Assembly (NCBI GenBank): GCA_041483895.1 | Contig: JBGPGO010000007.1 | Span: forward strand, 96,001-160,000 | From: Fimbriimonadia bacterium | GTDB taxonomy: Bacteria; Armatimonadota; Fimbriimonadia; Fimbriimonadales; JABRVX01 | Length of the DNA: 64,000 nucleotides | Reading direction: 5' to 3' | Shown: positions 1 through 64,000 of the stretch, piece by piece | Layout of the letters: the number at the start of each line of letters is the position of its first letter | How positions within the stretch are numbered: the first letter of the stretch is position 1 | The notes under the pieces: model-generated | Told to the model about the DNA's origin: nothing | Database searches by the model: none | What the model saw: the letters and a program-made list of their open reading frames with translations, nothing else | Position numbers and translations under genes: made by a program

Positions 1-35
1 GCGCGGTTCGGGTTTAGCGAGGAGGAAGAATAGAA

Positions 36-2261
36 ATGGCACTTGTCAGAGAACTGAGCATTGGAGAGCAGCGGACGATTGTCGCCAGCGGCAATCAGGC
101 TGCGGCGGAGGCAATCGCGCAAATCGGCTATGACCTGCAAGGGTTCTATCCGATCACGCCTTCCAGCGATGTTGGCGAAGAGATCGCCGCAAAGATCGCG
201 CGGGGCGAAGCCGACATGATCTTCGTACCGGCAACCAGCGAGTTGGCAGCGATTTCCGTCTGCACCGGCGCCGCGGCCGCGGGGGCGCGCTGTGTCGATG
301 TGACCTCCTCACAGGGTCTGCTACTCAAATTCGAGGAGCTGCCCGTGTTGAGCGGAATTCGGTTGCCCATGGTGATGAATATCGCCGCAAGGGCCATCTC
401 CGCGCCGCTCAACATCAAATGCGACCATTCGGATTTTCTCCAGACCCTCGGTACGGGATGGTTGACTCTGATCGCCCGCAACGTACAGGAAGTCTACGAC
501 ATGAACCTGATCGCGCTGAAGTGGGCGGAGCGCGTAAACCTGCCCTGCTTTGTGGTCTATGACGGCTTCTTCACCAGCCACGGTACGCGCCGGATCGAAA
601 TCTTCTCGGACAAGGCAACGGTCCAAAACTGGATCGGTCCGCAGCCGGAACGCGCCACGCTCCTCGACATCAAGCATCCGAAGACCTTCGGTCCCTATAT
701 GAACGAAGACCTGATCAACAACAGGTATCAGCTCCGTCTCGCCATGCGGGAAGCGCAAGACGTCTTGCCGGACATGCTCGAAGACTTTTCCGAACTCTCC
801 GGCCGCAGGTATCAGACAGTTGAGCTGTACGACATGGAGGATAAGCCGGACGTGGCGATGTTCCTCCTTGCCTCTGCCGCTGATGCCGCGGAAGACGCCA
901 TCGACAAACTGAGAAAAGAAGGGCAAAAAGTCGGCCTCATCGCCCCTCGCGTCATTCGCCCGTTCCCCAGCGAAGAGATCGCGGCGGCATTCGATGGAGT
1001 GAAGGTGGCAATCATCGGCGAACGCGCGGATCAGTTCGGCGGCCCCGGCGGCTTTATGACGAACGAGATCGCCACGGTCCTGCAAGCCAAGGGCATCCCC
1101 ACAAAGCTGTACACGCGTGTATATGGCCTGGGCGGCATCGAATTCACTCACCTAGAGGCGCGGGACCTGTTTGAGCAAGGCCTGGCAGCCCATCGTGGCG
1201 AGCCTGTTGAGACGAATACTTACTACGGACACTGGAAAGGGACGCTCGAGCAAGAACCGCCGCATCGCTTTGAGCCGGAGCCGTCCGAGTCTCTATTCAT
1301 CAATCGTGACATGCCTGAGAAGATCAACATCAAGACTCTTCAGGCGCTTGCCTCGGACATGCCGCTGAGAGTCTGCCACCCGCAGTCCTGCCCAGGATGC
1401 GGCATCTTCACGAATCTGGAGATATTCTTTCATGGGATCGATGGGCCGATCGTGCTGCTATTCAACACCGGTTGCGGGATGGTGGTCACGACAGGGTTTC
1501 CGAATACTTCCTTCCGTATTCCCTACATGCACAATCTTTTTCACAACGGTGCATCGACCGCGAGCGGCGTCGTTGAGACCTACTTACGCATGCGCAAGAA
1601 GGGCATCATCGACGAAGAGATTACCATCATCTGCGTCGGTGGGGACGGGTCGGGCGACATCGGGCTGGACCAGATCATCGGCGCGGCGATTCGCAACCAT
1701 CCGTTCATCTATCTGGAATACGACAACAACGTGTATGCGAACACGGGGGCGCAGTTCTGTTACACTGCGCCCAAGGGGTTCGCGACTCCCACCTCCCCGG
1801 GCGGCAAGAACTTCCACCACAAGGATATGATTGAGCTGCTGCGAGGGACGCACGCCAAATACATCGCGACCTTCGCGGAGACCCATGTGGAGGACGCGTT
1901 GAAGAAGGCGCGCAAGGCCCAGGCGACCGTGCGCGCGGGAAACTTCGCCTTCCTCAAGTGCTTCTCCGCCTGCCCGCTCAACTGGCAATCACCCGACGAT
2001 TCCGGTCCCGCGATTGTTGATGCGGCGGTTGATAGCTGCTTCTTCCCGCTTGTCGAGATTGAAAACGGCAAGACCACGCTGAACTATGATCCGGAAAAGC
2101 CGGGCAGAAAAATCCCGGTAGTCGGTATCTACGAACGGCTCGGCAAAATGGGATCGCACCTGCGCGGCCCTGAGCACGAGAAAGAGCTGGCGGAGCTCCA
2201 GGCAGAGGTGGATCGGCGATGGGCGCGTCTCAAGGCGATGCACGAATCGCCGTACTTATAG
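36..2261 (+). CDS. Pyruvate/2-oxoacid:ferredoxin oxidoreductase, fused alpha+beta subunits
   Basis: N-terminal FYPITPS and SELAAIS/TSSQG alpha motifs; C-terminal CPGCG, GGDG..DIG TPP-binding and YDNNVYANTG beta motifs. Confidence 0.9.
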   Translation: MALVRELSIGEQRTIVASGNQAAAEAIAQIGYDLQGFYPITPSSDVGEEIAAKIARGEADMIFVPATSELAAISVCTGAAAAGARCVDVTSSQGLLLKFEELPVLSGIRLPMVMNIAARAISAPLNIKCDHSDFLQTLGTGWLTLIARNVQEVYDMNLIALKWAERVNLPCFVVYDGFFTSHGTRRIEIFSDKATVQNWIGPQPERATLLDIKHPKTFGPYMNEDLINNRYQLRLAMREAQDVLPDMLEDFSELSGRRYQTVELYDMEDKPDVAMFLLASAADAAEDAIDKLRKEGQKVGLIAPRVIRPFPSEEIAAAFDGVKVAIIGERADQFGGPGGFMTNEIATVLQAKGIPTKLYTRVYGLGGIEFTHLEARDLFEQGLAAHRGEPVETNTYYGHWKGTLEQEPPHRFEPEPSESLFINRDMPEKINIKTLQALASDMPLRVCHPQSCPGCGIFTNLEIFFHGIDGPIVLLFNTGCGMVVTTGFPNTSFRIPYMHNLFHNGASTASGVVETYLRMRKKGIIDEEITIICVGGDGSGDIGLDQIIGAAIRNHPFIYLEYDNNVYANTGAQFCYTAPKGFATPTSPGGKNFHHKDMIELLRGTHAKYIATFAETHVEDALKKARKAQATVRAGNFAFLKCFSACPLNWQSPDDSGPAIVDAAVDSCFFPLVEIENGKTTLNYDPEKPGRKIPVVGIYERLGKMGSHLRGPEHEKELAELQAEVDRRWARLKAMHESPYL

Positions 2262-2269
2262 GTGGCACA

Positions 2270-2725
2270 GTGAAAAGGCATAAGTCGCTGGTTCCGTTGA
2301 CAGTGGACCATCATCATGGGCTGGTCCAAGCACATCGATTGATCAAGGCGGCGGAATTGCCTGCGGCGGAAGCATCGGCCGCCGCGCAGGCATTCGTCGC
2401 GTTTGCGAAAGAGCATCTTGTGGCTCACTTCGGCGCGGAAGAGGAGCATCTGCTCCCGGCACTATGCGCGCACGTAGACCCGGCGAAAGACGAACAATGT
2501 GTACGTATGATGGCGGAGCATGAAGCGTTCTGGAGGCGGCTGTCGGCGGTCGAGCAGGCTCTCGCCAAAGGTCCGCCGCCTCCGGAGTTGATGATTGCGT
2601 TGGGTCAGTCCCTCGACGATCACATTCGATTTGAAGAGCGAGAGTTCTTTCCCCGGATCGAGTCACTGCTGACCAAGCAAGAAATTGAACGCCTGGGGGA
2701 TCTGTTGCACCGGGAAGAGGGCTGA
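2270..2725 (+). CDS. Hemerythrin-like (HHE) domain protein
   Basis: DHHHGL, HFGAEEE, EHE and HIRFEER motifs; GTG start just after the oxidoreductase stop. Confidence 0.8.
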   Translation: MKRHKSLVPLTVDHHHGLVQAHRLIKAAELPAAEASAAAQAFVAFAKEHLVAHFGAEEEHLLPALCAHVDPAKDEQCVRMMAEHEAFWRRLSAVEQALAKGPPPPELMIALGQSLDDHIRFEEREFFPRIESLLTKQEIERLGDLLHREEG

Positions 2726-2756
2726 CGGCGATACCCGCCGGCCCTCTTGAATACCC

Positions 2757-2785
2757 ATCCCTTCAAAGTCAGACTGTGAAGGGAT
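2757..2785. repeat. Palindromic repeat family B (ATCCCTTCAaAGTCAGACTgTGAAGGGAT)
   Basis: Near-perfect inverted repeat between convergent genes; related copies at 7556-7614, 9510-9556 and 15247-15271. Confidence 0.85.
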
Positions 2786-2795
2786 TCAAAGCGAG

Positions 2796-5700
2796 TTAGG
2801 TGGTTGCCGCCGGCTGTGGGACTGGCGCAATCGCCAATCGGTGATTCAACCAGGCGCCCAAGGCGAGGATAGCCTCATCCGCGGCACGAAAGACCGGTAG
2901 GCCTGCCGCGCGGACGGCGGATGCCAGGGGATCGAACAGCGGACCGGCGTCACAGACAAACAGGATGGGTTTCCCGCCGCAGTCTTGCCAACCGCCGCAG
3001 AGAGAAGGAAACGCCGCCGGATCACCCAGTTGTGATTCCAGCGTCCTCAGTTCGGGGGCAAGCGGAACGCAGGAAACGATGACCGCGTCCACGCCATCAT
3101 CTTTGAGCGCCGCGCGCACGATTTCGTCATAAACGGCTTCATCCGCCATCGGGGTCAAATCCATTGGGTTGCGTACATCGACGATGCCACCCAAGTTGCG
3201 CCTCGAAATCACCGACCTCAGTTCCTCACGAAGGGAATCGCTCAGATCGGCAAATTGGGCTGTGGCCCCATCGGCGAGCATGGTATCGGCGAGGCTGACT
3301 GCTTCCATCCCCGCATTCGTGACCGCGAAGACGCGATTCCCTCGGGCGGTCCTATCCGCCAACAGAGTAGCCGTTTCAAGCGACTGGTTGAACTCCCGGA
3401 AGTTCTCGACAACGATCGCTCCCGCCGCATGCATCGCTGACTGGCAAATGTCATAGTCTCCCGCCACAGCGGCGGTGTGACCGGCCGCCGCGAGCCTTCC
3501 CGCCTCGGTCCGGCCCGCCTTATAGAAAACAACCGTCTTGCCCGACTTCGCCAATTGGCTTACGGCGCGCAAAGTCTCCAAACCGTCCAAATTGGCGAAA
3601 CCCTCCACGTAGACGCCGATCACCTGAACGTCCGGCCGGTCGTGAAGCGCCCAAAGCAAGTCTGATACGGTCACGTCCGCCTGGTTGCCGATGGAGATCG
3701 TGAACGCCGGGCGCAAATGCTCCAGGCTGCTAAGGCGCGACACGATAAACGCCCCGCTTTGGGACAGTATCGCCACCGGTTGCGCGGGGCGATCGTCTTG
3801 GCGGGCCATCTTGTTCTTAGGAATGAAGAACGTGTCATAACCTCCGGGCCGGGACTGTATACCCATGCAATTGGGGCCGAGGACCACGCATCCGCCGTCC
3901 GGCCGCTGTCTGCCCTCTCGTATGGCCTCCCGAATCTCCTCGCCGATTCCGTGCGAATCTTCCGTCTCCCCTCCACCGCCGGAGATGATTATCGCCGCAC
4001 GCGCCTTGCCGGTGGAGTTAACGGCCGAAAGGATCGAGGGCGCCTCCTTCGATGCGGTGGAAATCACGAGCAGGTCCACGGGTTCCGGCAGGTCCGCGAT
4101 GTCCGGAACGCACCGAACGCCGTCGATTTCGGTGACGTCCTTCTTTACCACCGTCACTTTGTCCTTGGGAAAACCGGATTGGAGAATGTTTCCGAGAATG
4201 ATCCGTCCGATGCTGTCCGGTTTTGAGGAAACGCCGATCAATGAGATCGAGTCCGGCTCCAGCATCTTTCGGACGTTCTCTTTTGGGCGCGCCGGGGCGG
4301 CCTTGGCGGCTGTTTGCAACCAACCGCGTCCATCGAGCGGAATGAGGCGTTGATTGCGGAAGGCGAACGGATTGACCTCCAATTCTCCGATGTCCGGCCC
4401 CTCTTCCCCGCGATCCACGCAGAAACCGCGGGCGATAGCGATGAACGCCCGGAAGCACCGGAGCAGCTCCCCGTCCGACACCCTCCGCTCATGCCCTCTT
4501 GCCTTGCCCGCCAAGATATCGTACGCGGCGGTCTCCATGAACCGCTCAAGAAACGTCTCCGCGTCCGTATCCATGGCGACCGCTTTCGCTACAGCGACGC
4601 CCGGCCGCATTTTCGTGGCAAGGTACTCCGTATCCAGACCGCCCAGCCCTGCTGCGATAACAGGTCCAAATTCGCGAGTCGCACGTATCCCCACAAATAG
4701 CTCGCCGCCGAAACCGCGGAACTTATTCTCCACAAACTCCACAACCAGCGCGCCGGCGACGGTGGCGACGCCCGTATGTCGCTCGATAAGACGGTCAATC
4801 TCAGTTCGCACCGCTTGAATCGTCTTCGGAACGAAGGCCACCGCGTGCGCATCCGTTTTGTGAACGATCTCTGGCGACACCAGCTTCACCACCACCGTGT
4901 CGCCGGGATACTGCTCCAGCGCTTCTCTGGGAATCATCGACCCCTTCGGCACAAACGAGTATCGTGGCGGCGAAATCGCGCCCACCAGCTCCACAAGCGA
5001 ATACACCTCATGCTCGTAGAGTCTCCGTCGGCCTTCTTCATAGGCGTTCATCAGGATGCTCTCAAAAGCATGAGCCTCCGCGCCGGAAAGCCGGTCCTCC
5101 CGGCCATGACACTCGCCCCACGACTCGGTCAGGAGACCGGTCGCATCAAGTGGGAGACCGGTCGCATCAAGGAAATCAACAAGCGACTCGGTCAGGAGAC
5201 CGGTCGCATCCAGTGCATCCTCGGAGGCAAGATGCTCGGGGGAGAGCGTCTCGATCCACTGCCGTACGGACTTCGGTGAACCGCCTCGTTGCAGCCCATC
5301 GACATAGGCGGCAGCCGCCGTTCGTCCGAAGCGAAAAGCGCGGAGGTTGGCGTCTACCACCCGCTCCCCTTTCGCGGCGAACAGCTCCCGGATCGCCCCC
5401 TCCAATTCCGACACCGTGAAACCGAGGAAAAGCGAAGCGGCCCCCATCGCGACGGTGTTCGCGGTCATCGTGCTGCCGGCCGCCCGCGCAAGCTGCAACA
5501 TGCTGATCGCCACATGGTTCGGGAAGCCGACAAGATGGTCGAGAACGGATTCGATGGGCGGATAGTTGCCGATGTTCGTTACCGCGTTCGTGCTCGCGAT
5601 AACTGTGCCGTTCGGCTTTAGCATCTCGGCATACCGAAGGGCTTCCAGCGGCTCGATCGCCAAGATCATGTCCGCCTCGCCCATCGGAATCATATCGCTG

Positions 5701-5879
5701 AATATCTCCGAGCTGGAGATGCGCAGATGGGAATAGACGGCCCCACCCCTCTGAGACATGCCATGCACTTCCGCCTGCTTTACGTGCATTCCCTTTCCGA
5801 GCGCGGCAATGGAAAGCCCCCTGGCGATGGTGAGGATCCCTTGCCCTCCCACTCCGGCCAAAACGATGTTGTGTTCCAT
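2796..5879 (-). CDS. Fusion of indolepyruvate oxidoreductase beta (IorB), an ATP-grasp domain and a CoA-binding ADP-forming acyl-CoA ligase
   Basis: N-terminal GVGGQGIL/AEVHGMSQRGG (IorB); KLVSPEIVHKTD and ELEVNPF (ATP-grasp); GPNCMG, SQSGAF and GHTAAVAG phospho-His (ACD alpha). Confidence 0.88.
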   Translation of the reverse strand: MEHNIVLAGVGGQGILTIARGLSIAALGKGMHVKQAEVHGMSQRGGAVYSHLRISSSEIFSDMIPMGEADMILAIEPLEALRYAEMLKPNGTVIASTNAVTNIGNYPPIESVLDHLVGFPNHVAISMLQLARAAGSTMTANTVAMGAASLFLGFTVSELEGAIRELFAAKGERVVDANLRAFRFGRTAAAAYVDGLQRGGSPKSVRQWIETLSPEHLASEDALDATGLLTESLVDFLDATGLPLDATGLLTESWGECHGREDRLSGAEAHAFESILMNAYEEGRRRLYEHEVYSLVELVGAISPPRYSFVPKGSMIPREALEQYPGDTVVVKLVSPEIVHKTDAHAVAFVPKTIQAVRTEIDRLIERHTGVATVAGALVVEFVENKFRGFGGELFVGIRATREFGPVIAAGLGGLDTEYLATKMRPGVAVAKAVAMDTDAETFLERFMETAAYDILAGKARGHERRVSDGELLRCFRAFIAIARGFCVDRGEEGPDIGELEVNPFAFRNQRLIPLDGRGWLQTAAKAAPARPKENVRKMLEPDSISLIGVSSKPDSIGRIILGNILQSGFPKDKVTVVKKDVTEIDGVRCVPDIADLPEPVDLLVISTASKEAPSILSAVNSTGKARAAIIISGGGGETEDSHGIGEEIREAIREGRQRPDGGCVVLGPNCMGIQSRPGGYDTFFIPKNKMARQDDRPAQPVAILSQSGAFIVSRLSSLEHLRPAFTISIGNQADVTVSDLLWALHDRPDVQVIGVYVEGFANLDGLETLRAVSQLAKSGKTVVFYKAGRTEAGRLAAAGHTAAVAGDYDICQSAMHAAGAIVVENFREFNQSLETATLLADRTARGNRVFAVTNAGMEAVSLADTMLADGATAQFADLSDSLREELRSVISRRNLGGIVDVRNPMDLTPMADEAVYDEIVRAALKDDGVDAVIVSCVPLAPELRTLESQLGDPAAFPSLCGGWQDCGGKPILFVCDAGPLFDPLASAVRAAGLPVFRAADEAILALGAWLNHRLAIAPVPQPAATT
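5121..5210 (+). repeat. Family A hairpin repeat cluster (2 full + 1 half copy), in frame in the IorB-ACD linker
   Basis: CGACTCGGTCAGGAGACCGGTCGCATC at 5121-5147 and 5184-5210; translated as DATGLLTES...DATGLP...DATGLLTES. Confidence 0.95.
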
Positions 5880-5884
5880 GGTTG

Positions 5885-7495
5885 CTACGCCTCGCCGACC
5901 GGGATGGTGGCGGCTTCCGGCCTTTGGTGGGGTCGAATATGGATGCAGGCTCGGCGGGCGACGATGACGCTCAGTCCCTTGTGCTCGATGGCACGCCGGA
6001 TGATTTCAACGTTTTCTTCATGATGCTTGGGAAGGGGTTCAAATACGTGAAGGTCTTTCACCCCAAATCCGCGGAGAAGCTCGATCAGCTCCTCTCCCGT
6101 CGCCAGCGAGTCCTGCGCCCCGGTCATGGCGGTCGTCGCATTGTCCAAAATCATGACGGTGATATCCGCATTGGTCCGTATGGCGCCGATGAGCGGCGTC
6201 AGGCCGGAATGCGTGAATGTCGAGTCCCCGATGGTGCAAACAACCGGACGCGCCCCCGCCCGGGAAGCGCCGTGAGCCATGCTGATCGAGGCACCCATGT
6301 CCACGCAGGAGTGCACCGCGCGATATGGCGCCATCGCCCCCAACGTATAACAGCCGATGTCGCTGAACAGGACCGCGCCGGGGTAGCCCGCGGTGGCATC
6401 CACGAGCGCGCTGAAAGTGTCGCAATGCGGGCAACCCTTGCACAGCTGCGGCGGCCTTGCGACGGCGATCGGATCGGCGGGCATGTGCTTCGCGGATGTT
6501 CCCCCAAGCGCGTGGGTGACCAGTTCCGGAGTCAATTCGCCGTCCATCGGCAACGTGCCGTCCAGTTTCCCCCGAACGGATTTGCCGGGAATGCCGAGGA
6601 GGCCTATGAGCCGCTGCTCGATGAACGGATAACCCTCCTCGATCACATAGATTTCATCGCAGTGCCCAAGTATCTCTCGAATCCGATCCGTCGGCAGCGG
6701 ATAGACGGCGACACGCAGGAGCGAATCCTCCGGCCTCCCTCCCAGCGCCTCCCGGATGTAGTTGTATCCCGTACCGGAGCATATCAGCGCGCGCCGACCT
6801 CCAAGGGTCAAGAGGTTGAACGGCGACTCATTGGAATATGCCAGTAGAGTCGGCTGCATCTCCAGCAGCCGCCTATAGCGTCGGCGGGCGTTGTGCGGCA
6901 CAAGCGTCCAATCGTTGGGATCGGGGATGGGCAGAGCCGTCTCCCGCCGCTCGCATTCCTCATCCGGGTGGCGGATGACGATAGATCGGCTGTGGGCGAG
7001 CCGCGTCACCAAGCGAATCATCACCGGCAGGCCGACGCGCTCCGACAGCCGGAACGCTTCCCGCGTCATGTCGTAGCATTCCTGCTGGCTGCTCGGCTCG
7101 AAGCACGGGATCTTGGCAAACTCGGCATAGAAGCGGGAGTCCTGTTCGTTCTGTGACGAGTGCATCCCTGGGTCGTCGGCGGAGACGAGGACGAGGCTGC
7201 CATTCACGCCGGTGAGGGCGGAGTTGATGAACGGATCGGCGGCCACGTTCAGCCCAACATGCTTCATGGAAACCAGCGCGCGCCTGCCGGCATAGGACAT
7301 GCCGAGCGCCTCTTCGTACGCCACCTTCTCGTTCGCCGACCAGCTGGCCCAGACAGAGGGAGCGACGGCTTGGATGGTCTCGAAGATTTCGGTTGAGGGT
7401 GTACCAGGGTAGGAGAAGGCGCCCGCGATCCCCGCGTCTATCGCGCCCCAGGCTACGGCCTCATCGCCTAAGAAGTACTCTGTCGCCATTGACAT
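5885..7495 (-). CDS. iorA: Indolepyruvate:ferredoxin oxidoreductase alpha subunit (short form, no C-terminal ferredoxin)
   Basis: YPGTPSTE, NEKVAYE, MKHVGLNVAAD, SSQNEQD, RPPQLCKGCPH and IGDSTFTHSG motifs. Confidence 0.92.
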   Translation of the reverse strand: MSMATEYFLGDEAVAWGAIDAGIAGAFSYPGTPSTEIFETIQAVAPSVWASWSANEKVAYEEALGMSYAGRRALVSMKHVGLNVAADPFINSALTGVNGSLVLVSADDPGMHSSQNEQDSRFYAEFAKIPCFEPSSQQECYDMTREAFRLSERVGLPVMIRLVTRLAHSRSIVIRHPDEECERRETALPIPDPNDWTLVPHNARRRYRRLLEMQPTLLAYSNESPFNLLTLGGRRALICSGTGYNYIREALGGRPEDSLLRVAVYPLPTDRIREILGHCDEIYVIEEGYPFIEQRLIGLLGIPGKSVRGKLDGTLPMDGELTPELVTHALGGTSAKHMPADPIAVARPPQLCKGCPHCDTFSALVDATAGYPGAVLFSDIGCYTLGAMAPYRAVHSCVDMGASISMAHGASRAGARPVVCTIGDSTFTHSGLTPLIGAIRTNADITVMILDNATTAMTGAQDSLATGEELIELLRGFGVKDLHVFEPLPKHHEENVEIIRRAIEHKGLSVIVARRACIHIRPHQRPEAATIPVGEA

Positions 7496-7517
7496 GTCTC
7501 CGGTACCGTCCGATTGG

Positions 7518-7614
7518 TTGCGACTCGGTCAGGAGACCGGTCGCATCCTTCGAGTACCATCCCTTCAAAGTCAGACTGTGAAGGGATGGTTGCGAAGTCT
7601 GACTTTGAAGGGAT
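7518..7614. repeat. Intergenic mosaic: family A copy plus family B copy and a partial inverted B
   Basis: A at 7518-7547, B at 7556-7590, partial reverse B at 7595-7614. Confidence 0.9.
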
Positions 7615-7617
7615 TAA

Positions 7618-8577
7618 TTATACCTGCGGCCGGATGCCCTCCTTCTTCCAGACTTCCCGAATGAGCTCATACCGGTCCAGCCGCATGCCGGTATAAATGC
7701 AGTTGCTGGTGCTAAAGATATACCCAGGCGCGCTCAGGCCGGTTCGAATGGCATAGCGCGCCGATTCCACGCACTCTTCATCCGTCCCCGTCTGGAGCTT
7801 GCCGCAGTCCACGTTTCCACACAGGCAGACCTGGTTGCCGACGAGCCGCGCTACCTCCGCGATATCGACACCTCCTTGCGGATCGAGGGAATGAAGCGCG
7901 TGCGGGTTGCAGCCGACGAGCCGATCCAAAATCGGCATGATGTTGCCATCGGTGTGCTTGATCACGTAGAAACCGCGGTCCCGATATTCCTGCACGATTC
8001 GGTTGAGATGGGGAGTTATGAACCGGTCGAACCAGGGAAGGGGCAGGAAACTTCCGGAGTTGAAGCAATAGTCGGAGCAGAGCGCAAAACCGTCCAACGC
8101 GCCGTGCTCGCGCAGCCGGTCCGCCCTTCGGATGTGCCGGTCGACGTTTTCCGATGCCTCTCTGTCCACGACGCCGGGAGTTTCATGCATTCGCAGGCTC
8201 ATCTCCTCCATCTCCTCGCCGTTCGGGATGGCGAACGTGGGATCGCCGTGCATCATCAGGAAGTGCCGGCCCTGGTCGAGATCGCAAATCTCATCGAGAA
8301 GCCGCATCTCTTCGTCAATGCCGCCGGGGTTTGGATGCACGAAGATCGCGTCGTGCTCGAACCGCTCGGCGGTCGCCACGAACAGCTCCGCCATGTCCCG
8401 CCGGTGCAAGCGCCGCTCCGTCTCGGTCATCTGGCGCCATTGAGAGTAATCACGATGGGAGGGGTGCACCTTGCCGAATGCCTCCATGGTCAAGAAGAAC
8501 ACCAGCTCGAAGTGGGGCACGAGGCCGGGAGGCGAGCGGCGTTCGAGGGCGGCGACGAACCGTTCGCGCGGCGTCAT
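7618..8577 (-). CDS. UroD/MtaA-CmuA family methyltransferase-like protein
   Basis: MTPRERF start overlapping the upstream stop; HTDGN, GNVD and FSTSNC motifs. Confidence 0.8.
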   Translation of the reverse strand: MTPRERFVAALERRSPPGLVPHFELVFFLTMEAFGKVHPSHRDYSQWRQMTETERRLHRRDMAELFVATAERFEHDAIFVHPNPGGIDEEMRLLDEICDLDQGRHFLMMHGDPTFAIPNGEEMEEMSLRMHETPGVVDREASENVDRHIRRADRLREHGALDGFALCSDYCFNSGSFLPLPWFDRFITPHLNRIVQEYRDRGFYVIKHTDGNIMPILDRLVGCNPHALHSLDPQGGVDIAEVARLVGNQVCLCGNVDCGKLQTGTDEECVESARYAIRTGLSAPGYIFSTSNCIYTGMRLDRYELIREVWKKEGIRPQV

Positions 8578-9497
8578 GTCTGGATCGGCAGAACCCCAAG
8601 GGCCTCGGCGACCGCCCGAATATGGTCCGGAGTCGTCCCGCAGCAACCCCCAAAGATGCGGACCCCTGCCGCGATGGCCGACACCGCGCAGTGGGCCAGT
8701 TCCTCCGGTGGTGCCAGATACACGGTCGAAGCGCCGGTAAATCTCGGTTCCCCCGCATTCGGCTGGAGCAAGACCGGCACGCCCTGAGAGGCCGCAACCA
8801 ATTCGGGCGCCAAGTCAACGTAATCCGACATGCTGAGGTTAGTTCCGCAGTTTGCCCCGACCGCATCGGCGCCCGCTGAAAGGGCGGCGGCAAGCGCATC
8901 GCGGACCGTCGCGCCCATCATCGTTCGGAAGCCTTCGCCGGTTCGCTGGAACGCATAGCTTGCCAGTACCGGCCAGTCCCCGGCCTCCCGGGCGACGCCC
9001 ACTGCCAAGGACATCTCAATCGGGTCTGCCATCGTTTCCACAATCACTCCATCCGCGCCGGCTTCTTGAAATGCCTCAATCTGCACGCGGGTCGCCGTGA
9101 GAAACTCATCCTCCGTGGTCTCTCCGTATGGTTCCAAGAACCCGCCAAAGGGGCCGATGTCGCCCAACACCCAACCGTCGTCTCCGACGGCCCGGCGGGC
9201 AATTTGGACGGCCGCCGCGCTCAGCTCGCCACAGCGGTCGGCAAGGCTATGCCGTTCCAATGCCAGGGCGCTGCCGCCGAAAGTATTCGCCGAAACGACC
9301 CGCGATCCGGCCTCCGCGTACGAGCGATGGACATCTTCGACCGCTTCCTGATGGTCGATATTCCAGAGCTGCGCGCATGTGGCGGCGGTAAGTCCGGCGT
9401 GGAGGAGCATGCTTCCCATCGCGCCGTCCATCAGAAGCACTCCTTCCGCGAATTGCTGATCGAGCCAGGCCTGCCCTGAGCTTGTCGAACGGGTCAT
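8574..9497 (-). CDS. Stand-alone homocysteine S-methyltransferase domain (MetH N-terminal-like)
   Basis: DGAMGS, ANTFG, GANC, QPNAG and GGCCGTTPDHI zinc-binding motifs. Confidence 0.9.
   Translation of the reverse strand: MTRSTSSGQAWLDQQFAEGVLLMDGAMGSMLLHAGLTAATCAQLWNIDHQEAVEDVHRSYAEAGSRVVSANTFGGSALALERHSLADRCGELSAAAVQIARRAVGDDGWVLGDIGPFGGFLEPYGETTEDEFLTATRVQIEAFQEAGADGVIVETMADPIEMSLAVGVAREAGDWPVLASYAFQRTGEGFRTMMGATVRDALAAALSAGADAVGANCGTNLSMSDYVDLAPELVAASQGVPVLLQPNAGEPRFTGASTVYLAPPEELAHCAVSAIAAGVRIFGGCCGTTPDHIRAVAEALGVLPIQT
9470..9493 (-). repeat. Family D short hairpin repeat inside the Hcy-methyltransferase N-terminus
   Basis: Minus strand CCCGTTCGACAAGCTCAGGGCAGG, read as RSTSSGQ; related to 54249-54272 and 55984-56006. 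Confidence 0.6.
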
Positions 9498-10714
9498 GCC
9501 GTCGCCTCACCCGCTACCATCCCTTCACAGTCAGACTGTGTAGGGATGGTAGCGGGTGGTCCGAGGTGCCAGACCTTGCCCATCGGCTTGAGGTTGATTC
9601 CATGACCCCAACGCTTGCGGGCAAGGCGGAGATAGTAAAGATAGCTGTCAAGCGGGACGTCGGGCGGGACGCGGTGGTCGCAAAACGGTATGTATCCGCC
9701 TTCCTCGACGAGCGGGGCCAGGCGGTCGATCTCCTCTCGAATGCCACGGCGGCTTCCCGCTAAGATGTGCTTGTCGAAACCGCCCATCATGAGAAGGTCC
9801 TTGCCATATTCCTTTCTGTACCGCAGAGGATCTGCCCCCCAAGTGCCGATCTCGACCGGAAACATGCAGTTCACCCCGACGCCCATCCATAGCGGGATCA
9901 GGTTCTCGATGTTGCCGTCGCAGTCCAGCCATATGATGTCCACGCCGTGTTTGTGCAGCAGGTCCGTGATTCTCCGATAGCGCGGCATCAGGAATTGACG
10001 GAAGTGGTCGAGGCCCAAAAGCGGGCCGCCGGAATAGCACATGTCCTCCCACATGCCGCAGGCGTCGAACTGAACCCCCGAATCGAACGCCTTTTGTAGA
10101 TACCCGCAGACCAGATCGGCAATCGTGTCCACCATCTCTTCGAACCACGCGGGGTCGTCATAAACGACGTAGGAGACGTTTTCGACTCCCATCCAATTGC
10201 GAATCCACCCGTACAGGCTGCCGCCAGGGAGGGTGAGAACGTTTGGCCGGTACGGGTTCTTCCACCGCTTGATGCGCTCGGACCAAGCGGGAGGGAATCG
10301 GCCCGGCGAATCGGGATTGAGGCGCGGTTTGTAGTGTTTCTCCCAACTCTCCCGGTCTGTAAGCAAGTGGCTTACGTGCATCGGGATGGAGCCCATGAAC
10401 TTGTGCCGAAGGACCCGAACGCCGTCCTCGCCTTGCACGACCTCCATGTCGCCGCGATCTTCGATGACCACTCGTTCGAACCATGGATCGAGCGATTCGC
10501 GGATGCCGACCCAGCCCTCATACCGATCCATGCCGAAGAAGTCGCAGGCTGTATTCTCGTCCAGATGCTCCGGCAGGCCCTGCCCTTTCCAAAGTTCGAT
10601 CGTTTCCGACCAAAACCCGAAGTCGCAGATGGGGACTCGGTCGGGAGAACTTGCGACTCGGTCAGGAGACCGGTCGCATCGCATGGTCGCCAGGAATCGT
10701 TCGCGGTCGTTCAT
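9494..10714 (-). CDS. UroD/MtaA-CmuA family methyltransferase-like protein, carrying repeat A near the N-terminus and repeat B at the C-terminus
   Basis: MNDRERFLATM start; WEDMC, DCDGN, GGFDK and PFCDHRVPPDV motifs. Confidence 0.85.
   Translation of the reverse strand: MNDRERFLATMRCDRSPDRVASSPDRVPICDFGFWSETIELWKGQGLPEHLDENTACDFFGMDRYEGWVGIRESLDPWFERVVIEDRGDMEVVQGEDGVRVLRHKFMGSIPMHVSHLLTDRESWEKHYKPRLNPDSPGRFPPAWSERIKRWKNPYRPNVLTLPGGSLYGWIRNWMGVENVSYVVYDDPAWFEEMVDTIADLVCGYLQKAFDSGVQFDACGMWEDMCYSGGPLLGLDHFRQFLMPRYRRITDLLHKHGVDIIWLDCDGNIENLIPLWMGVGVNCMFPVEIGTWGADPLRYRKEYGKDLLMMGGFDKHILAGSRRGIREEIDRLAPLVEEGGYIPFCDHRVPPDVPLDSYLYYLRLARKRWGHGINLKPMGKVWHLGPPATIPTQSDCEGMVAGEATA
9510..9556. repeat. 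Extended family B palindrome, in frame at the C-terminus of the 9494-10714 gene
   Basis: CCCGCTACCATCCCTTCACAGTCAGACTGTGTAGGGATGGTAGCGGG; encodes PATIPTQSDCEGMVAG. Confidence 0.8.
10651..10680 (+). repeat. Family A copy, in frame in the UroD-like N-terminus
   Basis: TTGCGACTCGGTCAGGAGACCGGTCGCATC; read on the minus strand as CDRSPDRVA. Confidence 0.95.
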
Positions 10715-10715
10715 A

Positions 10716-11795
10716 TCAATCGTAGTTCCCGTACTTGTCCACCATCTCAATCACAAAGCGGTAGGTATCCCAGCTCACGGTCGGGGGGACGGAGTGGTCG
10801 GAATGATACGCGTAGCCGAGGGTCGCCATCCCAGCCTCCAGCTTCGACCGGACCTCCTCCTCAATCCGCTCCTTGTCATTGGTCGCCATCACCATCACGT
10901 CGATGTTGCCGAACATCGCCAGGCGTTTCCCGTATTTTGGGGCCATCTCGCGCACGTCCATTCCCGCTTTCGCCTCCAGCGGCTGCAGGCAATCGAATCC
11001 GGCGTCGATGTAGTCCGGCAGGATGGAATTGACGTCGCCGTCGGTGTGAAAAATGAAGGGTAAATTATGTTCATGCGCCCAATCGGCAAGCCGCTTGTGG
11101 TCCGGCCAGACATATTTGCGATACATGGCAGGCGAGCAAAACGGTCCCCGACGGTAGGCCATGTCGCCGAATATCCAGACGCCATCGGTGTCAATGCCGT
11201 GTCGAACCAAATTATCGAAGTCCTTGAGCACGAGGTCGGTCATGGTCTGGGAGATGTCCACCGCCCATTCCGGGTCATCGATAAGGGCTATGAGGAAAGT
11301 CTCGTCCCCCACTTGTCTTCGGGCAAGTTCAAAGGTTTCCAAGGCGCAATGAAATGTCCAGCGGCCGTTCCGCCTTCCGAGCGTCCAATAGTCGCGGCAC
11401 ACAGTCGGGTCGGCGAACGGCCATGCTTCCAGCAGTTTCGGCTTGTAGACCTTGTACCAATCCTCGCGCGTTTGGCAACCGAAGCCGGTATGTTCCGGCG
11501 TGCCAGACTTGTGCTTCCAATACTTCGTCAAATTGTCATATTGGTCGCGGAACGTCCGAGTGAATTCGTCTTCCGCTACGGTCATGTCTTGACCGGGAAA
11601 CGGCCGCGGCTCACTCCACATCGTGGGTTGAAAGTCATACCCGATGAACTCCAGCGCCGCATCGGTCATTCCCTCGGAGCGCCAACGGGTGATGGTCTCA
11701 TCCCAATGGCTGTCCCCTCGTGGGATGCAGTCTTGTGCCTCACGCCGGAGCATCCGGTTGAACCGCTCCCTCCCGGACATACGGGTGTTTCTCAT
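10716..11795 (-). CDS. UroD/MtaA-CmuA family methyltransferase-like protein
   Basis: GDMAY, FHTDGD, QPLEAKAGMD, GNIDV and YHSDHSVP motifs. Confidence 0.85.
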   Translation of the reverse strand: MRNTRMSGRERFNRMLRREAQDCIPRGDSHWDETITRWRSEGMTDAALEFIGYDFQPTMWSEPRPFPGQDMTVAEDEFTRTFRDQYDNLTKYWKHKSGTPEHTGFGCQTREDWYKVYKPKLLEAWPFADPTVCRDYWTLGRRNGRWTFHCALETFELARRQVGDETFLIALIDDPEWAVDISQTMTDLVLKDFDNLVRHGIDTDGVWIFGDMAYRRGPFCSPAMYRKYVWPDHKRLADWAHEHNLPFIFHTDGDVNSILPDYIDAGFDCLQPLEAKAGMDVREMAPKYGKRLAMFGNIDVMVMATNDKERIEEEVRSKLEAGMATLGYAYHSDHSVPPTVSWDTYRFVIEMVDKYGNYD

Positions 11796-11801
11796 TGCGC
11801 G

Positions 11802-12428
11802 CTAGCCCGCCAGGAGCCGGCGGGCGGTTTCGACTCCGCTCGCGGCGTCGGAGGCAAATGCGTCCGCACCGATCTGGTCGGCAAATTCCTGAGTGATGGG
11901 GGCTCCGCCGATGATCACCTTCGCCTTGACACCCGATTCTCGTATCGCCGAAATCGTGGCTTTCATGGAGGGCATGGTTGTGGTCAAGAGGGCGGAAAGC
12001 CCTATTAGGTGAGCGCCGTTTTCTTGGGCGGCCTCGACGAAACGTTCGGCGGGCACATTGGTTCCCAGGTCAATCACATTGAAATGAGCGCCCCGCCACA
12101 TCATCGCGACCAGGTTCTTTCCGATGTCGTGGAGGTCGCCTTGGACGGTCCCGATAACGGCGGTGTGTTCCGGCCGGATACCGGCCCTGACCAAGATCGG
12201 CTCCAGCAGCGCCATGCTTTCCTTCATCGCGCGGGCGGCGATCAGCATTTCGGGTACAAACGCCTCGTTCCTTTGAAACCGATCCCCGACAACGTCCATG
12301 CCGCTGACAAGGGCGGAGAGAATGTCCTTGGGGTTGGTGTTTGCGTCTATCAATTCCTGCGTGAGGCTGGCCGCTTCTTTGCGGTCGCCTCGGATCACGG
12401 CTTCGCTCAACGATTGAAACTGTGTCAT
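11802..12428 (-). CDS. Corrinoid (B12-binding) protein
   Basis: GDLHDIGKN, SALLTTT and GGAP B12-binding motifs, with an N-terminal cap domain. Confidence 0.95.
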   Translation of the reverse strand: MTQFQSLSEAVIRGDRKEAASLTQELIDANTNPKDILSALVSGMDVVGDRFQRNEAFVPEMLIAARAMKESMALLEPILVRAGIRPEHTAVIGTVQGDLHDIGKNLVAMMWRGAHFNVIDLGTNVPAERFVEAAQENGAHLIGLSALLTTTMPSMKATISAIRESGVKAKVIIGGAPITQEFADQIGADAFASDAASGVETARRLLAG

Positions 12429-12575
12429 GAAGACTCCTTCGCGGATGCGCGGCCAGGGGATTTGCCCCCGACCGTGTCCTCAATCCCTATTATGAGGCAC
12501 AAGAAATCCAAATTCCAGGCGAAATTGGCTGAATCGGCAGAACCGTTTGCCAAATTCGCGATAAAATTCACACAA

Positions 12576-13412
12576 GTGACGAATCCACCCAAAACGGCGG
12601 TGATTTTGTGCTCGGTGCTGGAAACCGAGGTGGAGCATTTCGCCAGAGATCTCACTCATATCGTTCACATCGCAAAACTGCCTCAGGGGCTGCACGACGA
12701 TCCGCCGCGCCTGCGACGGGAGCTTCAGTCGCTGGTCGACCAGATCGAGTCGGAGCATAGCCCGGAGGTGATCGCCCTCGTCTACGGCCTGTGCAGCCGA
12801 GGGACTGAGGGGGTGTTCACGAAAACTTCCCGCCTCGTGATACCGAGAGCCCACGACTGCATCACCCTCCTGCTTGGGAGCAAGGAGCGGTACGCGGATT
12901 ATGTGCGCTTGCATCCCGGGACCTATTGGTACAGCCCCGGCTGGAACCGCCACCATATCCCACCGGGTCCAGAACGGCATAGGCTCCTATATGAGGAATA
13001 TCGCGATAAGTACGGGGAGGATAACGCGGATTATCTTATGCAGATGGAGCAGAATTGGTTCACCACCTACGACCGGGCAACGTATGTGGACATGGGTGTC
13101 GGGGCGACGGAAGATGACATCCGTTTCACAAAAGGGTGCGCAGAGTGGTTGAAATGGAACTTCGATCGCCAGCACGGCACGCCGGATCTTTTGAAAGCGC
13201 TGCTGACGGGCCAATGGGATGAGGAGCGCTTCCTCGTGTTGGAACCAGGCCAGACCTTCTCGATGACGGCGGACGAGCGCATCATCGACATCGTAGACGA
13301 GCGACTCGGTCGGGAGACCGGTCGCATCACGGAGCGGGAGAGCGACGAGCGATTCGGTCAGGAGACCGGTCGCATCGACATCGCGCGGGACCCCAGTGCG
13401 GATCACGATTGA
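12576..13412 (+). CDS. DUF1638-family protein associated with corrinoid activation; C-terminal tail extended by repeat A
   Basis: GLH..P..LR, YGLCSRG, HDCITLLLGS and GTYWYSPGW; start placed at GTG 12576. Confidence 0.8.
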   Translation: MTNPPKTAVILCSVLETEVEHFARDLTHIVHIAKLPQGLHDDPPRLRRELQSLVDQIESEHSPEVIALVYGLCSRGTEGVFTKTSRLVIPRAHDCITLLLGSKERYADYVRLHPGTYWYSPGWNRHHIPPGPERHRLLYEEYRDKYGEDNADYLMQMEQNWFTTYDRATYVDMGVGATEDDIRFTKGCAEWLKWNFDRQHGTPDLLKALLTGQWDEERFLVLEPGQTFSMTADERIIDIVDERLGRETGRITERESDERFGQETGRIDIARDPSADHD

Positions 13413-13456
13413 GGATGCGACCGGTGGGGATGCGACCGGTTTCCCGACCGAGTCGC
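13301..13456. repeat. Family A cluster across the DUF1638/RACo junction
   Basis: Forward copies at 13301-13328 and 13349-13376; reverse half at 13414-13425; reverse copy at 13429-13456. Confidence 0.92.
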
Positions 13457-15090
13457 TCGTTATCGGTCCGGACAAACTGGGACTGCGGCTGACCCGCATC
13501 CTTCGGGGCGAGGGATTGCCGCTCAACACCCGGTGCGGGGAAAAGGATATGTGCGCCGGCTGCACGATCGAGCTGGTGCGCGGGTCTTTGGTCCATGTGG
13601 AGACGGGGGAGGTCGCGCTGCCGGGCGAAATCCGCGCCTGCCAATATATGGTGGGATCGGACGCTGAAGTCGTGTTGCGAATTCCGCCTCGGGCGTTGCT
13701 TGCCTACGCGCCGCAAGTGGTGGCCGACTATCGAATCAACGTGCCCTACGCGCGGGATCCCCTTGCCGATTCGGGGCTGGGAGTGGCGGTCGATGTTGGA
13801 ACGACGACGGTGGTGGTCCAGCTTGTCGATCTGCTCACCGGAGATACTGTGGGGAGGGCGGCGGGTTTCAATAAACAGATGCACTTTGGCGATGACGTGC
13901 TGACTCGGATCAACCTCTGCTCCACGGATGTCGCCATGTTGGCGGAACTTCAACGGGCCATCGTCGCGGAGACCCTGCGACCGCTCTTGGATGAGGCCCT
14001 CGCCGGGGCAGAACGGCAGAGGGACGAAGTGTCTTGCATTACGGTTGCCGGCAATACGACGATGCTGCATTTGCTCGTTGGCGAGGACCCAAGTCCGATG
14101 GGGATCGCTCCGTTCACGCCGAGGTTCTTGGATCGAGGTCCGTTTCCGGCCGGCGCGATCGGGTTGGAACCGGGCGACGCGAACGTCCATCTGCTGCCTT
14201 CCATCGCCGCCTACATCGGCGCGGACCTGACTGCCGGGCTGTTGGCGTCCGGATTGGCGTATGAGGAGGGACCGAGCCTGCTTGTGGACGTGGGGACCAA
14301 CGGCGAGATTCTTTTGATGCACGGCGGGGAGATATCCGGCTGCGCGACGGCCGCGGGACCGGCGTTTGAAGGGTCTCGGCTGACCTGCGGCCTGCGGGCG
14401 GGCGAGGGCGCGATTTCGCACTTGTCCCTCGAAGCCGATCCGTTCGCGGTGCGCTACGAGGTGATTGGCGACGGTGGCGGCCGGCCGACGGGACTATGCG
14501 GATCGGCGTACATCGATTTCCTTGCGGAGGGCCGACGCGTGGGTCTTCTCGACGAGATCGGGAGGTTTTCTTCCGCCTTGGGGTGCGACTCGGTCGGGAG
14601 ACCGGTCGCATCGAACGACGAGCGACTCGGTCAGGAGACCGGTCGCATCAATGGCATCAAGGAGACCGGTCGCATCAAGAGTGGGAGATGTTTCAAAGTG
14701 GCCAAAGGCCAGGGCGCCCGGGCGATCGTCGTCTCTGAGGCGGATGTGGCTTCCTTGCTGCAGGCCAAAGCGGCAATTGCGGCTGGGATATTGACCCTGT
14801 TGGCCCGGCACAAATTGGACTCGGCTGACGTCAAAACGCTCTATCTGGCGGGCGGCTTTGGCATGCACCTGGACATCGGAAACGCCATCGCATGCGGTCT
14901 GCTTCCGGGCTTTAGCGTCGAACAGGTGCAGCTGGTCGGCAATGCCTCGCTGGCCGGGGCCACCCTGGCGTTGCTCGACAAGAACCTGCTGGCGGAGATG
15001 AAGACGCTGCGAGAGAAGGTCGAAGTGGTAGAGCTCAACCTCGATCCATCCTTCGAGGACCGCTACATCAGCCAACTGTCATTGCCGTAG
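13396..15090 (+). CDS. ASKHA/DUF4445 reductive activator of corrinoid proteins (RACo) with N-terminal 2Fe-2S-like domain
   Basis: C-x5-C-x2-C...AC; DVGTTT, DVGTNGE, AAGPAFEG, GLCGS and LAGGFG motifs. Confidence 0.9.
   Translation: MRITIEDATGGDATGFPTESLVIGPDKLGLRLTRILRGEGLPLNTRCGEKDMCAGCTIELVRGSLVHVETGEVALPGEIRACQYMVGSDAEVVLRIPPRALLAYAPQVVADYRINVPYARDPLADSGLGVAVDVGTTTVVVQLVDLLTGDTVGRAAGFNKQMHFGDDVLTRINLCSTDVAMLAELQRAIVAETLRPLLDEALAGAERQRDEVSCITVAGNTTMLHLLVGEDPSPMGIAPFTPRFLDRGPFPAGAIGLEPGDANVHLLPSIAAYIGADLTAGLLASGLAYEEGPSLLVDVGTNGEILLMHGGEISGCATAAGPAFEGSRLTCGLRAGEGAISHLSLEADPFAVRYEVIGDGGGRPTGLCGSAYIDFLAEGRRVGLLDEIGRFSSALGCDSVGRPVASNDERLGQETGRINGIKETGRIKSGRCFKVAKGQGARAIVVSEADVASLLQAKAAIAAGILTLLARHKLDSADVKTLYLAGGFGMHLDIGNAIACGLLPGFSVEQVQLVGNASLAGATLALLDKNLLAEMKTLREKVEVVELNLDPSFEDRYISQLSLP
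14584..14676 (+). repeat. Family A cluster (2 full + 1 half), in frame within RACo
   Basis: Encodes CDSVGRPVAS-NDE-RLGQETGRI-NGIK-ETGRI. Confidence 0.95.
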
Positions 15091-15105
15091 CGCTCTCGGA
15101 CGTTG

Positions 15106-15315
15106 TGGCTCGGGCTCCGGATAGGTCGTATAGGACGTATAGGACGTATGGGTCCTATCGGCAAGCATTGCGAGCCCGGTCAGGAGACCCCGGAAGAACT
15201 TGCGACTCGGTCAGGAGACCGGCCGCATCCAGTGGAAGTTCCGACCCCCTTCACAGTGCGACTGTGAAGGGATAAAGTACTTGCGACTCGGTCAGGAGAC
15301 CGGTCGCATCCAGTG
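15106..15315. repeat. BIME-like mosaic of families C, A and B
   Basis: C (9-bp TATAGGNCG tandem) at 15106-15163; partial A at 15169-15190; A at 15201-15229; B at 15247-15271; A at 15281-15310. Confidence 0.9.
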
Positions 15316-15347
15316 CTAGACGCCTGCGACGACCTCCATCCGGTTAG

Positions 15348-17885
15348 CTAATTGGCTTTTCGATACTTGATCAGCACCGATCCGGGCGATTTGTCGCTGT
15401 CCACGCGCAGGGTCGCAAGCTCCGCTCCGGTCAGCATCAGCTTCTTCTTTGCGTCAACAAACGTCACTTCATACTTTGCTTTCCGATCGAGACCGTGCAA
15501 GGCCACCTGAACTGTCGTGTATTGGCTCTTTGGACGCCGGAACAGCATCGCGAAGCCTTGGCCAAGATCCGGCCGATCGAATTGCCAACCACACCATTGG
15601 CTTTCATCCAAATTGACCGGCAGCAGCGGGTAGTAATCGCCGAGCCAAAGCGGACGCAGGTCCTTGACTTCCTCGGTGGCTCGTTTCGCCGCGTCGAACG
15701 CATAGTCGCCCTGCCAGATGTTCCCTGGGAGCACAACGGCGGTCGTCGCGACGCTTCGAAACGCATAGGGATCATAACTCCATGCTCCGGCGGAATGGAG
15801 CGGCATATAAAGGCTTAGACCCGCAGTCTGGCACTGATCCCAAGCGGACGAGACGGGAGGCGCGCACGTGGTGTCGCTGCGCCAAAGCGGATAACTGCGG
15901 CTAATCGTTTCAATGTCGATGCGGCGGCCACCGCTCGCGCAATTGTCGATCGTCAATCCGGGCTTTCTCGCGCGCAGCTCATCCCACATCGTGTAGAGCC
16001 CTTCGATGTAATGGTTTTCCGTGATGCCCTGGCGGTCCGGTTCGTCGGCGGCTTGCCAAAATCGAAGTGGAGCGATGTTGAAATCGTTTCGATAGACATC
16101 AACGCCCCAATCCGAGAGGCTTTTGGATAGGGTATCTGTGAGCCACTTCCGCGCAGCGGGATCGTCCAGTTTGAAGAGGCCATCCCAATCGGTCCCGTTC
16201 TGCAAGCGCACCCACTCCGGAAACTCGTTCGCAATTCGACTGCCCTTGCATACGCGCTCCGGTTCGAACCAAAGGATGAACTTCATACCGTTCTCGTGCG
16301 CTTTGTCTCCGAGCGGCTTTAGACCATGAGGAAAGGCGCTTTTTGGCACCCAGCTTCCCGCGCCGCCAGGCCACTCGCCTTCGAACCAACCCGCATCCAG
16401 CCAAAACATCTCGGCCCCGGTCTTCGCGATGCGCGGAATCTGCGAGAGCTGGTTCTCTTCATTGCACCAGTTCAGGGCTTGGTCGACCGCGAGCTGGCCC
16501 ATCATCGGGACGGCGACCTTTCCGTTGATGCGAGGCACATAGTGGGCAAGAAGGAGCCGACGGAGCAGATTGTTCCCGTGCAGACTGTCCGCGCCGCGCC
16601 ACGGGATGACAAGGATGCGTGGCGTCCGGATACTCTCCCCGGGATGAAGTTTGAGATGTGTGATCTGCTGCCCGGCCTGCAGCAAAATCTCGCGGGCCGA
16701 ATCGCGCTTTACGCGCATGGCCCACTGTCCGCTCCAGCCGATCGCTCCAATCAAGCCTCCTCCGTGCCATTCGAGGTTGAAGAACGGCAACACGCCATCG
16801 GATGAGCGTCCGCCGTTCGGCGCAAGGTTCAGCTCGGCGCTGGGAGCGACAGTTGTATCGAGCGGTATGAAGTCTGTGGAGTCACACGTGGAGCCGTTTG
16901 AGTGGTGCAGGATGATGTCGCCCTTTGGGGGAGTGGCGATGCGAAGGTCGAGAGCACGGATGTTCTCCAGTATCGGCGTGTCCTTCGCGCCGCTGTTGTG
17001 GAAACGCATGACCCATTCCGCGGCGGGGAAACCGGCGAAGACAGTTACCTCGCAGATGACCTCAAGTCCGGTTGCCGGGTCGGAGAAGGTGACAGTTTCG
17101 GTGTGCTTGCCGTTCTGGGTCTTGCCAACGGAGTTCGACCGCTTCCAGGTCGGCAAGAGCTTCTCCGAGGGCACACCGTCGTAAGTGAATGAAAACGGGA
17201 GGCCGGTGGCAAGGCGCGCGGGGGGAACCCGCACTGGCATTTCATCCAGCCAAACGCTATTGCCGTCTTCCAGCGCTACCTTTGCGTTTGCCCAATCGGA
17301 TTGGTCCCAGCCGATGCCGTCGCCCGAATCTGAGATCAGAAGCGTGAACTCCTTGGCGCCACCCAGGTCCAGATCGACGCTGACCGGCTGATCGCCGCCT
17401 TTCAGCACCGATGATCGAAATCTCTCTTTGCCTCCGACATCGACTGAGAAGACGACGGTGCCGTGCTTGCCTGCCGTATCCCAGTTGTTGTCGATGCCAA
17501 CCTCCGCATGAAACGACTTGCCGGGCTTGGCCAGGCGTACAACGATCTCGCTGTTGGCGTGCGCCCCCAAACCGTGTTCATAGTGTTTCGCGCCGATTTG
17601 GAGGGGAGTCAGGCGCACGGATTGGCGCAGGAGCAACTCGCCGGCATCCTGTCTTCGAGGCTCGAGACCAGGTGGGATGGGAAAGTCCGGCATCGGTTCA
17701 CCCAGCAAGGCTACGCGCGCCCAAGCATGCGCGTACTCAACCTCATCCAGAAGAGAAGCGGACGCAAGGTCCTGCGTTGATTCTGTCATCACATGTCCTC
17801 CCCCAGGGTCCCTTGATTGGCCGACCATTGGCTGCGCAAATACTATCAGTGCCGCGAGTCCGAAACCAAGATGCAAGCTTGCCAT
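15348..17885 (-). CDS. Secreted alpha-galactosidase-like glycoside hydrolase (GH36) with NPCBM/NEW2 domain
   Basis: Signal-like MASLHLGFGLAALIVFA; NPCBM GLGAHANS/DWANA; WLDAGW, LWFEPE, RNDFN and DNCASGGRR. Confidence 0.82.
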   Translation of the reverse strand: MASLHLGFGLAALIVFAQPMVGQSRDPGGGHVMTESTQDLASASLLDEVEYAHAWARVALLGEPMPDFPIPPGLEPRRQDAGELLLRQSVRLTPLQIGAKHYEHGLGAHANSEIVVRLAKPGKSFHAEVGIDNNWDTAGKHGTVVFSVDVGGKERFRSSVLKGGDQPVSVDLDLGGAKEFTLLISDSGDGIGWDQSDWANAKVALEDGNSVWLDEMPVRVPPARLATGLPFSFTYDGVPSEKLLPTWKRSNSVGKTQNGKHTETVTFSDPATGLEVICEVTVFAGFPAAEWVMRFHNSGAKDTPILENIRALDLRIATPPKGDIILHHSNGSTCDSTDFIPLDTTVAPSAELNLAPNGGRSSDGVLPFFNLEWHGGGLIGAIGWSGQWAMRVKRDSAREILLQAGQQITHLKLHPGESIRTPRILVIPWRGADSLHGNNLLRRLLLAHYVPRINGKVAVPMMGQLAVDQALNWCNEENQLSQIPRIAKTGAEMFWLDAGWFEGEWPGGAGSWVPKSAFPHGLKPLGDKAHENGMKFILWFEPERVCKGSRIANEFPEWVRLQNGTDWDGLFKLDDPAARKWLTDTLSKSLSDWGVDVYRNDFNIAPLRFWQAADEPDRQGITENHYIEGLYTMWDELRARKPGLTIDNCASGGRRIDIETISRSYPLWRSDTTCAPPVSSAWDQCQTAGLSLYMPLHSAGAWSYDPYAFRSVATTAVVLPGNIWQGDYAFDAAKRATEEVKDLRPLWLGDYYPLLPVNLDESQWCGWQFDRPDLGQGFAMLFRRPKSQYTTVQVALHGLDRKAKYEVTFVDAKKKLMLTGAELATLRVDSDKSPGSVLIKYRKAN

Positions 17886-17991
17886 ATACTTCCCGCTTCC
17901 TCTGGGCGCTGTCCACTGCCACAACGACTCCGATTGTGACACTTCCCTGGCGGGTCGGTAAAGCAGTCGTACACGAACCGCAGGATCCGTC

Positions 17992-18180
17992 GATGCGACC
18001 GGTCTCCTCACCGAGTTGCAAACATGCGACATGAATCGAACCGTATGGCTCGCCCTCCGAATAGGTCATATGGGTCGTATATGTCGTATAGGTCCTATCG
18101 GCAGCGGGGGACTGGATTTGCGTCGATGCGACCGGTCGCATTGAGGAGAACTTGCGACTCGGTCAGGAGACCGGCCGCAT
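17992..18180. repeat. Inverted family A pair enclosing a family C array
   Basis: Reverse A at 17992-18021; C at 18046-18103; short palindrome ATGCGACCGGTCGCAT at 18126-18141; forward A at 18152-18180. Confidence 0.88.
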
Positions 18181-18185
18181 GGAGG

Positions 18186-18959
18186 CTATGGACTGACTGC
18201 GGCCGAGCCGATCGCCAGCAGAATTCCGTGGATGATGCTCCAGGGGTGCGGTGGGCAACCTGGCACAAATGCCGCGACCTGCAGATGAGGGGTCACGCCG
18301 TTCGCTTCGGCGTAGCCGCCACGGTGCAATCCCCCGCTAATTGCGCACGTGCCGACGGCGATCACGATCCGGGGCTCCGCCATGGCGTCAAAGCACCGAA
18401 GCAGTGGTTCTCGCATCGCCTTGCCAACCGGCCCGGTCACGAGCAGCACATCCGCAAACCGGGGAGAGGCGACGAAGTGGATTCCAAAACGTGAGCAATC
18501 GAAGATTGGGTTGGTTGTGGCTGCGACCTCGAGGTCCGTTGCGTTGCACCCGGTAGAGACCTCGCGGATATCCACAGATCGCCGGAAGGGCGCTTCGGTC
18601 ATGGGTAGGAGTTCCATGTCCGCCCTTTCCGGGGTCTGCCGCAGCACCAGGTCGCTTCGGTGGCGCACCGCGGTCCGGGTGGAGCGGTCGTGCACGATCG
18701 TCTTTGTTGGACAGGATTCGACGCATGCGCCACATGTTACACAGAGACCACGATCGAGCGCAACGGAAGGCAGTCCGGCCTCTTCCGCAATGGTGATCGC
18801 GCCGGTCGGACAGGCTTGGACGCAGCGGTTGCAGGTTTCCCCAAGACAGGGTTCTGAGGTCAGACATGGCAACCCCTTTGCGCCATCCGGCAGGTCCGGA
18901 AAGTTGGCGGCATCGGTGACGTGTCGTTGTTGCACCGCAAATAGGAAGGCGCTAAGCAC
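18186..18959 (-). CDS. Ehr/Hyf-like small subunit (NuoB-like) fused to a 2x4Fe-4S ferredoxin
   Basis: CNRCVQACP and CVTCGACVESCP; GCNAT, SPRFADVLLVTGP, GTCA and PGCPP. Confidence 0.85.
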   Translation of the reverse strand: MLSAFLFAVQQRHVTDAANFPDLPDGAKGLPCLTSEPCLGETCNRCVQACPTGAITIAEEAGLPSVALDRGLCVTCGACVESCPTKTIVHDRSTRTAVRHRSDLVLRQTPERADMELLPMTEAPFRRSVDIREVSTGCNATDLEVAATTNPIFDCSRFGIHFVASPRFADVLLVTGPVGKAMREPLLRCFDAMAEPRIVIAVGTCAISGGLHRGGYAEANGVTPHLQVAAFVPGCPPHPWSIIHGILLAIGSAAVSP

Positions 18960-18971
18960 CGTTTCTCACCC

Positions 18972-20468
18972 TCATAGGTCGTTCCCGCAATAGGATAGAT
19001 TGAAACTCTTGTTGATCAGTGGAAAGTCCGCAACAAGGTTGCGCCGCACGGCAATCGCGAGGCCGGTCCAGTTCTGAAAGCTGGGGTCTCGAATCGAATA
19101 GCGGGCGATCCCGCCCAGGCCGTCCGTCGTTATCCAGTGGATCAGTTCGCCCCGCCACGCCTCGACGATGCCGATCCCCACCCTCCCAGGAGGAAGGCTT
19201 TCTGGCGTATCAATCGAAGCGGGGCCGCTCGGAAGATCCGCGGAAACGCTTTCAAGGAGATTCAACGAGGCGAACAGTTCTTTACGGCGTACACGGGCGC
19301 GGGCAAGAACGTCGCCGGCCGGTTCGGTCGCGACCTCGATCCCTTGGGCGGGATATAGAGCGTGGGCGAAATGAGCGCGGGCGTCGTAGCGGCTGTTGCT
19401 GGCCCGCGCAACCGGGCCGACCATTCCAAACTCCGCGGCTAGGCTTGGGCGCAGAACTCCGACCCCCTCCATTCGCTCTTGAACGCCCGGGTTATCGAAG
19501 AGCAACTCGCATACTTCTTGGATTCCCGGCTTGAGCTCGGCAAGCCCTCGGATGAAAAGCCGCAGCTCTGCTTCGCCAACGTCCCACGCGACTCCGCCCG
19601 GACATACAAATCCGCGCTGAAATCGGGTTCCGGTCAAAGTTTGGCCGAGATTAAGTGCCGCGCCCCGCAGCCGCGCAAAAGCAGCCGCGCCAACGGCGAA
19701 GCCGATGTCCGAGCTCAAGCCGCCGAGATCGCCGAGATGATTGGCCAAACGCTCCGTTTCGAGCGCACTCGTGCGCAGCGCGCGGGCGCGCTTCGGCGTC
19801 TCGATTTGCCAAAGGGTTTCCAGCGCTTCCGAGTGAGCCAATGCGTTCGCTAAGGCAGAGTCGGAACTGGCGCTCTCCGCAACGTGGCGCGCGTGACGCC
19901 ACGGGACCTCGGCCAATCGCGCTTCGATACCACGATGTTGGTACCCCAAGCGAATCTCCAAGTTCGCGATCACCTCGCCGAGGCAGCTGATCCGAAAGTG
20001 GCCTGGCTCTATGATGCCCGCATGAATTGGACCGACGGGAATCTCATGGACCCCTTCCCCTTCAACAACCATGAACTCCGATATTCGTGGGGACAACGGT
20101 CCGTCCGACGGAATTGCCATCGGAAACTGATCAATGGGCCAGGCTTCGTGAAGGATCAGACTCTTCCAACGAGGGTGGCCGGCGGCGCGAAGACCCCAGA
20201 GGTCGCCGATCATGCGCTCGGCCGAATGTGCGGCGGGAACAGCGCTCGTTACCGAGGGAAATTCCGTACGGCCAAACGGAAGCTCGCAAAATATGACTTC
20301 AGTCGAGCCGGTGTCGATGTTTAGCAGCAGGGCTTCGAGCAACCGAACGCCGCCCTCTGACCGCCGGACCGTGAGATGCCCATATCGCCAGCCCTGCCGA
20401 TTCCTGCGTTCCAGTAGGGCGGATTGCCAGTTTGCCAGGTCAACTGATAGGGTGGTACCGCCGATCAA
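18972..20468 (-). CDS. Ehr/HyfG-like large subunit (NuoC+NuoD-like) lacking the NiFe-binding CxxC motifs
   Basis: GPIHAGIIEPGHF, GYQHRGIE, VEAWRGE and DPSF.NW; C-terminus DFPLINKSFNLSYCGNDL. Confidence 0.85.
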   Translation of the reverse strand: MIGGTTLSVDLANWQSALLERRNRQGWRYGHLTVRRSEGGVRLLEALLLNIDTGSTEVIFCELPFGRTEFPSVTSAVPAAHSAERMIGDLWGLRAAGHPRWKSLILHEAWPIDQFPMAIPSDGPLSPRISEFMVVEGEGVHEIPVGPIHAGIIEPGHFRISCLGEVIANLEIRLGYQHRGIEARLAEVPWRHARHVAESASSDSALANALAHSEALETLWQIETPKRARALRTSALETERLANHLGDLGGLSSDIGFAVGAAAFARLRGAALNLGQTLTGTRFQRGFVCPGGVAWDVGEAELRLFIRGLAELKPGIQEVCELLFDNPGVQERMEGVGVLRPSLAAEFGMVGPVARASNSRYDARAHFAHALYPAQGIEVATEPAGDVLARARVRRKELFASLNLLESVSADLPSGPASIDTPESLPPGRVGIGIVEAWRGELIHWITTDGLGGIARYSIRDPSFQNWTGLAIAVRRNLVADFPLINKSFNLSYCGNDL

Positions 20469-21913
20469 GAATGGCCTCCCGGCTGCAACGCCTTCCCGAT
20501 AAACTCGAGCGCGGTGGGTGTCACCGCAAGAAACGCCGCCGCCGCGACCAGCAACAGCACCGACGGGTAGATCGGTCCCGGCGATCTCTGGCTCTCCGCG
20601 CGTCCAGGATTTCCGCCAAAAACGACGCGGCCCAAGTGAATGAGCACAGCCACAAAACTAACGGCCAGGCCGGCAACGAGCGCGATACCAATGCCCCAAT
20701 GCCGTCCGTCGGCAGCCTTTGCCAACAGCAACCACTCGCTTACAAATGATGCAAAGGGCGGCGCACCCATTACCGCGAGGCCTGCCGCAAGCATGGCGAA
20801 TCCGAGCCCCGGAGTCCGCCGCATCACGCCGGTGAGCTTGGAGAGCATGACGGTCCCATGGCCCTTCATAACGTTTCCGGAAAGAAGAAATGCGGAGGTC
20901 TTTGACAAGCTGTGAGCCAGGGCGTGCAATGCAAAGATCGGGGCCGCGCCTAGTCCGACCGCAACAGCGAGCAGACCCATGTTCTCGACGCTCGAATAGG
21001 CCCACATTCGCTTGAGGTCTCGTTGTCGAATCAAGATGATGGCGGCCGCGAGAACCGAGATGGCGCCCATCGGCGCGAGCAGGCCGGCGAGGAGGATACG
21101 AGATTCCGATCGCTCGACGATGCCGGCAATGCGCCACAGGGCGACCATCGCACAGTTGAGCAGCGCGCCGGAAAGGAGCGCGGAGGCCGGGGCCGGGGCT
21201 TCGCTGTGGGCGTCGGGCAACCAGTTGTGGACGGGAAAGAGGCCGGCTTTGGTTCCGTATCCAAGGACGAAGAATACGAACCCCGCCTCCAGCAATGAGC
21301 GCTTCAGGCTCGAAGCGTGTTCACTGAGCCAAGAGATGCTAAGACCTCCCTCCGCGCCACCGGCGCCCCCTGCTGCAGCCAAGAACAGCACGGTACCGAG
21401 CAACGCAAACGCGATCCCGACGCCACACAAGATGAGGTACTTCCAGGCCGCCTCAATGGACCTTCGCGATCCTTGCAGCAGGATGAGCGGCGCTGTGATC
21501 AGCGTGGTTGCCTCCATTGCGACCCATAATGCGCCAAGGTCCGCCGCGCAGACGACGGCGTTGGCCGCAACGATAAAGAGCGCCGCCAGCCCGAACAGCG
21601 CTCGTGCGGCCTTCTTGCTTAGGTGTAGTTCGTCGGGATTGTCGAGCAACAGCGCCGCGCTGACCATCGACGCACCGAAAACGATAGAATTGACGGCGAG
21701 GATCCATGCCGCGATCCCGTCGATCTGAAACCAGTTAAGGAACAATGGCCGGGCTTCGTGTCCAAAAACCGAAACGGCTACCCAGCCCGTTGCGACACTC
21801 TGAGCGACGCCACAGATGGCTCCGATCAGACGTATCCACTTCAGATCGTGGAGCAGCAGAGCGGAGGCTGCCAGCACTATCGGAAAGAAACCCAGAGCCA
21901 GCACGGTTGTCAT
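20465..21913 (-). CDS. HyfF-like antiporter-type membrane subunit
   Basis: EATT, EAAWKY, GTKAGLFPVHNWLPDAHSEAP and KRMWAYSSVEN; ATG overlaps the upstream stop. Confidence 0.88.
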   Translation of the reverse strand: MTTVLALGFFPIVLAASALLLHDLKWIRLIGAICGVAQSVATGWVAVSVFGHEARPLFLNWFQIDGIAAWILAVNSIVFGASMVSAALLLDNPDELHLSKKAARALFGLAALFIVAANAVVCAADLGALWVAMEATTLITAPLILLQGSRRSIEAAWKYLILCGVGIAFALLGTVLFLAAAGGAGGAEGGLSISWLSEHASSLKRSLLEAGFVFFVLGYGTKAGLFPVHNWLPDAHSEAPAPASALLSGALLNCAMVALWRIAGIVERSESRILLAGLLAPMGAISVLAAAIILIRQRDLKRMWAYSSVENMGLLAVAVGLGAAPIFALHALAHSLSKTSAFLLSGNVMKGHGTVMLSKLTGVMRRTPGLGFAMLAAGLAVMGAPPFASFVSEWLLLAKAADGRHWGIGIALVAGLAVSFVAVLIHLGRVVFGGNPGRAESQRSPGPIYPSVLLLVAAAAFLAVTPTALEFIGKALQPGGHS

Positions 21914-22554
21914 TCGCGCAACTCTCGCATCTTGACAACGTCCATGTGCTCGAAGCTCTCCCGAACGCGAAACAGGACGATTCCGGCCAAGAGAACCCCG
22001 ATGAAGAGGTCGAATAGGATGCCCAACTCGATAACGACAGGCATTCCCGGTGTCTGAGTGGAGGCGTATGCGAAAATGCCGTTGTCGAGCACGAGAAACC
22101 CAATCAGCATTCCCATTGCCGATCGCCGGGTCATCATGATCATGAGGCCGATCAAGACGGTGGCCATCGCCAGCCCGGCGCTGGCGGAAAGGAGCCCGGT
22201 CGCCGAAAACCGTCCGCTCTGAAAATAGCAGACTGCCGTGGCCGCCGCGCCAAACGGCATCGCCAATCCGGGTCCAATCCCCACTCCTCGGTCCCGAACG
22301 ACTTGCAACCGGCAGGCGCTCCAATTCAAGAACACGGGAATTCCAATTGCCTTCAGCGCAATGACGGCGCAGCCAAGCCACTGCTCGCCCGGAGACCCTT
22401 CACTGATTCCTCGGAAGAGCAACAGCGCGCCCAAAGCCGCGCTTTGCGCAGCCAAACCCCATAGCATGCTCCGCACCCGAGTGACACCGAGCATCCAGAG
22501 TGAAGCCATCGTCGCTAGTCCGATGAGGTCTTGGAACTGTGTCAAGCCATCCAT
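21910..22554 (-). CDS. HyfE-like membrane subunit
   Basis: Hydrophobic 214 aa; GFLVLDNGI and ELGILFD; operon position. Confidence 0.82.
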   Translation of the reverse strand: MDGLTQFQDLIGLATMASLWMLGVTRVRSMLWGLAAQSAALGALLLFRGISEGSPGEQWLGCAVIALKAIGIPVFLNWSACRLQVVRDRGVGIGPGLAMPFGAAATAVCYFQSGRFSATGLLSASAGLAMATVLIGLMIMMTRRSAMGMLIGFLVLDNGIFAYASTQTPGMPVVIELGILFDLFIGVLLAGIVLFRVRESFEHMDVVKMRELRE

Positions 22555-23478
22555 CTAGCTTCCCACCGCCGCCACGAAGGCGGACATGACTGCCAGCGCC
22601 GTAGAAAAAGCGACGAACGATGGAACGCGCCTCCAGTTGAGCTTGACAGCGATTCCCTCCAGAATCCCCAGCAAGAATCCGAGCAGCAGAATCATTCCGC
22701 CGGTAAGCATGGCCTGGAAGACACCCGGCCCAAGCGACGGACTCATCCAACCCAGCGTCATTCGAATGCCGATGCCGAAAAATACCGCCGTACGAAGGGC
22801 AACGGTCGTTTCGATGAGCGCAAGGCTGCGTCCGCTGTTTTCGAGAATCGTCGCCTCGTGGATCATGGTTAATTCCAGGTGCGTCGTCGGGTCGTCCACC
22901 GGCATACGCGAGAGTTCCGCCAAGGCCGCGACCAAAAACGCAGACCCGGAAAGTAAGGCCACGGTACTTCGAATCGGTGATTCCAAGGCGATCGACAGGT
23001 CCGTCGATCCGCTTGCAAGCGCGACAGCGGTCAAGCTCACCAGCACGCTTGGCTCTATCAGCACCGCCAATGCGACTTCGCGGCTCGCTCCAAGACCTCC
23101 GAACGCCGAACCGGTGTCCAACGCACCCAACACGGAAAAGAACCGAGCTGCCGCAAGGAGGTAGACGATCAGAATCAGGTCCGCCGCTCCCGTCCCCCTG
23201 GCCAATGGTTCCGCGCCTGTCCAGGGTACGACTGCCGCGACCAAGAGCGCAATACCGAACCCAACCAAAGGGTTCGCGCGAAAAACCCAGGAGGTGGTCG
23301 AGCTGATGGTCTCACCCTTCCGGAACCTCTTGGCGAGGTCGAAAAACGGTTGCAAGAACGGCGGTCCGGGCCTTCCCTGCATCAGCGCTTTGGTCTTGCG
23401 GATCACGCAAGTCAGCAGCAATGGGATGAAGATTAGTTCCGTCAGGTGCAATGTCCGCAGAGGCAACCCGGTCATCAT
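22555..23478 (-). CDS. HyfC/NuoH-like membrane subunit
   Basis: GRPGPPFLQP..DL.K, GASRE and RMPVDDPTTHLELTMIHEA. Confidence 0.88.
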   Translation of the reverse strand: MMTGLPLRTLHLTELIFIPLLLTCVIRKTKALMQGRPGPPFLQPFFDLAKRFRKGETISSTTSWVFRANPLVGFGIALLVAAVVPWTGAEPLARGTGAADLILIVYLLAAARFFSVLGALDTGSAFGGLGASREVALAVLIEPSVLVSLTAVALASGSTDLSIALESPIRSTVALLSGSAFLVAALAELSRMPVDDPTTHLELTMIHEATILENSGRSLALIETTVALRTAVFFGIGIRMTLGWMSPSLGPGVFQAMLTGGMILLLGFLLGILEGIAVKLNWRRVPSFVAFSTALAVMSAFVAAVGS

Positions 23479-25436
23479 AGAACGCCCGCCAGCCACCAGA
23501 GCAACCCGAGCGTGATCACCATCCACATCAAGTATTGGTGAATGCTGCCCGCCTGCAGTCGCATGATGAACCCTTCGGACAGCCGCACGGCCGCTCCCAA
23601 TGCGGGCGAATAGACCCGCGACTCCAGATACGGCTCATGGCGCGACTCGGCACGGACCTCTGTTGGAAAATGCCGTCGCCCTTTCCCCTCGACTGCCACT
23701 TCCATCTCGTAGCGATACAGCGCACCGAACAGCCGCACAATCGGCTGCGCGAAGCTCGCAGCTGTGTATTGCGCGCGCGCCGGCAGAGCGCCGAAACCGC
23801 AGTCCCATGTGACATATTGCCGTGCGGGACGCCATTTGGCCAATCGAGTCATGGTGGCCCAGACGACGCCAATGACAGCGAGACCCGCAATCGTCATCGG
23901 AATTATGGGGAGACTGTTGCCGGATGCCTGCCGCGTTTGGACGAATCCCAGATCAAACATAGCCTGCCAAACCCGAGGCGCGCCCAGGCCCAGCGCCGCG
24001 CACAGAACAGCGAGGAACCCGCACGCCGCCGCCATTGCGGGACCGGCTTCGCGGGCTTTGGCAGCCTCTCTGCTGCGCGGCTGTCCAAGGAAACAGATTC
24101 CGAACGCCTTACCAAAACAGGCAAGGGCCAATGCGCCGACAAGGCCAACCCAACCCAGAAGGAGCACAGCCACCAACCTCAGCTCGCCGCTCGGACCGGA
24201 AGCGCCCATCTGGAAGAGTCCCTTGTACAGCAGCCATTCGCTGGCAAAGCCGTTTAAGGGCGGAAGAGCGCATATTGCGGCGCTTCCGACGAAGAACATC
24301 GCTGCCGTCCAAGGCATCCGGTGGATCAGACCACCCAAGCGATCCAACTCCCTCGTGTGAGCGTTGGCATCGACTATGCCCGCGCACAAGAAGAGCAAGG
24401 CCTTGAATATCCCGTGGTTCAAAGTATGAAATAACCCCGCAGCCAATGCAACGTCCGAAACAGCACGAAGTCCCGCTCCCCGCGCCACGAGAGATATTCC
24501 CGCCGCAAGGAGAATCAGGCCGATGTTTTCTACGCTGTGATATGCCAGCAGTCGCTTTAGGTCGTGCTGCAGCAATGCAAACAGCACTCCCCAGAAGGCG
24601 GATACGGCTCCCGCCGCAATCAGCGCCCATCCCATCCACGGAACTCCGATGCCGCCTAACAAAAACAGCCGAAAAATCGCATAAATCGCCGTCTTGATCA
24701 TCACGCCGCTCATGAGCGCGGAAACCGGGCCAGGAGCAGCTGGGTGCGCAATCGGCAGCCACAGGTGGAAAGGCCATGAGCCTGCCTTCGTCAGAAGACC
24801 GACGAGAATGAGCGCCGCCGGACCCGAGGCCTCGCCGCCCCGGATGATCCATTCCTGGAAATTCCATGATCCCGTCATCGCATGCGCCCAAAGAAATCCC
24901 GCCATCAAGAACGCTGAGCCGATCCGCGTCGCCCCCAGGTAAATGAACGCTGCCCGTCGAACAGCTTGCCGTTCATGCTCCGTGGCAACCAACAGGAACG
25001 AGGACAGTGCCATCAGTTCCCAAAATGCGAAGAACACGAGCGCGTTGCGTGCGATGACGACGCCTGCCATGCTGGCGAACAACAGCGCCAGACCCGACCA
25101 GACGAGCCCCGGACGCGCCCGTCCACGAAGATGTTGCAAATAACCAGGGAGATATATGCAGATTGGAAGTCCGACGACCCCTATCAGACCAAGAAACCAT
25201 CGGCTCAACGGATCGATGACGAAGCTGATGTCCGTCCCTGCCAAACCGATTCCAGCCGGCAGGGTGACGAGACCGGTCTTTCCGATAAACGCCGACAGCA
25301 GACACAGAGCGCAACCAGCGATACTTAGTACCCCCGCAACGCCAACACGACTCGCGGAGCGGAGCAGGCCCAGCAGACTCGCGATTCCAAAGATCGCCAA
25401 CGCGCCGACGACTATGGATGGCGAATCGAAGTTCAT
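23475..25436 (-). CDS. HyfB-like antiporter-type membrane subunit
   Basis: WELM, KAGSWPFHLWLPIAHPAAP, KRLLAYHSVEN, PPLNGFASEW and TWDCG. Confidence 0.9.
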   Translation of the reverse strand: MNFDSPSIVVGALAIFGIASLLGLLRSASRVGVAGVLSIAGCALCLLSAFIGKTGLVTLPAGIGLAGTDISFVIDPLSRWFLGLIGVVGLPICIYLPGYLQHLRGRARPGLVWSGLALLFASMAGVVIARNALVFFAFWELMALSSFLLVATEHERQAVRRAAFIYLGATRIGSAFLMAGFLWAHAMTGSWNFQEWIIRGGEASGPAALILVGLLTKAGSWPFHLWLPIAHPAAPGPVSALMSGVMIKTAIYAIFRLFLLGGIGVPWMGWALIAAGAVSAFWGVLFALLQHDLKRLLAYHSVENIGLILLAAGISLVARGAGLRAVSDVALAAGLFHTLNHGIFKALLFLCAGIVDANAHTRELDRLGGLIHRMPWTAAMFFVGSAAICALPPLNGFASEWLLYKGLFQMGASGPSGELRLVAVLLLGWVGLVGALALACFGKAFGICFLGQPRSREAAKAREAGPAMAAACGFLAVLCAALGLGAPRVWQAMFDLGFVQTRQASGNSLPIIPMTIAGLAVIGVVWATMTRLAKWRPARQYVTWDCGFGALPARAQYTAASFAQPIVRLFGALYRYEMEVAVEGKGRRHFPTEVRAESRHEPYLESRVYSPALGAAVRLSEGFIMRLQAGSIHQYLMWMVITLGLLWWLAGVL

Positions 25437-25813
25437 GTCGCCCGCTTTCGGCGAGTATTCTTGACCGGATTTTTCTTCAGAGCCGTTGGTTCGAGCTGCT
25501 CCATCATCTCGGCCATTTCGGCGATGCGCGCATAGCAGAATGCCCGGAGGGTGTTGAATACTTGCGTGATCGCCGGATCGCGGATCGAATACAGGACGCT
25601 ATTTCCGACCTTTCGCGGACTGAGGATGCCCTTGCTGCGAAGGATCGTCAGGTGCTGTGAAACGTTTGCCGGCTCGATGCCAAGTTGCCGGCACACCTCT
25701 CCCGAGGACAGCTCTCCATCGCGCAGAAGTTCAACGATAGCGACCCGTGTCGGATGCGCCAGCGCCTGAAACACTTCTGCCTTGTACCTCCGGATTGCTT
25801 CATCCATATTCAT
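25433..25813 (-). CDS. ArsR/SmtB family transcriptional regulator
   Basis: FQALAHPTRVAIVELL...NVSQHLTILR HTH; the longer ORF start runs through repeats and is not used. Confidence 0.88.
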   Translation of the reverse strand: MNMDEAIRRYKAEVFQALAHPTRVAIVELLRDGELSSGEVCRQLGIEPANVSQHLTILRSKGILSPRKVGNSVLYSIRDPAITQVFNTLRAFCYARIAEMAEMMEQLEPTALKKNPVKNTRRKRAT

Positions 25814-25940
25814 CATCCGTCTCGGCCATCGCCGAGAGAAAATCATGGCATATATATTCGCAATTTCGCAAGGGACAACTTTCGAACTTTCGCAGGAATC
25901 GCTTCGCTTTCGGTTAGACGTGGGACCTGGATGCGACCTG

Positions 25941-26141
25941 GATGCGATCGGTCTCCTGACCGAGTCGCAACCATTCTCTAGGTCTCCTGACCGCCCACCG
26001 TTTGTCTTGTCAAGAGACGCCGGAAGAACCTGCGACTCGGTCAGGAGACCGGTCGCATCTTTGGGCATCTTTGTGGTTGTGTCAGCGAAAACCTGCGACT
26101 CGGTCAGGAGACCGGTCGCATGGAAGGAGACTGGTCTCATC
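25941..26141. repeat. 119-bp inverted doublet of family A (25941-26059) plus extra copies
   Basis: Reverse complement of 34065-34183 with a few changes; extra A at 26094-26121 and a degenerate half at 26126-26141. Confidence 0.92.
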
Positions 26142-26175
26142 GAAGAGTGTCAGCGGATTGGACGGCTCCCGTCCC

Positions 26176-27606
26176 CTATCCGAAAGCAGGTTTGATGCCG
26201 AGCAGGCAGTCGATCACGTCGTCTGCCGTGTAGGACTTCTGACCGGGCTTCAAAAACCGGGACAGGTTTGCGAGGTCGTCTCCCGCCGTGACGATCGCGG
26301 GCTCCATGAAGCCATCCTTGCGCACCTGGCCAAAGCCTGCCGTCGTAAGCAAGCCATTACATATGCACTTGCGCCCGGCAGTAGCGGCACGATCGCCACC
26401 CTTGGCAACGTAGTCTTCGATCGGCTCTCCAGGGCAGCGGTAGCCCACAGACCCGTTCGCTTTTCGGTAGGGTTGGCGCAGGTAGCCCAAATTGCACAAG
26501 CGCTCCCGGCGCTCATAAACAACCGGGTCGGAGAGTGTGCCGGGCAGGTCGACCACCTTAAATGGAAACCCGGTGGTGGATGCGAGAGGGTCCGTGAACA
26601 CTCGAATTGTTCCATCGAGGACCTTTTGGATGACTTTCGCTTTGATGTCCGGCGCGATGCCGGACTCCTTGCAGAAGGCGAACGCCGTTCCGACCTGGAT
26701 ACCTTGCGCTCCGATGCAAAGGGCTTCGCAGAGCTTTTCCGGCGATCCGAATGAACCCGCGAGCCAAAACGGCAGCCCCAGATCGCGAATCACGGATATA
26801 TCGGGAGCATCGCGCGGACCGTATATCGGCTCGCCCGAATCGCTAAGCACGCTCACGCCTCGCGGCGGCGCATTGTGCCCGCCGGCCGTCGGTCCTTCAA
26901 TGACGAAGCCGTCCACTCGCCCGACGCTCTTTTTGGCCAAAGTGTTCGCAAGCACGGTCGAAGCGATGATTCCGAGGAACTTCGGGCGGCAAAGGCTTTC
27001 GGCGCCCTGACAATATTCCCGAGGGTCGAATTCGGAGAGAAAAACTTCGTCGGGCCCGGCGTCCGCGACGTCGATTCTCAGATCCGTTGGCTCAATCGCC
27101 GCCAGGCGGTCCAGCGCGCCAGGAATGAACCGTGGGATCCCGGCGCCCATCAGAACATAATCGACATTGGCAAGGATCGCGCCGAACAGCGCGGGAAGCG
27201 TCGGAAGCTGGATCTTTTCGAGGAGATTGATGCCGACCAACCCACTATGCCCCCACTTAGCGAGGAAAACTTCGACGAAGCTCGCTACGACGACAAGTTC
27301 CGTAAACGCTTTCGGCGGATGCAGCGAGGGGACGGGCTTGGACTTGAATGGTGCGCTTGGACGCTTGCCTCCAGGAACATAGAAGCGGGACCACACTCGC
27401 TCGGCCATGTCGCGCAAGGGAAAGGCGTCCAGCCCGAGGCGCATATTCCCGCCCACGTCGCCAAGCTGCAGCCTCCGTACAAGAATCGCATCGAGACCGG
27501 TTCCGGACACCACGCCGAGTTGGCCGCGCATGGACACCGCGCGAGCCAGCGGCCACGCCGAAACGGCCACTCCCATCCCTCCCTGGATAATTTGGGGATA
27601 TGTCAA
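26176..27606 (-). CDS. Nitronate monooxygenase/FabK-like flavoprotein with Cys-rich C-terminus
   Basis: IIQGGMGVAVS, MGAGIP, EGPTAGGHN and QVGTAF; CNLG...CPGE...CICNGL. Confidence 0.8.
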   Translation of the reverse strand: MTYPQIIQGGMGVAVSAWPLARAVSMRGQLGVVSGTGLDAILVRRLQLGDVGGNMRLGLDAFPLRDMAERVWSRFYVPGGKRPSAPFKSKPVPSLHPPKAFTELVVVASFVEVFLAKWGHSGLVGINLLEKIQLPTLPALFGAILANVDYVLMGAGIPRFIPGALDRLAAIEPTDLRIDVADAGPDEVFLSEFDPREYCQGAESLCRPKFLGIIASTVLANTLAKKSVGRVDGFVIEGPTAGGHNAPPRGVSVLSDSGEPIYGPRDAPDISVIRDLGLPFWLAGSFGSPEKLCEALCIGAQGIQVGTAFAFCKESGIAPDIKAKVIQKVLDGTIRVFTDPLASTTGFPFKVVDLPGTLSDPVVYERRERLCNLGYLRQPYRKANGSVGYRCPGEPIEDYVAKGGDRAATAGRKCICNGLLTTAGFGQVRKDGFMEPAIVTAGDDLANLSRFLKPGQKSYTADDVIDCLLGIKPAFG

Positions 27607-27754
27607 GGTTTTATGTTCACCATCGGGCGGCAGCGACCGCCCACGTGGGCACTATTGAAGCCGAGCAGTTCACCACATTAGTTTACTTGATCGAAGAATG
27701 TCCGACGTCCCCAACTTAGGCCGATGACGTCCGCTCCTTGATGCAAGTCTACCC

Positions 27755-27963
27755 GTCGTATAGGACATATAGGACTTATACGACATATAGGACCGTTCTG
27801 GTTGCGACTCGGTCAGGAGACCGGTCGCATCGCATCCAGCATCGGAGTTGCGAGCAGGTTCTTTCAGGGTCTCCTGACCGGACAAACGCCGGGCGGTCAG
27901 GAGACCTAAAGAATGGTTGCGACTCGGTCAGGAGACCGGTCGCATCCAGTGACCGGTCGCATC
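27755..27963. repeat. Mosaic of a family C array, an A copy and a 5'-truncated A doublet
   Basis: C at 27755-27793; A at 27802-27831; doublet remnant at 27854-27946; half copy at 27951-27963. Confidence 0.9.
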
Positions 27964-27968
27964 CAGTG

Positions 27969-29075
27969 CTAGTGGTGGGGCGGTGGAGTGTCGAGGATGC
28001 CCTTGAGCGTCATCAAGCCGATGAGCAGAACGACCGCCACGCCGGCATCGATCACCCACTGGCGCTTACCCGGATGGCGCGATTTCGAACGGTCGAGCCA
28101 CGGAAGGAAGAACATGCCGAGCGACACCAGCCCCGGAGCGATGACCGTCGCCACGATCTCCCACCGGGCGGGCATTAGCTTCAGGAGCTCATACAATCCA
28201 AGGAAGTACCACTCCGGCCGGGGTACGAAGTCCGTCCCGGCGGGATTGGCGACCGACTGCAACTCGGCGCCTTTCGTCAATGCCAGATAGATCACCAGCC
28301 CCATGCCTAAGAACACGACCACTGCATCGCGGAAGAGCTGAACCGGGAAAAATGGGACGGGCCTTCCTTTTTGCGGCACAACCGGCCCGGCTATGTGAAG
28401 CCGTCGGACGAGATAGAGATGGAGCGCCGTCAAAGCGATGAGCGCGGCAGGCAGGAGCATGATGTGGATCGCGTAGAAGCGGCTCAGGGTTAGCGAACCG
28501 ACCTCTTCCCCGCCGCGAATCAGGACCATCATCGCGTGGCCGACGAACGGGACGGTGTTCGCAATCCGGGTGCCCACGACCGTCGCCCAGTACGCCTTCT
28601 GGTCCCAGGGCAGCAGGTAGCCCGTGAATGAGAAGCCGAGCATGATCAGAAAGATGAACGAGCCAACGAGCCAAGTCAACTCGCGCGGCTTCTTATAGGA
28701 TCCAAAGAAGAAGACACGAAGAATGTGCAAGACGGTGACGATGACGATCATGGTCGCGCCCCAGAGGTGGACGCCACGGACGAATGAGCCGAGCGGGACC
28801 TGATAGGTTAGGTACTTCACGCTATCATACGCCGTTGTCGGTCCAGGGCTGTAGAACATGGCCAACGCGATTCCTGTGACGAACTGAAAGACCAGCAGCG
28901 TGAGCAGCAGGTTTCCGAGTGTCTGCCACCAGCCCACGCCGGGGGGCATTGGCTCATCCAGGTTCTTGCGAACAAATCCCCACCAGCCAAGCCGCAGATC
29001 CAACCAGTCCTTGAAATTTGGGCGCTCTAGTTTTAGTTGATCTTCTTGGGACAGCATTTCTTCGCTCATGATCAC
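27969..29075 (-). CDS. Cytochrome b of a Rieske/cytb complex (b6 + subunit IV fused)
   Basis: RGVHLWGA, VLHILRV, TGYLLPWDQ..YW, FYAIH...LHL and the PEWY Qo motif. Confidence 0.93.
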   Translation of the reverse strand: MIMSEEMLSQEDQLKLERPNFKDWLDLRLGWWGFVRKNLDEPMPPGVGWWQTLGNLLLTLLVFQFVTGIALAMFYSPGPTTAYDSVKYLTYQVPLGSFVRGVHLWGATMIVIVTVLHILRVFFFGSYKKPRELTWLVGSFIFLIMLGFSFTGYLLPWDQKAYWATVVGTRIANTVPFVGHAMMVLIRGGEEVGSLTLSRFYAIHIMLLPAALIALTALHLYLVRRLHIAGPVVPQKGRPVPFFPVQLFRDAVVVFLGMGLVIYLALTKGAELQSVANPAGTDFVPRPEWYFLGLYELLKLMPARWEIVATVIAPGLVSLGMFFLPWLDRSKSRHPGKRQWVIDAGVAVVLLIGLMTLKGILDTPPPHH

Positions 29076-29569
29076 ACCATCTTCAAAACATAGATCTTGC
29101 CGTTTTCGATTTTTGTCGGATGTGTCTTTAGGCCCTCCGGCGGCGGACCGGCAACAACACGGCCTTGGTCGTCAAAGACGCCACCATGGCAAGGGCAGAA
29201 ATAGCGCAACTTATCATCCTGGAATTTGATCCGGCAGCCAAGGTGCGTGCAAGCCGGATCGAAGGCGACCACCCGATCGGGGAAACGGCGTAAGTAGACG
29301 GTGTACTTTCGCTCCGTATCCAGGTATCCGTCCTTCATCTTGAACGTGAACGAGACCTCGCGCGTTTTTCCCTCCGGCAACTCATGGTCGTCCAGAATCG
29401 GCACCCATTGGCCCGTCGATTTCCGGACGATGGGCGATCCAATGAAGCCCAGCACCGGGCCGAGGATCGTGCCGGCTACCACCACGTTGATAATGCCGAC
29501 CAGCCAACCGAGGAGCCTCCGCTTGCCGGGATCCAGTGGTACAGTCTCTAACGATTGATTTGCGCACAT
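29072..29569 (-). CDS. Rieske 2Fe-2S subunit
   Basis: CTHLGC and CPCHGG; KRRLL plus TM anchor (Tat-like). Confidence 0.93.
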   Translation of the reverse strand: MCANQSLETVPLDPGKRRLLGWLVGIINVVVAGTILGPVLGFIGSPIVRKSTGQWVPILDDHELPEGKTREVSFTFKMKDGYLDTERKYTVYLRRFPDRVVAFDPACTHLGCRIKFQDDKLRYFCPCHGGVFDDQGRVVAGPPPEGLKTHPTKIENGKIYVLKMV

Positions 29570-29584
29570 TGGAACACAACCTCC

Positions 29585-31504
29585 TCATGGGTAATAACGG
29601 ATCACAATCGTCTTTGCCTTGACCGGATCGACGAGATCGACCACCTGCCGCGCGATGCGGTCCGTTTTGTGATGCCGGCCGGGTGATGGCTCACGGCGGT
29701 ATCCGATCTCGACGCCTGACTCCGTGAGCGCTTCCGTGCCACGCGTGACCGCGACCAGCGCCGGCACGACCCACGCATGTGAGAAGCGGGTAAACGGCGC
29801 TGTCGCGATGAGAAGTGTGATTGAGGACAGGTGATACAGATAGATCGTGAGGATCCAGGCGGAACCGCCCAACCGGGCCAGGAAGAAGACGAAGAAGCCG
29901 CTCAATATCGTGTGGAACAGCAGGTTGACGAACAGGAAATCGCGTCCCAGCGTGACCCCGTTGTCAATGAATTCGTCTTTTTGGTACCGATACTTCACAT
30001 AGAGGATGCCAATGAACACGGCGAGGCCGGAGACGAGCGGCAGCACTTTCAGCGCGCTCCCCAGCGGCAACTCCGCGCGCATCGGGTTGTAGATCGCGAT
30101 TAGGATGTCGGCGAGCATCAGGCCGCAGAAACCGTACAGGATCAACCCGTGCATAAACCATCGCAACGGGCTGCGCCGAAACAGTGAGGCAACGAGGAAG
30201 CCGTCAACAATCATCGCGCGCAAGGCAATCAGCGCGGCCTTGCCGGTACCAAATTTGCGCAGGTATGGCCTGGCCTGCCGGATGCCCGTGCAATCAACCC
30301 AATACCAGAGCACTTTCAAACCGAACAAGAATGCGAACCCGAAGACGAATAGGAAGTAGATGGACAGCTTCTGAGGGGTGAGCAGGCTGCCGATCTTGTA
30401 GGTCAGCGGGACCTGGTCGGGAAGCCACGGTTTCAGGCGGACTTCATCTCGAATGGAATTCAGGTCGCTGTCAGACAAAGCGTCGGCCGAAAACGCCGGC
30501 ATCATGCCCTTGCCCTTTCGGACGATCGCCTGAAACTCCGCATCTGTGATTTTCGTCTTGGCAAGGGGTGGACCGAGTCCTCCCATCGCGGCGGCGCCGT
30601 GGCATCCGACACAGTTCGAGGTTGAGAAAACATCTGTTTTCGGGCCCTGCCCCATCGCGACGGCGGCAACGAGCAGAGTTAGGCCGAGGAGCGATGTAAT
30701 GCGAATAAAGGCCTTCTTGAATAGCGACAGCGACTCGGTCAGGAGCCCGGTCGCATCGACCTTCTTCAAGACTGACATCGGCCGAGTCGCGTGGACTGCG
30801 GGCCGGGCTATCTCAGTGACCCCAATCCCCACAAACGCTTCTTCCGTGCCTCCGTGCAGAGTTGCGGTCTCTTGTTCCGACATGGGTCCGAGGTAGCAGG
30901 TGGCAGGATTCGTCTTGCACTCCGGCAGCAGGTGGAACGGCTCGCGCCCGGTCCCGATCGCTTCTTCGACGATATATCTGGAGATTGCGCTATGATCATC
31001 TTCCAGGTCGCCAAAAATGCGCGCGGTGGTCGGGCAAGCGACGACGCATGCGGGATCGAGACCTTTGTCCACACGGTGAGCGCAGTACGTGCATTTGCGC
31101 GCGACGTTCTCTTTCAGGCGCGGCCGAACGTGCTTGGTTTCGTACTCCATATCGTCCTCGAGATACCAGCGGTCCACTTTCTGCAAATACACGTTGCCGT
31201 ATGGGCAGGCGGAGACGCATGCGCCCGTTCCTTTGCATCGGTCTTGGTCGATGAGCACGATGCCGTCATCGCGGCGGAAGATCGCCTTATTCGGGCAGGC
31301 CTTCAGGCACGGCGCGTCGTCGCAGTGGTTGCACAGAATGGGCAGATAGAAGCGCTTGACGGCGGGATATTTGCCGGCCTCGATATTGATTACGCGGGCG
31401 AAAAAGGTATCCACCGGCGTGCCGTTCTCCTGCTTGCACGCCACGGTGCAGGCATCGCATCCGATGCAACGCGTCATGTCGATCAGCATCGCGTACCGCG
31501 CCAT
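29585..31504 (-). CDS. Tri-domain electron-transfer protein: Fe-S beta subunit + monoheme cytochrome c + NarI-like membrane domain
   Basis: Four Cys clusters, one being CKGTGAC (3Fe-4S type); TM helix; CVGCH...MMP; ~5 TMs with YH-x17-H ending in PFTRFSH. Confidence 0.8.
   Translation of the reverse strand: MARYAMLIDMTRCIGCDACTVACKQENGTPVDTFFARVINIEAGKYPAVKRFYLPILCNHCDDAPCLKACPNKAIFRRDDGIVLIDQDRCKGTGACVSACPYGNVYLQKVDRWYLEDDMEYETKHVRPRLKENVARKCTYCAHRVDKGLDPACVVACPTTARIFGDLEDDHSAISRYIVEEAIGTGREPFHLLPECKTNPATCYLGPMSEQETATLHGGTEEAFVGIGVTEIARPAVHATRPMSVLKKVDATGLLTESLSLFKKAFIRITSLLGLTLLVAAVAMGQGPKTDVFSTSNCVGCHGAAAMGGLGPPLAKTKITDAEFQAIVRKGKGMMPAFSADALSDSDLNSIRDEVRLKPWLPDQVPLTYKIGSLLTPQKLSIYFLFVFGFAFLFGLKVLWYWVDCTGIRQARPYLRKFGTGKAALIALRAMIVDGFLVASLFRRSPLRWFMHGLILYGFCGLMLADILIAIYNPMRAELPLGSALKVLPLVSGLAVFIGILYVKYRYQKDEFIDNGVTLGRDFLFVNLLFHTILSGFFVFFLARLGGSAWILTIYLYHLSSITLLIATAPFTRFSHAWVVPALVAVTRGTEALTESGVEIGYRREPSPGRHHKTDRIARQVVDLVDPVKAKTIVIRYYP
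30730..30757 (+). repeat. Family A copy, in frame in the Fe-S/cytochrome c linker
   Basis: Read on the minus strand as DATGLLTES. Confidence 0.93.
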
Positions 31505-31507
31505 CGC

Positions 31508-33949
31508 TTAGCCCCCCACCTTCCGGATATCGACTCGCGTGTCCTTCCAGTGCTGGCCGGGGGCGTACACCGCCGGAAGGAAGTAGTTCTCATGGGTTGG
31601 CTTCACCAGCTGATGCGTGGTGACGGTGTGGTACTTGCCTTTTGCCAGATACCGGTCCCACCATGCATGATCCACGCAGAGCACGCCCGGTTTGATGGTT
31701 TCTGTAACCAGAGCCCAGAGCTCGTAGGAGCCGTTTGCGTTGAATATCTCCACTTGGTCGCCGTCGGCGATGCCGCGCTTGGCCGCGTCGCGTGGATTGA
31801 TCTCGACCACGGGCTGTCGATTGAGGTTGAGGAGAAGAGGGTTGTTGCTGTGGGTGGAGTGGACCCGCCATTTCGAATGCGGCGTGACGATGTTGAGTGG
31901 CATTTCCTGCTCTTCCTTCGGAAGGTAATCGTATGCAGGCTTGTAGATCGGGACGCTCTCGCCGAGCTTTGCGAAGACCTCTTCCTCTTTATAGAACTCC
32001 ATCCTGCCCGTCTTCAGAAACTCGCGCTGGGCGCCCTCCGGGAAAGGGTAGGCACGGGGCGGGAACAGTTTGTCTTCGTGGAACTGCTCGTCCAGCCCGA
32101 CTTCCGGGTCGTGTACGTTCAGCCGGACTGGACCCTCCAGCAATTGCTCCAGTGTGATGCCCGCGGATTCCTTCCCGCCCGTTTCGAGAAGGATGCGAAT
32201 CGCGTCGTGCTCCGTTAAATCGAAGTAGTGTGAGAGGGTAGGATCGATGCGCTTGATGAGCTCTTGCACAACCCAGAATTCGGTCTTGCTATCGAACTGC
32301 GGCTTCACCACCTCTTGCTGTATTTGGAGATACGGGTGGCAGCCGGTGCCGACCAGCTCGTACTTCTCCCAAAAGGTTGGAGCGGGAAGAACGATGTCGG
32401 CGTACTCGCAGGTTGGCGACATCGAGAAGTCTGAAACAACGAACAGCTCCATTTCATCAATCGACTGCTTCAGCGGACCAGAAAATTCGGTGACGAGCGG
32501 ATTGGCGTGGGACACGAACATCATCTTTACGCCGTGAGTTGGGTAGTGGATTTTCGGGTTGATCGTTGCCGTGGGCTTCCCCATTACGACGTAGTGCATA
32601 GGCAGCGATTTGGGCCGGCGACCCTCGGGGAACCAGAACCCGCTGACGTCAATCCGGAAGTGGTGTTGGCCGGAGTAGATGGACACCCCTTCGCCCGGTT
32701 TGCCGTAGGCGCCGGCGAGAGCGCCAAGGAGCAGGATTGCCCGAATGGTCAGGTCCCCGTGCATACGGTGATTGACCCCCATGCCGATGATGATGGAGGC
32801 GGGGCGAGTCGTGGCGTACTCCCTTGCGACCTGGCGAATCGTCTCCGCGGGCATGTCCGTCAGTTTCGCCGCGTTCTCGGCACGATATTCTTCCCGCATG
32901 ATCGTCTCTTCGAGCAGCTCGAAGACTGGCCGCACCTGTACCTCTTGCCCGTTGATTGTTACGACATGGGCGCCGCGAAAGACGGGCTTGTAATCGTCCG
33001 GAAGGCGAAGAGAATCCATCGACAGCTTGAAGAGGCTGTCGGTAGCCTCGTTCCAGGTCACAAACTCGTTCTCAGAGCCCATCCCAACGTCGGACGCCCG
33101 GAGGCGCATCCCGTTGTCCTCACGGATTAGGGTCGCACAGTCCGTGTACTTTCGGAGGAACTCCCAATCCACAAGATCATCTTCTATCAGCACCCGGCAA
33201 AAGGCGAGGGCGAGGGCGCCATCGGTCCCAGGAGTGATGGGAAGCCATAGGTCGGCCCCTTTCGCCGTCTGGCTGCATCGGGGGTCGATGGACACGATCT
33301 TGCAGCCGTTCTGCTGCTTGGCAAAGCGAGTGAGGAATTGGCCGTCTGGGATTCGCGTTTGGAAAACGTTGCTGGCCCACAGTATCGCGTACTTCGCAAA
33401 TCCCCAACTTCGCGACTCGCACTCCACAGAGTCGATCCCCAGTGTGTGGGTGAATCCCATCGAGATGTCGCCATTGAAATCGTACGCTGTGGCGAATGAC
33501 ATGCCGAGCAGGGAGGCCATGCGGACCTGCGCGCCCTTCTGCACGTACCCTGTCCCCACCACTTGGTTGAACAGCAACGCGTGGTCCATCCCATACTTGT
33601 CTCGGATCTCCTTCATTTTGTCCGCGATGGTATCGAGCGCCTCATCCCAGCTCGCCACGCGCCATTTCCCCTCCCCGCGCTCCCCAACGCGGATCAGAGG
33701 CGTCTTTATCCGATCGGGTCCGTAGATAATGTGGGTCATCGCCATCCCACGCAGGCAGCCCCGGGGGTTGTAGTCGCTGCAAGAATAGTCGCCGGCCGGC
33801 TTCAGGTCCACAATTATGTCGTCGACGACGGTGGCGAGCCAACCGCAGGCTCCGGTGCAATTCGGGCTGTCGGTCGTCCGGACTACCCTCGCATCCCCCT
33901 TCGGTTCTTCCTGCTTTTGCCTACCCGGAACTCCGTACCGTGTGGCCAT
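31508..33949 (-). CDS. Molybdopterin (bis-MGD) oxidoreductase catalytic subunit, DMSO-reductase type II (NarG/EbdA/SerA-like), no Tat signal
   Basis: DSPNCTGAC...NPRGC FS0 motif; YDFNGD (Asp Mo-ligand position); PGTDGALAL, ADIVLP and TPHSKWRVHS. Confidence 0.88.
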   Translation of the reverse strand: MATRYGVPGRQKQEEPKGDARVVRTTDSPNCTGACGWLATVVDDIIVDLKPAGDYSCSDYNPRGCLRGMAMTHIIYGPDRIKTPLIRVGERGEGKWRVASWDEALDTIADKMKEIRDKYGMDHALLFNQVVGTGYVQKGAQVRMASLLGMSFATAYDFNGDISMGFTHTLGIDSVECESRSWGFAKYAILWASNVFQTRIPDGQFLTRFAKQQNGCKIVSIDPRCSQTAKGADLWLPITPGTDGALALAFCRVLIEDDLVDWEFLRKYTDCATLIREDNGMRLRASDVGMGSENEFVTWNEATDSLFKLSMDSLRLPDDYKPVFRGAHVVTINGQEVQVRPVFELLEETIMREEYRAENAAKLTDMPAETIRQVAREYATTRPASIIIGMGVNHRMHGDLTIRAILLLGALAGAYGKPGEGVSIYSGQHHFRIDVSGFWFPEGRRPKSLPMHYVVMGKPTATINPKIHYPTHGVKMMFVSHANPLVTEFSGPLKQSIDEMELFVVSDFSMSPTCEYADIVLPAPTFWEKYELVGTGCHPYLQIQQEVVKPQFDSKTEFWVVQELIKRIDPTLSHYFDLTEHDAIRILLETGGKESAGITLEQLLEGPVRLNVHDPEVGLDEQFHEDKLFPPRAYPFPEGAQREFLKTGRMEFYKEEEVFAKLGESVPIYKPAYDYLPKEEQEMPLNIVTPHSKWRVHSTHSNNPLLLNLNRQPVVEINPRDAAKRGIADGDQVEIFNANGSYELWALVTETIKPGVLCVDHAWWDRYLAKGKYHTVTTHQLVKPTHENYFLPAVYAPGQHWKDTRVDIRKVGG

Positions 33950-33999
33950 AGCTACTCCTCCTCATCGTCTGTATTCTATGGCTGAGGGAGAGGAGCGGT

Positions 34000-34017
34000 C
34001 TATGATTTGCGTCATAG
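34000..34017. promoter_or_regulatory. Candidate Crp/Fnr-type site upstream of the molybdoenzyme operon
   Basis: CTATGA-tttgcg-TCATAG, centred ~30 bp upstream of a minus-strand TAGAAT (33973-33978). Confidence 0.65.
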
Positions 34018-34064
34018 CGCTTGGAGAATCAACTTGGTAACCTAAAGTGGCCAGGGAGATTCCT

Positions 34065-34183
34065 GATGCGACCGGTCTCCTGACCGAGTCGCAGGTTCTT
34101 CCGGGGTCTCCTGACCGGACAAACGACGGGCAGTCAGGAGACCTAAAGAATGGTTGCGACTCGGTCAGGAGACCGGTCGCATC
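34065..34183. repeat. Complete 119-bp inverted doublet of family A (REPIN-like)
   Basis: Terminal 29-bp inverted A copies plus inner GGTCTCCTGAC/GTCAGGAGACC arms. Confidence 0.93.
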
Positions 34184-34234
34184 GCGGGACTAAGCTGAAG
34201 TGGCTAGGGAGATGGGCCATCGAATCGCCAAAAG

Positions 34235-34297
34235 TTTTGACTAGTCAAAAAATAATCTTAGCCGGTGTTGACCAATAGCGCCGTACCCGAATATACT
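34235..34297 (+). promoter_or_regulatory. feo promoter with upstream 16-bp palindrome
   Basis: TTTTGACTAGTCAAAA at 34235-34250; TTGACC-18bp-TATACT at 34268-34297. Confidence 0.55.
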
Positions 34298-34306
34298 GAT
34301 GGGAGC

Positions 34307-34861
34307 ATGCCACAGATGACGCTTCGTTCGGAAGAGGTCCGGGACCCGCAATGTAAGGCCGAGTGCCGGGATTCCATCGTCGCGATCGTCGGCAACCCAA
34401 ACGTCGGCAAGAGCGTGCTCTTCCATCGATTGACCGGCCGGTACGTCACGGTTTCGAACTACCCCGGAACGACGGTCGAGGTGTGCAAGGGCGGTTGCCA
34501 ATTAAAGGACAAGAGCCTCTGCGTGATCGATACGCCGGGAATGTACGGCCTCAACCCGTTTACGGAAGAGGAGCGGGTGGCCCGCAGGCTGCTGAAGGAG
34601 GCCAAGCCGGACCTGGTTCTGCATGTTGTGGATGCGAAGAACCTGCGCCGCATGCTTCCGCTCACCGTTCAGCTCATCGAGGCCGGCTTCAAGGTCGTCC
34701 TCGTGTTGAACATGATGGACGAGTTAGAAAGGGCCGGCATGTCGGTCAACACGCGCGCCTTAAGCGAGAAGCTCGGAATCCCGGTCGCCCCGACCGCCTG
34801 TATCGTTGGCCGGGGCGTATGCGGGCTGCAGGACATTATCCATGAGCAGCTCCGCTCCTAG
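34307..34861 (+). CDS. feoB: FeoB N-terminal GTPase domain (split FeoB)
   Basis: GNPNVGKS, NYPGTTV, DTPG and NMMD. Confidence 0.9.
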   Translation: MPQMTLRSEEVRDPQCKAECRDSIVAIVGNPNVGKSVLFHRLTGRYVTVSNYPGTTVEVCKGGCQLKDKSLCVIDTPGMYGLNPFTEEERVARRLLKEAKPDLVLHVVDAKNLRRMLPLTVQLIEAGFKVVLVLNMMDELERAGMSVNTRALSEKLGIPVAPTACIVGRGVCGLQDIIHEQLRS

Positions 34862-36407
34862 CCTCGACCTGACCTATTCCCCTGCCGTTGAGCAAGCTAT
34901 TTCTGAGATCGAGGACCATCTGGTCGGCGATTACGGTCTTTCCCGCCGCGCGATTGCGATGCTTGCGCTGCAAGGCGACGAAGAGGTCTTGGAATGGATC
35001 GACGCGCAAGAGGGACACAAGGCGGCAGAGGCGGTTCGAGCCGGCATCGCGAACAACTTGCGACTCGGTCAGGAGACCGGTCGCATCGAGGAGACCGGTC
35101 GGATCCAGCCGGAGAACAACTTGCGACTCGGTCAGGAGACCGGTCGCATCCAGCTTGCGATTTCGATGGAATTGCAGGAGTGGGCCTCGAACGTCGCGGA
35201 CGATGCGCTTTCCACGCCAACCGAGAGGAAGACTCCGTCTGGTGAATGGCTCGGACAGGTGTGTGCTTCGCCGGTCTTCGGCCTCCCGATCTTGGTCCTG
35301 GTCGTCTATTTCGGCCTATACCAGTTCGTTGGCGTCTTCGGCGGCGGGACCGTGGTCAATTGGCTCGAAAACGGGGTGTTCGGAACCTATGTCAATCCAT
35401 ATGTGACGAATTTCTTCGCGGCAATTGTGCCTTGGGAATCGATCCGAATGCTGTTCGTGGGCGAGTACGGCATTATCACGCTTGGCGTCACCTACGCGAT
35501 CGCATTGATCCTTCCGCTGGTCACGTTCTACTTTCTGGTCTTCGCGGTTCTGGAGGACAGCGGCTACCTGCCGCGCCTCGCGATGCTGGTCGACCGGGTA
35601 TTCAAGAAGCTAGGGCTCAACGGCCGCGCGGTGATTCCGATCGTGTTGGGATTCGGCTGCGATACGATGGCAACGATCGTGACGCGGATTCTGGAGACGA
35701 AGCGCGAACGGATCATCGCCACAGTTCTACTCAGCCTCACCATCCCCTGCTCCGCACAGCTCGCCGTAATCATGAGTCTGCTGGCGATGCGGCCCGCGAA
35801 ACTCCACCTGCTGGGTCTATCCATGGCTACGGGCCTGCTGGTTTGGGCATCCGTGCTGGTCATTGTTTTCTTGTTCGCGGGATTCCTCGCCGCGCGCCTC
35901 ACGCCGGGAAAAGCGACGCCCTTCTTCCTGGAGTTGCCGCCCATGCGCTGGCCGAGCTTTGCGAACGTTGTCGCAAAGACGCTCTCACGGCTCCACTGGT
36001 ATTTCCTGGAGGTCTTTCCGCTCTTTATCTGGGCGAGCGTGATGATCTGGATCGGCCAGATCACGGGCCTATTCGCGATCGTCGTCAACGGCCTAGAGCC
36101 GCTTGTCCGGTTCATCGGGCTGCCAAACGAAGCCGCGACGGCGTTTCTGTTCGGTTTCTTCCGAAGAGACTATGGAGCGGCCGGGCTCATGAAGGTCGCG
36201 GGCGAAGGCGGCCTAACCGGCACGCAGATCGTGGTGGCATGCGTGACACTGACGCTTTTCCTGCCATGCGTGGCGCAGTTTCTGATTGTGAAGAAAGAGC
36301 GCGGCTGGAAGATGGCGATCGGGATGGCTCTGACGACCTTCGTGGTGGCAATCTCCGTTGGCGCTGGATTGTCACGACTTCTTGCCGTGTGGACATTATC
36401 ACTGTGA
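34842..36407 (+). CDS. feoB: FeoB membrane domain (split FeoB)
   Basis: LEDSGYLPRLA, GFGC, IPCSAQL, ELPP and LFLPCVA gate motifs. Confidence 0.92.
   Translation: MSSSAPSLDLTYSPAVEQAISEIEDHLVGDYGLSRRAIAMLALQGDEEVLEWIDAQEGHKAAEAVRAGIANNLRLGQETGRIEETGRIQPENNLRLGQETGRIQLAISMELQEWASNVADDALSTPTERKTPSGEWLGQVCASPVFGLPILVLVVYFGLYQFVGVFGGGTVVNWLENGVFGTYVNPYVTNFFAAIVPWESIRMLFVGEYGIITLGVTYAIALILPLVTFYFLVFAVLEDSGYLPRLAMLVDRVFKKLGLNGRAVIPIVLGFGCDTMATIVTRILETKRERIIATVLLSLTIPCSAQLAVIMSLLAMRPAKLHLLGLSMATGLLVWASVLVIVFLFAGFLAARLTPGKATPFFLELPPMRWPSFANVVAKTLSRLHWYFLEVFPLFIWASVMIWIGQITGLFAIVVNGLEPLVRFIGLPNEAATAFLFGFFRRDYGAAGLMKVAGEGGLTGTQIVVACVTLTLFLPCVAQFLIVKKERGWKMAIGMALTTFVVAISVGAGLSRLLAVWTLSL
35058..35150 (+). 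repeat. Family A cluster (2 full + 1 half), in frame in FeoB
   Basis: Encodes LRLGQETGRI-EETGRI-QPENN-LRLGQETGRI. Confidence 0.95.
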
Positions 36408-36420
36408 GGTCCGCTCCCGG

Positions 36421-36813
36421 ATGATGACCTGCGCAGGATGCGGCAGACAGTTCAGCGAAAGGGATGCGGACGCCGGCTGTCAGGGGTGCGGCGCGCACGG
36501 AGGCTGCCACCTGATCAAGTGCCCCTACTGCCACTACGAGCAGGCGGCGATGCCGAGATGGGTGGCCAAACTCAAGGACCTGATGACCGGCAAGAAGGGC
36601 AACTTCACACCGCTTTACCAGAACCGCCCGGCGCCTGACCGGTCAGGAGACCCCGGAAGAACTTGCGACTCGGTCGGGAGACCGGTCGCATCCAGCGGAC
36701 CGGTCGCATCGGGGGAGCCAGGCGAACTTGCGACTCGGTCAGGAGACCGGTCGCATCCAGAGCATCCAGAACGGTCGCATCCAGAGCATCCAGAACCGGA
36801 GATACCGGAATAG
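36421..36813 (+). CDS. Small Cys-rich (Zn/Fe-S) feo-associated protein with a repeat-derived C-terminal tail
   Basis: CAGC...CQGC...C...CPYC; the tail is translated family A repeats. Confidence 0.6.
   Translation: MMTCAGCGRQFSERDADAGCQGCGAHGGCHLIKCPYCHYEQAAMPRWVAKLKDLMTGKKGNFTPLYQNRPAPDRSGDPGRTCDSVGRPVASSGPVASGEPGELATRSGDRSHPEHPERSHPEHPEPEIPE
36639..36781 (+). repeat. Family A cluster (half doublet, 2 full copies, fragments)
   Basis: Full copies at 36663-36692 and 36728-36757; CATCCAGA tandem decay follows. Confidence 0.92.
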
Positions 36814-37031
36814 TGCGTCTCGATCAGCTTCCAAAAGGCGTCGAGGCGACGGTAACCGCTGTTTCGCAAGAAGACGGTCATTGGCGTAAGTTCATGGCAT
36901 TCGGCATCCGTCCCGGCGCTCGAATCACGGTAACCCAGCGCTTTCCGGCGTTTGTCGTCCGAGCCGGCCACACGCAAGTGGCGATCGATCGACAGGCCGC
37001 CGCCCTTGTCACCGTCGAGCCTACCTGCTAG
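36813..37031 (+). CDS. feoA: FeoA domain protein
   Basis: LDQLPKG...RKFMAFGIRPGARITV...VAIDR; GTG start overlaps the upstream TAG. Confidence 0.8.
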   Translation: MRLDQLPKGVEATVTAVSQEDGHWRKFMAFGIRPGARITVTQRFPAFVVRAGHTQVAIDRQAAALVTVEPTC

Positions 37032-37039
37032 ACACCGCC

Positions 37040-37357
37040 TTATTCGGCGTCTCCGAGAACGTCCTGAACCCACGAAAGACCCTTCATCATGTTGGGGAAA
37101 CCGCAACCGGTGAGGGTCAGGATCGCGGCGTGACGAATCTCCGCCGGCGAGGCCCCGGCCTCCAGCGCCTTCCGGACTTGACTATGAGTTCCGCCTTCCA
37201 GCCCGGCGGCGATAGCGATGCCTATCTTGATCAGTTGCCGCGTCTTTCCATCGAGGGGTCCCGCCGCCGAAACGGCTTTGCCGAGCGAGCCGTATGCGTC
37301 CGAGATCTCCGGATACTGTCGCATGAATTCTTTGAATTGCTTTGGTACGTTGTCCAT
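37040..37357 (-). CDS. Carboxymuconolactone decarboxylase (CMD/AhpD-like) family protein
   Basis: GPLDGKTRQLIKIGIA...HSQVRKALEAGAS..EI...GFP. Confidence 0.85.
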   Translation of the reverse strand: MDNVPKQFKEFMRQYPEISDAYGSLGKAVSAAGPLDGKTRQLIKIGIAIAAGLEGGTHSQVRKALEAGASPAEIRHAAILTLTGCGFPNMMKGLSWVQDVLGDAE

Positions 37358-37394
37358 AACTTGGGATGATACTACGCGCCAATCGGAAAAAGGG

Positions 37395-37412
37395 CTATGA
37401 TTCGCGTCACAT
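37395..37412. promoter_or_regulatory. Candidate Crp/Fnr-type site between the CMD gene and mobA
   Basis: CTATGA-ttcgcg-TCACAT, 29.5 bp from a minus-strand TAGTAT. Confidence 0.6.
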
Positions 37413-37934
37413 ATGATCGAGGCATTTCTTCTCACGGGCGGCGGAGGAAAGCGGATGGGGAGGGACAAAGCCTCGCTTCCTATCGATGGTGTTCCGATGG
37501 CGGAGCGAATTGCGTTGGCTCTCGGCGGGCTGCCTGTGACGGTCCTGGGGAGGAGCGCTATCGAGGGCTTCGACTTCCTGCCGGACGCAGAGGAGTTTCA
37601 GGGCCCGGCTGTTGCGTTGAGCCGCGCGAAGCCTAAACGGGAACTGGTTTTCGTGGTCGCTTGCGACCTGCCGCGTTTCGACGCGCGCATCGTTGCCCTA
37701 TTAGAATCCCATTTGGGCGGAAGTGAGGCAGCCGTTCCCTTGGTTGGGGGCAAGTTGCAGCCTTTGTGCGCCCTATACCGCGAGCGCGCCTTTGAACGGT
37801 TAATCGGTTGCCGTTCGATGATGGCGTGGCTGGATCGACTGAACGTCGTTGCCGTCGAAGAGAGTGAGATTTGGAAGGAAGGCATTGACCCGGCGTCCCT
37901 CCGGGGCGCCAATAAGCCGTCCGAGTTGGGCTAG
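37413..37934 (+). CDS. mobA: Molybdenum cofactor guanylyltransferase
   Basis: LTGGGGKRMGRDKA, GP, ACDLP and QPLCALY. Confidence 0.88.
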   Translation: MIEAFLLTGGGGKRMGRDKASLPIDGVPMAERIALALGGLPVTVLGRSAIEGFDFLPDAEEFQGPAVALSRAKPKRELVFVVACDLPRFDARIVALLESHLGGSEAAVPLVGGKLQPLCALYRERAFERLIGCRSMMAWLDRLNVVAVEESEIWKEGIDPASLRGANKPSELG

Positions 37935-38665
37935 CTTTGAACCGCCTCCGCCAGCGAATGTGGGTCAATGATTGCGATGTGCTTGTTGTTCGTGCTGATA
38001 ACCCGATCTTTCTGCCATCGCGACATCACGCGAATGGTCGTTTCTACCGTTGTTCCGGCCATCTCCGAAATGTCTTGGCGCGTGAGCGGGACGGCGATTT
38101 CCACGCCCGTACCAGTGTCGAGACCATACGAGTCCGCAAGAATGAGCAGCACCGCCGCGATCCGGCTTTCGACCCGGCCCGACGAAAGCCGAGACATCAT
38201 GTCGTGGGCTCGACGCAACCGGGGACCGATGGCCCGCACCACCTGATCCTTCAGCCCCGCGCTGGCCTGATAGATCGGCTGCAATATTCTTGTCGGGATT
38301 TTCAAATACCACGTGTTCGTAGCCGCTATGGCATTGAGCGGAAAGGCGCGGCCCTCGATCGCCGCGAGCAGCCCAAAACACTGGCCGGGTCCAAGCAGCT
38401 CCATCGCCACTTCCTGTCCTTTTGGAGAGTACTTTGTCATTTTCAGGAAACCCGCCCCAACAATCCCAACAACATCGGAGGGCGATCCGGCGGCCCAGAG
38501 CATCTCTCCTCGAACCGCGTAGGCCATGAACGAGTGATCGGCAAGCTCGGCCCGTTCGCGTTCCGTCAACGCATTCAGCAACGTGCATGCTTCCAAGGCC
38601 GCAAGGTTCGACGGCCTTTCCGGCACTTCACCGAAAGTGGTGCGGGCAGTTTCTCGTTTAGGCAT
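37931..38665 (-). CDS. Crp/Fnr family regulator (Dnr/HcpR-like; no FNR N-terminal Cys cluster)
   Basis: cNMP-like domain plus LTRQDISEMAGTTVETTIRVMS HTH. Confidence 0.9.
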   Translation of the reverse strand: MPKRETARTTFGEVPERPSNLAALEACTLLNALTERERAELADHSFMAYAVRGEMLWAAGSPSDVVGIVGAGFLKMTKYSPKGQEVAMELLGPGQCFGLLAAIEGRAFPLNAIAATNTWYLKIPTRILQPIYQASAGLKDQVVRAIGPRLRRAHDMMSRLSSGRVESRIAAVLLILADSYGLDTGTGVEIAVPLTRQDISEMAGTTVETTIRVMSRWQKDRVISTNNKHIAIIDPHSLAEAVQS

Positions 38666-39989
38666 GAGAGAGTCTCCTCGATCTGAGCATCGGACGCGCG
38701 ACGCACCACGCCCAAATGGCTATTGCCGTCAGTTCAATGAACCCCGTGATGCTCATTGGCGCGAACGCATGAGGAGTATAGTCGCTCGCGACCTCCAGGA
38801 CAACTCGCAGCGCATTGCCGAGATTGAGTAGTACAAATACGATCCAGAGGGACGGAGCGGCATTTTCGGTAATATCGTTCATCCGGGTGACGACGTGCAT
38901 ACTTACGCCGACGATCATCTGGGAGATGAAACCGACGGTCAGCGCGTGGCGAATCGCGCCGATAAAGGCGTGGGAGAAAGGCTGACCGATCAAGCGTAGG
39001 TGCAAGGGTTCCATCACCATAAGGAATCCGCTGACAATCAGCCAAATCATGGCCGCCCGGATGAATTTGTGCGATGGCAGCCTGGTCTCAAGCGCCTCGA
39101 ACATCCGCGTGTTTGCAACCAGCACCATCGCGCCCAACGCGATCAGCGCGCCGCCTAGGAAATAAATATTTCCTGCACCTGGCGCCATATCGCTGTCCAT
39201 GTACCGCAGCCAACCCACCATCCTGCACAGCAAGCCGCCGTTCCACAGGGCGAAGCCAATGAGCCCCATGATGCGGGACGGTTTGGCGGCGCCAAAACAG
39301 CTGTTCATCTTGACGAGGGCAACGCCGAAGATCATCATCGGCACAAAGCCTAGAAATTGCGCTTCTCGATAAGGAGGAAACCAGCGAGCGACGAACGCAA
39401 TGCTCGCGGTCGGATCCACTTGGTGCGATAGCGCAAAGTAGAACGGCTCAGCAAGCGCGACGAGCATCCACCATCCGAGCGAGGCGAAGACGAACACCGT
39501 CTGCCATGTCAGTCCTTCGCCGGATTTGTGCCGCGTAATGCCGATTGTCGCGATGAAAAGGGCAACTCCTAATGCTTGCAAAACCGACGACAGGACGCCA
39601 ACGGGCAGCCATACGGTCCGGTCGACGGCGACGAGCGGTTCGGCGGCGAAACGAAGTCCGATCCCGACGGCCAGCAGAACCAGAATCCAGGCGGCCAATC
39701 TATGGAACAACTCTGAACGTCCTATGCTCGGTGGGTGCTGCTGCAGCGCGAAACCGACGATGAAGAAGCCGACCCATCCGTAAAGCTGGGAGTTCGCATG
39801 AGCGAGGACATATGGCGTCCAAACGCTCGCCGCATAGTTGCCCCGCATTGCGATCCCGAACAGAGCCACCGCGCCCAATAGGCATCCGGCTGTGAGAGCG
39901 GCGAGCATGCCGCTGAGGAAGAACGGCCGGTAGATGGCGACGTTTGCGCGCGTATTCGGATTAATTGCCAGCGTGATGGGCGTTCTCAA
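38658..39989 (-). CDS. NnrS-like polytopic membrane protein
   Basis: YRPFF, HANSQLYGW and RHALTVGF; many TMs; start uncertain. Confidence 0.72.
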   Translation of the reverse strand: MRTPITLAINPNTRANVAIYRPFFLSGMLAALTAGCLLGAVALFGIAMRGNYAASVWTPYVLAHANSQLYGWVGFFIVGFALQQHPPSIGRSELFHRLAAWILVLLAVGIGLRFAAEPLVAVDRTVWLPVGVLSSVLQALGVALFIATIGITRHKSGEGLTWQTVFVFASLGWWMLVALAEPFYFALSHQVDPTASIAFVARWFPPYREAQFLGFVPMMIFGVALVKMNSCFGAAKPSRIMGLIGFALWNGGLLCRMVGWLRYMDSDMAPGAGNIYFLGGALIALGAMVLVANTRMFEALETRLPSHKFIRAAMIWLIVSGFLMVMEPLHLRLIGQPFSHAFIGAIRHALTVGFISQMIVGVSMHVVTRMNDITENAAPSLWIVFVLLNLGNALRVVLEVASDYTPHAFAPMSITGFIELTAIAIWAWCVARPMLRSRRLSHA

Positions 39990-40141
39990 CCGAACATGGC
40001 CTCTCTGCGCCTTTTCGCGCTAAGAACCGTCAAGCCATTGAACATCGAACAAGACTCGATGACGGCAATGTTGGCCGGCCGATCAGGCGGCAAATCGTAA
40101 ACTTCAGAATGAGTTTGCATCACACACCCCCAATCTTCATG

Positions 40142-41635
40142 TCACTTGGCCTCGGCCTGCGACTGATCCAGTGGTCCAGTCGGCTTCATCCCCCGCGTCA
40201 TTCTCAGAATTACCAAATGCATCCAAACAAGGGAAATCAGAGCCAACATACTAAGGAATGCCCAGCAGGAAGTCCAAAGGCCGCTTGACTTCAACATGTA
40301 CCCAAAGATGACGGGCAGGAAAAAGCCGCCGAGCCCGCCGATCACCCCGACCAGACCGCCAACGACCCCGACATCCTTGGGGAAATACTCTGGAATGTGC
40401 TTGTATACGGCAGCCATCCCGATTCCCATCGAGATACCGACAAGAAGCGCGAATATCGTAAAAATCCAGCGGTTCGCTTGGAAGTAAATTTGAGTCGTAC
40501 CTCGCGCGAGAACTTCCCTCCGTTTCACCGTTTCCCCAATGGAAACGACAGGTTCCTGCCATGTCTGCAACTTCGGCAAGACAAGAAGCTGGTCATCGCG
40601 AAATCTAAGCGCTTGTGGAGGCCTTAGCGAGTAGGGTTTTTCACCAACCCTGACTTCGGACGCCGATACAAATGTGACGGGTCCAGGCGAATCCGCCATC
40701 ACCCCCTCGCCAGGCGAACTGATCTCCATCCTTGGCGCCGAAAGCAATAGAAATAGGACGACGCAAAAACTTAGCACCCAATACATGGTCGTCCGCGCGC
40801 CGATCCTGTCCGAAATCCAACCGCCGAATGCACGGACCAACCCCGTGGGCAGGCTGAAACATGCCGCAAGAAATCCGGCGCCGGCAAGCGTCATGCCGTA
40901 CACGTTTAGGTAATACGGGATGAGCCATTGTGAAAGAGCCACGAAGGCACCGAACAGCACAAAGTAGTACAGCCCAAAACGCCATACTCGAATGTCGCGC
41001 AGAGGGTGCAGCATCTGGCCGATTGTCTTTTGACCGGCCCCCTCAACTCGTTTTGGGATGGCCAGCAGGGCGAACAAAATCACAGTCGCCAGCAGCGCCC
41101 CCGCATAAATCTGGGGCAGCAACCGCCATGCGTCCACGTTCTGTCCATCCCGTGTGAGCGATTTCAACAATAAGGGCGCACCAATGCTCGTCAGAGCCGC
41201 TCCAATATTGCCGACGCCAAAAATCCCAAGCGCGGTGCCCTGTCTTTCCTTGGGAAACCAGACCGATGAATAAGCAATTCCAACCGCGAAGGACGCGCCG
41301 CTCAACCCAAATGCCAATCCGCCGAGCATGAAGCCGGTGAAACTATTGGCGAAACCGGTCAAATACGCCCCAATGGCCGCAAGCAACATGACTCCAATGT
41401 AGACCGGCTTACCACCAAATCGGTCGGTGAGCATTCCAACCGGGAGGCGTAGAATCGATCCTGTCAAGACCGGTATCCCGATCAGCCAGCCCATTTGGCC
41501 CTTGTCCAAATGGAGAACCTGATGGTCAACGAGGAAGGTGATCAGCACGCCATACATTGTCCAGACGGCAAAGCAGACGGTGAACGCGAATGTGTTCATG
41601 AAGAGGACGCGATTGGCCTGGCTTCGCTGGCTCAT
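40142..41635 (-). CDS. narK: NarK-family nitrate/nitrite MFS transporter
   Basis: GSILRLPVG, GASFAVG..YSSVWFPKERQGTALGIFGVGN and GGLVGVIGGLGGF nitrate signatures. Confidence 0.9.
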   Translation of the reverse strand: MSQRSQANRVLFMNTFAFTVCFAVWTMYGVLITFLVDHQVLHLDKGQMGWLIGIPVLTGSILRLPVGMLTDRFGGKPVYIGVMLLAAIGAYLTGFANSFTGFMLGGLAFGLSGASFAVGIAYSSVWFPKERQGTALGIFGVGNIGAALTSIGAPLLLKSLTRDGQNVDAWRLLPQIYAGALLATVILFALLAIPKRVEGAGQKTIGQMLHPLRDIRVWRFGLYYFVLFGAFVALSQWLIPYYLNVYGMTLAGAGFLAACFSLPTGLVRAFGGWISDRIGARTTMYWVLSFCVVLFLLLSAPRMEISSPGEGVMADSPGPVTFVSASEVRVGEKPYSLRPPQALRFRDDQLLVLPKLQTWQEPVVSIGETVKRREVLARGTTQIYFQANRWIFTIFALLVGISMGIGMAAVYKHIPEYFPKDVGVVGGLVGVIGGLGGFFLPVIFGYMLKSSGLWTSCWAFLSMLALISLVWMHLVILRMTRGMKPTGPLDQSQAEAK

Positions 41636-41667
41636 GGCGCTATTGTCGACCCCGGCTGCAGAGACCG

Positions 41668-41802
41668 CTATGATCAAGATCATATTGCGTCGGCGGCCAT
41701 GGCAATTCGCTCAGCAGTGCGTGACGTCGGGTTGGTCACCGGTTGTCTCCTCAACCGTAGATTTGTTACTTCGCGTCGAGGCCGCTATGACGTTCGTCAT
41801 AT
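41668..41802. promoter_or_regulatory. Two candidate Crp/Fnr-type sites upstream of narK
   Basis: CTATGA-tcaaga-TCATAT at 41668-41685 and CTATGA-cgttcg-TCATAT at 41785-41802. Confidence 0.7.
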
Positions 41803-41924
41803 CTTCGAAAAGGTTCCTCAGGGACAGCACGACCGGCTTGGTAGGTACCGCCCGTTATGGTCGTTGCCTCAGCAAGCGAATCCCCAATGAGGAGACCTCG
41901 TAGTAAGGGATTGAATCAACGCTC

Positions 41925-41938
41925 CTGAAACCTTCCAG
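41925..41938. promoter_or_regulatory. LacI-type operator
   Basis: CTGAAACCTTCCAG upstream of the GH144-like gene. Confidence 0.6.
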
Positions 41939-41966
41939 TGGCACGATTTCTTTGGTAGAATGGGTC

Positions 41967-43208
41967 ATGATCGGCACAATTCTCGCGATCGCAACCTCAA
42001 GCTGCTTTTGTCAACTGCAGGGAGACGCGCTTCTCGACGACCTCTCGTACAAAGCGTTTCGCTATTTCTGGGAGCAGTCCAACGTCGCCACAGGTCTCAC
42101 GAAGGACCGGGCGGCCAACCTCACCACGACCGATGGCTACAACGTGGCCAGCATCGCCGCAACGGGTTACTCCTTGGTAGCCTACGCGATCGGCGCGGAT
42201 CGTGGCTGGATAGGGAAATCTTCCGCTCGGACCCGCGTCCGGCTCACGCTCCAATACTTGAACACCAGCGGGGCGAAAAAGAATGGCTGGTTTTACCACT
42301 TTGTCAACTGGCAGACCGGGCAGCGCGTTTGGAACAGCGAGGTTTCGTCCATCGACACGGCGATTCTGATTGCCGGAATGTTGGTTGCGGAACGATACTT
42401 CGCCGACAGCCAAATTACAGCCAGCACGAATTCGATCTTAAAAGCAATCGACTGGCATTGGATGCTGACCGACGGCGGCGCGAAGCCCAATTCGCTTACG
42501 TTCTGTCATGGATGGACGCCCGAAAGCGGTTTCATACCATATCGCTGGGACACTTATTCGGAAGAGATGATGTTGTATGTTCAAGCTTACGGCGCCTATC
42601 CGGCGTTACCGCTTGGTTGTTGGGCTGCGGTGTCAAAGCCGATGGTGACGTATGGCGGATATACTGTGATTTCCGGCGGACCGTTGTTCATGCACCAGAT
42701 GTCCCATGGATTCTTGGATATCAAGGGGATAAAGCAAGGCTCGTACGACTATTGGGAGAATAGCAGGCAGGACACCTTGGCGAGTCGCCAATATTGCATC
42801 AACAATCCAAAGCATTACACTGGCTACGGTGCGAATTTTTGGGGACTTTCCGCAGGCGATACGCCGGACGGATACATGGCGCTCGGCGCGCCAGGTTGGG
42901 GAAGCGATAACGGAACGATTATTCCGACGTCCGCGATCGCTAGCGTGATGTTCACCCCGACAGAAAGCAAGGCCGCTGCGGATTATATATACTCCTACCG
43001 GCCAGCTGCATATGGGCGATACGGCTTTAGCAACGGCATCAACCCATCGCGAAACTGGATCGATCCGGACGTGATTGGGATCGACCTTGGCATGATGCTC
43101 GTCGGCATCGCGAACTACAAGGATAATTTCGTTCACAAATGGTCGACAGCTCATCCCATCATCAAATCGGGAATCTTGCGCATGTTGTTGCTTACGAAAA
43201 AGTCGTAA
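41967..43208 (+). CDS. Secreted glucoamylase-like (GH144/DUF3131-related) glucanase
   Basis: SIAATG, GWFYHF, EVSSIDTA, WDTYSE, PLFMHQ, WGLSA and GIDLG. Confidence 0.78.
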   Translation: MIGTILAIATSSCFCQLQGDALLDDLSYKAFRYFWEQSNVATGLTKDRAANLTTTDGYNVASIAATGYSLVAYAIGADRGWIGKSSARTRVRLTLQYLNTSGAKKNGWFYHFVNWQTGQRVWNSEVSSIDTAILIAGMLVAERYFADSQITASTNSILKAIDWHWMLTDGGAKPNSLTFCHGWTPESGFIPYRWDTYSEEMMLYVQAYGAYPALPLGCWAAVSKPMVTYGGYTVISGGPLFMHQMSHGFLDIKGIKQGSYDYWENSRQDTLASRQYCINNPKHYTGYGANFWGLSAGDTPDGYMALGAPGWGSDNGTIIPTSAIASVMFTPTESKAAADYIYSYRPAAYGRYGFSNGINPSRNWIDPDVIGIDLGMMLVGIANYKDNFVHKWSTAHPIIKSGILRMLLLTKKS

Positions 43209-44066
43209 TCACTTCAGCCCGCTGGTCACGAACCCGCGGACAAAATATCTCTGACCCAGCAGGAACAGTAGGATGAGCGGCAACATCACGAGCACAGAAC
43301 CCGCCATGATTAAATGCCACTGCTCGCTGTTAAGAGTCTGATAGGATCGCAACCCTAATTCCAGCGTCTGTTTGTCAGGATCATTCAAATAGAGCAGCGG
43401 TCCAAGAAAATCGCGCCAGCTCCAGATGAAGGAGAAGAGCCCGACCGTTGCCAGCGCCGGGCCGGACAGCGGCATGATCAATCGCCAGAAGATTGTAGAA
43501 TGCGATGCGCCGTCCAGCATGGCGGCCTCTTCCAATTCGCGCGGGATGGTCGCAAAAAACTGGCGCAGCATGAAGATGTTGAACGCGCCGCCACCCAGCC
43601 AAGACGGCACGATCAGCGGATAGAACGTATCCACCCAGTGTAGATATTTGTAGAGAACATAGGTGGGAATCATCGTGACTATCCCTGGGAGCATCATGGT
43701 ACTGAGCAATAGGATGAATAAGCGATCCCTTCCTCGAAAGCGTAACCGCGCAAAGGCGTATGCCGCGAGGCTGGAAGTGATCAGTGTGCCGATCGTGGAG
43801 AGTGTGGCAATCAGAGCGCTGTTGCGGAAGAGAAGGCTAAACTTCACGTTCGGGTTGTCCAGCACTTGTCGAAAATTGTCCCACGACGCCATCTTTGGCC
43901 AAGCCCAAGCCGATGTCGTCGCAATCTCCGCCGGTGTCTTATAGGCCGTCGAGAGCATGATGTAGAATGGCACCAGCATGCCAACCGCGCCCGCGACAAG
44001 CACCAGCCACACGATAGCATGCGACGTCCGTTTCGCCGTCCGCGCTTTGCGGTCTAGAGAATTCAC
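43209..44066 (-). CDS. Carbohydrate ABC permease (MalG-like)
   Basis: IPRELEEAAMLDGA EAA motif. Confidence 0.93.
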   Translation of the reverse strand: MNSLDRKARTAKRTSHAIVWLVLVAGAVGMLVPFYIMLSTAYKTPAEIATTSAWAWPKMASWDNFRQVLDNPNVKFSLLFRNSALIATLSTIGTLITSSLAAYAFARLRFRGRDRLFILLLSTMMLPGIVTMIPTYVLYKYLHWVDTFYPLIVPSWLGGGAFNIFMLRQFFATIPRELEEAAMLDGASHSTIFWRLIMPLSGPALATVGLFSFIWSWRDFLGPLLYLNDPDKQTLELGLRSYQTLNSEQWHLIMAGSVLVMLPLILLFLLGQRYFVRGFVTSGLK

Positions 44067-46507
44067 TTCGAGTCCGCCTCATAATACACCCACTTGCTCA
44101 GTCGGAACTGCAGCAGCGTGAATATCAATATGATGACAAACAGCACCCAAGCGAGCGCGGAGGCGTACCCCATTCGAAGCCCGTCGAACGCCTGTCGGTA
44201 CAGATGCAGCATATAGAACAGCGTCGCATCGTTGGGGCCGCCGCTCGTCATCACGAACGATTGCGTGAACACTTGAAAGCTGCCAATCACTCCCGTTACC
44301 AAGCAGAAGAACAGCGCCGGGCTAAGCAACGGGATCGTAACGGCTCGGAACCGTTTCAGTGCGCCCGCTCCATCTACCACGGCCGCTTCGTAGTACTCCT
44401 GCGGAATATTCTGCAGCCCGGCCAATAGGATCACCATGCCGCCACCGATACCCCACAACGACATGATGATCAATCCGGTTAATGCCGTGCTCTCATTGCC
44501 TAACCAGTTGATCTGCTGTCCGGCAGGAGACAAAGGCCGCAAAAGCGACGCGAGTCCAAGAAAGTCGCCCTTTCCATTTGCGCCATAGATGATTGTGTTC
44601 AGCAGGCCGCCTTCCGGTTGGAAAATCCGTCTCCAGATCAGCGATGCCGCCACCACGCTCGCAAGGGATGGCAAATAGTAAACGGCGCGAAATAATGCCA
44701 TTCCTCGCACCTTCGCATTGAGCAGCAGCGCCAGCATCAGCGAGCCGAAAAGGCCAAGCGGGACGGCAACCAGGGTGTAAACGAAGGTCACTCGCAATGA
44801 AAGCCAGAACCGAGGATCGGCGGTGAGGGCATCGGCGTAGTTCGCCGCACCGCGCCATCTTGCGGGCTGAATGATGTCCCAATCGGCCATGCTCATGAAA
44901 AACGAAAGAGCCATCGGACCGAATGTGAACACAACGATCCCAATCAGCCATGGAGCGATGAACCAATACGCGCTGCGATTCTCTCGCTTCTCGCGATTGG
45001 AGTACCGCACGCCTCGCTCCGGCCAATAGACCCACAGGAGGATCCCCGACGCCAGCAAGAGCCCACCCAGGATCGCGGGCCCCCATGCAAACGGGGGAAG
45101 GCGCTCCTGTTTTCGCAGCGCGTCGAGGCGGGCCTGGGCCTCCGCGGTTCCCTCGTGCAGCGCCTGCTGTGCCGACTTCGTGCCGAGCCAGATAGTATCC
45201 AGGCGAGAAGTGAGCAATCCGTACACTTCAGGCCAAGCGTCACCCGAGGGGGCGAAGTGCACATACGGGATCGCCTCGTCCGTCACGATCCGATGTGCGG
45301 GATAGCGCATTTCAACCGGTGTGTTCGGTCCCGGAATCCAAACGTCTGATAGGGCGATGCGGCGGATCGCCGGCTGGCCCAGCCCCGACTCCGCCAGGTT
45401 CTTCATCCCTTGCGGGCCGGCGAGCCATTGGACGAGCAGCCAGGCCTCCCAAGGGTGCTGGGTTGAGCTTGCGATGGAATAGCCGGAGCCGCCGGTCGGG
45501 AATCGCCTCGTCCCATCCTTGTATGCCGGAAAAAGAGTGATGTCGTAATCGAAAAATTCCTTCGTCCCGGGCTTCAGAAACTTGCGAAGGTTGGGAACTT
45601 CCCAAATTCCGGTCTGGTACATTGCCACCTTTTGCGATACGAACAGCATGGTGGCGTTGGTCTGCATCACGCTCGACATTTCAGTCGGGCTCGGCTCAAA
45701 TCCGTACTTGAATATCAGGTCTGCCGCCAAACCGTACCCGCGCCGCATCGCGGGGCTATCGAATAGGATCTTGGTCGGGTTCTCATAATCATCGGTGAAC
45801 CTTCCTCCCAATGAAAGTGAGAAGCAGTCCGCCGTCAGGCTCGGCCATCCGGGGCTGTATCCCCACTGAATCGTTTTGCCCTCTTGGTTCTTTTTGGTGA
45901 GCTGCCGCATAACCCATAGGAAATCCTTGTCCCGCAATTCCGGCCGCACCTTATCATCCCATGTCCAGCTTCCATCCGGATACGGAATCCCCGCTTCGTC
46001 AAACAGCCGCTTGTTGTAGTAGATCAGGCCGATGGGCGCGATGTCGCGAGGAAGAACGTACAGCCGGCCTTTCCGCCGGTGCGCGCGGACGATCGGTTCA
46101 TAGTATTGTTTGATGTCGAATCCCGGTGTTTTCGCGATAAAACCGTCCAGGGGCAGCAGCGCCTTTCGCTTGGCGAATTGCTGGAACCGCTCGAAGCCCA
46201 TCATGAGGACGTCCGGTGCGACGTTGGCGGCATACTGTGCCAGCATCTTCTGCTGATACATACCGTAGTCCACGTTCTCCAGCTTCACTTTTATGTAGGG
46301 GTAGCGCTGTTCAAACTCCGCGATGGTCTTGCGTTGCACGCTCAGGGCTTGGTCGCCTTCCCAGGACGCCAATCGGAGGACGATTGGGTTCGGCGCCGCC
46401 ACTCCATGGCCAGCTGCAAGCAAGAAAAGGAGGTAGATGACAGTCAGGCGGAACACTTTGCTTCGCGCGACATACGTCACGCGATTAAGGCTGGTTCCGT
46501 GCTTCAC
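44063..46507 (-). CDS. Fused sugar solute-binding protein + MalF-like ABC permease
   Basis: N-terminal SBP (YYNKRLFDEAG..YP..WTW); C-terminal YYEAAVVDGA and TIPLLSP. Confidence 0.88.
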   Translation of the reverse strand: MKHGTSLNRVTYVARSKVFRLTVIYLLFLLAAGHGVAAPNPIVLRLASWEGDQALSVQRKTIAEFEQRYPYIKVKLENVDYGMYQQKMLAQYAANVAPDVLMMGFERFQQFAKRKALLPLDGFIAKTPGFDIKQYYEPIVRAHRRKGRLYVLPRDIAPIGLIYYNKRLFDEAGIPYPDGSWTWDDKVRPELRDKDFLWVMRQLTKKNQEGKTIQWGYSPGWPSLTADCFSLSLGGRFTDDYENPTKILFDSPAMRRGYGLAADLIFKYGFEPSPTEMSSVMQTNATMLFVSQKVAMYQTGIWEVPNLRKFLKPGTKEFFDYDITLFPAYKDGTRRFPTGGSGYSIASSTQHPWEAWLLVQWLAGPQGMKNLAESGLGQPAIRRIALSDVWIPGPNTPVEMRYPAHRIVTDEAIPYVHFAPSGDAWPEVYGLLTSRLDTIWLGTKSAQQALHEGTAEAQARLDALRKQERLPPFAWGPAILGGLLLASGILLWVYWPERGVRYSNREKRENRSAYWFIAPWLIGIVVFTFGPMALSFFMSMADWDIIQPARWRGAANYADALTADPRFWLSLRVTFVYTLVAVPLGLFGSLMLALLLNAKVRGMALFRAVYYLPSLASVVAASLIWRRIFQPEGGLLNTIIYGANGKGDFLGLASLLRPLSPAGQQINWLGNESTALTGLIIMSLWGIGGGMVILLAGLQNIPQEYYEAAVVDGAGALKRFRAVTIPLLSPALFFCLVTGVIGSFQVFTQSFVMTSGGPNDATLFYMLHLYRQAFDGLRMGYASALAWVLFVIILIFTLLQFRLSKWVYYEADSK

Positions 46508-48863
46508 AGCTCGTTGCCGATACGGAGTGGATTGCGCCGGAACCGGCAGAGGTCAGCAAATTTCCATCGAGCGGCTCGCCATCCACATGGAGTTGCAGCG
46601 CTTTCTCCAACCCGGTGATGTTGAATCGTATGTCGAACCGTTCTCCTCGGAATCGCCGCATCACGCGGTAGGTCTCCCAGGCGCCCGGCTCGATGAGCAG
46701 GCCTTTTCGAGTCGCCCGCACCCCGCACAGCCAATCGAGCGCGATCCGGTACATCCAGGCGGAAGAGCCCGTGTACCATGTCCAGCCGGCTCTGCCCTCA
46801 TTTGGCGAGTCAGGTCCATCCACGTTTCCTGGCATGACATAGGGTTCGGCGGCGTACCGCCCTGCATCCTCCGCCGCTCGGCAAGGCGGAGACATTGACC
46901 GGTAAATGGAGTAGGCGGTTTCCATTTCGCCCATCATGGCGAAGGCTTGAATCGCCCACGTGGAAGCATGGCTGTACACCCCGCCATTCTCCCGAAGTCC
47001 GGGCGCGTATCGCGTTATGTAGCCGAGGGACGGATCGACGGAGTCAAACGCCGGCGCGAGGAGCAGCGCCCCGTACGGCTTGACCAGACGTTCGCGGACC
47101 GACTCCATGGCTGTCCGTACCCGCTCCGGGGTACCGCTGCCGCTGATTGCGGCCCAGGTCTGCGGATTGAGGAAGATGGAACCCTCTTTGCACTCGTGGC
47201 TGCCGAACGGCCTCCCGTCGTCGCGGAAACCGGCGACGTACCAATCGCCATCCCATCCGTGCTTGTTGATCGCTGTGAAGAGCTCTTCGTTTGCCAAATC
47301 GTAACCCGCAACGAGGTCGCAGCGCCCCAATTCTTTGAGCGTTGGAGTGAGCCGCCGAAGAATGTCGACAAGGAACATCGCCAGCCAGACGCTTTCCCCT
47401 TTCCCGTCGATCCCCGCATGGCTGAGGCCGTCGTTCCAGTCGCCGGCTCCGATCAGCGGCAATCCCCGCGCCGATCGTCTTTCCAGAGCGCGATCGATGC
47501 CGCGCAGAACATGATCCAACACCGTTCCCTTCGCCCCGAATCGCTGTGTGGTTCTCGATAGGAAACGGCATGGTTCCTCGGCAAAGTCGAGGTCGTTCGA
47601 CTCATCAAGATAGGCGAGGAATCCATAAGCGGGCCACAAACTGGTGTCGCTGTGGCGGCTTTCGGAGAATATCTCGGTACCCGGATGCCACCAGTGCCGG
47701 ACACCGCCGTCTTCATACATGGCTTCCAGGTGCGTCCGCAACTGCTGCTTGGTCTTCTCCGGATGCAAGGAGCACCAAAGCAGGCTGTCTTGCAGTTGAT
47801 CCCGGTACCCGTATGCGCCGCCCTGCTGATAGTAGCCGCATCGAGCCTGCAGGCGGCCGACAATCGTTTGATATTTCATCCAGTGGTTGGTCAGTAGGTT
47901 CACGCCTTCGTCCGGAGTTTCGATGAACGTCTCTTGCAACAACCGACTCCAATGGTCCTTCAGCCGGTCCAATTCTCGCTGTGCCTGGCAGATCGTCCAT
48001 CCCTCGCTCGCCTGCTCGGCCGCGGCACGGTCGGTTTCCGCTCCCAGCACAAATAAAAGAGTCTTCGTTTCGCCCGGTCCTAAACTCAATGGGACAATCA
48101 CTGAGGCGATTGGGTCTTGCCACCGTGTTCCAGCACAGGAGGGATCTTGCCGTCGAAGCGAGTCGGGGTTTGCAAGGCTTCCACCCGGACCGATGAAGGA
48201 GGCTTTGCTGGTGTTCCACGCGACGGACTCCGCTCCCTTGACGGCGTGAAATGCGAATAGCTCGCAATCCTCCGGTTCCCGAATGTTCTCCTTCATCCCC
48301 GGGTGCTTCCAAGCCAAGCATCGATCGGATGCGCAGGAGGTTTCTATGAACAGCCGATGGAATTCCCGGTGCCATTCGCCGACAGCTCCCAGAAACCAAT
48401 CGACATAGGAAGCGACGCGCAAGGAGCGCGTTTCGGCGCCAATGTTCGTCACCTCTAACAGCCAGAGTTCGCAGTTGGCTTCGAGAGGGACGAAGCAGGT
48501 CTGGCGGGACCGAATGCCGAACAGCTCACGCTCGAATATCGTGTACCCGAGCCCGTGGGTCACCGCTTCAATATCTGCCCGCAGCCGCGTCGGCCCCCAG
48601 GTTGTTGACCAAGGTGGGCCCGGCTGGTCGAGGTCCTGGAGGTAGATATAACGGCCGTAGGCGTCGGCAACCAGATCTTGCTCCCACCTGGTGATTCGGT
48701 GGAGCTGGCAATTGTCCAGCCAGGAGAACCCGCCTCCCGCCTGGCTCACGATGGCGGAATACCGTCCATTGCTGAGAATATTGACCCAAGGCGTCGGGGT
48801 TCGGGGATCGGTGATAATGAACTCTCGGCCGTCTGGGGAGAAAAATCCGAATTCGTTGGGCAT
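46485..48863 (-). CDS. GH94 glycoside phosphorylase
   Basis: TPTPWVN, YQQGGAYGYRDQLQD, GDWNDG, ENGGVYSH and WTWYTGS. Confidence 0.9.
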   Translation of the reverse strand: MPNEFGFFSPDGREFIITDPRTPTPWVNILSNGRYSAIVSQAGGGFSWLDNCQLHRITRWEQDLVADAYGRYIYLQDLDQPGPPWSTTWGPTRLRADIEAVTHGLGYTIFERELFGIRSRQTCFVPLEANCELWLLEVTNIGAETRSLRVASYVDWFLGAVGEWHREFHRLFIETSCASDRCLAWKHPGMKENIREPEDCELFAFHAVKGAESVAWNTSKASFIGPGGSLANPDSLRRQDPSCAGTRWQDPIASVIVPLSLGPGETKTLLFVLGAETDRAAAEQASEGWTICQAQRELDRLKDHWSRLLQETFIETPDEGVNLLTNHWMKYQTIVGRLQARCGYYQQGGAYGYRDQLQDSLLWCSLHPEKTKQQLRTHLEAMYEDGGVRHWWHPGTEIFSESRHSDTSLWPAYGFLAYLDESNDLDFAEEPCRFLSRTTQRFGAKGTVLDHVLRGIDRALERRSARGLPLIGAGDWNDGLSHAGIDGKGESVWLAMFLVDILRRLTPTLKELGRCDLVAGYDLANEELFTAINKHGWDGDWYVAGFRDDGRPFGSHECKEGSIFLNPQTWAAISGSGTPERVRTAMESVRERLVKPYGALLLAPAFDSVDPSLGYITRYAPGLRENGGVYSHASTWAIQAFAMMGEMETAYSIYRSMSPPCRAAEDAGRYAAEPYVMPGNVDGPDSPNEGRAGWTWYTGSSAWMYRIALDWLCGVRATRKGLLIEPGAWETYRVMRRFRGERFDIRFNITGLEKALQLHVDGEPLDGNLLTSAGSGAIHSVSATSCEARNQP

Positions 48864-48924
48864 GACACCCTGGTGAGGCATTCGAGTCTCAATTCTTGGA
48901 GGAAGTTGGTCAATTCTACCAGAA

Positions 48925-49043
48925 CTGAAACCTTTCTGCAACCCGCATTTTTCCTTAAGTCATAGAAAATACCTACCCCGAAAGGTTGCTGTGTGGCACA
49001 AGTTGTGATATCATGAGGTAGCAACTGCTGAAAGGCTTCAGCA
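48925..49043. promoter_or_regulatory. Two LacI-type operators in the divergent promoter
   Basis: CTGAAACCTTTCTG at 48925-48938 and TGCTGAAAGGCTTCAGCA at 49026-49043. Confidence 0.7.
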
Positions 49044-49064
49044 AAACATCAAAAAAATCGGAGC

Positions 49065-50783
49065 ATGAACGTCATGAAGACGCGTACCCTGCTTTGTGCG
49101 GCTGTTGGCATCTGTCTGGTGGCAACAGGCTCCGCGCAAAGGTTTTCATCAATCTACAAGTCCGAAAGGTACTTCAACGACAACCCCTTATCGGTCCTCA
49201 AGTCGACCGACCAATATCCGAAAAGTTTGAAGATGGACGAAAGCAACCTCAATGTCAATATCAATCGGCACGTCTATTACTTTTCGGAAGACGGCGGCGC
49301 CAATCCGTCGTTATTCAACAACACCGAGTATTGGAATATTTCAACGGATGTCACGATCAATCATGATCCTGTGGTTTACCGGCAGGAAGCGGGAATCTAC
49401 TTCAACTACAACGGTTGGGACGGCCAGATGATGGTGGCCTCCGACGGCGAAGTCGCTGTCTTCGGCTACATTCTTCCGTTCCACACATTCGGCAACATTT
49501 ATACAGAAGGCACCACGATCCGAATCGGGATTCGCTATTTCAACGATCCCAATGACGGACTCAACAAGCTGGAGTATTACGCCGGGAACAACAGCGTGGT
49601 GTACACACCCGGTAACACGGAACAGGGTTTGCTGGACGGCACGAAGCTAGGCTTCTACGCTCAGGACCGGGGCGATGCAGGCAACCCGACCGAGACTCAC
49701 ATTCGATTCAGCCACATCGTCGCGGGGTTAGATCCCGATCCGTTCGCCAATGTCCAGATCAACGAGAGAGTTTTCAACGACACCCCGGGCAGTGTTTTGA
49801 CAACAACGAACAGCTATCCGGACAGCATTCAGTTCGCCGAAACGGGACTCAACAATGGTCTCAATCGGCACCTTTGGTACTTCTCTCCGAACGGAGTTGA
49901 CGCGAGTCTGTTCGGCAACACGGAGTATTGGAACGTCGCGATGGATGTGACAATCCAGCCGACGCCGAGCGGACCGAGACGCCAGGAAGCCGGCATGTAC
50001 TTCAACTACAACGGCTGGGACGGCCAGTTCATGGTGGCCTCCGATGGGGAGATAGCCATATTTGGCTACATTCTGCCGTTCTACAAGTTCAAGACGACGT
50101 ACGCGGTCGGCACGACGATCACCATAGGGATGCGCTACTTCAACGATCCCTGTGATGGCAAGAACAAGCTGGAATACTACGCAGGCAACGAATCCAAGGT
50201 CGTCACACCGGACAACGGCGAACAAGGACTGTTGACCGGAACCAAATTGGGCGCGTATTGCCAGCATGGCGGCAGCCTGGCCGAGCCGCACGACGTGACC
50301 TCGACCTTTAGCCATATCGTCGGCGTCCACTGGTTCAATTCGACGGCCTCGTCAATCGGTGGCGCGGTATCGCTCGACCTGTTCTCCGGCGATCCAAGCA
50401 TACTTTCCGGTGAGCTCGAGCTCCGAGATCCGGACACCAATGCAGTTCTCAACACCTATGGCGTCACCCTGGAAAGCGATGGCACGTACACGGTTCCTTC
50501 CGTCGTTCCCGGCACATACGACGTCGCCTTCAAGCTGGACCACTTCCTAAGAGAAGTGAGTTCCTCGGTCGAAATTGGCGCCGGCTGCGCAACGGCGGAC
50601 TTCAATCAAATCAACGGAGATGCGGACGGCAACAATCAGGTCGCCCTCCCGGACCTCAACCAACTGTTCATCAACTTCGCTTCCACCACCGAACCCGGTT
50701 CGGATCTGGATGGAAGCGGACAAGTGGACCTGGGAGACATCAATGCCGTCTTCCTGAACTTTGCCATGGTTGGAGCGCCTTAG
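49065..50783 (+). CDS. Secreted protein with two tandem ~190-aa domains and a C-terminal dockerin/EF-hand-like domain
   Basis: Signal peptide; duplicated ER.FND...YFNYNGWDGQ.MVASDGE...FSHIV; GDADGNNQVALPDL and SDLDGSGQVDLGD. Confidence 0.85.
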   Translation: MNVMKTRTLLCAAVGICLVATGSAQRFSSIYKSERYFNDNPLSVLKSTDQYPKSLKMDESNLNVNINRHVYYFSEDGGANPSLFNNTEYWNISTDVTINHDPVVYRQEAGIYFNYNGWDGQMMVASDGEVAVFGYILPFHTFGNIYTEGTTIRIGIRYFNDPNDGLNKLEYYAGNNSVVYTPGNTEQGLLDGTKLGFYAQDRGDAGNPTETHIRFSHIVAGLDPDPFANVQINERVFNDTPGSVLTTTNSYPDSIQFAETGLNNGLNRHLWYFSPNGVDASLFGNTEYWNVAMDVTIQPTPSGPRRQEAGMYFNYNGWDGQFMVASDGEIAIFGYILPFYKFKTTYAVGTTITIGMRYFNDPCDGKNKLEYYAGNESKVVTPDNGEQGLLTGTKLGAYCQHGGSLAEPHDVTSTFSHIVGVHWFNSTASSIGGAVSLDLFSGDPSILSGELELRDPDTNAVLNTYGVTLESDGTYTVPSVVPGTYDVAFKLDHFLREVSSSVEIGAGCATADFNQINGDADGNNQVALPDLNQLFINFASTTEPGSDLDGSGQVDLGDINAVFLNFAMVGAP

Positions 50784-50808
50784 GCGTCACCATACTTCGC
50801 TAGTGACT

Positions 50809-50845
50809 AGCCCCCGGCCATGAAGCAATGGCTGGGGGCTTTCTT
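50809..50845 (+). terminator. Intrinsic terminator-like hairpin
   Basis: AGCCCCCGGCCA-loop-TGGCTGGGGGCT followed by TTCTT; second hairpin at 50865-50887 between the convergent genes. Confidence 0.6.
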
Positions 50846-50909
50846 GAGCCTGGAATACGAACGAACCCCGGCGGATACCGCCGGGGTCGTCGGACCGGAC
50901 GCTGCGAAT

Positions 50910-51656
50910 CTAGAATGGAAGGGAATTACAGAATGTGTCGAGCCAGGGAATCGATGTCGGCGAGCCGTTGATATCGTAGACCCATTGGCCGCGCGTGTAT
51001 TGCCACATGTTTTCCGCATTATCCGGCTGGCAGGTCAGTCGGAGAGGGATGTTTTTCGAGTGGCCATCCATGAAGAGTGTGACCATGGAGCGATCATCAC
51101 GGCGGCCGCCACCCCAGTTCGGGATGTTCCAACCGCCTTTTCCGTTGTAGAGATACTCAATCCATGGACCGTAGTCCGGGTACACGTCCTTGTTTTCCGC
51201 AACGACAATCGCTTTCGCCGGTTCGTGGACGGACCGAGCGGTGTAATTGGCCACGTCCTGCCAATTCCCGGTTTTGAAGAACGGTCTGTAGTAAAAGTAA
51301 CCGCGATAGAAGCGTGGTTTTACCGGGTTTGTCATAACGGCTTGCTCATCGAAGATGCGCGCGCCCGGATTCAGAGGATCCTTGAAAACTTCGGCGCTTT
51401 TCGCGTACGGCTGCAAACCGTGCTTCCAACTCCGGCGCCCGTCATCGTCTCGGATCTTGAACATGACGCCGTTCTGATCGTCCACGTACATCTGAATTGC
51501 GGTGCCGATCTGCTTCATGTTCGAGATGGTAACTGTTCCCATCGCGGAAACCCGCGCGCTGGCAAACACTGGGAAAAGAATGGCTGCCAGAATGGCAATG
51601 ATAGCGATTACCACGAGAAGCTCGATGAGAGTAAAGGCCTTTTTATTCAATTTCAT
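50910..51656 (-). CDS. Prepilin N-terminal cleavage/methylation (DUF1559-like) protein
   Basis: KAFTLIELLVVIAIIAILAAILFPVF, SNMKQIG and FMDGH. Confidence 0.92.
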   Translation of the reverse strand: MKLNKKAFTLIELLVVIAIIAILAAILFPVFASARVSAMGTVTISNMKQIGTAIQMYVDDQNGVMFKIRDDDGRRSWKHGLQPYAKSAEVFKDPLNPGARIFDEQAVMTNPVKPRFYRGYFYYRPFFKTGNWQDVANYTARSVHEPAKAIVVAENKDVYPDYGPWIEYLYNGKGGWNIPNWGGGRRDDRSMVTLFMDGHSKNIPLRLTCQPDNAENMWQYTRGQWVYDINGSPTSIPWLDTFCNSLPF

Positions 51657-51672
51657 TCGATCACCTCAAGAC

Positions 51673-52707
51673 TTAGCTTGTATAAAGTTCGGGACGGCTG
51701 GTCGAGCCCCGCACGTCAATCGCGAGCGGGAAGACGACCTGCAAGTGGTCTACGGGTTGTTTATGAACAATCGAGGCCAGCAGGATGGTTGCCCGCCTCG
51801 CCATATCTCGAATCGGTTGACGAATACTGGTTAGTTTCGGGTCGACCCGATCGCATGAATCCGTGCTGTCAAACCCCACGATTGACACGTCCTTGGGAAC
51901 CGCCAGACCCAGTTCGCACAGTAGCCGCAGGCAGTTGAACGCCACGTCATCGGACCAGACAAAAAGCGCCGTCGGTCGGTCCTTGCGGTTCATCAAATCG
52001 ATGAGCGCCCCAGTGTTCGAAGAAGGGGTTTCCATCGTGACAACCATCTCCGGATCGAACGGCAACGACGCCTCCTCAAGGGCGCTTCGAAAGCCATGCA
52101 GGCGATCCGTGGAACTCCGCGACCCGTGCGGTCCCCGAATCATACCAAGCCGCTTGTGCCCAAGTGAAATCAAGTGTTCGGCCGCCAGCCGGCCGCCAGA
52201 ATAGTTATCGGCATCCACAAAGGGTACGTCCGGATCGTCGGTCCGCGTGAAAAACAGAACGCTCGGAAACTTGCGGTTCAACAGGTCCAGCTGTGTTTGA
52301 TCGTCGACGTCTCGCAGAACCAAAGCGCCGTCCACACGGCCATCGGAGATCACATCGGCTTCGCTCCCCGCGCCGTTTACGGCTTTCGTGTGGAGCAGCA
52401 GGTCCATCCCAGTCTCCACGCATCCCTCGCACACGCCGTGCATCGCCTCGGCAATGAAATTCGACCACGATGAAAAGTAGGTGGCATACTGAAAAACGAC
52501 GGCGATCGTATCGGTCTTCTGTTTCAAAAGCATCTTTGCCAACGCGTTGGGCCGATAGCCTAACTCGCGGGCGACCTCAATCACCCGTTCTTCCGTGCCG
52601 GCACTGATGCGCGCCTCTGTTGCCCTGCCGTTCAGGACGTAGCTGACGGTGACCTTGCTGACCCCGGCAAGGCGTGCCACATCCTCAATCGTATTTCTCT
52701 TCTCCAT
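51673..52707 (-). CDS. LacI family transcriptional regulator
   Basis: TIEDVARLAGVSKVTVSYVLN and VSIVGFD. Confidence 0.95.
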   Translation of the reverse strand: MEKRNTIEDVARLAGVSKVTVSYVLNGRATEARISAGTEERVIEVARELGYRPNALAKMLLKQKTDTIAVVFQYATYFSSWSNFIAEAMHGVCEGCVETGMDLLLHTKAVNGAGSEADVISDGRVDGALVLRDVDDQTQLDLLNRKFPSVLFFTRTDDPDVPFVDADNYSGGRLAAEHLISLGHKRLGMIRGPHGSRSSTDRLHGFRSALEEASLPFDPEMVVTMETPSSNTGALIDLMNRKDRPTALFVWSDDVAFNCLRLLCELGLAVPKDVSIVGFDSTDSCDRVDPKLTSIRQPIRDMARRATILLASIVHKQPVDHLQVVFPLAIDVRGSTSRPELYTS

Positions 52708-52712
52708 CGTTG

Positions 52713-52860
52713 CTGAAACCTTTCACCTAAAGTGTAACATACTGTCGGGTCGTGCCGTTATTCTCTGTAGCGATTCCGAATAAACACGTAATTATACCAG
52801 GCTATCTCCCGATAGTTACGAGATGGTCCTGGAGCTACAATCAGTGCTGAATGGTTTCAG
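52713..52860. promoter_or_regulatory. Two LacI-type operators (autoregulatory and upstream of the small ORF)
   Basis: CTGAAACCTTTCA at 52713-52725 and CTGAATGGTTTCAG at 52847-52860. Confidence 0.7.
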
Positions 52861-52876
52861 TTTGGAGAATTGAGCG

Positions 52877-53077
52877 ATGAGAAAAGAAATTCCAGCGAAA
52901 ACGATGGCAGTCATCGGCGTTTTGATCGTCGCCGTCTTGGGAATCCTCGTTTGGCAAGTTTTCTTCAAGTCGGGGCCTACGAGTCCAGCAGAGATCGGAA
53001 TCGGCGCGCCTGCGCTTCCGGGTGGCGGCACCGTCTCTCCCGGCAGTGGCAGCAACCCGAACGGGTCTGGAAAGTAA
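52877..53077 (+). CDS. Small single-pass membrane protein
   Basis: RBS GGAG; hydrophobic helix followed by a Gly/Pro-rich tail. Confidence 0.6.
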   Translation: MRKEIPAKTMAVIGVLIVAVLGILVWQVFFKSGPTSPAEIGIGAPALPGGGTVSPGSGSNPNGSGK

Positions 53078-53231
53078 AGCGAGTCAACCGGCCGTTACTA
53101 TGGGCTTGGCCCTAGGCTCCTTGGCGGAGAGTCGTTCAATCGAATCTCCCATTCGGTTGGCACGGCACTTAACTTCGTTCGTCAAAGGTATTGTAGAATG
53201 CCGGGTATTGGTTGTAATCAGGGGAGGGGAC

Positions 53232-54245
53232 ATGGACGAGCAGGCTCACTTGGCGCAGTTAGACCAGATTCGACAGCAGTATGAGACGCTGCTCGAGGAA
53301 GTTCACAAAGTTATCATTGGCCAAGACGATGTTGTCCGCCATCTGGTGAGCGCGCTCTTTGCGAAGGGACATTGTATCGTCATTGGCGTGCCCGGCCTTG
53401 CGAAAACCCTTCTTGTGAAAACCCTGGCCCAATGCCTTTCCTGGGACTTCAAACGCATTCAGTTCACTCCCGACCTGATGCCCAGCGACATCATCGGCAC
53501 GGAGATTCTGGACACCGACCCGGCAAGCGGCGGACGCTCTCTTCGTTTCGTCCGGGGTCCGGTCTTCGCCAATGTCATCCTCGCTGACGAAATCAACCGC
53601 ACTCCGCCGAAAACTCAAAGCGCCCTTCTGGAGGCGATGCAGGAGTATGCCGTTACCGTTGCGGGCCACACGATGCCGCTCGACCCGCCGTTCTTCGTCG
53701 TCGCCACGCAAAACCCGATCGAGCAGGAAGGCACCTATCCATTGCCCGAAGCCCAGCTTGACCGGTTTATGTACAGCCTCTACATCGATTACCCCACCGC
53801 CGAGGAAGAGGAAGCGATCGCCGAAAGCACGACGACGAACGAAGTGCCGGAAGCAGGGACCGTGTTCACCAAGGAGGAACTGCTGAACGCCCAGCGGTTG
53901 GTGCGTGAGATTCCCGTCTCGCCGCACGTAGTCAAATACGCCGTCTCCCTCGCCCGTGCCAGCCGGCCCGGTTCTCCGGAAGCGCCATCGATGATCAAGA
54001 AATACTCGCAATGGGGCGCCGGTCCGCGCGCCGCCCAATACCTGCTGCTGGGAGGCAAGGCATTTGCCGTCATGCAAGGCAAACCAACGCCGACCGCCGC
54101 CGACCTGCGCCAGATCGCCCCGCTGGTTCTGCGCCACCGAATCATCCCCAACTACGCCGCGGTTGCCGACGGAATCACCGCCGCACACCTCGTCCAGGAC
54201 CTTTTGCACAATGTGCGGGAGCCCGCGTATGCAACCGAAGGATGA
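53232..54245 (+). CDS. MoxR AAA+ ATPase
   Basis: GVPGLAKT, RIQFTPDLMPSD, DEINR, ATQNPIEQEGTYPLPEAQLDRF. Confidence 0.95.
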   Translation: MDEQAHLAQLDQIRQQYETLLEEVHKVIIGQDDVVRHLVSALFAKGHCIVIGVPGLAKTLLVKTLAQCLSWDFKRIQFTPDLMPSDIIGTEILDTDPASGGRSLRFVRGPVFANVILADEINRTPPKTQSALLEAMQEYAVTVAGHTMPLDPPFFVVATQNPIEQEGTYPLPEAQLDRFMYSLYIDYPTAEEEEAIAESTTTNEVPEAGTVFTKEELLNAQRLVREIPVSPHVVKYAVSLARASRPGSPEAPSMIKKYSQWGAGPRAAQYLLLGGKAFAVMQGKPTPTAADLRQIAPLVLRHRIIPNYAAVADGITAAHLVQDLLHNVREPAYATEG

Positions 54246-55164
54246 GATCCCCTCGACTTCGCTCGGGGCAGGTGGCACTGGGCGGCGCTTCCTCCAACCC
54301 GCGGACCTAAAGCGTCTGCAAAATTTGCAGTTCGCCGCGAAATTGATCGTCGAGGGCTATTTCCAGGGCAAGCACCGCTCGCCCTATTACGACTTCTCTT
54401 CAGAATTCGCCGACTATCGCCCCTACACGCCGGGCGACGAAATCCGTGCCATTGATTGGAGGGCCTTCGCGCGCACGGATCGCTTCTATATCAAGCTGTA
54501 TCGCAAAGAGACCGACATGAACTGCTGCGTCCTCGTGGACAAGAGCAATTCCATGGCATTTCGCGGCAGCTCGCCCCTTACGAAGCTCGAATATGCCAAT
54601 TTCCTCGCGGCCGCCCTGTCCTATTTAATGATAATGCAGGGGGACAAGACCGGCCTGGCGCTCTGCGACGACAAAATGTCCGGCTTCGTGCCCGCCGGCG
54701 GCACCATGCGAACGCTCCAGCAAATGCTGGTGACATTGGAGCGCGCCACCCCCGGCGGCCCGACGAAGCTCGCGGAAGGCCTTCGCGTGCTGTTCAGCCT
54801 GCTGAAGCGCAAGGGTCTTCTTGTCGTGATCTCCGATTTCCTGGACGACACGAGCGAGGTCTTTTCCGCCCTCAGCATGTTCGCGCATAAGGGCTTTGCT
54901 ATCTTGCTCTTTCACGTCCTGACCGATGACGAAATGAATCTTCCGCTGGTCAGCAACGCGTTGTTTCAAGACATGGAATCGCCCGCGTCCGTTTCCGTGG
55001 AGCCGGAACCGATCCGTGCGGCCTATCAGGAGGAGATGCGCGGGTTCATTGCGGAGATGGAATCGAACGCGAAGGCACGCAGAATGCACTACCAGCTTGC
55101 CACGACAGCCGAACCGTATACCAGAGCTCTCGAAGCCTATCTGACGGCAAGGGCCAGGCTATAA
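54229..55164 (+). CDS. DUF58 vWA-like protein
   Basis: EFADYRPY.PGDEIRAIDW, DKSNSM and ISDF. Confidence 0.92.
   Translation: MQPKDEIPSTSLGAGGTGRRFLQPADLKRLQNLQFAAKLIVEGYFQGKHRSPYYDFSSEFADYRPYTPGDEIRAIDWRAFARTDRFYIKLYRKETDMNCCVLVDKSNSMAFRGSSPLTKLEYANFLAAALSYLMIMQGDKTGLALCDDKMSGFVPAGGTMRTLQQMLVTLERATPGGPTKLAEGLRVLFSLLKRKGLLVVISDFLDDTSEVFSALSMFAHKGFAILLFHVLTDDEMNLPLVSNALFQDMESPASVSVEPEPIRAAYQEEMRGFIAEMESNAKARRMHYQLATTAEPYTRALEAYLTARARL
54249..54272 (+). repeat. Family D hairpin repeat in the DUF58 N-terminus
   Basis: CCCCTCGACTTCGCTCGGGGCAGG, encoding PSTSLGAG. Confidence 0.6.
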
Positions 55165-57294
55165 ATGTTCTCGTTGCTAAACGCCGGCCTGTGGCCTTGG
55201 ATTGCGGCAGCGTCCGTGCCGCTGGTGATCCATTTGTTGACCCGCCGTACTCGCAGACGGATGGACCTGCCGACGGTGAAGTTTCTGCAGCGCACGCTCG
55301 CCCATCAGAGCCGCATCTTTCGCTGGCGGCATTGGCTGCTGCTTGCCCTTCGCACGCTGGCGATTGCCGCGCTGGTTGTGGCCTTCCTGCGCCCAGCCTT
55401 GCTGAGTCCGTTGGCGGCGCAGGGTTTCGAGCGATCCGGCGTGGTTATCGTCCTCGATGTGAGCGAGAGCATGGCCTACTCGTCCGGTGGTGTGAGCTCG
55501 CTGGCGAAAGCGAAAAGCCAGGCGCTCAGCGTTCTGCAAGACTTGCGGGCCGGCGACCATGCGAACATAGTTTTCTGCGGCGCTCAGCCAACATCCGCCC
55601 AGCCGTCGCCAACCACCGACATCGCCGCTCTTCAGACGAGCGTTCGTTCCATGGAAGCGACCGACGAACGGGCAGACGCGGCGTCGGCAATCAATGTGGC
55701 GGTCGAGCAGTTGGGAAAGACAAATAGTCGGGCCAAGCGGCTCTATATCATCTCCGATTTCCAGCGAACCAACTGGTCGGATGTCAAGTTTGACGCGGTG
55801 CCCGCCGATGCGAGGGTGCTGTTCGTCAGCGTGGATTCGACCGCGCGCCAAAATGCCGGATTGACCGGTCTCAAAATCCGCCCCTCAACTCCGTGCGTCG
55901 GCGAGCCGCTGACGGTGCAGGCCGAGGTATTCAACTCTTCCTCCTCGCCCCGCACGGTGCCGGTCACATTCACCCTATCGGATCCCTCGGCTCCGCTCGG
56001 GACAGGCAGCCGCAACTTCTCGGACAGCGTTCAGCTCGCCCCCTATTCCAGCGGGAACGTTAGCCTGCCGCTCACCTTCGACGCGCCGCAGCGGATGGAG
56101 TGCACAGCCACGCTGCCGCAGGACAATCTGGCCGGCGATAACACACGGCGACTCGTCATCGATCTTGGCCGCATGGCAACCGTTTTGCTGATCACCGACG
56201 AGGACACCAACGCCACCACGAGCGCGGCCTACTATCTGGTTCGTGCCCTCCATCCGGACCCCGGTTCGGTCGCCGGCTTCCGGGTCTTGCCCGTCCATTC
56301 GAACGCGGTCAATAACCCGATGCTGAAGGCGGCGGACGCCGTGATGGTTTGCAATGCGCCGAGCATGCCGCCCGTCCAACTGGAGGTCCTCGCGAAGTAT
56401 GCGGTCTCCGGCGGCAGCCTGGTCTGGTTTCTGTACGGCGACCGTGTGGCCGAGCAGATCAAGGGGCTGAGCGCCCAGTTGCCCAAGTCGGAACCCGCGC
56501 CGCTACAGGTGGAGGGGATCGCGAACGTCCAAAGCCGGGCCAAGGGATTTGTGACGCTATCCGAGGCGCGATACGAGAGCAAGCTGCTGAAGGCGTTTCG
56601 CGATCTCACTGCGTCAGATCTCGGCCATATCAAGTTCTACAAATTCAGCCTGACGAGCGAGGTGCAGCCGCGCGCTGAATTGCTGCTGAAATTTGAGGAC
56701 GGGACGGCGGCGGCGGTCCGGTGCGGGGAGGGCAGCGGCAACCTGTTGCTTCTCAACATGTCCCCCGCGCCGTCCTGGAGCGACCTTGCAAGGCAACAGA
56801 TATTTTTGCCGCTCATGCACGAATTTCTTAAAGGAATCCTCGCCAAAGATTCCGGTGCTTTGGAAGCGTTTCCCGGCGGCACGGCCTCCACCACGATTGA
56901 GCCGACATCCGCCACTCTTACGTGCGTCGATCCGCTTGGACAGGTAGTGCCGGTAACCATGGACAAGACGACCGGCTCCATCGTGATCGATCCGGCGCGT
57001 CGGGCGGGTATCTACCACTTGACCGCGGGCGCGCAAGAGGTGGCCGCTCTCGCCGTCAACCCGCACCCGGACGAGTCCGATCTCCGCTCAATTGATCCGC
57101 GCGAACTTGAGTCGCAGCGGGAGAAGTCCCGCTCCTATCTCACCGGCTCGACAGGCAATGACCCGGACGTCAGCGATCTCGACAAGGGCACGCCGATCTG
57201 GCACTATCTGCTGATATTCGCGATTGCAGCACTGTTCGCGGAGCAGGCCGTTGGCCGCGTGGGCGTGCGATCGCGCAAGGGGAAGACGGCATGA
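55165..57294 (+). CDS. BatA-domain vWA membrane protein
   Basis: PLVIHLL, LLLALR and DVSESM MIDAS; C-terminal TM. Confidence 0.88.
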   Translation: MFSLLNAGLWPWIAAASVPLVIHLLTRRTRRRMDLPTVKFLQRTLAHQSRIFRWRHWLLLALRTLAIAALVVAFLRPALLSPLAAQGFERSGVVIVLDVSESMAYSSGGVSSLAKAKSQALSVLQDLRAGDHANIVFCGAQPTSAQPSPTTDIAALQTSVRSMEATDERADAASAINVAVEQLGKTNSRAKRLYIISDFQRTNWSDVKFDAVPADARVLFVSVDSTARQNAGLTGLKIRPSTPCVGEPLTVQAEVFNSSSSPRTVPVTFTLSDPSAPLGTGSRNFSDSVQLAPYSSGNVSLPLTFDAPQRMECTATLPQDNLAGDNTRRLVIDLGRMATVLLITDEDTNATTSAAYYLVRALHPDPGSVAGFRVLPVHSNAVNNPMLKAADAVMVCNAPSMPPVQLEVLAKYAVSGGSLVWFLYGDRVAEQIKGLSAQLPKSEPAPLQVEGIANVQSRAKGFVTLSEARYESKLLKAFRDLTASDLGHIKFYKFSLTSEVQPRAELLLKFEDGTAAAVRCGEGSGNLLLLNMSPAPSWSDLARQQIFLPLMHEFLKGILAKDSGALEAFPGGTASTTIEPTSATLTCVDPLGQVVPVTMDKTTGSIVIDPARRAGIYHLTAGAQEVAALAVNPHPDESDLRSIDPRELESQREKSRSYLTGSTGNDPDVSDLDKGTPIWHYLLIFAIAALFAEQAVGRVGVRSRKGKTA
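55984..56006 (+). repeat. Family D hairpin repeat, in frame within the BatA protein
   Basis: CCCTCGGCTCCGCTCGGGACAGG, encoding PSAPLGTG. Confidence 0.55.
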
Positions 57295-59501
57295 GCTTCT
57301 CCCCCATCTTCCCCCTTCTGCAGGTGATCGTATTTGGTTTGATCGCTGTCGGCATTGCGTTTGCGCTGTATCGAAGGGATGAAAGAGTCGGCCCGCGCTC
57401 GCTCGTACTCGCCGTTCTGCGCGCGGTCGCGGTAGCGGGGATCTTCATGCTGCTGCTGAACCCAATTCTCTCGCGCCCGGAAGACCAGCCGACCGGCAAG
57501 CCGCCGCTGATGGTGCTGGTGGATACGTCTCACAGCATGGCGGTCAAGGATGTCGGGACTGGCAGTCGCTTCGATGCGGCAAAGCGTCAGGTTTTCGACA
57601 ACCAGCCCCTCCTCCGCGCCCTGTCGCGCAAATACACGCCGATCTTTTTCCGATTGGATTCCGATGCCACGAGACAAGACCCGACTGCGCTGGATAAGCT
57701 GGAGAATCCCGATGGTACGCGGACGTGCATCGGCGAGGGCATCGCGCATGCCCTCAGCGCCGCGGGGGATTCGCGCATGGGTGGCATCTTGCTGCTTTCC
57801 GACGGGCGCAACAACGGCGACCTCAGCCCCGCCGATATCGCCAAGCAGGCCAAAATGCGAAAGTTTCCGGTCTTCACCGTCTGCCTCGGTCAAAAGTCGA
57901 ACACGAAAGACGTTGGCGTCGCCGTCCGACGATCGCAGGTGTACGCCGCCCCGGATCAGGAGGTGACGATTGACGCGGACATCACCTGCAGCGGATACGG
58001 GTCTGCGCAGGCTCAGGTCCAGCTCCTCCGGGACGGCAAGCTGATGGCAAATCGGACGGTGGGGATCAGCGACAGCGCCCATTCCAACGTCAGCTTTCCC
58101 GTCAAGGAGTCGCAAAAGGGTCTTTATCGGTATTCCATTGTTGTCCAGAAGCTGCCGGGCGAGGTGATTGCCAGCAACAACAGGGCCTCCGCCCTTGTCA
58201 ACGTGCTCAAAGCCAACACCCGAGTCCTGGTCCTCGAAGGCAGGCCGACCTGGGACGCCAAGTTCCTGATCCAGGCGCTCCACTCCGATCCGAGCGTGCA
58301 ATTGGATGCGATCTTCAAGCTGACCGACACTCGGTTCTTTGCGGTGCGCGCCGCCGAGACCGGCGAGACTACCTCCGCAAGCATGAAGATGCCCACCTCC
58401 CCCGCCGAGCTTGCGAAATATGACGTGATCATCATCGGCAAGGGGTTTGAGGAGTTCTTTACCGACGCGACCGCCGATTCGATCCGCACCTACGTTACGG
58501 AAAGCGGCGGCAATCTAATTTTGTTCCGGGGTAAGGCGGAGGATCGTTCGACGACCCTCGCATCGTTGGAGCCCGTGACATGGAGCGACGATCAGGTGCG
58601 CGATTTCCGCATGAAGCTGACCGCCGACGGACTCACGAATCCGGCCTTCACATTCAATGGCGAGGGCGATTCTGAAACCATTGTCCAGGCCCTCCCGACG
58701 CTGATCTCCGCGACAAGGGTGGAGAAGGAGAAGGCGCTCTCGGTGGTCCTTGCCCGCGCAAACGGCGTTGCGAACGCCGGCCAGCCGAACAAAGAGATGG
58801 CGGTGCTGGCGTATCAGGACTTCGGCACGGGTCTCGTGGTTTCACTCATCGGCCAGGGGCTCTGGCGATGGGCTCTGCTACCGCCGGAGCTGGCCAAGTA
58901 CTCGAAATGTTATAGCGATTTTTGGACCCAGCTCATTCGGTGGCTGGTCAGTCGCTCCGACTTCCTGCCGGGCCAAAACGTCTCGCTGAAAACCGACCAC
59001 CTGAACTATTCCCCCGGCGAGGCCGTCAACCTGATGGCCTTCGTCCGCGGAAAGAAGCCGGACTCGCTGGCGCCTGTCTCGATCACGGGCCCGGACGGCC
59101 AGCCGGTGAAGGTGTCGCTCAGCAAGGCGGGCGGCAAACAGGCGGATTTCCTCGGAGTTTTCCGGCCAAAGGCGCCGGGCGACTACATCGCGACGCTGGC
59201 GACGCAGACCCGGAGCGGGGGCCAGATCACCGTCCCGTTCGCGGTGTTTGAGCGGCGCGAAGAGGACCTGAATACGTCGGCCGATCCGGGGCTGATGCGA
59301 CAGATCGCGATGGCCGGCGGCGGCGAAGAGCTGACGCTTGACCAATTGAACGGTCTGCCGGCCAAATTAAAGGAAGCGCAGGCCCTGCTTGTGACGAAAA
59401 CGGAGCCGCAAAGCGCCTGGGATCGATGGTGGGTGCTGGCAATCATCCTTGGTATCCTCAGCGCGGAATGGATCCTGCGGCGAAGAATGGGTATGGTGTA
59501 A
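57291..59501 (+). CDS. vWA + glutamine-amidotransferase-like membrane protein
   Basis: DTSHSM, LLSDG, WRW, FWTQLIRWL and EWILRRR. Confidence 0.82.
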   Translation: MSFSPIFPLLQVIVFGLIAVGIAFALYRRDERVGPRSLVLAVLRAVAVAGIFMLLLNPILSRPEDQPTGKPPLMVLVDTSHSMAVKDVGTGSRFDAAKRQVFDNQPLLRALSRKYTPIFFRLDSDATRQDPTALDKLENPDGTRTCIGEGIAHALSAAGDSRMGGILLLSDGRNNGDLSPADIAKQAKMRKFPVFTVCLGQKSNTKDVGVAVRRSQVYAAPDQEVTIDADITCSGYGSAQAQVQLLRDGKLMANRTVGISDSAHSNVSFPVKESQKGLYRYSIVVQKLPGEVIASNNRASALVNVLKANTRVLVLEGRPTWDAKFLIQALHSDPSVQLDAIFKLTDTRFFAVRAAETGETTSASMKMPTSPAELAKYDVIIIGKGFEEFFTDATADSIRTYVTESGGNLILFRGKAEDRSTTLASLEPVTWSDDQVRDFRMKLTADGLTNPAFTFNGEGDSETIVQALPTLISATRVEKEKALSVVLARANGVANAGQPNKEMAVLAYQDFGTGLVVSLIGQGLWRWALLPPELAKYSKCYSDFWTQLIRWLVSRSDFLPGQNVSLKTDHLNYSPGEAVNLMAFVRGKKPDSLAPVSITGPDGQPVKVSLSKAGGKQADFLGVFRPKAPGDYIATLATQTRSGGQITVPFAVFERREEDLNTSADPGLMRQIAMAGGGEELTLDQLNGLPAKLKEAQALLVTKTEPQSAWDRWWVLAIILGILSAEWILRRRMGMV

Positions 59502-59505
59502 TGCA

Positions 59506-62346
59506 ATGATCCGATCGCACGTTTTCCCTGTGACCAACCTCAGAGCGGCCCTCCTGAAGACCGCCGGCCGCATCCGCGAGACCACCGTCCGCGAGGCATC
59601 CTACGGACTCGCTTGGCGCTGGCTTGCCATGCTCGGCGGCCTGTTCCTTCTGGACCTGATGTTCGCATTGCCGGTCTGGCTGCGATGGGCGGGGCTGCTC
59701 GGGCAGGGATGGTTCGTGTATCGTGGCGTGCAGGAGATTCGCCGGTCGGGGCATCGTGCGAAATTGGAAGATCAGCGGGCGGCCCGCGTCGTCGAGGAGA
59801 GCCATCCGGAGCTGGATAACGCGCTGATCAATGCGGTGCAATTTGAAGACAAGATCGACGCCGCTCCTGAAGCGCAGGCCCCGTTGATGCGGCGCGAAAT
59901 TGAACGGGCGGAGTCGGCGATTGCCGGCGTTTCGCTCGAGGAGACGGTGTCACGGGACGGGGAGCGGCGGTCCTTCCGAAAGATGGCGGGTTTCGCGGGC
60001 GTGTGGCTGCTTGTGGCGGTTCTGTTCCCTGGGGCGTTCTTTGCCGTCATGCCGCGTCTGTTCGCGCCATGGCTGGACGATATCACTCCGCCGTTTTCAT
60101 TGACCAAATTCGACGTGATGCCGCACGGCGCGTCGGTCCGATTCGGCGACCCGCTCACTTTGAACATCTCGGTCTCCGGCCCCATTCCGGACAACATCGT
60201 CTTGATGACCCGGACGAAGGATACCGATTGGCGCAGCGTGGCGCTTGAAAGCACCGAAGCAGGCCATTACGCGGTCACGCTCGATTCGCTGCGAGAGGAC
60301 ACATGGTACTGCGCGCAGGGTGGCGGCGCGCGCAGCGCCCGATGGCTGGCGAAAGTGATCCTCCCGCCTACCGCCGAATCCATCACGGCCTCCTACGTCT
60401 ATCCGCGCTACGTCAACCGCCAATCCAACACGGAAACCGTCGGGGATGCGGGAATTCACGCTCTGTTCAACACGGATGTTCGGCTGAAGATCAGCGCCAA
60501 TCGCGACCTCAGCGGCGGCACGCTGACCCTGACCTTTGCGGACGGAGAGACCGAGCGCGTGGACGTGCTGGTCGATCCGAAAAGTCATCGCCAGGCGATC
60601 ACAACGTTCCGCCTCACCCGCTCCGGCAAATTCACGTTGATGCTGGCCGGCGACGACAACCAGGTCAATCCGGAGGCGGCGAAGGGCAAGCTGACGGTCG
60701 AGCACGATCAGCATCCGACGGTTTGGATCGACGCGCCCGGCCAAGAGCTTCTCGTCACGCCGGAAATGAAACTCGCCATCGGCGTGGAGGCCGAGGACGA
60801 TGTCGGGGTTCAGACGCTGGAAATCCATCGCACGATCAACGACCTTGCGGACACGCAGGACATCCTCCACAATGGCCCGCCGCTCAAGAAGGTCGGCAGC
60901 CGGCTGGTGATGGACCTGGCCGATCTCGGCGTTCGGCCCGGAGACCAGATCACCTACTATGCCGCCGCCTACGACAACGATCCGGGGCGGCCGAACTACG
61001 CCGAAACCGATCCGTACAAGCTGAAGGTGGTATCGAAAGAGGAGTATATCAAGGCGCTCAAGGATCAGCAGGACGCGGAGCGACTGAGCAAAGACATGCA
61101 GGACATTGTCGAAGCGACCCAGGAACTGGCCAAGCAGCAGCGCGAGCTCGCGGAAAAGATGCAGAAAATCAAGAACGAATTGGCCAAGAAGCCCGGCGAT
61201 GCAGCCTTGCAAAAGCAGCTTCAGCAGGCACAGGCGGAACAGAAGGAATTGCAACAGGCCGCGCAAGAATTCGCCGACCAGCTCAGCGCCTACGCCAAGT
61301 CGCCGAGCAACTCCGATTTGGAGGCCGCGTTGAAAAAGAAGATCGGCGAGATGTCTCAGAAGATCGGGCAGGCGGCGCAAGGGCCGATGCAGCAGGCACA
61401 GAGCGGGACCCCGGGCGAGGCCGCGGATGCCGCCAAGAAGGCCGCCGAAATGCTGAGCCAGGTGAACGGCCAGATGCAGCAGCAGGTGGCCAAGAGCATC
61501 CAGAATTTGGAAAAGGTCGCGCCGCTCTTTAATGACGTCGAGCGATTCAAAGAGCTTTTGACTCGCCAAGGACAACTCGTTCTGCAGGCGCGCCAATTCC
61601 AGGATCGCGCCGCCACCGATGCGACGGCCAAGGCGCGCATGGATCATATCGCCACGGAGCAGGAGCAGATTCGACAAGAGCTTCAACAGCTCCAACAGGA
61701 TTTCCGCGCCCATGCCACCGCCGCGCAGAAAGATTTCCCCAAAGCCGCCGCGTCCGCGCGAAAGATCGCCGATGAGATCGGCCGCCGGCAGATCGCCAAT
61801 CTGATGCAGGCAGGGACAGACAAGTTCCACGAATACCAAGGACCGGAAGGATTCCAAAACGCCCAGCGCGCCCTCCAGGAGATGGAGGCGATGATGAGCA
61901 ATTGCCAAGCATGTCAGAGCAATTGTGAAGGGGAGCTCGACATCGCGCTGGGCCGGAGCCTCGGCCAATCCGGCCTCGGCGACAGCCTCTCGCAGTGCAT
62001 GGGAAACAGTCCCGGCACGGGGCAAGGGGGTGGCAACGCATCCGGCCGCGGCGGGATGGGTGGCGGGTCGGTGGGGCAGACCGGTGGCGGCTATACGATG
62101 CGCGGTCCGATGGCATATGTTCCGTCCGTTCGCAGCTTAGGCGGCGCGGCGGGCGTCAAGCGCGCAAAGAATCCAAACGGGATGGCGCGAACGCCGGCGG
62201 AGCTTGCCCCCGACCATGTCGAGACCATGGGCTCCAATGTCAAGACGCCGCCAAAGGCATCCGACGCCGCGAATCGCGCATACCCGCCGGAATACCGCAA
62301 GATGATCAACGACTACTTCATCTCGGTCTCAAAGGAAAAGCGATGA
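59506..62346 (+). CDS. Large membrane-anchored coiled-coil protein (DUF4175-like)
   Basis: N-terminal TMs, AEDDVG, Gln-rich coiled coil, and C-terminal PPEYRKMINDYF. Confidence 0.75.
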   Translation: MIRSHVFPVTNLRAALLKTAGRIRETTVREASYGLAWRWLAMLGGLFLLDLMFALPVWLRWAGLLGQGWFVYRGVQEIRRSGHRAKLEDQRAARVVEESHPELDNALINAVQFEDKIDAAPEAQAPLMRREIERAESAIAGVSLEETVSRDGERRSFRKMAGFAGVWLLVAVLFPGAFFAVMPRLFAPWLDDITPPFSLTKFDVMPHGASVRFGDPLTLNISVSGPIPDNIVLMTRTKDTDWRSVALESTEAGHYAVTLDSLREDTWYCAQGGGARSARWLAKVILPPTAESITASYVYPRYVNRQSNTETVGDAGIHALFNTDVRLKISANRDLSGGTLTLTFADGETERVDVLVDPKSHRQAITTFRLTRSGKFTLMLAGDDNQVNPEAAKGKLTVEHDQHPTVWIDAPGQELLVTPEMKLAIGVEAEDDVGVQTLEIHRTINDLADTQDILHNGPPLKKVGSRLVMDLADLGVRPGDQITYYAAAYDNDPGRPNYAETDPYKLKVVSKEEYIKALKDQQDAERLSKDMQDIVEATQELAKQQRELAEKMQKIKNELAKKPGDAALQKQLQQAQAEQKELQQAAQEFADQLSAYAKSPSNSDLEAALKKKIGEMSQKIGQAAQGPMQQAQSGTPGEAADAAKKAAEMLSQVNGQMQQQVAKSIQNLEKVAPLFNDVERFKELLTRQGQLVLQARQFQDRAATDATAKARMDHIATEQEQIRQELQQLQQDFRAHATAAQKDFPKAAASARKIADEIGRRQIANLMQAGTDKFHEYQGPEGFQNAQRALQEMEAMMSNCQACQSNCEGELDIALGRSLGQSGLGDSLSQCMGNSPGTGQGGGNASGRGGMGGGSVGQTGGGYTMRGPMAYVPSVRSLGGAAGVKRAKNPNGMARTPAELAPDHVETMGSNVKTPPKASDAANRAYPPEYRKMINDYFISVSKEKR

Positions 62347-63014
62347 AAAAGACTCAGCGACTTCTCGCCCTTGCCGTGTTCCTTCCCCTCCTCGTGATGG
62401 GGCATCCGGGACCGGGCGCCGTTCAGGAGGGCGACAAAGTTAAATGCGCCAACCTGACCTACGCGATGAACAAGACATCGGTCTGCTTCAGCGATCGCTT
62501 CCTGCGCCGCCTGCAGCTTGAGACCAACATCCTGACGGAGCCGCGATTTATGAAGGCCCGCCTCGGAACCAATGAGGTGTTCGATTATCCGTTTTGCATC
62601 ATGACGGGCGAGGGGGGCTTTTCGCTAACGCCGAAGGAGAGGATCAACCTCAAGTATTACGTCACGCATGGCGGATTCTTGCTGGCATCCGCGGGATGCT
62701 CCGATCCCGAATGGACCAAGTCGTTTCGCGGCGAGATGGCCCGGATCTTCCCGGATCTCAAACTTAAATCGATTCCGCTCACTCACCCGATCTATCACAC
62801 CGTCTACGATATCAAATCCACCCAAACGATCCATGACCACCGCGGCGCGGTCTTGGAAGGCCTGTTTTACAACAACAAGATCGTCGTGCTCTTTTCCCAG
62901 GACGGCCTGAACGACACTTCCCATGCGGAGAACTGCTGCTGCTGTGGCGGTGATGAGCTGGATCAGGCGGAGTATTTCAACGTCAACATTCTCGGCTATG
63001 CGCTTCTCCACTAA
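62343..63014 (+). CDS. DUF4159 family protein
   Basis: DYPF..MTG, GGFL, HPIY and NILGYAL. Confidence 0.8.
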   Translation: MKKTQRLLALAVFLPLLVMGHPGPGAVQEGDKVKCANLTYAMNKTSVCFSDRFLRRLQLETNILTEPRFMKARLGTNEVFDYPFCIMTGEGGFSLTPKERINLKYYVTHGGFLLASAGCSDPEWTKSFRGEMARIFPDLKLKSIPLTHPIYHTVYDIKSTQTIHDHRGAVLEGLFYNNKIVVLFSQDGLNDTSHAENCCCCGGDELDQAEYFNVNILGYALLH

Positions 63015-64000
63015 GCTCGGAATCGCTTTGTGCTTTCCGCTATCGGCCCTTGTCACTGGTATGGTATTGGAGGGCTGCGGATCCGGGATGCCGGAGCGGT
63101 TGACTCTGTTCGTGTCGGGAGATAGCAGAGGGTATTTAGAGCCGTGCGGCTGCCGGATCGATCAGGCCGGTGGACTGCCCGGCCGAGCAGTCGCGATCGA
63201 GAAGGCAGGGGTGGGGGAGAAGCTGGTGGTGGACGTTGGAAACCTGACATCTGGCAGCCGATCCTACGAGCTGCTCAAGATGCGCTACCTCTTGGAAGGA
63301 ATGAAGGCGATCGGATACGACGCGGTCAACCTCGGCAAGAATGAGGCGCAACTCGATCGGGTGACGCTGAGCGACATGATGTCCCATTCTGGGCTGCCGT
63401 TTTTGTCGGCGAATGTATTGGATAAGAAGGATAAGACCCCGATTGCCGACCGCTATCGGATCATCCGCCGCGGTGCGCTGCGGGTCGGCGTCACTGGAGT
63501 CACGGAATGTGAGGCGCGCGACGCCGGGCCGGGCATCGAGGTCCGGCCGCCGATTGAAGCGCTGGCCGATGTCATCCCCGACCTGAAGGGCAAGTGCGAC
63601 TTCGTCGTCGTTCTTGCATTCGTTGACGAAGAAACCATCAAACAGATCGCGGAAAAGTTTCATGAAGTGGACTGCATTCTCGGCGGCGACGTCCCGCAAT
63701 CTTCGGGAACGGCCCAAACGATCAACCGCGCGATCGCGTTCAACGTCGTCGATCGCGGAAAGGTTTTGGGGCAGATCGATCTGGTGCGCAAGGGGGCCGG
63801 CTACTCGGTCGCATCATCCAAGGGGATAAGGATCGCGGCGGACAAAGTGAAGGGACCGCCCGCGATCGCCGACCTTCTCGCGCGATATAAAAATGAATTG
63901 CGCGAGCGAAGATTTGAATTGGCAAGCGCCGAAGGCATGGAGCGGATCGCCGGGCAAGAGACCACATCGGACGAGTTCGTCGGAGCGCAGGCCTGCCAGA
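62998..64000 (+). CDS. Lipoprotein with UshA/5'-nucleotidase-like domain, probably followed by a cytochrome c domain (truncated by window end)
   Basis: Not in the ORF track; my translation gives MRFSTKLGIALC...VLEGC, GYLEPCGC, YDAVNLGKNE, FLSANV, and ends FVGAQACQ. Confidence 0.72.
   Translation, partial: MRFSTKLGIALCFPLSALVTGMVLEGCGSGMPERLTLFVSGDSRGYLEPCGCRIDQAGGLPGRAVAIEKAGVGEKLVVDVGNLTSGSRSYELLKMRYLLEGMKAIGYDAVNLGKNEAQLDRVTLSDMMSHSGLPFLSANVLDKKDKTPIADRYRIIRRGALRVGVTGVTECEARDAGPGIEVRPPIEALADVIPDLKGKCDFVVVLAFVDEETIKQIAEKFHEVDCILGGDVPQSSGTAQTINRAIAFNVVDRGKVLGQIDLVRKGAGYSVASSKGIRIAADKVKGPPAIADLLARYKNELRERRFELASAEGMERIAGQETTSDEFVGAQACQ

Follow-up and report, generated by a model that had tools for sequence, protein, structure and literature searches.

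A GATG-tagged REP repeat inserted in frame in protein-coding genes of a sediment Armatimonadota bacterium

Introduction

The presence of in-frame REP peptides in enzymes is a principle that has been in print since 2013: as far as the available text of that study shows, intragenic REPs adding 7–50 aa to enzymes were tabulated, with approximately 70 entries for Opitutus terrae (Di Nocera, De Gregorio and Rocco, 2013; PMC3733652). For the REPtron of E. coli, the GTAG tag is essential and the REPs are described as intergenic (Ton-Hoang, 2012, PMC3333891; Corneloup, 2021, PMC8266576). The Rickettsia palindromic elements (RPEs; 105–146 bp) are also found in frame in conserved proteins, and a near-neutral effect was shown for guanylate kinase (reviewed by Delihas, 2008; PMC2229807).

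Here we analyzed a 64,000-nt stretch of DNA (hereafter the window) from a sediment bacterium of the Armatimonadota. An earlier note had described a repeat in it as a minimal selfish element for which the long Rickettsia RPEs were the sole precedent; given the work of 2013 and the results below, we assign it instead to the REP/REPIN family with a RAYT (REP-associated tyrosine transposase). The new aspects are a GATG tag in place of GTAG, a candidate mobilizer and a measured frame bias.

Results and Discussion

Anatomy and distribution of the repeat

The earlier estimate of approximately 25 copies was confirmed: 25 were found in the window, all within positions 5120–36754, against a chance expectation of 0 (≤3 mismatches). 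Genome-wide, 151–153 copies of the 28-nt repeat were counted. Its 17-nt core had one single match across 400 other genomes of the phylum, the repeat was found in 0 of the 40 relatives searched, and exact-pattern scans of genome-contig and metagenome-contig collections yielded no matches. A high, species-specific copy number of an imperfect palindrome of 20–40 nt is typical of REP/RAYT systems, as is a conserved tetranucleotide 5' of the hairpin foot. The tag was GATG rather than the GTAG/GTRG/GYRG of canonical REPs (RAYT groups 2 and 3), and neither the CGTC tag nor the 105–146 bp length of the class apparently without a dedicated transposase (CGTC REPs, Rickettsia RPEs) was observed. The hairpin folded as previously proposed, with a bulged stem (GCGAC-T-CGGTC/AGGA/GACCG-GTCGC; z −4.1 to −5.9 in four folds of repeat copies). 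The 5' end was sharp, with GAT in 96–100% of copies and random sequence beyond, unlike the fuzzy 3' end. The tag's final two bases were also able to pair with the stem end.

The description as a lone 27–29 bp element had to be abandoned, since the repeat often occurred within larger units (doublets, tandem arrays and half copies). A 119-bp inverted doublet, present at 34065–34183 and at three further loci (among them C6:99656 and, in frame, C8:64369), folded as one long hairpin (z −12.8), an REPIN arrangement adopted by a minority of copies. Among the 80 clusters of the genome, 35 were single copies and 8 simple inverted pairs in the GATG-outermost orientation, and many were direct tandems. 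Target-site duplications of at least 6 nt occurred in 1 of 56 single-orientation clusters, no excess over the null mean of 0.8 obtained with shuffled flanks. A DDE-type MITE, which would show target-site duplication and have its terminal inverted repeats in common with an IS, was rejected on this lack of excess. Supply of the GAT by the host could not be established either, as the IorB spacer resembled that of an unrelated locus. Copies showed no replication-strand bias (23 vs. 23, with the strand deduced from the weak GC3 skew of a draft genome). In the window, the 32-kb anaerobic-metabolism block contained 13 clusters compared to 0.65 expected.

Inserts in the host proteins of the window

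Table 1. Repeat loci in the window; the strand is the one bearing the GATG tag.
Locus	Position	Strand	Description
IorB-ACD (ORF 2796-5879, minus)	5120..5210	-	Two full copies and one half copy, in frame; +27 aa in POR/ATP-grasp interdomain linker
Intergenic single copy	7520..7547	-	Adjoins hairpin of second REP family at 7555-7594
UroD-like methyltransferase (9494-10714, minus)	10653..10680	-	In-frame copy (CDRSPDRVA frame), net +8 aa; preceded by 11 conserved N-terminal residues
DUF1638 protein, C-terminal tail (end 13412, plus)	13301..13376	-	Two copies, ~+32 aa; RLG(R/Q)ETGRI frame
RACo (13396-15090, plus), N-terminal beta-hairpin loop	13429..13456	+	Copy, with half copy just upstream; DATG frame
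RACo ASKHA domain, length-variable loop	14585..14676	-	Two copies and half copy
Intergenic tandem pair	15202..15310	-	Encloses hairpin of second REP family
Inverted pair	17992..18181	.	Most likely intergenic, upstream of probable start of NPCBM/melibiase-family gene
119-bp REPIN-like inverted doublet and one tandem copy	25941..26122	.	Upstream of probable ArsR start
Two copies with doublet inner arms between	27804..27946	-	Intergenic
Fe-S/cytochrome c protein (29585-31504, minus)	30730..30757	-	In-frame copy in interdomain linker, +15 aa; DATG frame
119-bp REPIN-like doublet	34065..34183	.	Intergenic; GATG outermost at either end
FeoB cytosolic helical domain (34842-36407, plus)	35060..35150	-	Two copies and half copy, in frame; +23 aa
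Repeat cluster in gap between Cys-rich domain (from 36421) and FeoA (36813-37031)	36639..36800	-	Extension or frameshift

The 13 coding copies named in the earlier note were recovered within 1–3 nt of the positions it gave, and its five peptides were confirmed (Table 1). Of its seven supposedly intact hosts, six carried clean, lineage-specific in-frame inserts upon comparison with homologues. The inserts were absent from 64/64 homologues of IorB-ACD, 3/3 of the UroD-like protein, 6/6 of DUF1638, all full-length rows for RACo (11 loci) and, for FeoB, all 19 of the 24 matches that were listed in full. The Fe-S/cytochrome c protein was extended relative to a 78% orthologue, and its insert peptides were found in 0/119 homologues. 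The two ASKHA-domain copies of RACo lie 37 nt apart and are therefore read in two different frames. The insertions were located mostly in loops, linkers and termini, as anticipated. The predicted structure of RACo (mean pLDDT 83) was confident everywhere but at its two inserts (below 50 at residues 10–16 and 396–429). The FeoB insert (pLDDT below 50 at residues 74–112) fell in a helical region of constant length among the matches listed, which is no obvious linker. Where inserts have low pLDDT, this is in part an effect of missing alignment depth.

The seventh host, the Cys-rich ORF, is perhaps frameshifted. Its homologue was fused to FeoA in 3/22 matches; FeoA of the window starts in another frame right behind the cluster of repeats, accompanied by a linker-like stretch that matches a fused homologue, and the TAG stop of the Cys-rich ORF overlaps a possible GTG start. 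The ORF may thus have a C-terminal extension of 60–70 aa or derive by frameshift from a former Cys-rich-FeoA fusion. When non-coding copies were scanned for concealed frameshifted hosts, the DUF1638/RACo overlap was the sole case above the thresholds; the short Cys-rich/FeoA case fell below them.

Genome-wide hosts and frame use

Based on coding calls from a custom hexamer gene model, 60 of 153 copies were inside 32 ORFs, and a Pfam family was found for 20 of the 23 hosts scanned outside the window. Hosts included the single-copy genes ffh (+55 aa), era (~+70 aa), trmD (~+68 aa) and waaA (+44 aa), and each host gene checked was the only copy in the assembly. The genes ffh, era and trmD are essential in model bacteria. 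In these four hosts, the inserts of 44–70 aa consisted of several repeat families stacked together and were lacking in both same-family relatives; unrelated inserts were present at the same loop of trmD, and slightly also of waaA, in more distant relatives. HemW was also among the genes with an insert.

The copy count and coding share proposed as a check could be set against an insertion model: 33 of the 80 clusters were coding, compared to 86% expected in the absence of selection and 63% were all in-frame inserts neutral. All five stop-free frames were used, as claimed, but this was misleading given the distribution across the 60 coding copies (35/8/8/6/3/0), with 35 in the DATGLLTES frame. 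The sixth frame was indeed never used in a coding sequence; its stop, however, was confined to the A-loop variant (97/153 copies), leaving 56/153 copies open. The two frames most protein-like by hexamer score were the two most used. The bias toward the neutral/acidic DATGLLTES frame is most plausibly explained by selection on the translated product; together with the avoidance of the open sixth frame, it provides a measurable signal of such selection.

A candidate mobilizer

An intact RAYT gene was located on contig C12 (73415-73951) between inverted copies of the repeat, their tags outermost, as in REP/RAYT systems: one full copy plus partial copies upstream and 8 copies downstream. It came to light solely through inspection of the sequence between inverted clusters and through a motif scan. 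Its product passed the NF047646 model (85.5 bits, cut-off 80) and carried HUH and catalytic-Tyr motifs. The Pfam Y1_Tnp search of the genome returned 6 genes, none flanked by the GATG repeat, and missed this one. Seven other RAYT-like genes had other repeat families in their flanks, with the GATG repeat absent from the flanks examined. Relatives of the C12 RAYT (27–39% identity) were flanked by unrelated non-GTAG hairpins, and hence the search revealed no close RAYT sharing this REP. On sequence grounds, the C12 RAYT is the candidate cognate mobilizer of the repeat, and the pair allows one to test biochemically and directly whether RAYT guides can differ from GT[AG]G.

Origin and maintenance of the inserts

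We consider it very probable that the repeat serves as the REP in a REP/RAYT system (REPtron) specific to this species, filtered by selection in genes. If the RAYT behaves like E. coli TnpA-REP, it would bind the single-stranded hairpin and cut and rejoin nearby DNA, whereby copies would spread and amplify locally with variable flanks. Insertions breaking frame or fold would be purged, those in frame in permissive loops would persist as near-neutral baggage, and such loops could later accumulate more repeats, including those of other families. No empty allele was seen in contigs of four runs. The claim that a selfish element gave apparently functional proteins, enzymes included, new peptide segments, mainly in loops, linkers and termini, is supported by the lineage-specific inserts, which also map where essential proteins naturally tolerate insertions.

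The same element could instead owe its frame and strand bias to mechanism, if the substrate of the RAYT were the sense strand of genes under transcription, which is transiently single-stranded, and joining took place at host GAT(G), mostly Asp codons with the sixth frame removed. The sense strand bore GATG in 20/26 single-orientation coding events (p 0.009), and in called genes host GATG was eight times commoner in codon phase 0 than in phase 1, near the observed 19:1. However, phase 2 sites were as common as phase 0 sites yet remained unused, even though there 16 coding copies would be stop-free; a two-strand GATG-target model was rejected (p 2e-6), and target duplication was without excess. 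The sense bias of intergenic copies was weaker (15/25), a difference that was not significant (Fisher p 0.24). We regard a mechanistic origin of the frame and strand bias as rather unlikely. Removal or bypass at the RNA level (splicing, ribosome hopping), yielding proteins without the peptides, would suit a stable hairpin and essential proteins with inserts of up to ~70 aa; it is nevertheless very improbable, since all verified inserts were in frame and stop-free and frame use followed protein-likeness, as expected only if inserts are translated. Rfam families had no matches in window positions 1–40000.

That errors of assembly or genes that died recently explain the inserts of this metagenome-assembled genome is likewise very improbable. 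Repeat plus shared flank reach 31–32 nt and cause cross-mapping between loci, and the Cys-rich/FeoA site may be frameshifted. Nonetheless, separate-run contigs spanned four coding copies and differed by no more than one letter: the first IorB-ACD copy (run X1), the DUF1638 copies (runs X2 and X3) and the RACo copy at 13429..13456. At RACo 14585..14676 each junction was present in contigs, but the whole was not bridged. Hosts were the sole gene copies, ffh, era and trmD among them, and misassembly would not prefer in-frame, loop-placed, single-frame inserts. Apparent +6 and +3 variants at 14615 were rejected as frame-keeping alleles, as they matched spacers of the C15 and C17 loci and reflect cross-mapping.

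A more far-reaching version of the REPtron reading is speculative and, taken as a whole, improbable: that a GATG-guided RAYT drives an ongoing burst filtered at the protein level, with DATGLLTES as a tolerated linker cassette; that, with up to nine other families, it built the 44–70 aa mosaic loops of Ffh, Era and TrmD, some maybe with an acquired role; and that the 32-kb block records local, expression-linked spread.

Comparison with known systems

The closest counterparts are the GTAG-17/18/19 repeats of O. terrae (PMC3733652), which, in the available text, are likewise 20–40 bp tagged hairpins found in frame in enzymes as singles, dimers and clusters, encode peptides in several frames, and share their genome with several REP families and RAYTs; a DnaE-family polymerase is a host in both genomes. 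The present repeat differs in its Armatimonadota host, in multi-family mosaics that reach ~70 aa within ffh, era and trmD, and in its GATG tag, a string absent from the main text of that paper, where intragenic REPs carry GTAG or CGTC. No frame-bias measurement was found in its available text.

With the E. coli REPtron (TnpA-REP, PDB 4er8), the system shares HUH and catalytic-Tyr motifs and a single-copy transposase gene between inverted repeats, although sequence similarity between the two transposases was weak (E 0.011). The bulged stem resembles that of group 2 REPs, and the locus-specific tandem arrays resemble BIME amplification. REPINs, as described in the available text of Bertels and Rainey (2011; PMC3116915), likewise join two inverted REPs and a spacer into one long hairpin, in contrast to the many single copies and direct tandems and few simple inverted pairs seen here. 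In-frame insertion in conserved proteins is shared with the longer Rickettsia RPEs; CGTC-tagged repeats, R. conorii RPEs included, are apparently without a dedicated transposase, whereas the GATG family has a candidate one.

Structure and distribution of the GATG repeat

The GATG repeat, a 28-nt bulged hairpin named after its 5′ tag on the strand opposite to that first read, was found in a source genome of 3.95 Mb (43 contigs, 58% GC), for which named homologues suggest an origin in Armatimonadota, probably in Fimbriimonadales. Allowing three mismatches at most, a search with its 25-nt core gave 25 matches in the window and none in shuffled sequence, agreeing with the approximately 25 full copies of the earlier note, whose stem-loop was also confirmed by folding. 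Genome-wide, there were 151 copies of the 25-mer (up to three mismatches) and 153 of the 28-mer (up to four), the latter grouped in 80 clusters. The repeat consists of a tag followed by the bulged hairpin: GATG was 96–100% conserved with random sequence beyond it, and the opposite end was a fuzzy tail. Some copies were paired in 119-bp inverted doublets that fold as a single long hairpin (z −12.8); others stood in direct tandem arrays, whose spacers were specific to each locus, or were half copies. At contig ends and in arrays (C17:48, C23:46–196, C11:71902–72186), repeat plus spacer formed 58–75 bp tandem units resembling BIME amplification.

Sequence comparison indicates that the repeat is lineage-specific. 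It was found in none of 40 relatives (including the unpublished genome G036), had no exact match in genome and metagenome collections, and a search of 400 other genomes from the phylum gave one single match to its 17-nt core.

The window is a hotspot, with 13 clusters in 32 kb vs. 0.65 expected, for which local amplification is the sole explanation we offer. All 25 copies on C7, the 210-kb window contig, were confined to this block (5120–36754), 21 in the same orientation. Its genes concern anaerobic metabolism (corrinoid methyltransferases, RACo, complex-I/hydrogenase-like subunits, molybdopterin oxidoreductase, and Feo).

Linkage to a REP-associated tyrosine transposase gene

A 178-aa gene on contig C12 was flanked by the repeat in inverted orientation with GATG outermost, with one full copy and some partial ones on its upstream side and eight copies on its downstream side. 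Its product carries HUH and catalytic-tyrosine motifs, clears the NCBIfam cut-off for REP-associated tyrosine transposases (RAYTs), and weakly matches E. coli TnpA-REP. The other seven of the eight RAYT-like genes in the genome were flanked by different repeat families. Around metagenomic RAYT relatives (27–39% identity; 38 of 68 loci examined), the GATG core was absent and flanking repeats, where found, were unrelated non-GTAG hairpins.

The eight genes (C3, C5, two on C6, C12, C20, C21, C27) fell into five classes by repeat; one REP was common to near-identical genes on C6, C21, and C27, and a GTAG-tagged long repeat to those on C3 and C20. A second hairpin family of about 110 copies flanked its own RAYT (C5:229654–230248); its copy at 9515 lay in frame in the UroD-like C-terminus and was missing from three homologues. 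Short 9-nt tandem repeats, a further family, adjoined REP clusters.

Inserts in host proteins of the window

In six of the seven window hosts, these six being single-copy in the assembly, alignment bore out the proposal that the peptides are lineage-specific insertions, and homologues without them indicate that the inserts are real and recent (see the table).

Inserts and neighboring repeats in the window
Feature	Position	Size and location	Comparison
IorB-ACD insert		+27 residues, interdomain linker	missing from 64 of 64 aligned homologues (of 119 listed)
UroD-like insert			no counterpart in 3 of 3 homologues
DUF1638 insert			no counterpart in 6 of 6 homologues
RACo inserts			no counterpart in homologues from 11 loci
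Fe-S/cyt c protein insert		+15 aa	vs. 78% identical orthologue
FeoB insert		+23 aa	missing from the 19 fully visible rows (of 24)
Second hairpin family	2753–2792, 7555–7594, 9515–9554, 15241–15280
9-nt tandem repeats	15116–15170, 18056–18110, 27755–27800

Contigs from other sequencing runs bridged the copy at 5120 (run X1, possibly the source sample) and those at 13301, 13349, and 13429 (runs X2 and X3); the internal RACo insert was supported junction by junction only. AlphaFold models had pLDDT below 50 at residues 10–16 and 396–429 of RACo (mean 83) and 74–112 of FeoB (mean 70, with other weak stretches), which fits the suggested placement in surface loops, although missing alignment depth contributes to such low values. 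Where the UroD-like insert ends on its 3′ side (10635–10680), orthologue-conserved host codons DRV matched the repeat 3′ arm over about 9–12 nt, a hint that microhomology assisted insertion or trimming.

The earlier note had regarded all seven hosts as apparently intact, which is doubtful for the Cys-rich ORF. Since 3 of 22 homologue matches had the Cys-rich domain and FeoA in one fused protein, and FeoA here resumed directly after the repeat cluster in a different frame, this ORF may be a frameshifted Cys-rich-FeoA fusion, perhaps rescued through an overlapping stop and GTG start. In the stretch 34265–37031, FeoB itself occupied two ORFs, GTPase and membrane, followed by the Cys-rich domain and then FeoA; the split may be common to relatives, as several of the homologue ORFs are about 490 aa long.

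Coding insertions across the genome

With coding calls from our own hexamer gene model, 58 of the 153 copies, of which 38 were clearly internal, lay within 31 ORFs; adding the two DUF1638 copies gave 60 in 32 ORFs. Pfam families were recognized in 20 of 23 scanned hosts (of 26 outside the window), including Ffh, Era, TrmD, WaaA, HemW, MutY, and a DnaE-family polymerase. The ffh, era, trmD, and waaA genes were single-copy and open, with inserts of 44–70 aa missing in both same-family relatives; those in Ffh, TrmD, and WaaA were mosaics with a second repeat family. Unrelated inserts occupied the TrmD loop in two other genomes (L114, L115), and IorB-ACD homologues of other Fimbriimonadaceae/Fimbriimonadales (P0003, P0004, P0006, P0020, P0023) had repeat-like inserts at other sites, which we take to be of repeat origin. 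These differing inserts suggest that in-frame repeat invasion is widespread in the order.

The within-gene share was 33%, vs. 0–26% for nine other repeat families. Against a random-insertion model, 33 of 80 clusters were coding, below both the 86% expected without selection and the 63% expected if all in-frame inserts were neutral; selection therefore removes many inserts.

Reading-frame bias and proposed mechanism

Each of the five frames reported as used was indeed seen, but unevenly: DATG (named, like the others, by the start of its translation) accounted for 35 coding copies, RLG and ATRS for 8 each, CDSV for 6, and CDRS for 3. Only DATG and RLG had positive coding scores. The sixth frame (MRPV) was never used, as claimed, but its stop is not universal, being missing from 56 of 153 copies, including 16 coding ones. 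DATG was read in 19 of 26 single-orientation events (p = 8e-9 vs. even use). A sense-strand bias of mechanistic origin is a live, partial alternative; GATG lay on the sense strand in 20 of these 26 events, and in 15 of 25 intergenic ones.

Beside the observed anatomy, RAYT linkage, in-frame lineage-specific inserts, and frame bias, a mechanism can be proposed by analogy with E. coli (PMC3333891, PMC8266576). The C12 RAYT would bind the single-stranded GATG hairpin and cut at a short dinucleotide some distance from it; strand rejoining would then scatter copies with variable flanks and amplify them in tandem, leaving the target unduplicated, consistent with our negative test for duplications around repeat clusters. 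The survivors would be insertions that keep the frame and fall in permissive loops.

Comparison with known systems

Opitutus terrae alone has about 70 intragenic REP entries, singles and dimers adding 7–50 aa to enzymes (Di Nocera et al., 2013; PMC3733652), and in-frame REPs occur even within RAYT genes (Quentin et al., 2018; PMC6006769). Rickettsia palindromic elements and other fusions are reviewed by Delihas (2008, 2011; PMC2229807, PMC3184786). Canonical REP tags are GT[AG]G, with mention of subclasses with atypical hairpins (PMC6006769); neither that paper nor PMC3733652 has the string GATG in its main text. None of 15 papers listed by an open-literature search mentioned Armatimonadota. 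Figures and further supplements (REP consensus, REPtron/TIR lists) could hold a similar family.

The earlier note had envisaged a minimal selfish element writing peptides into enzymes. The in-frame inserts are real, and they are a well-supported example of intragenic REPs, a phenomenon already reported in 2013 (PMC3733652). The GATG repeat works like REP/RAYT systems and has the family's testable features, whereas it is neither a canonical GTAG nor a CGTC REP; new here are its GATG tag, its Armatimonadota host, its candidate mobilizer, and its strong frame bias.
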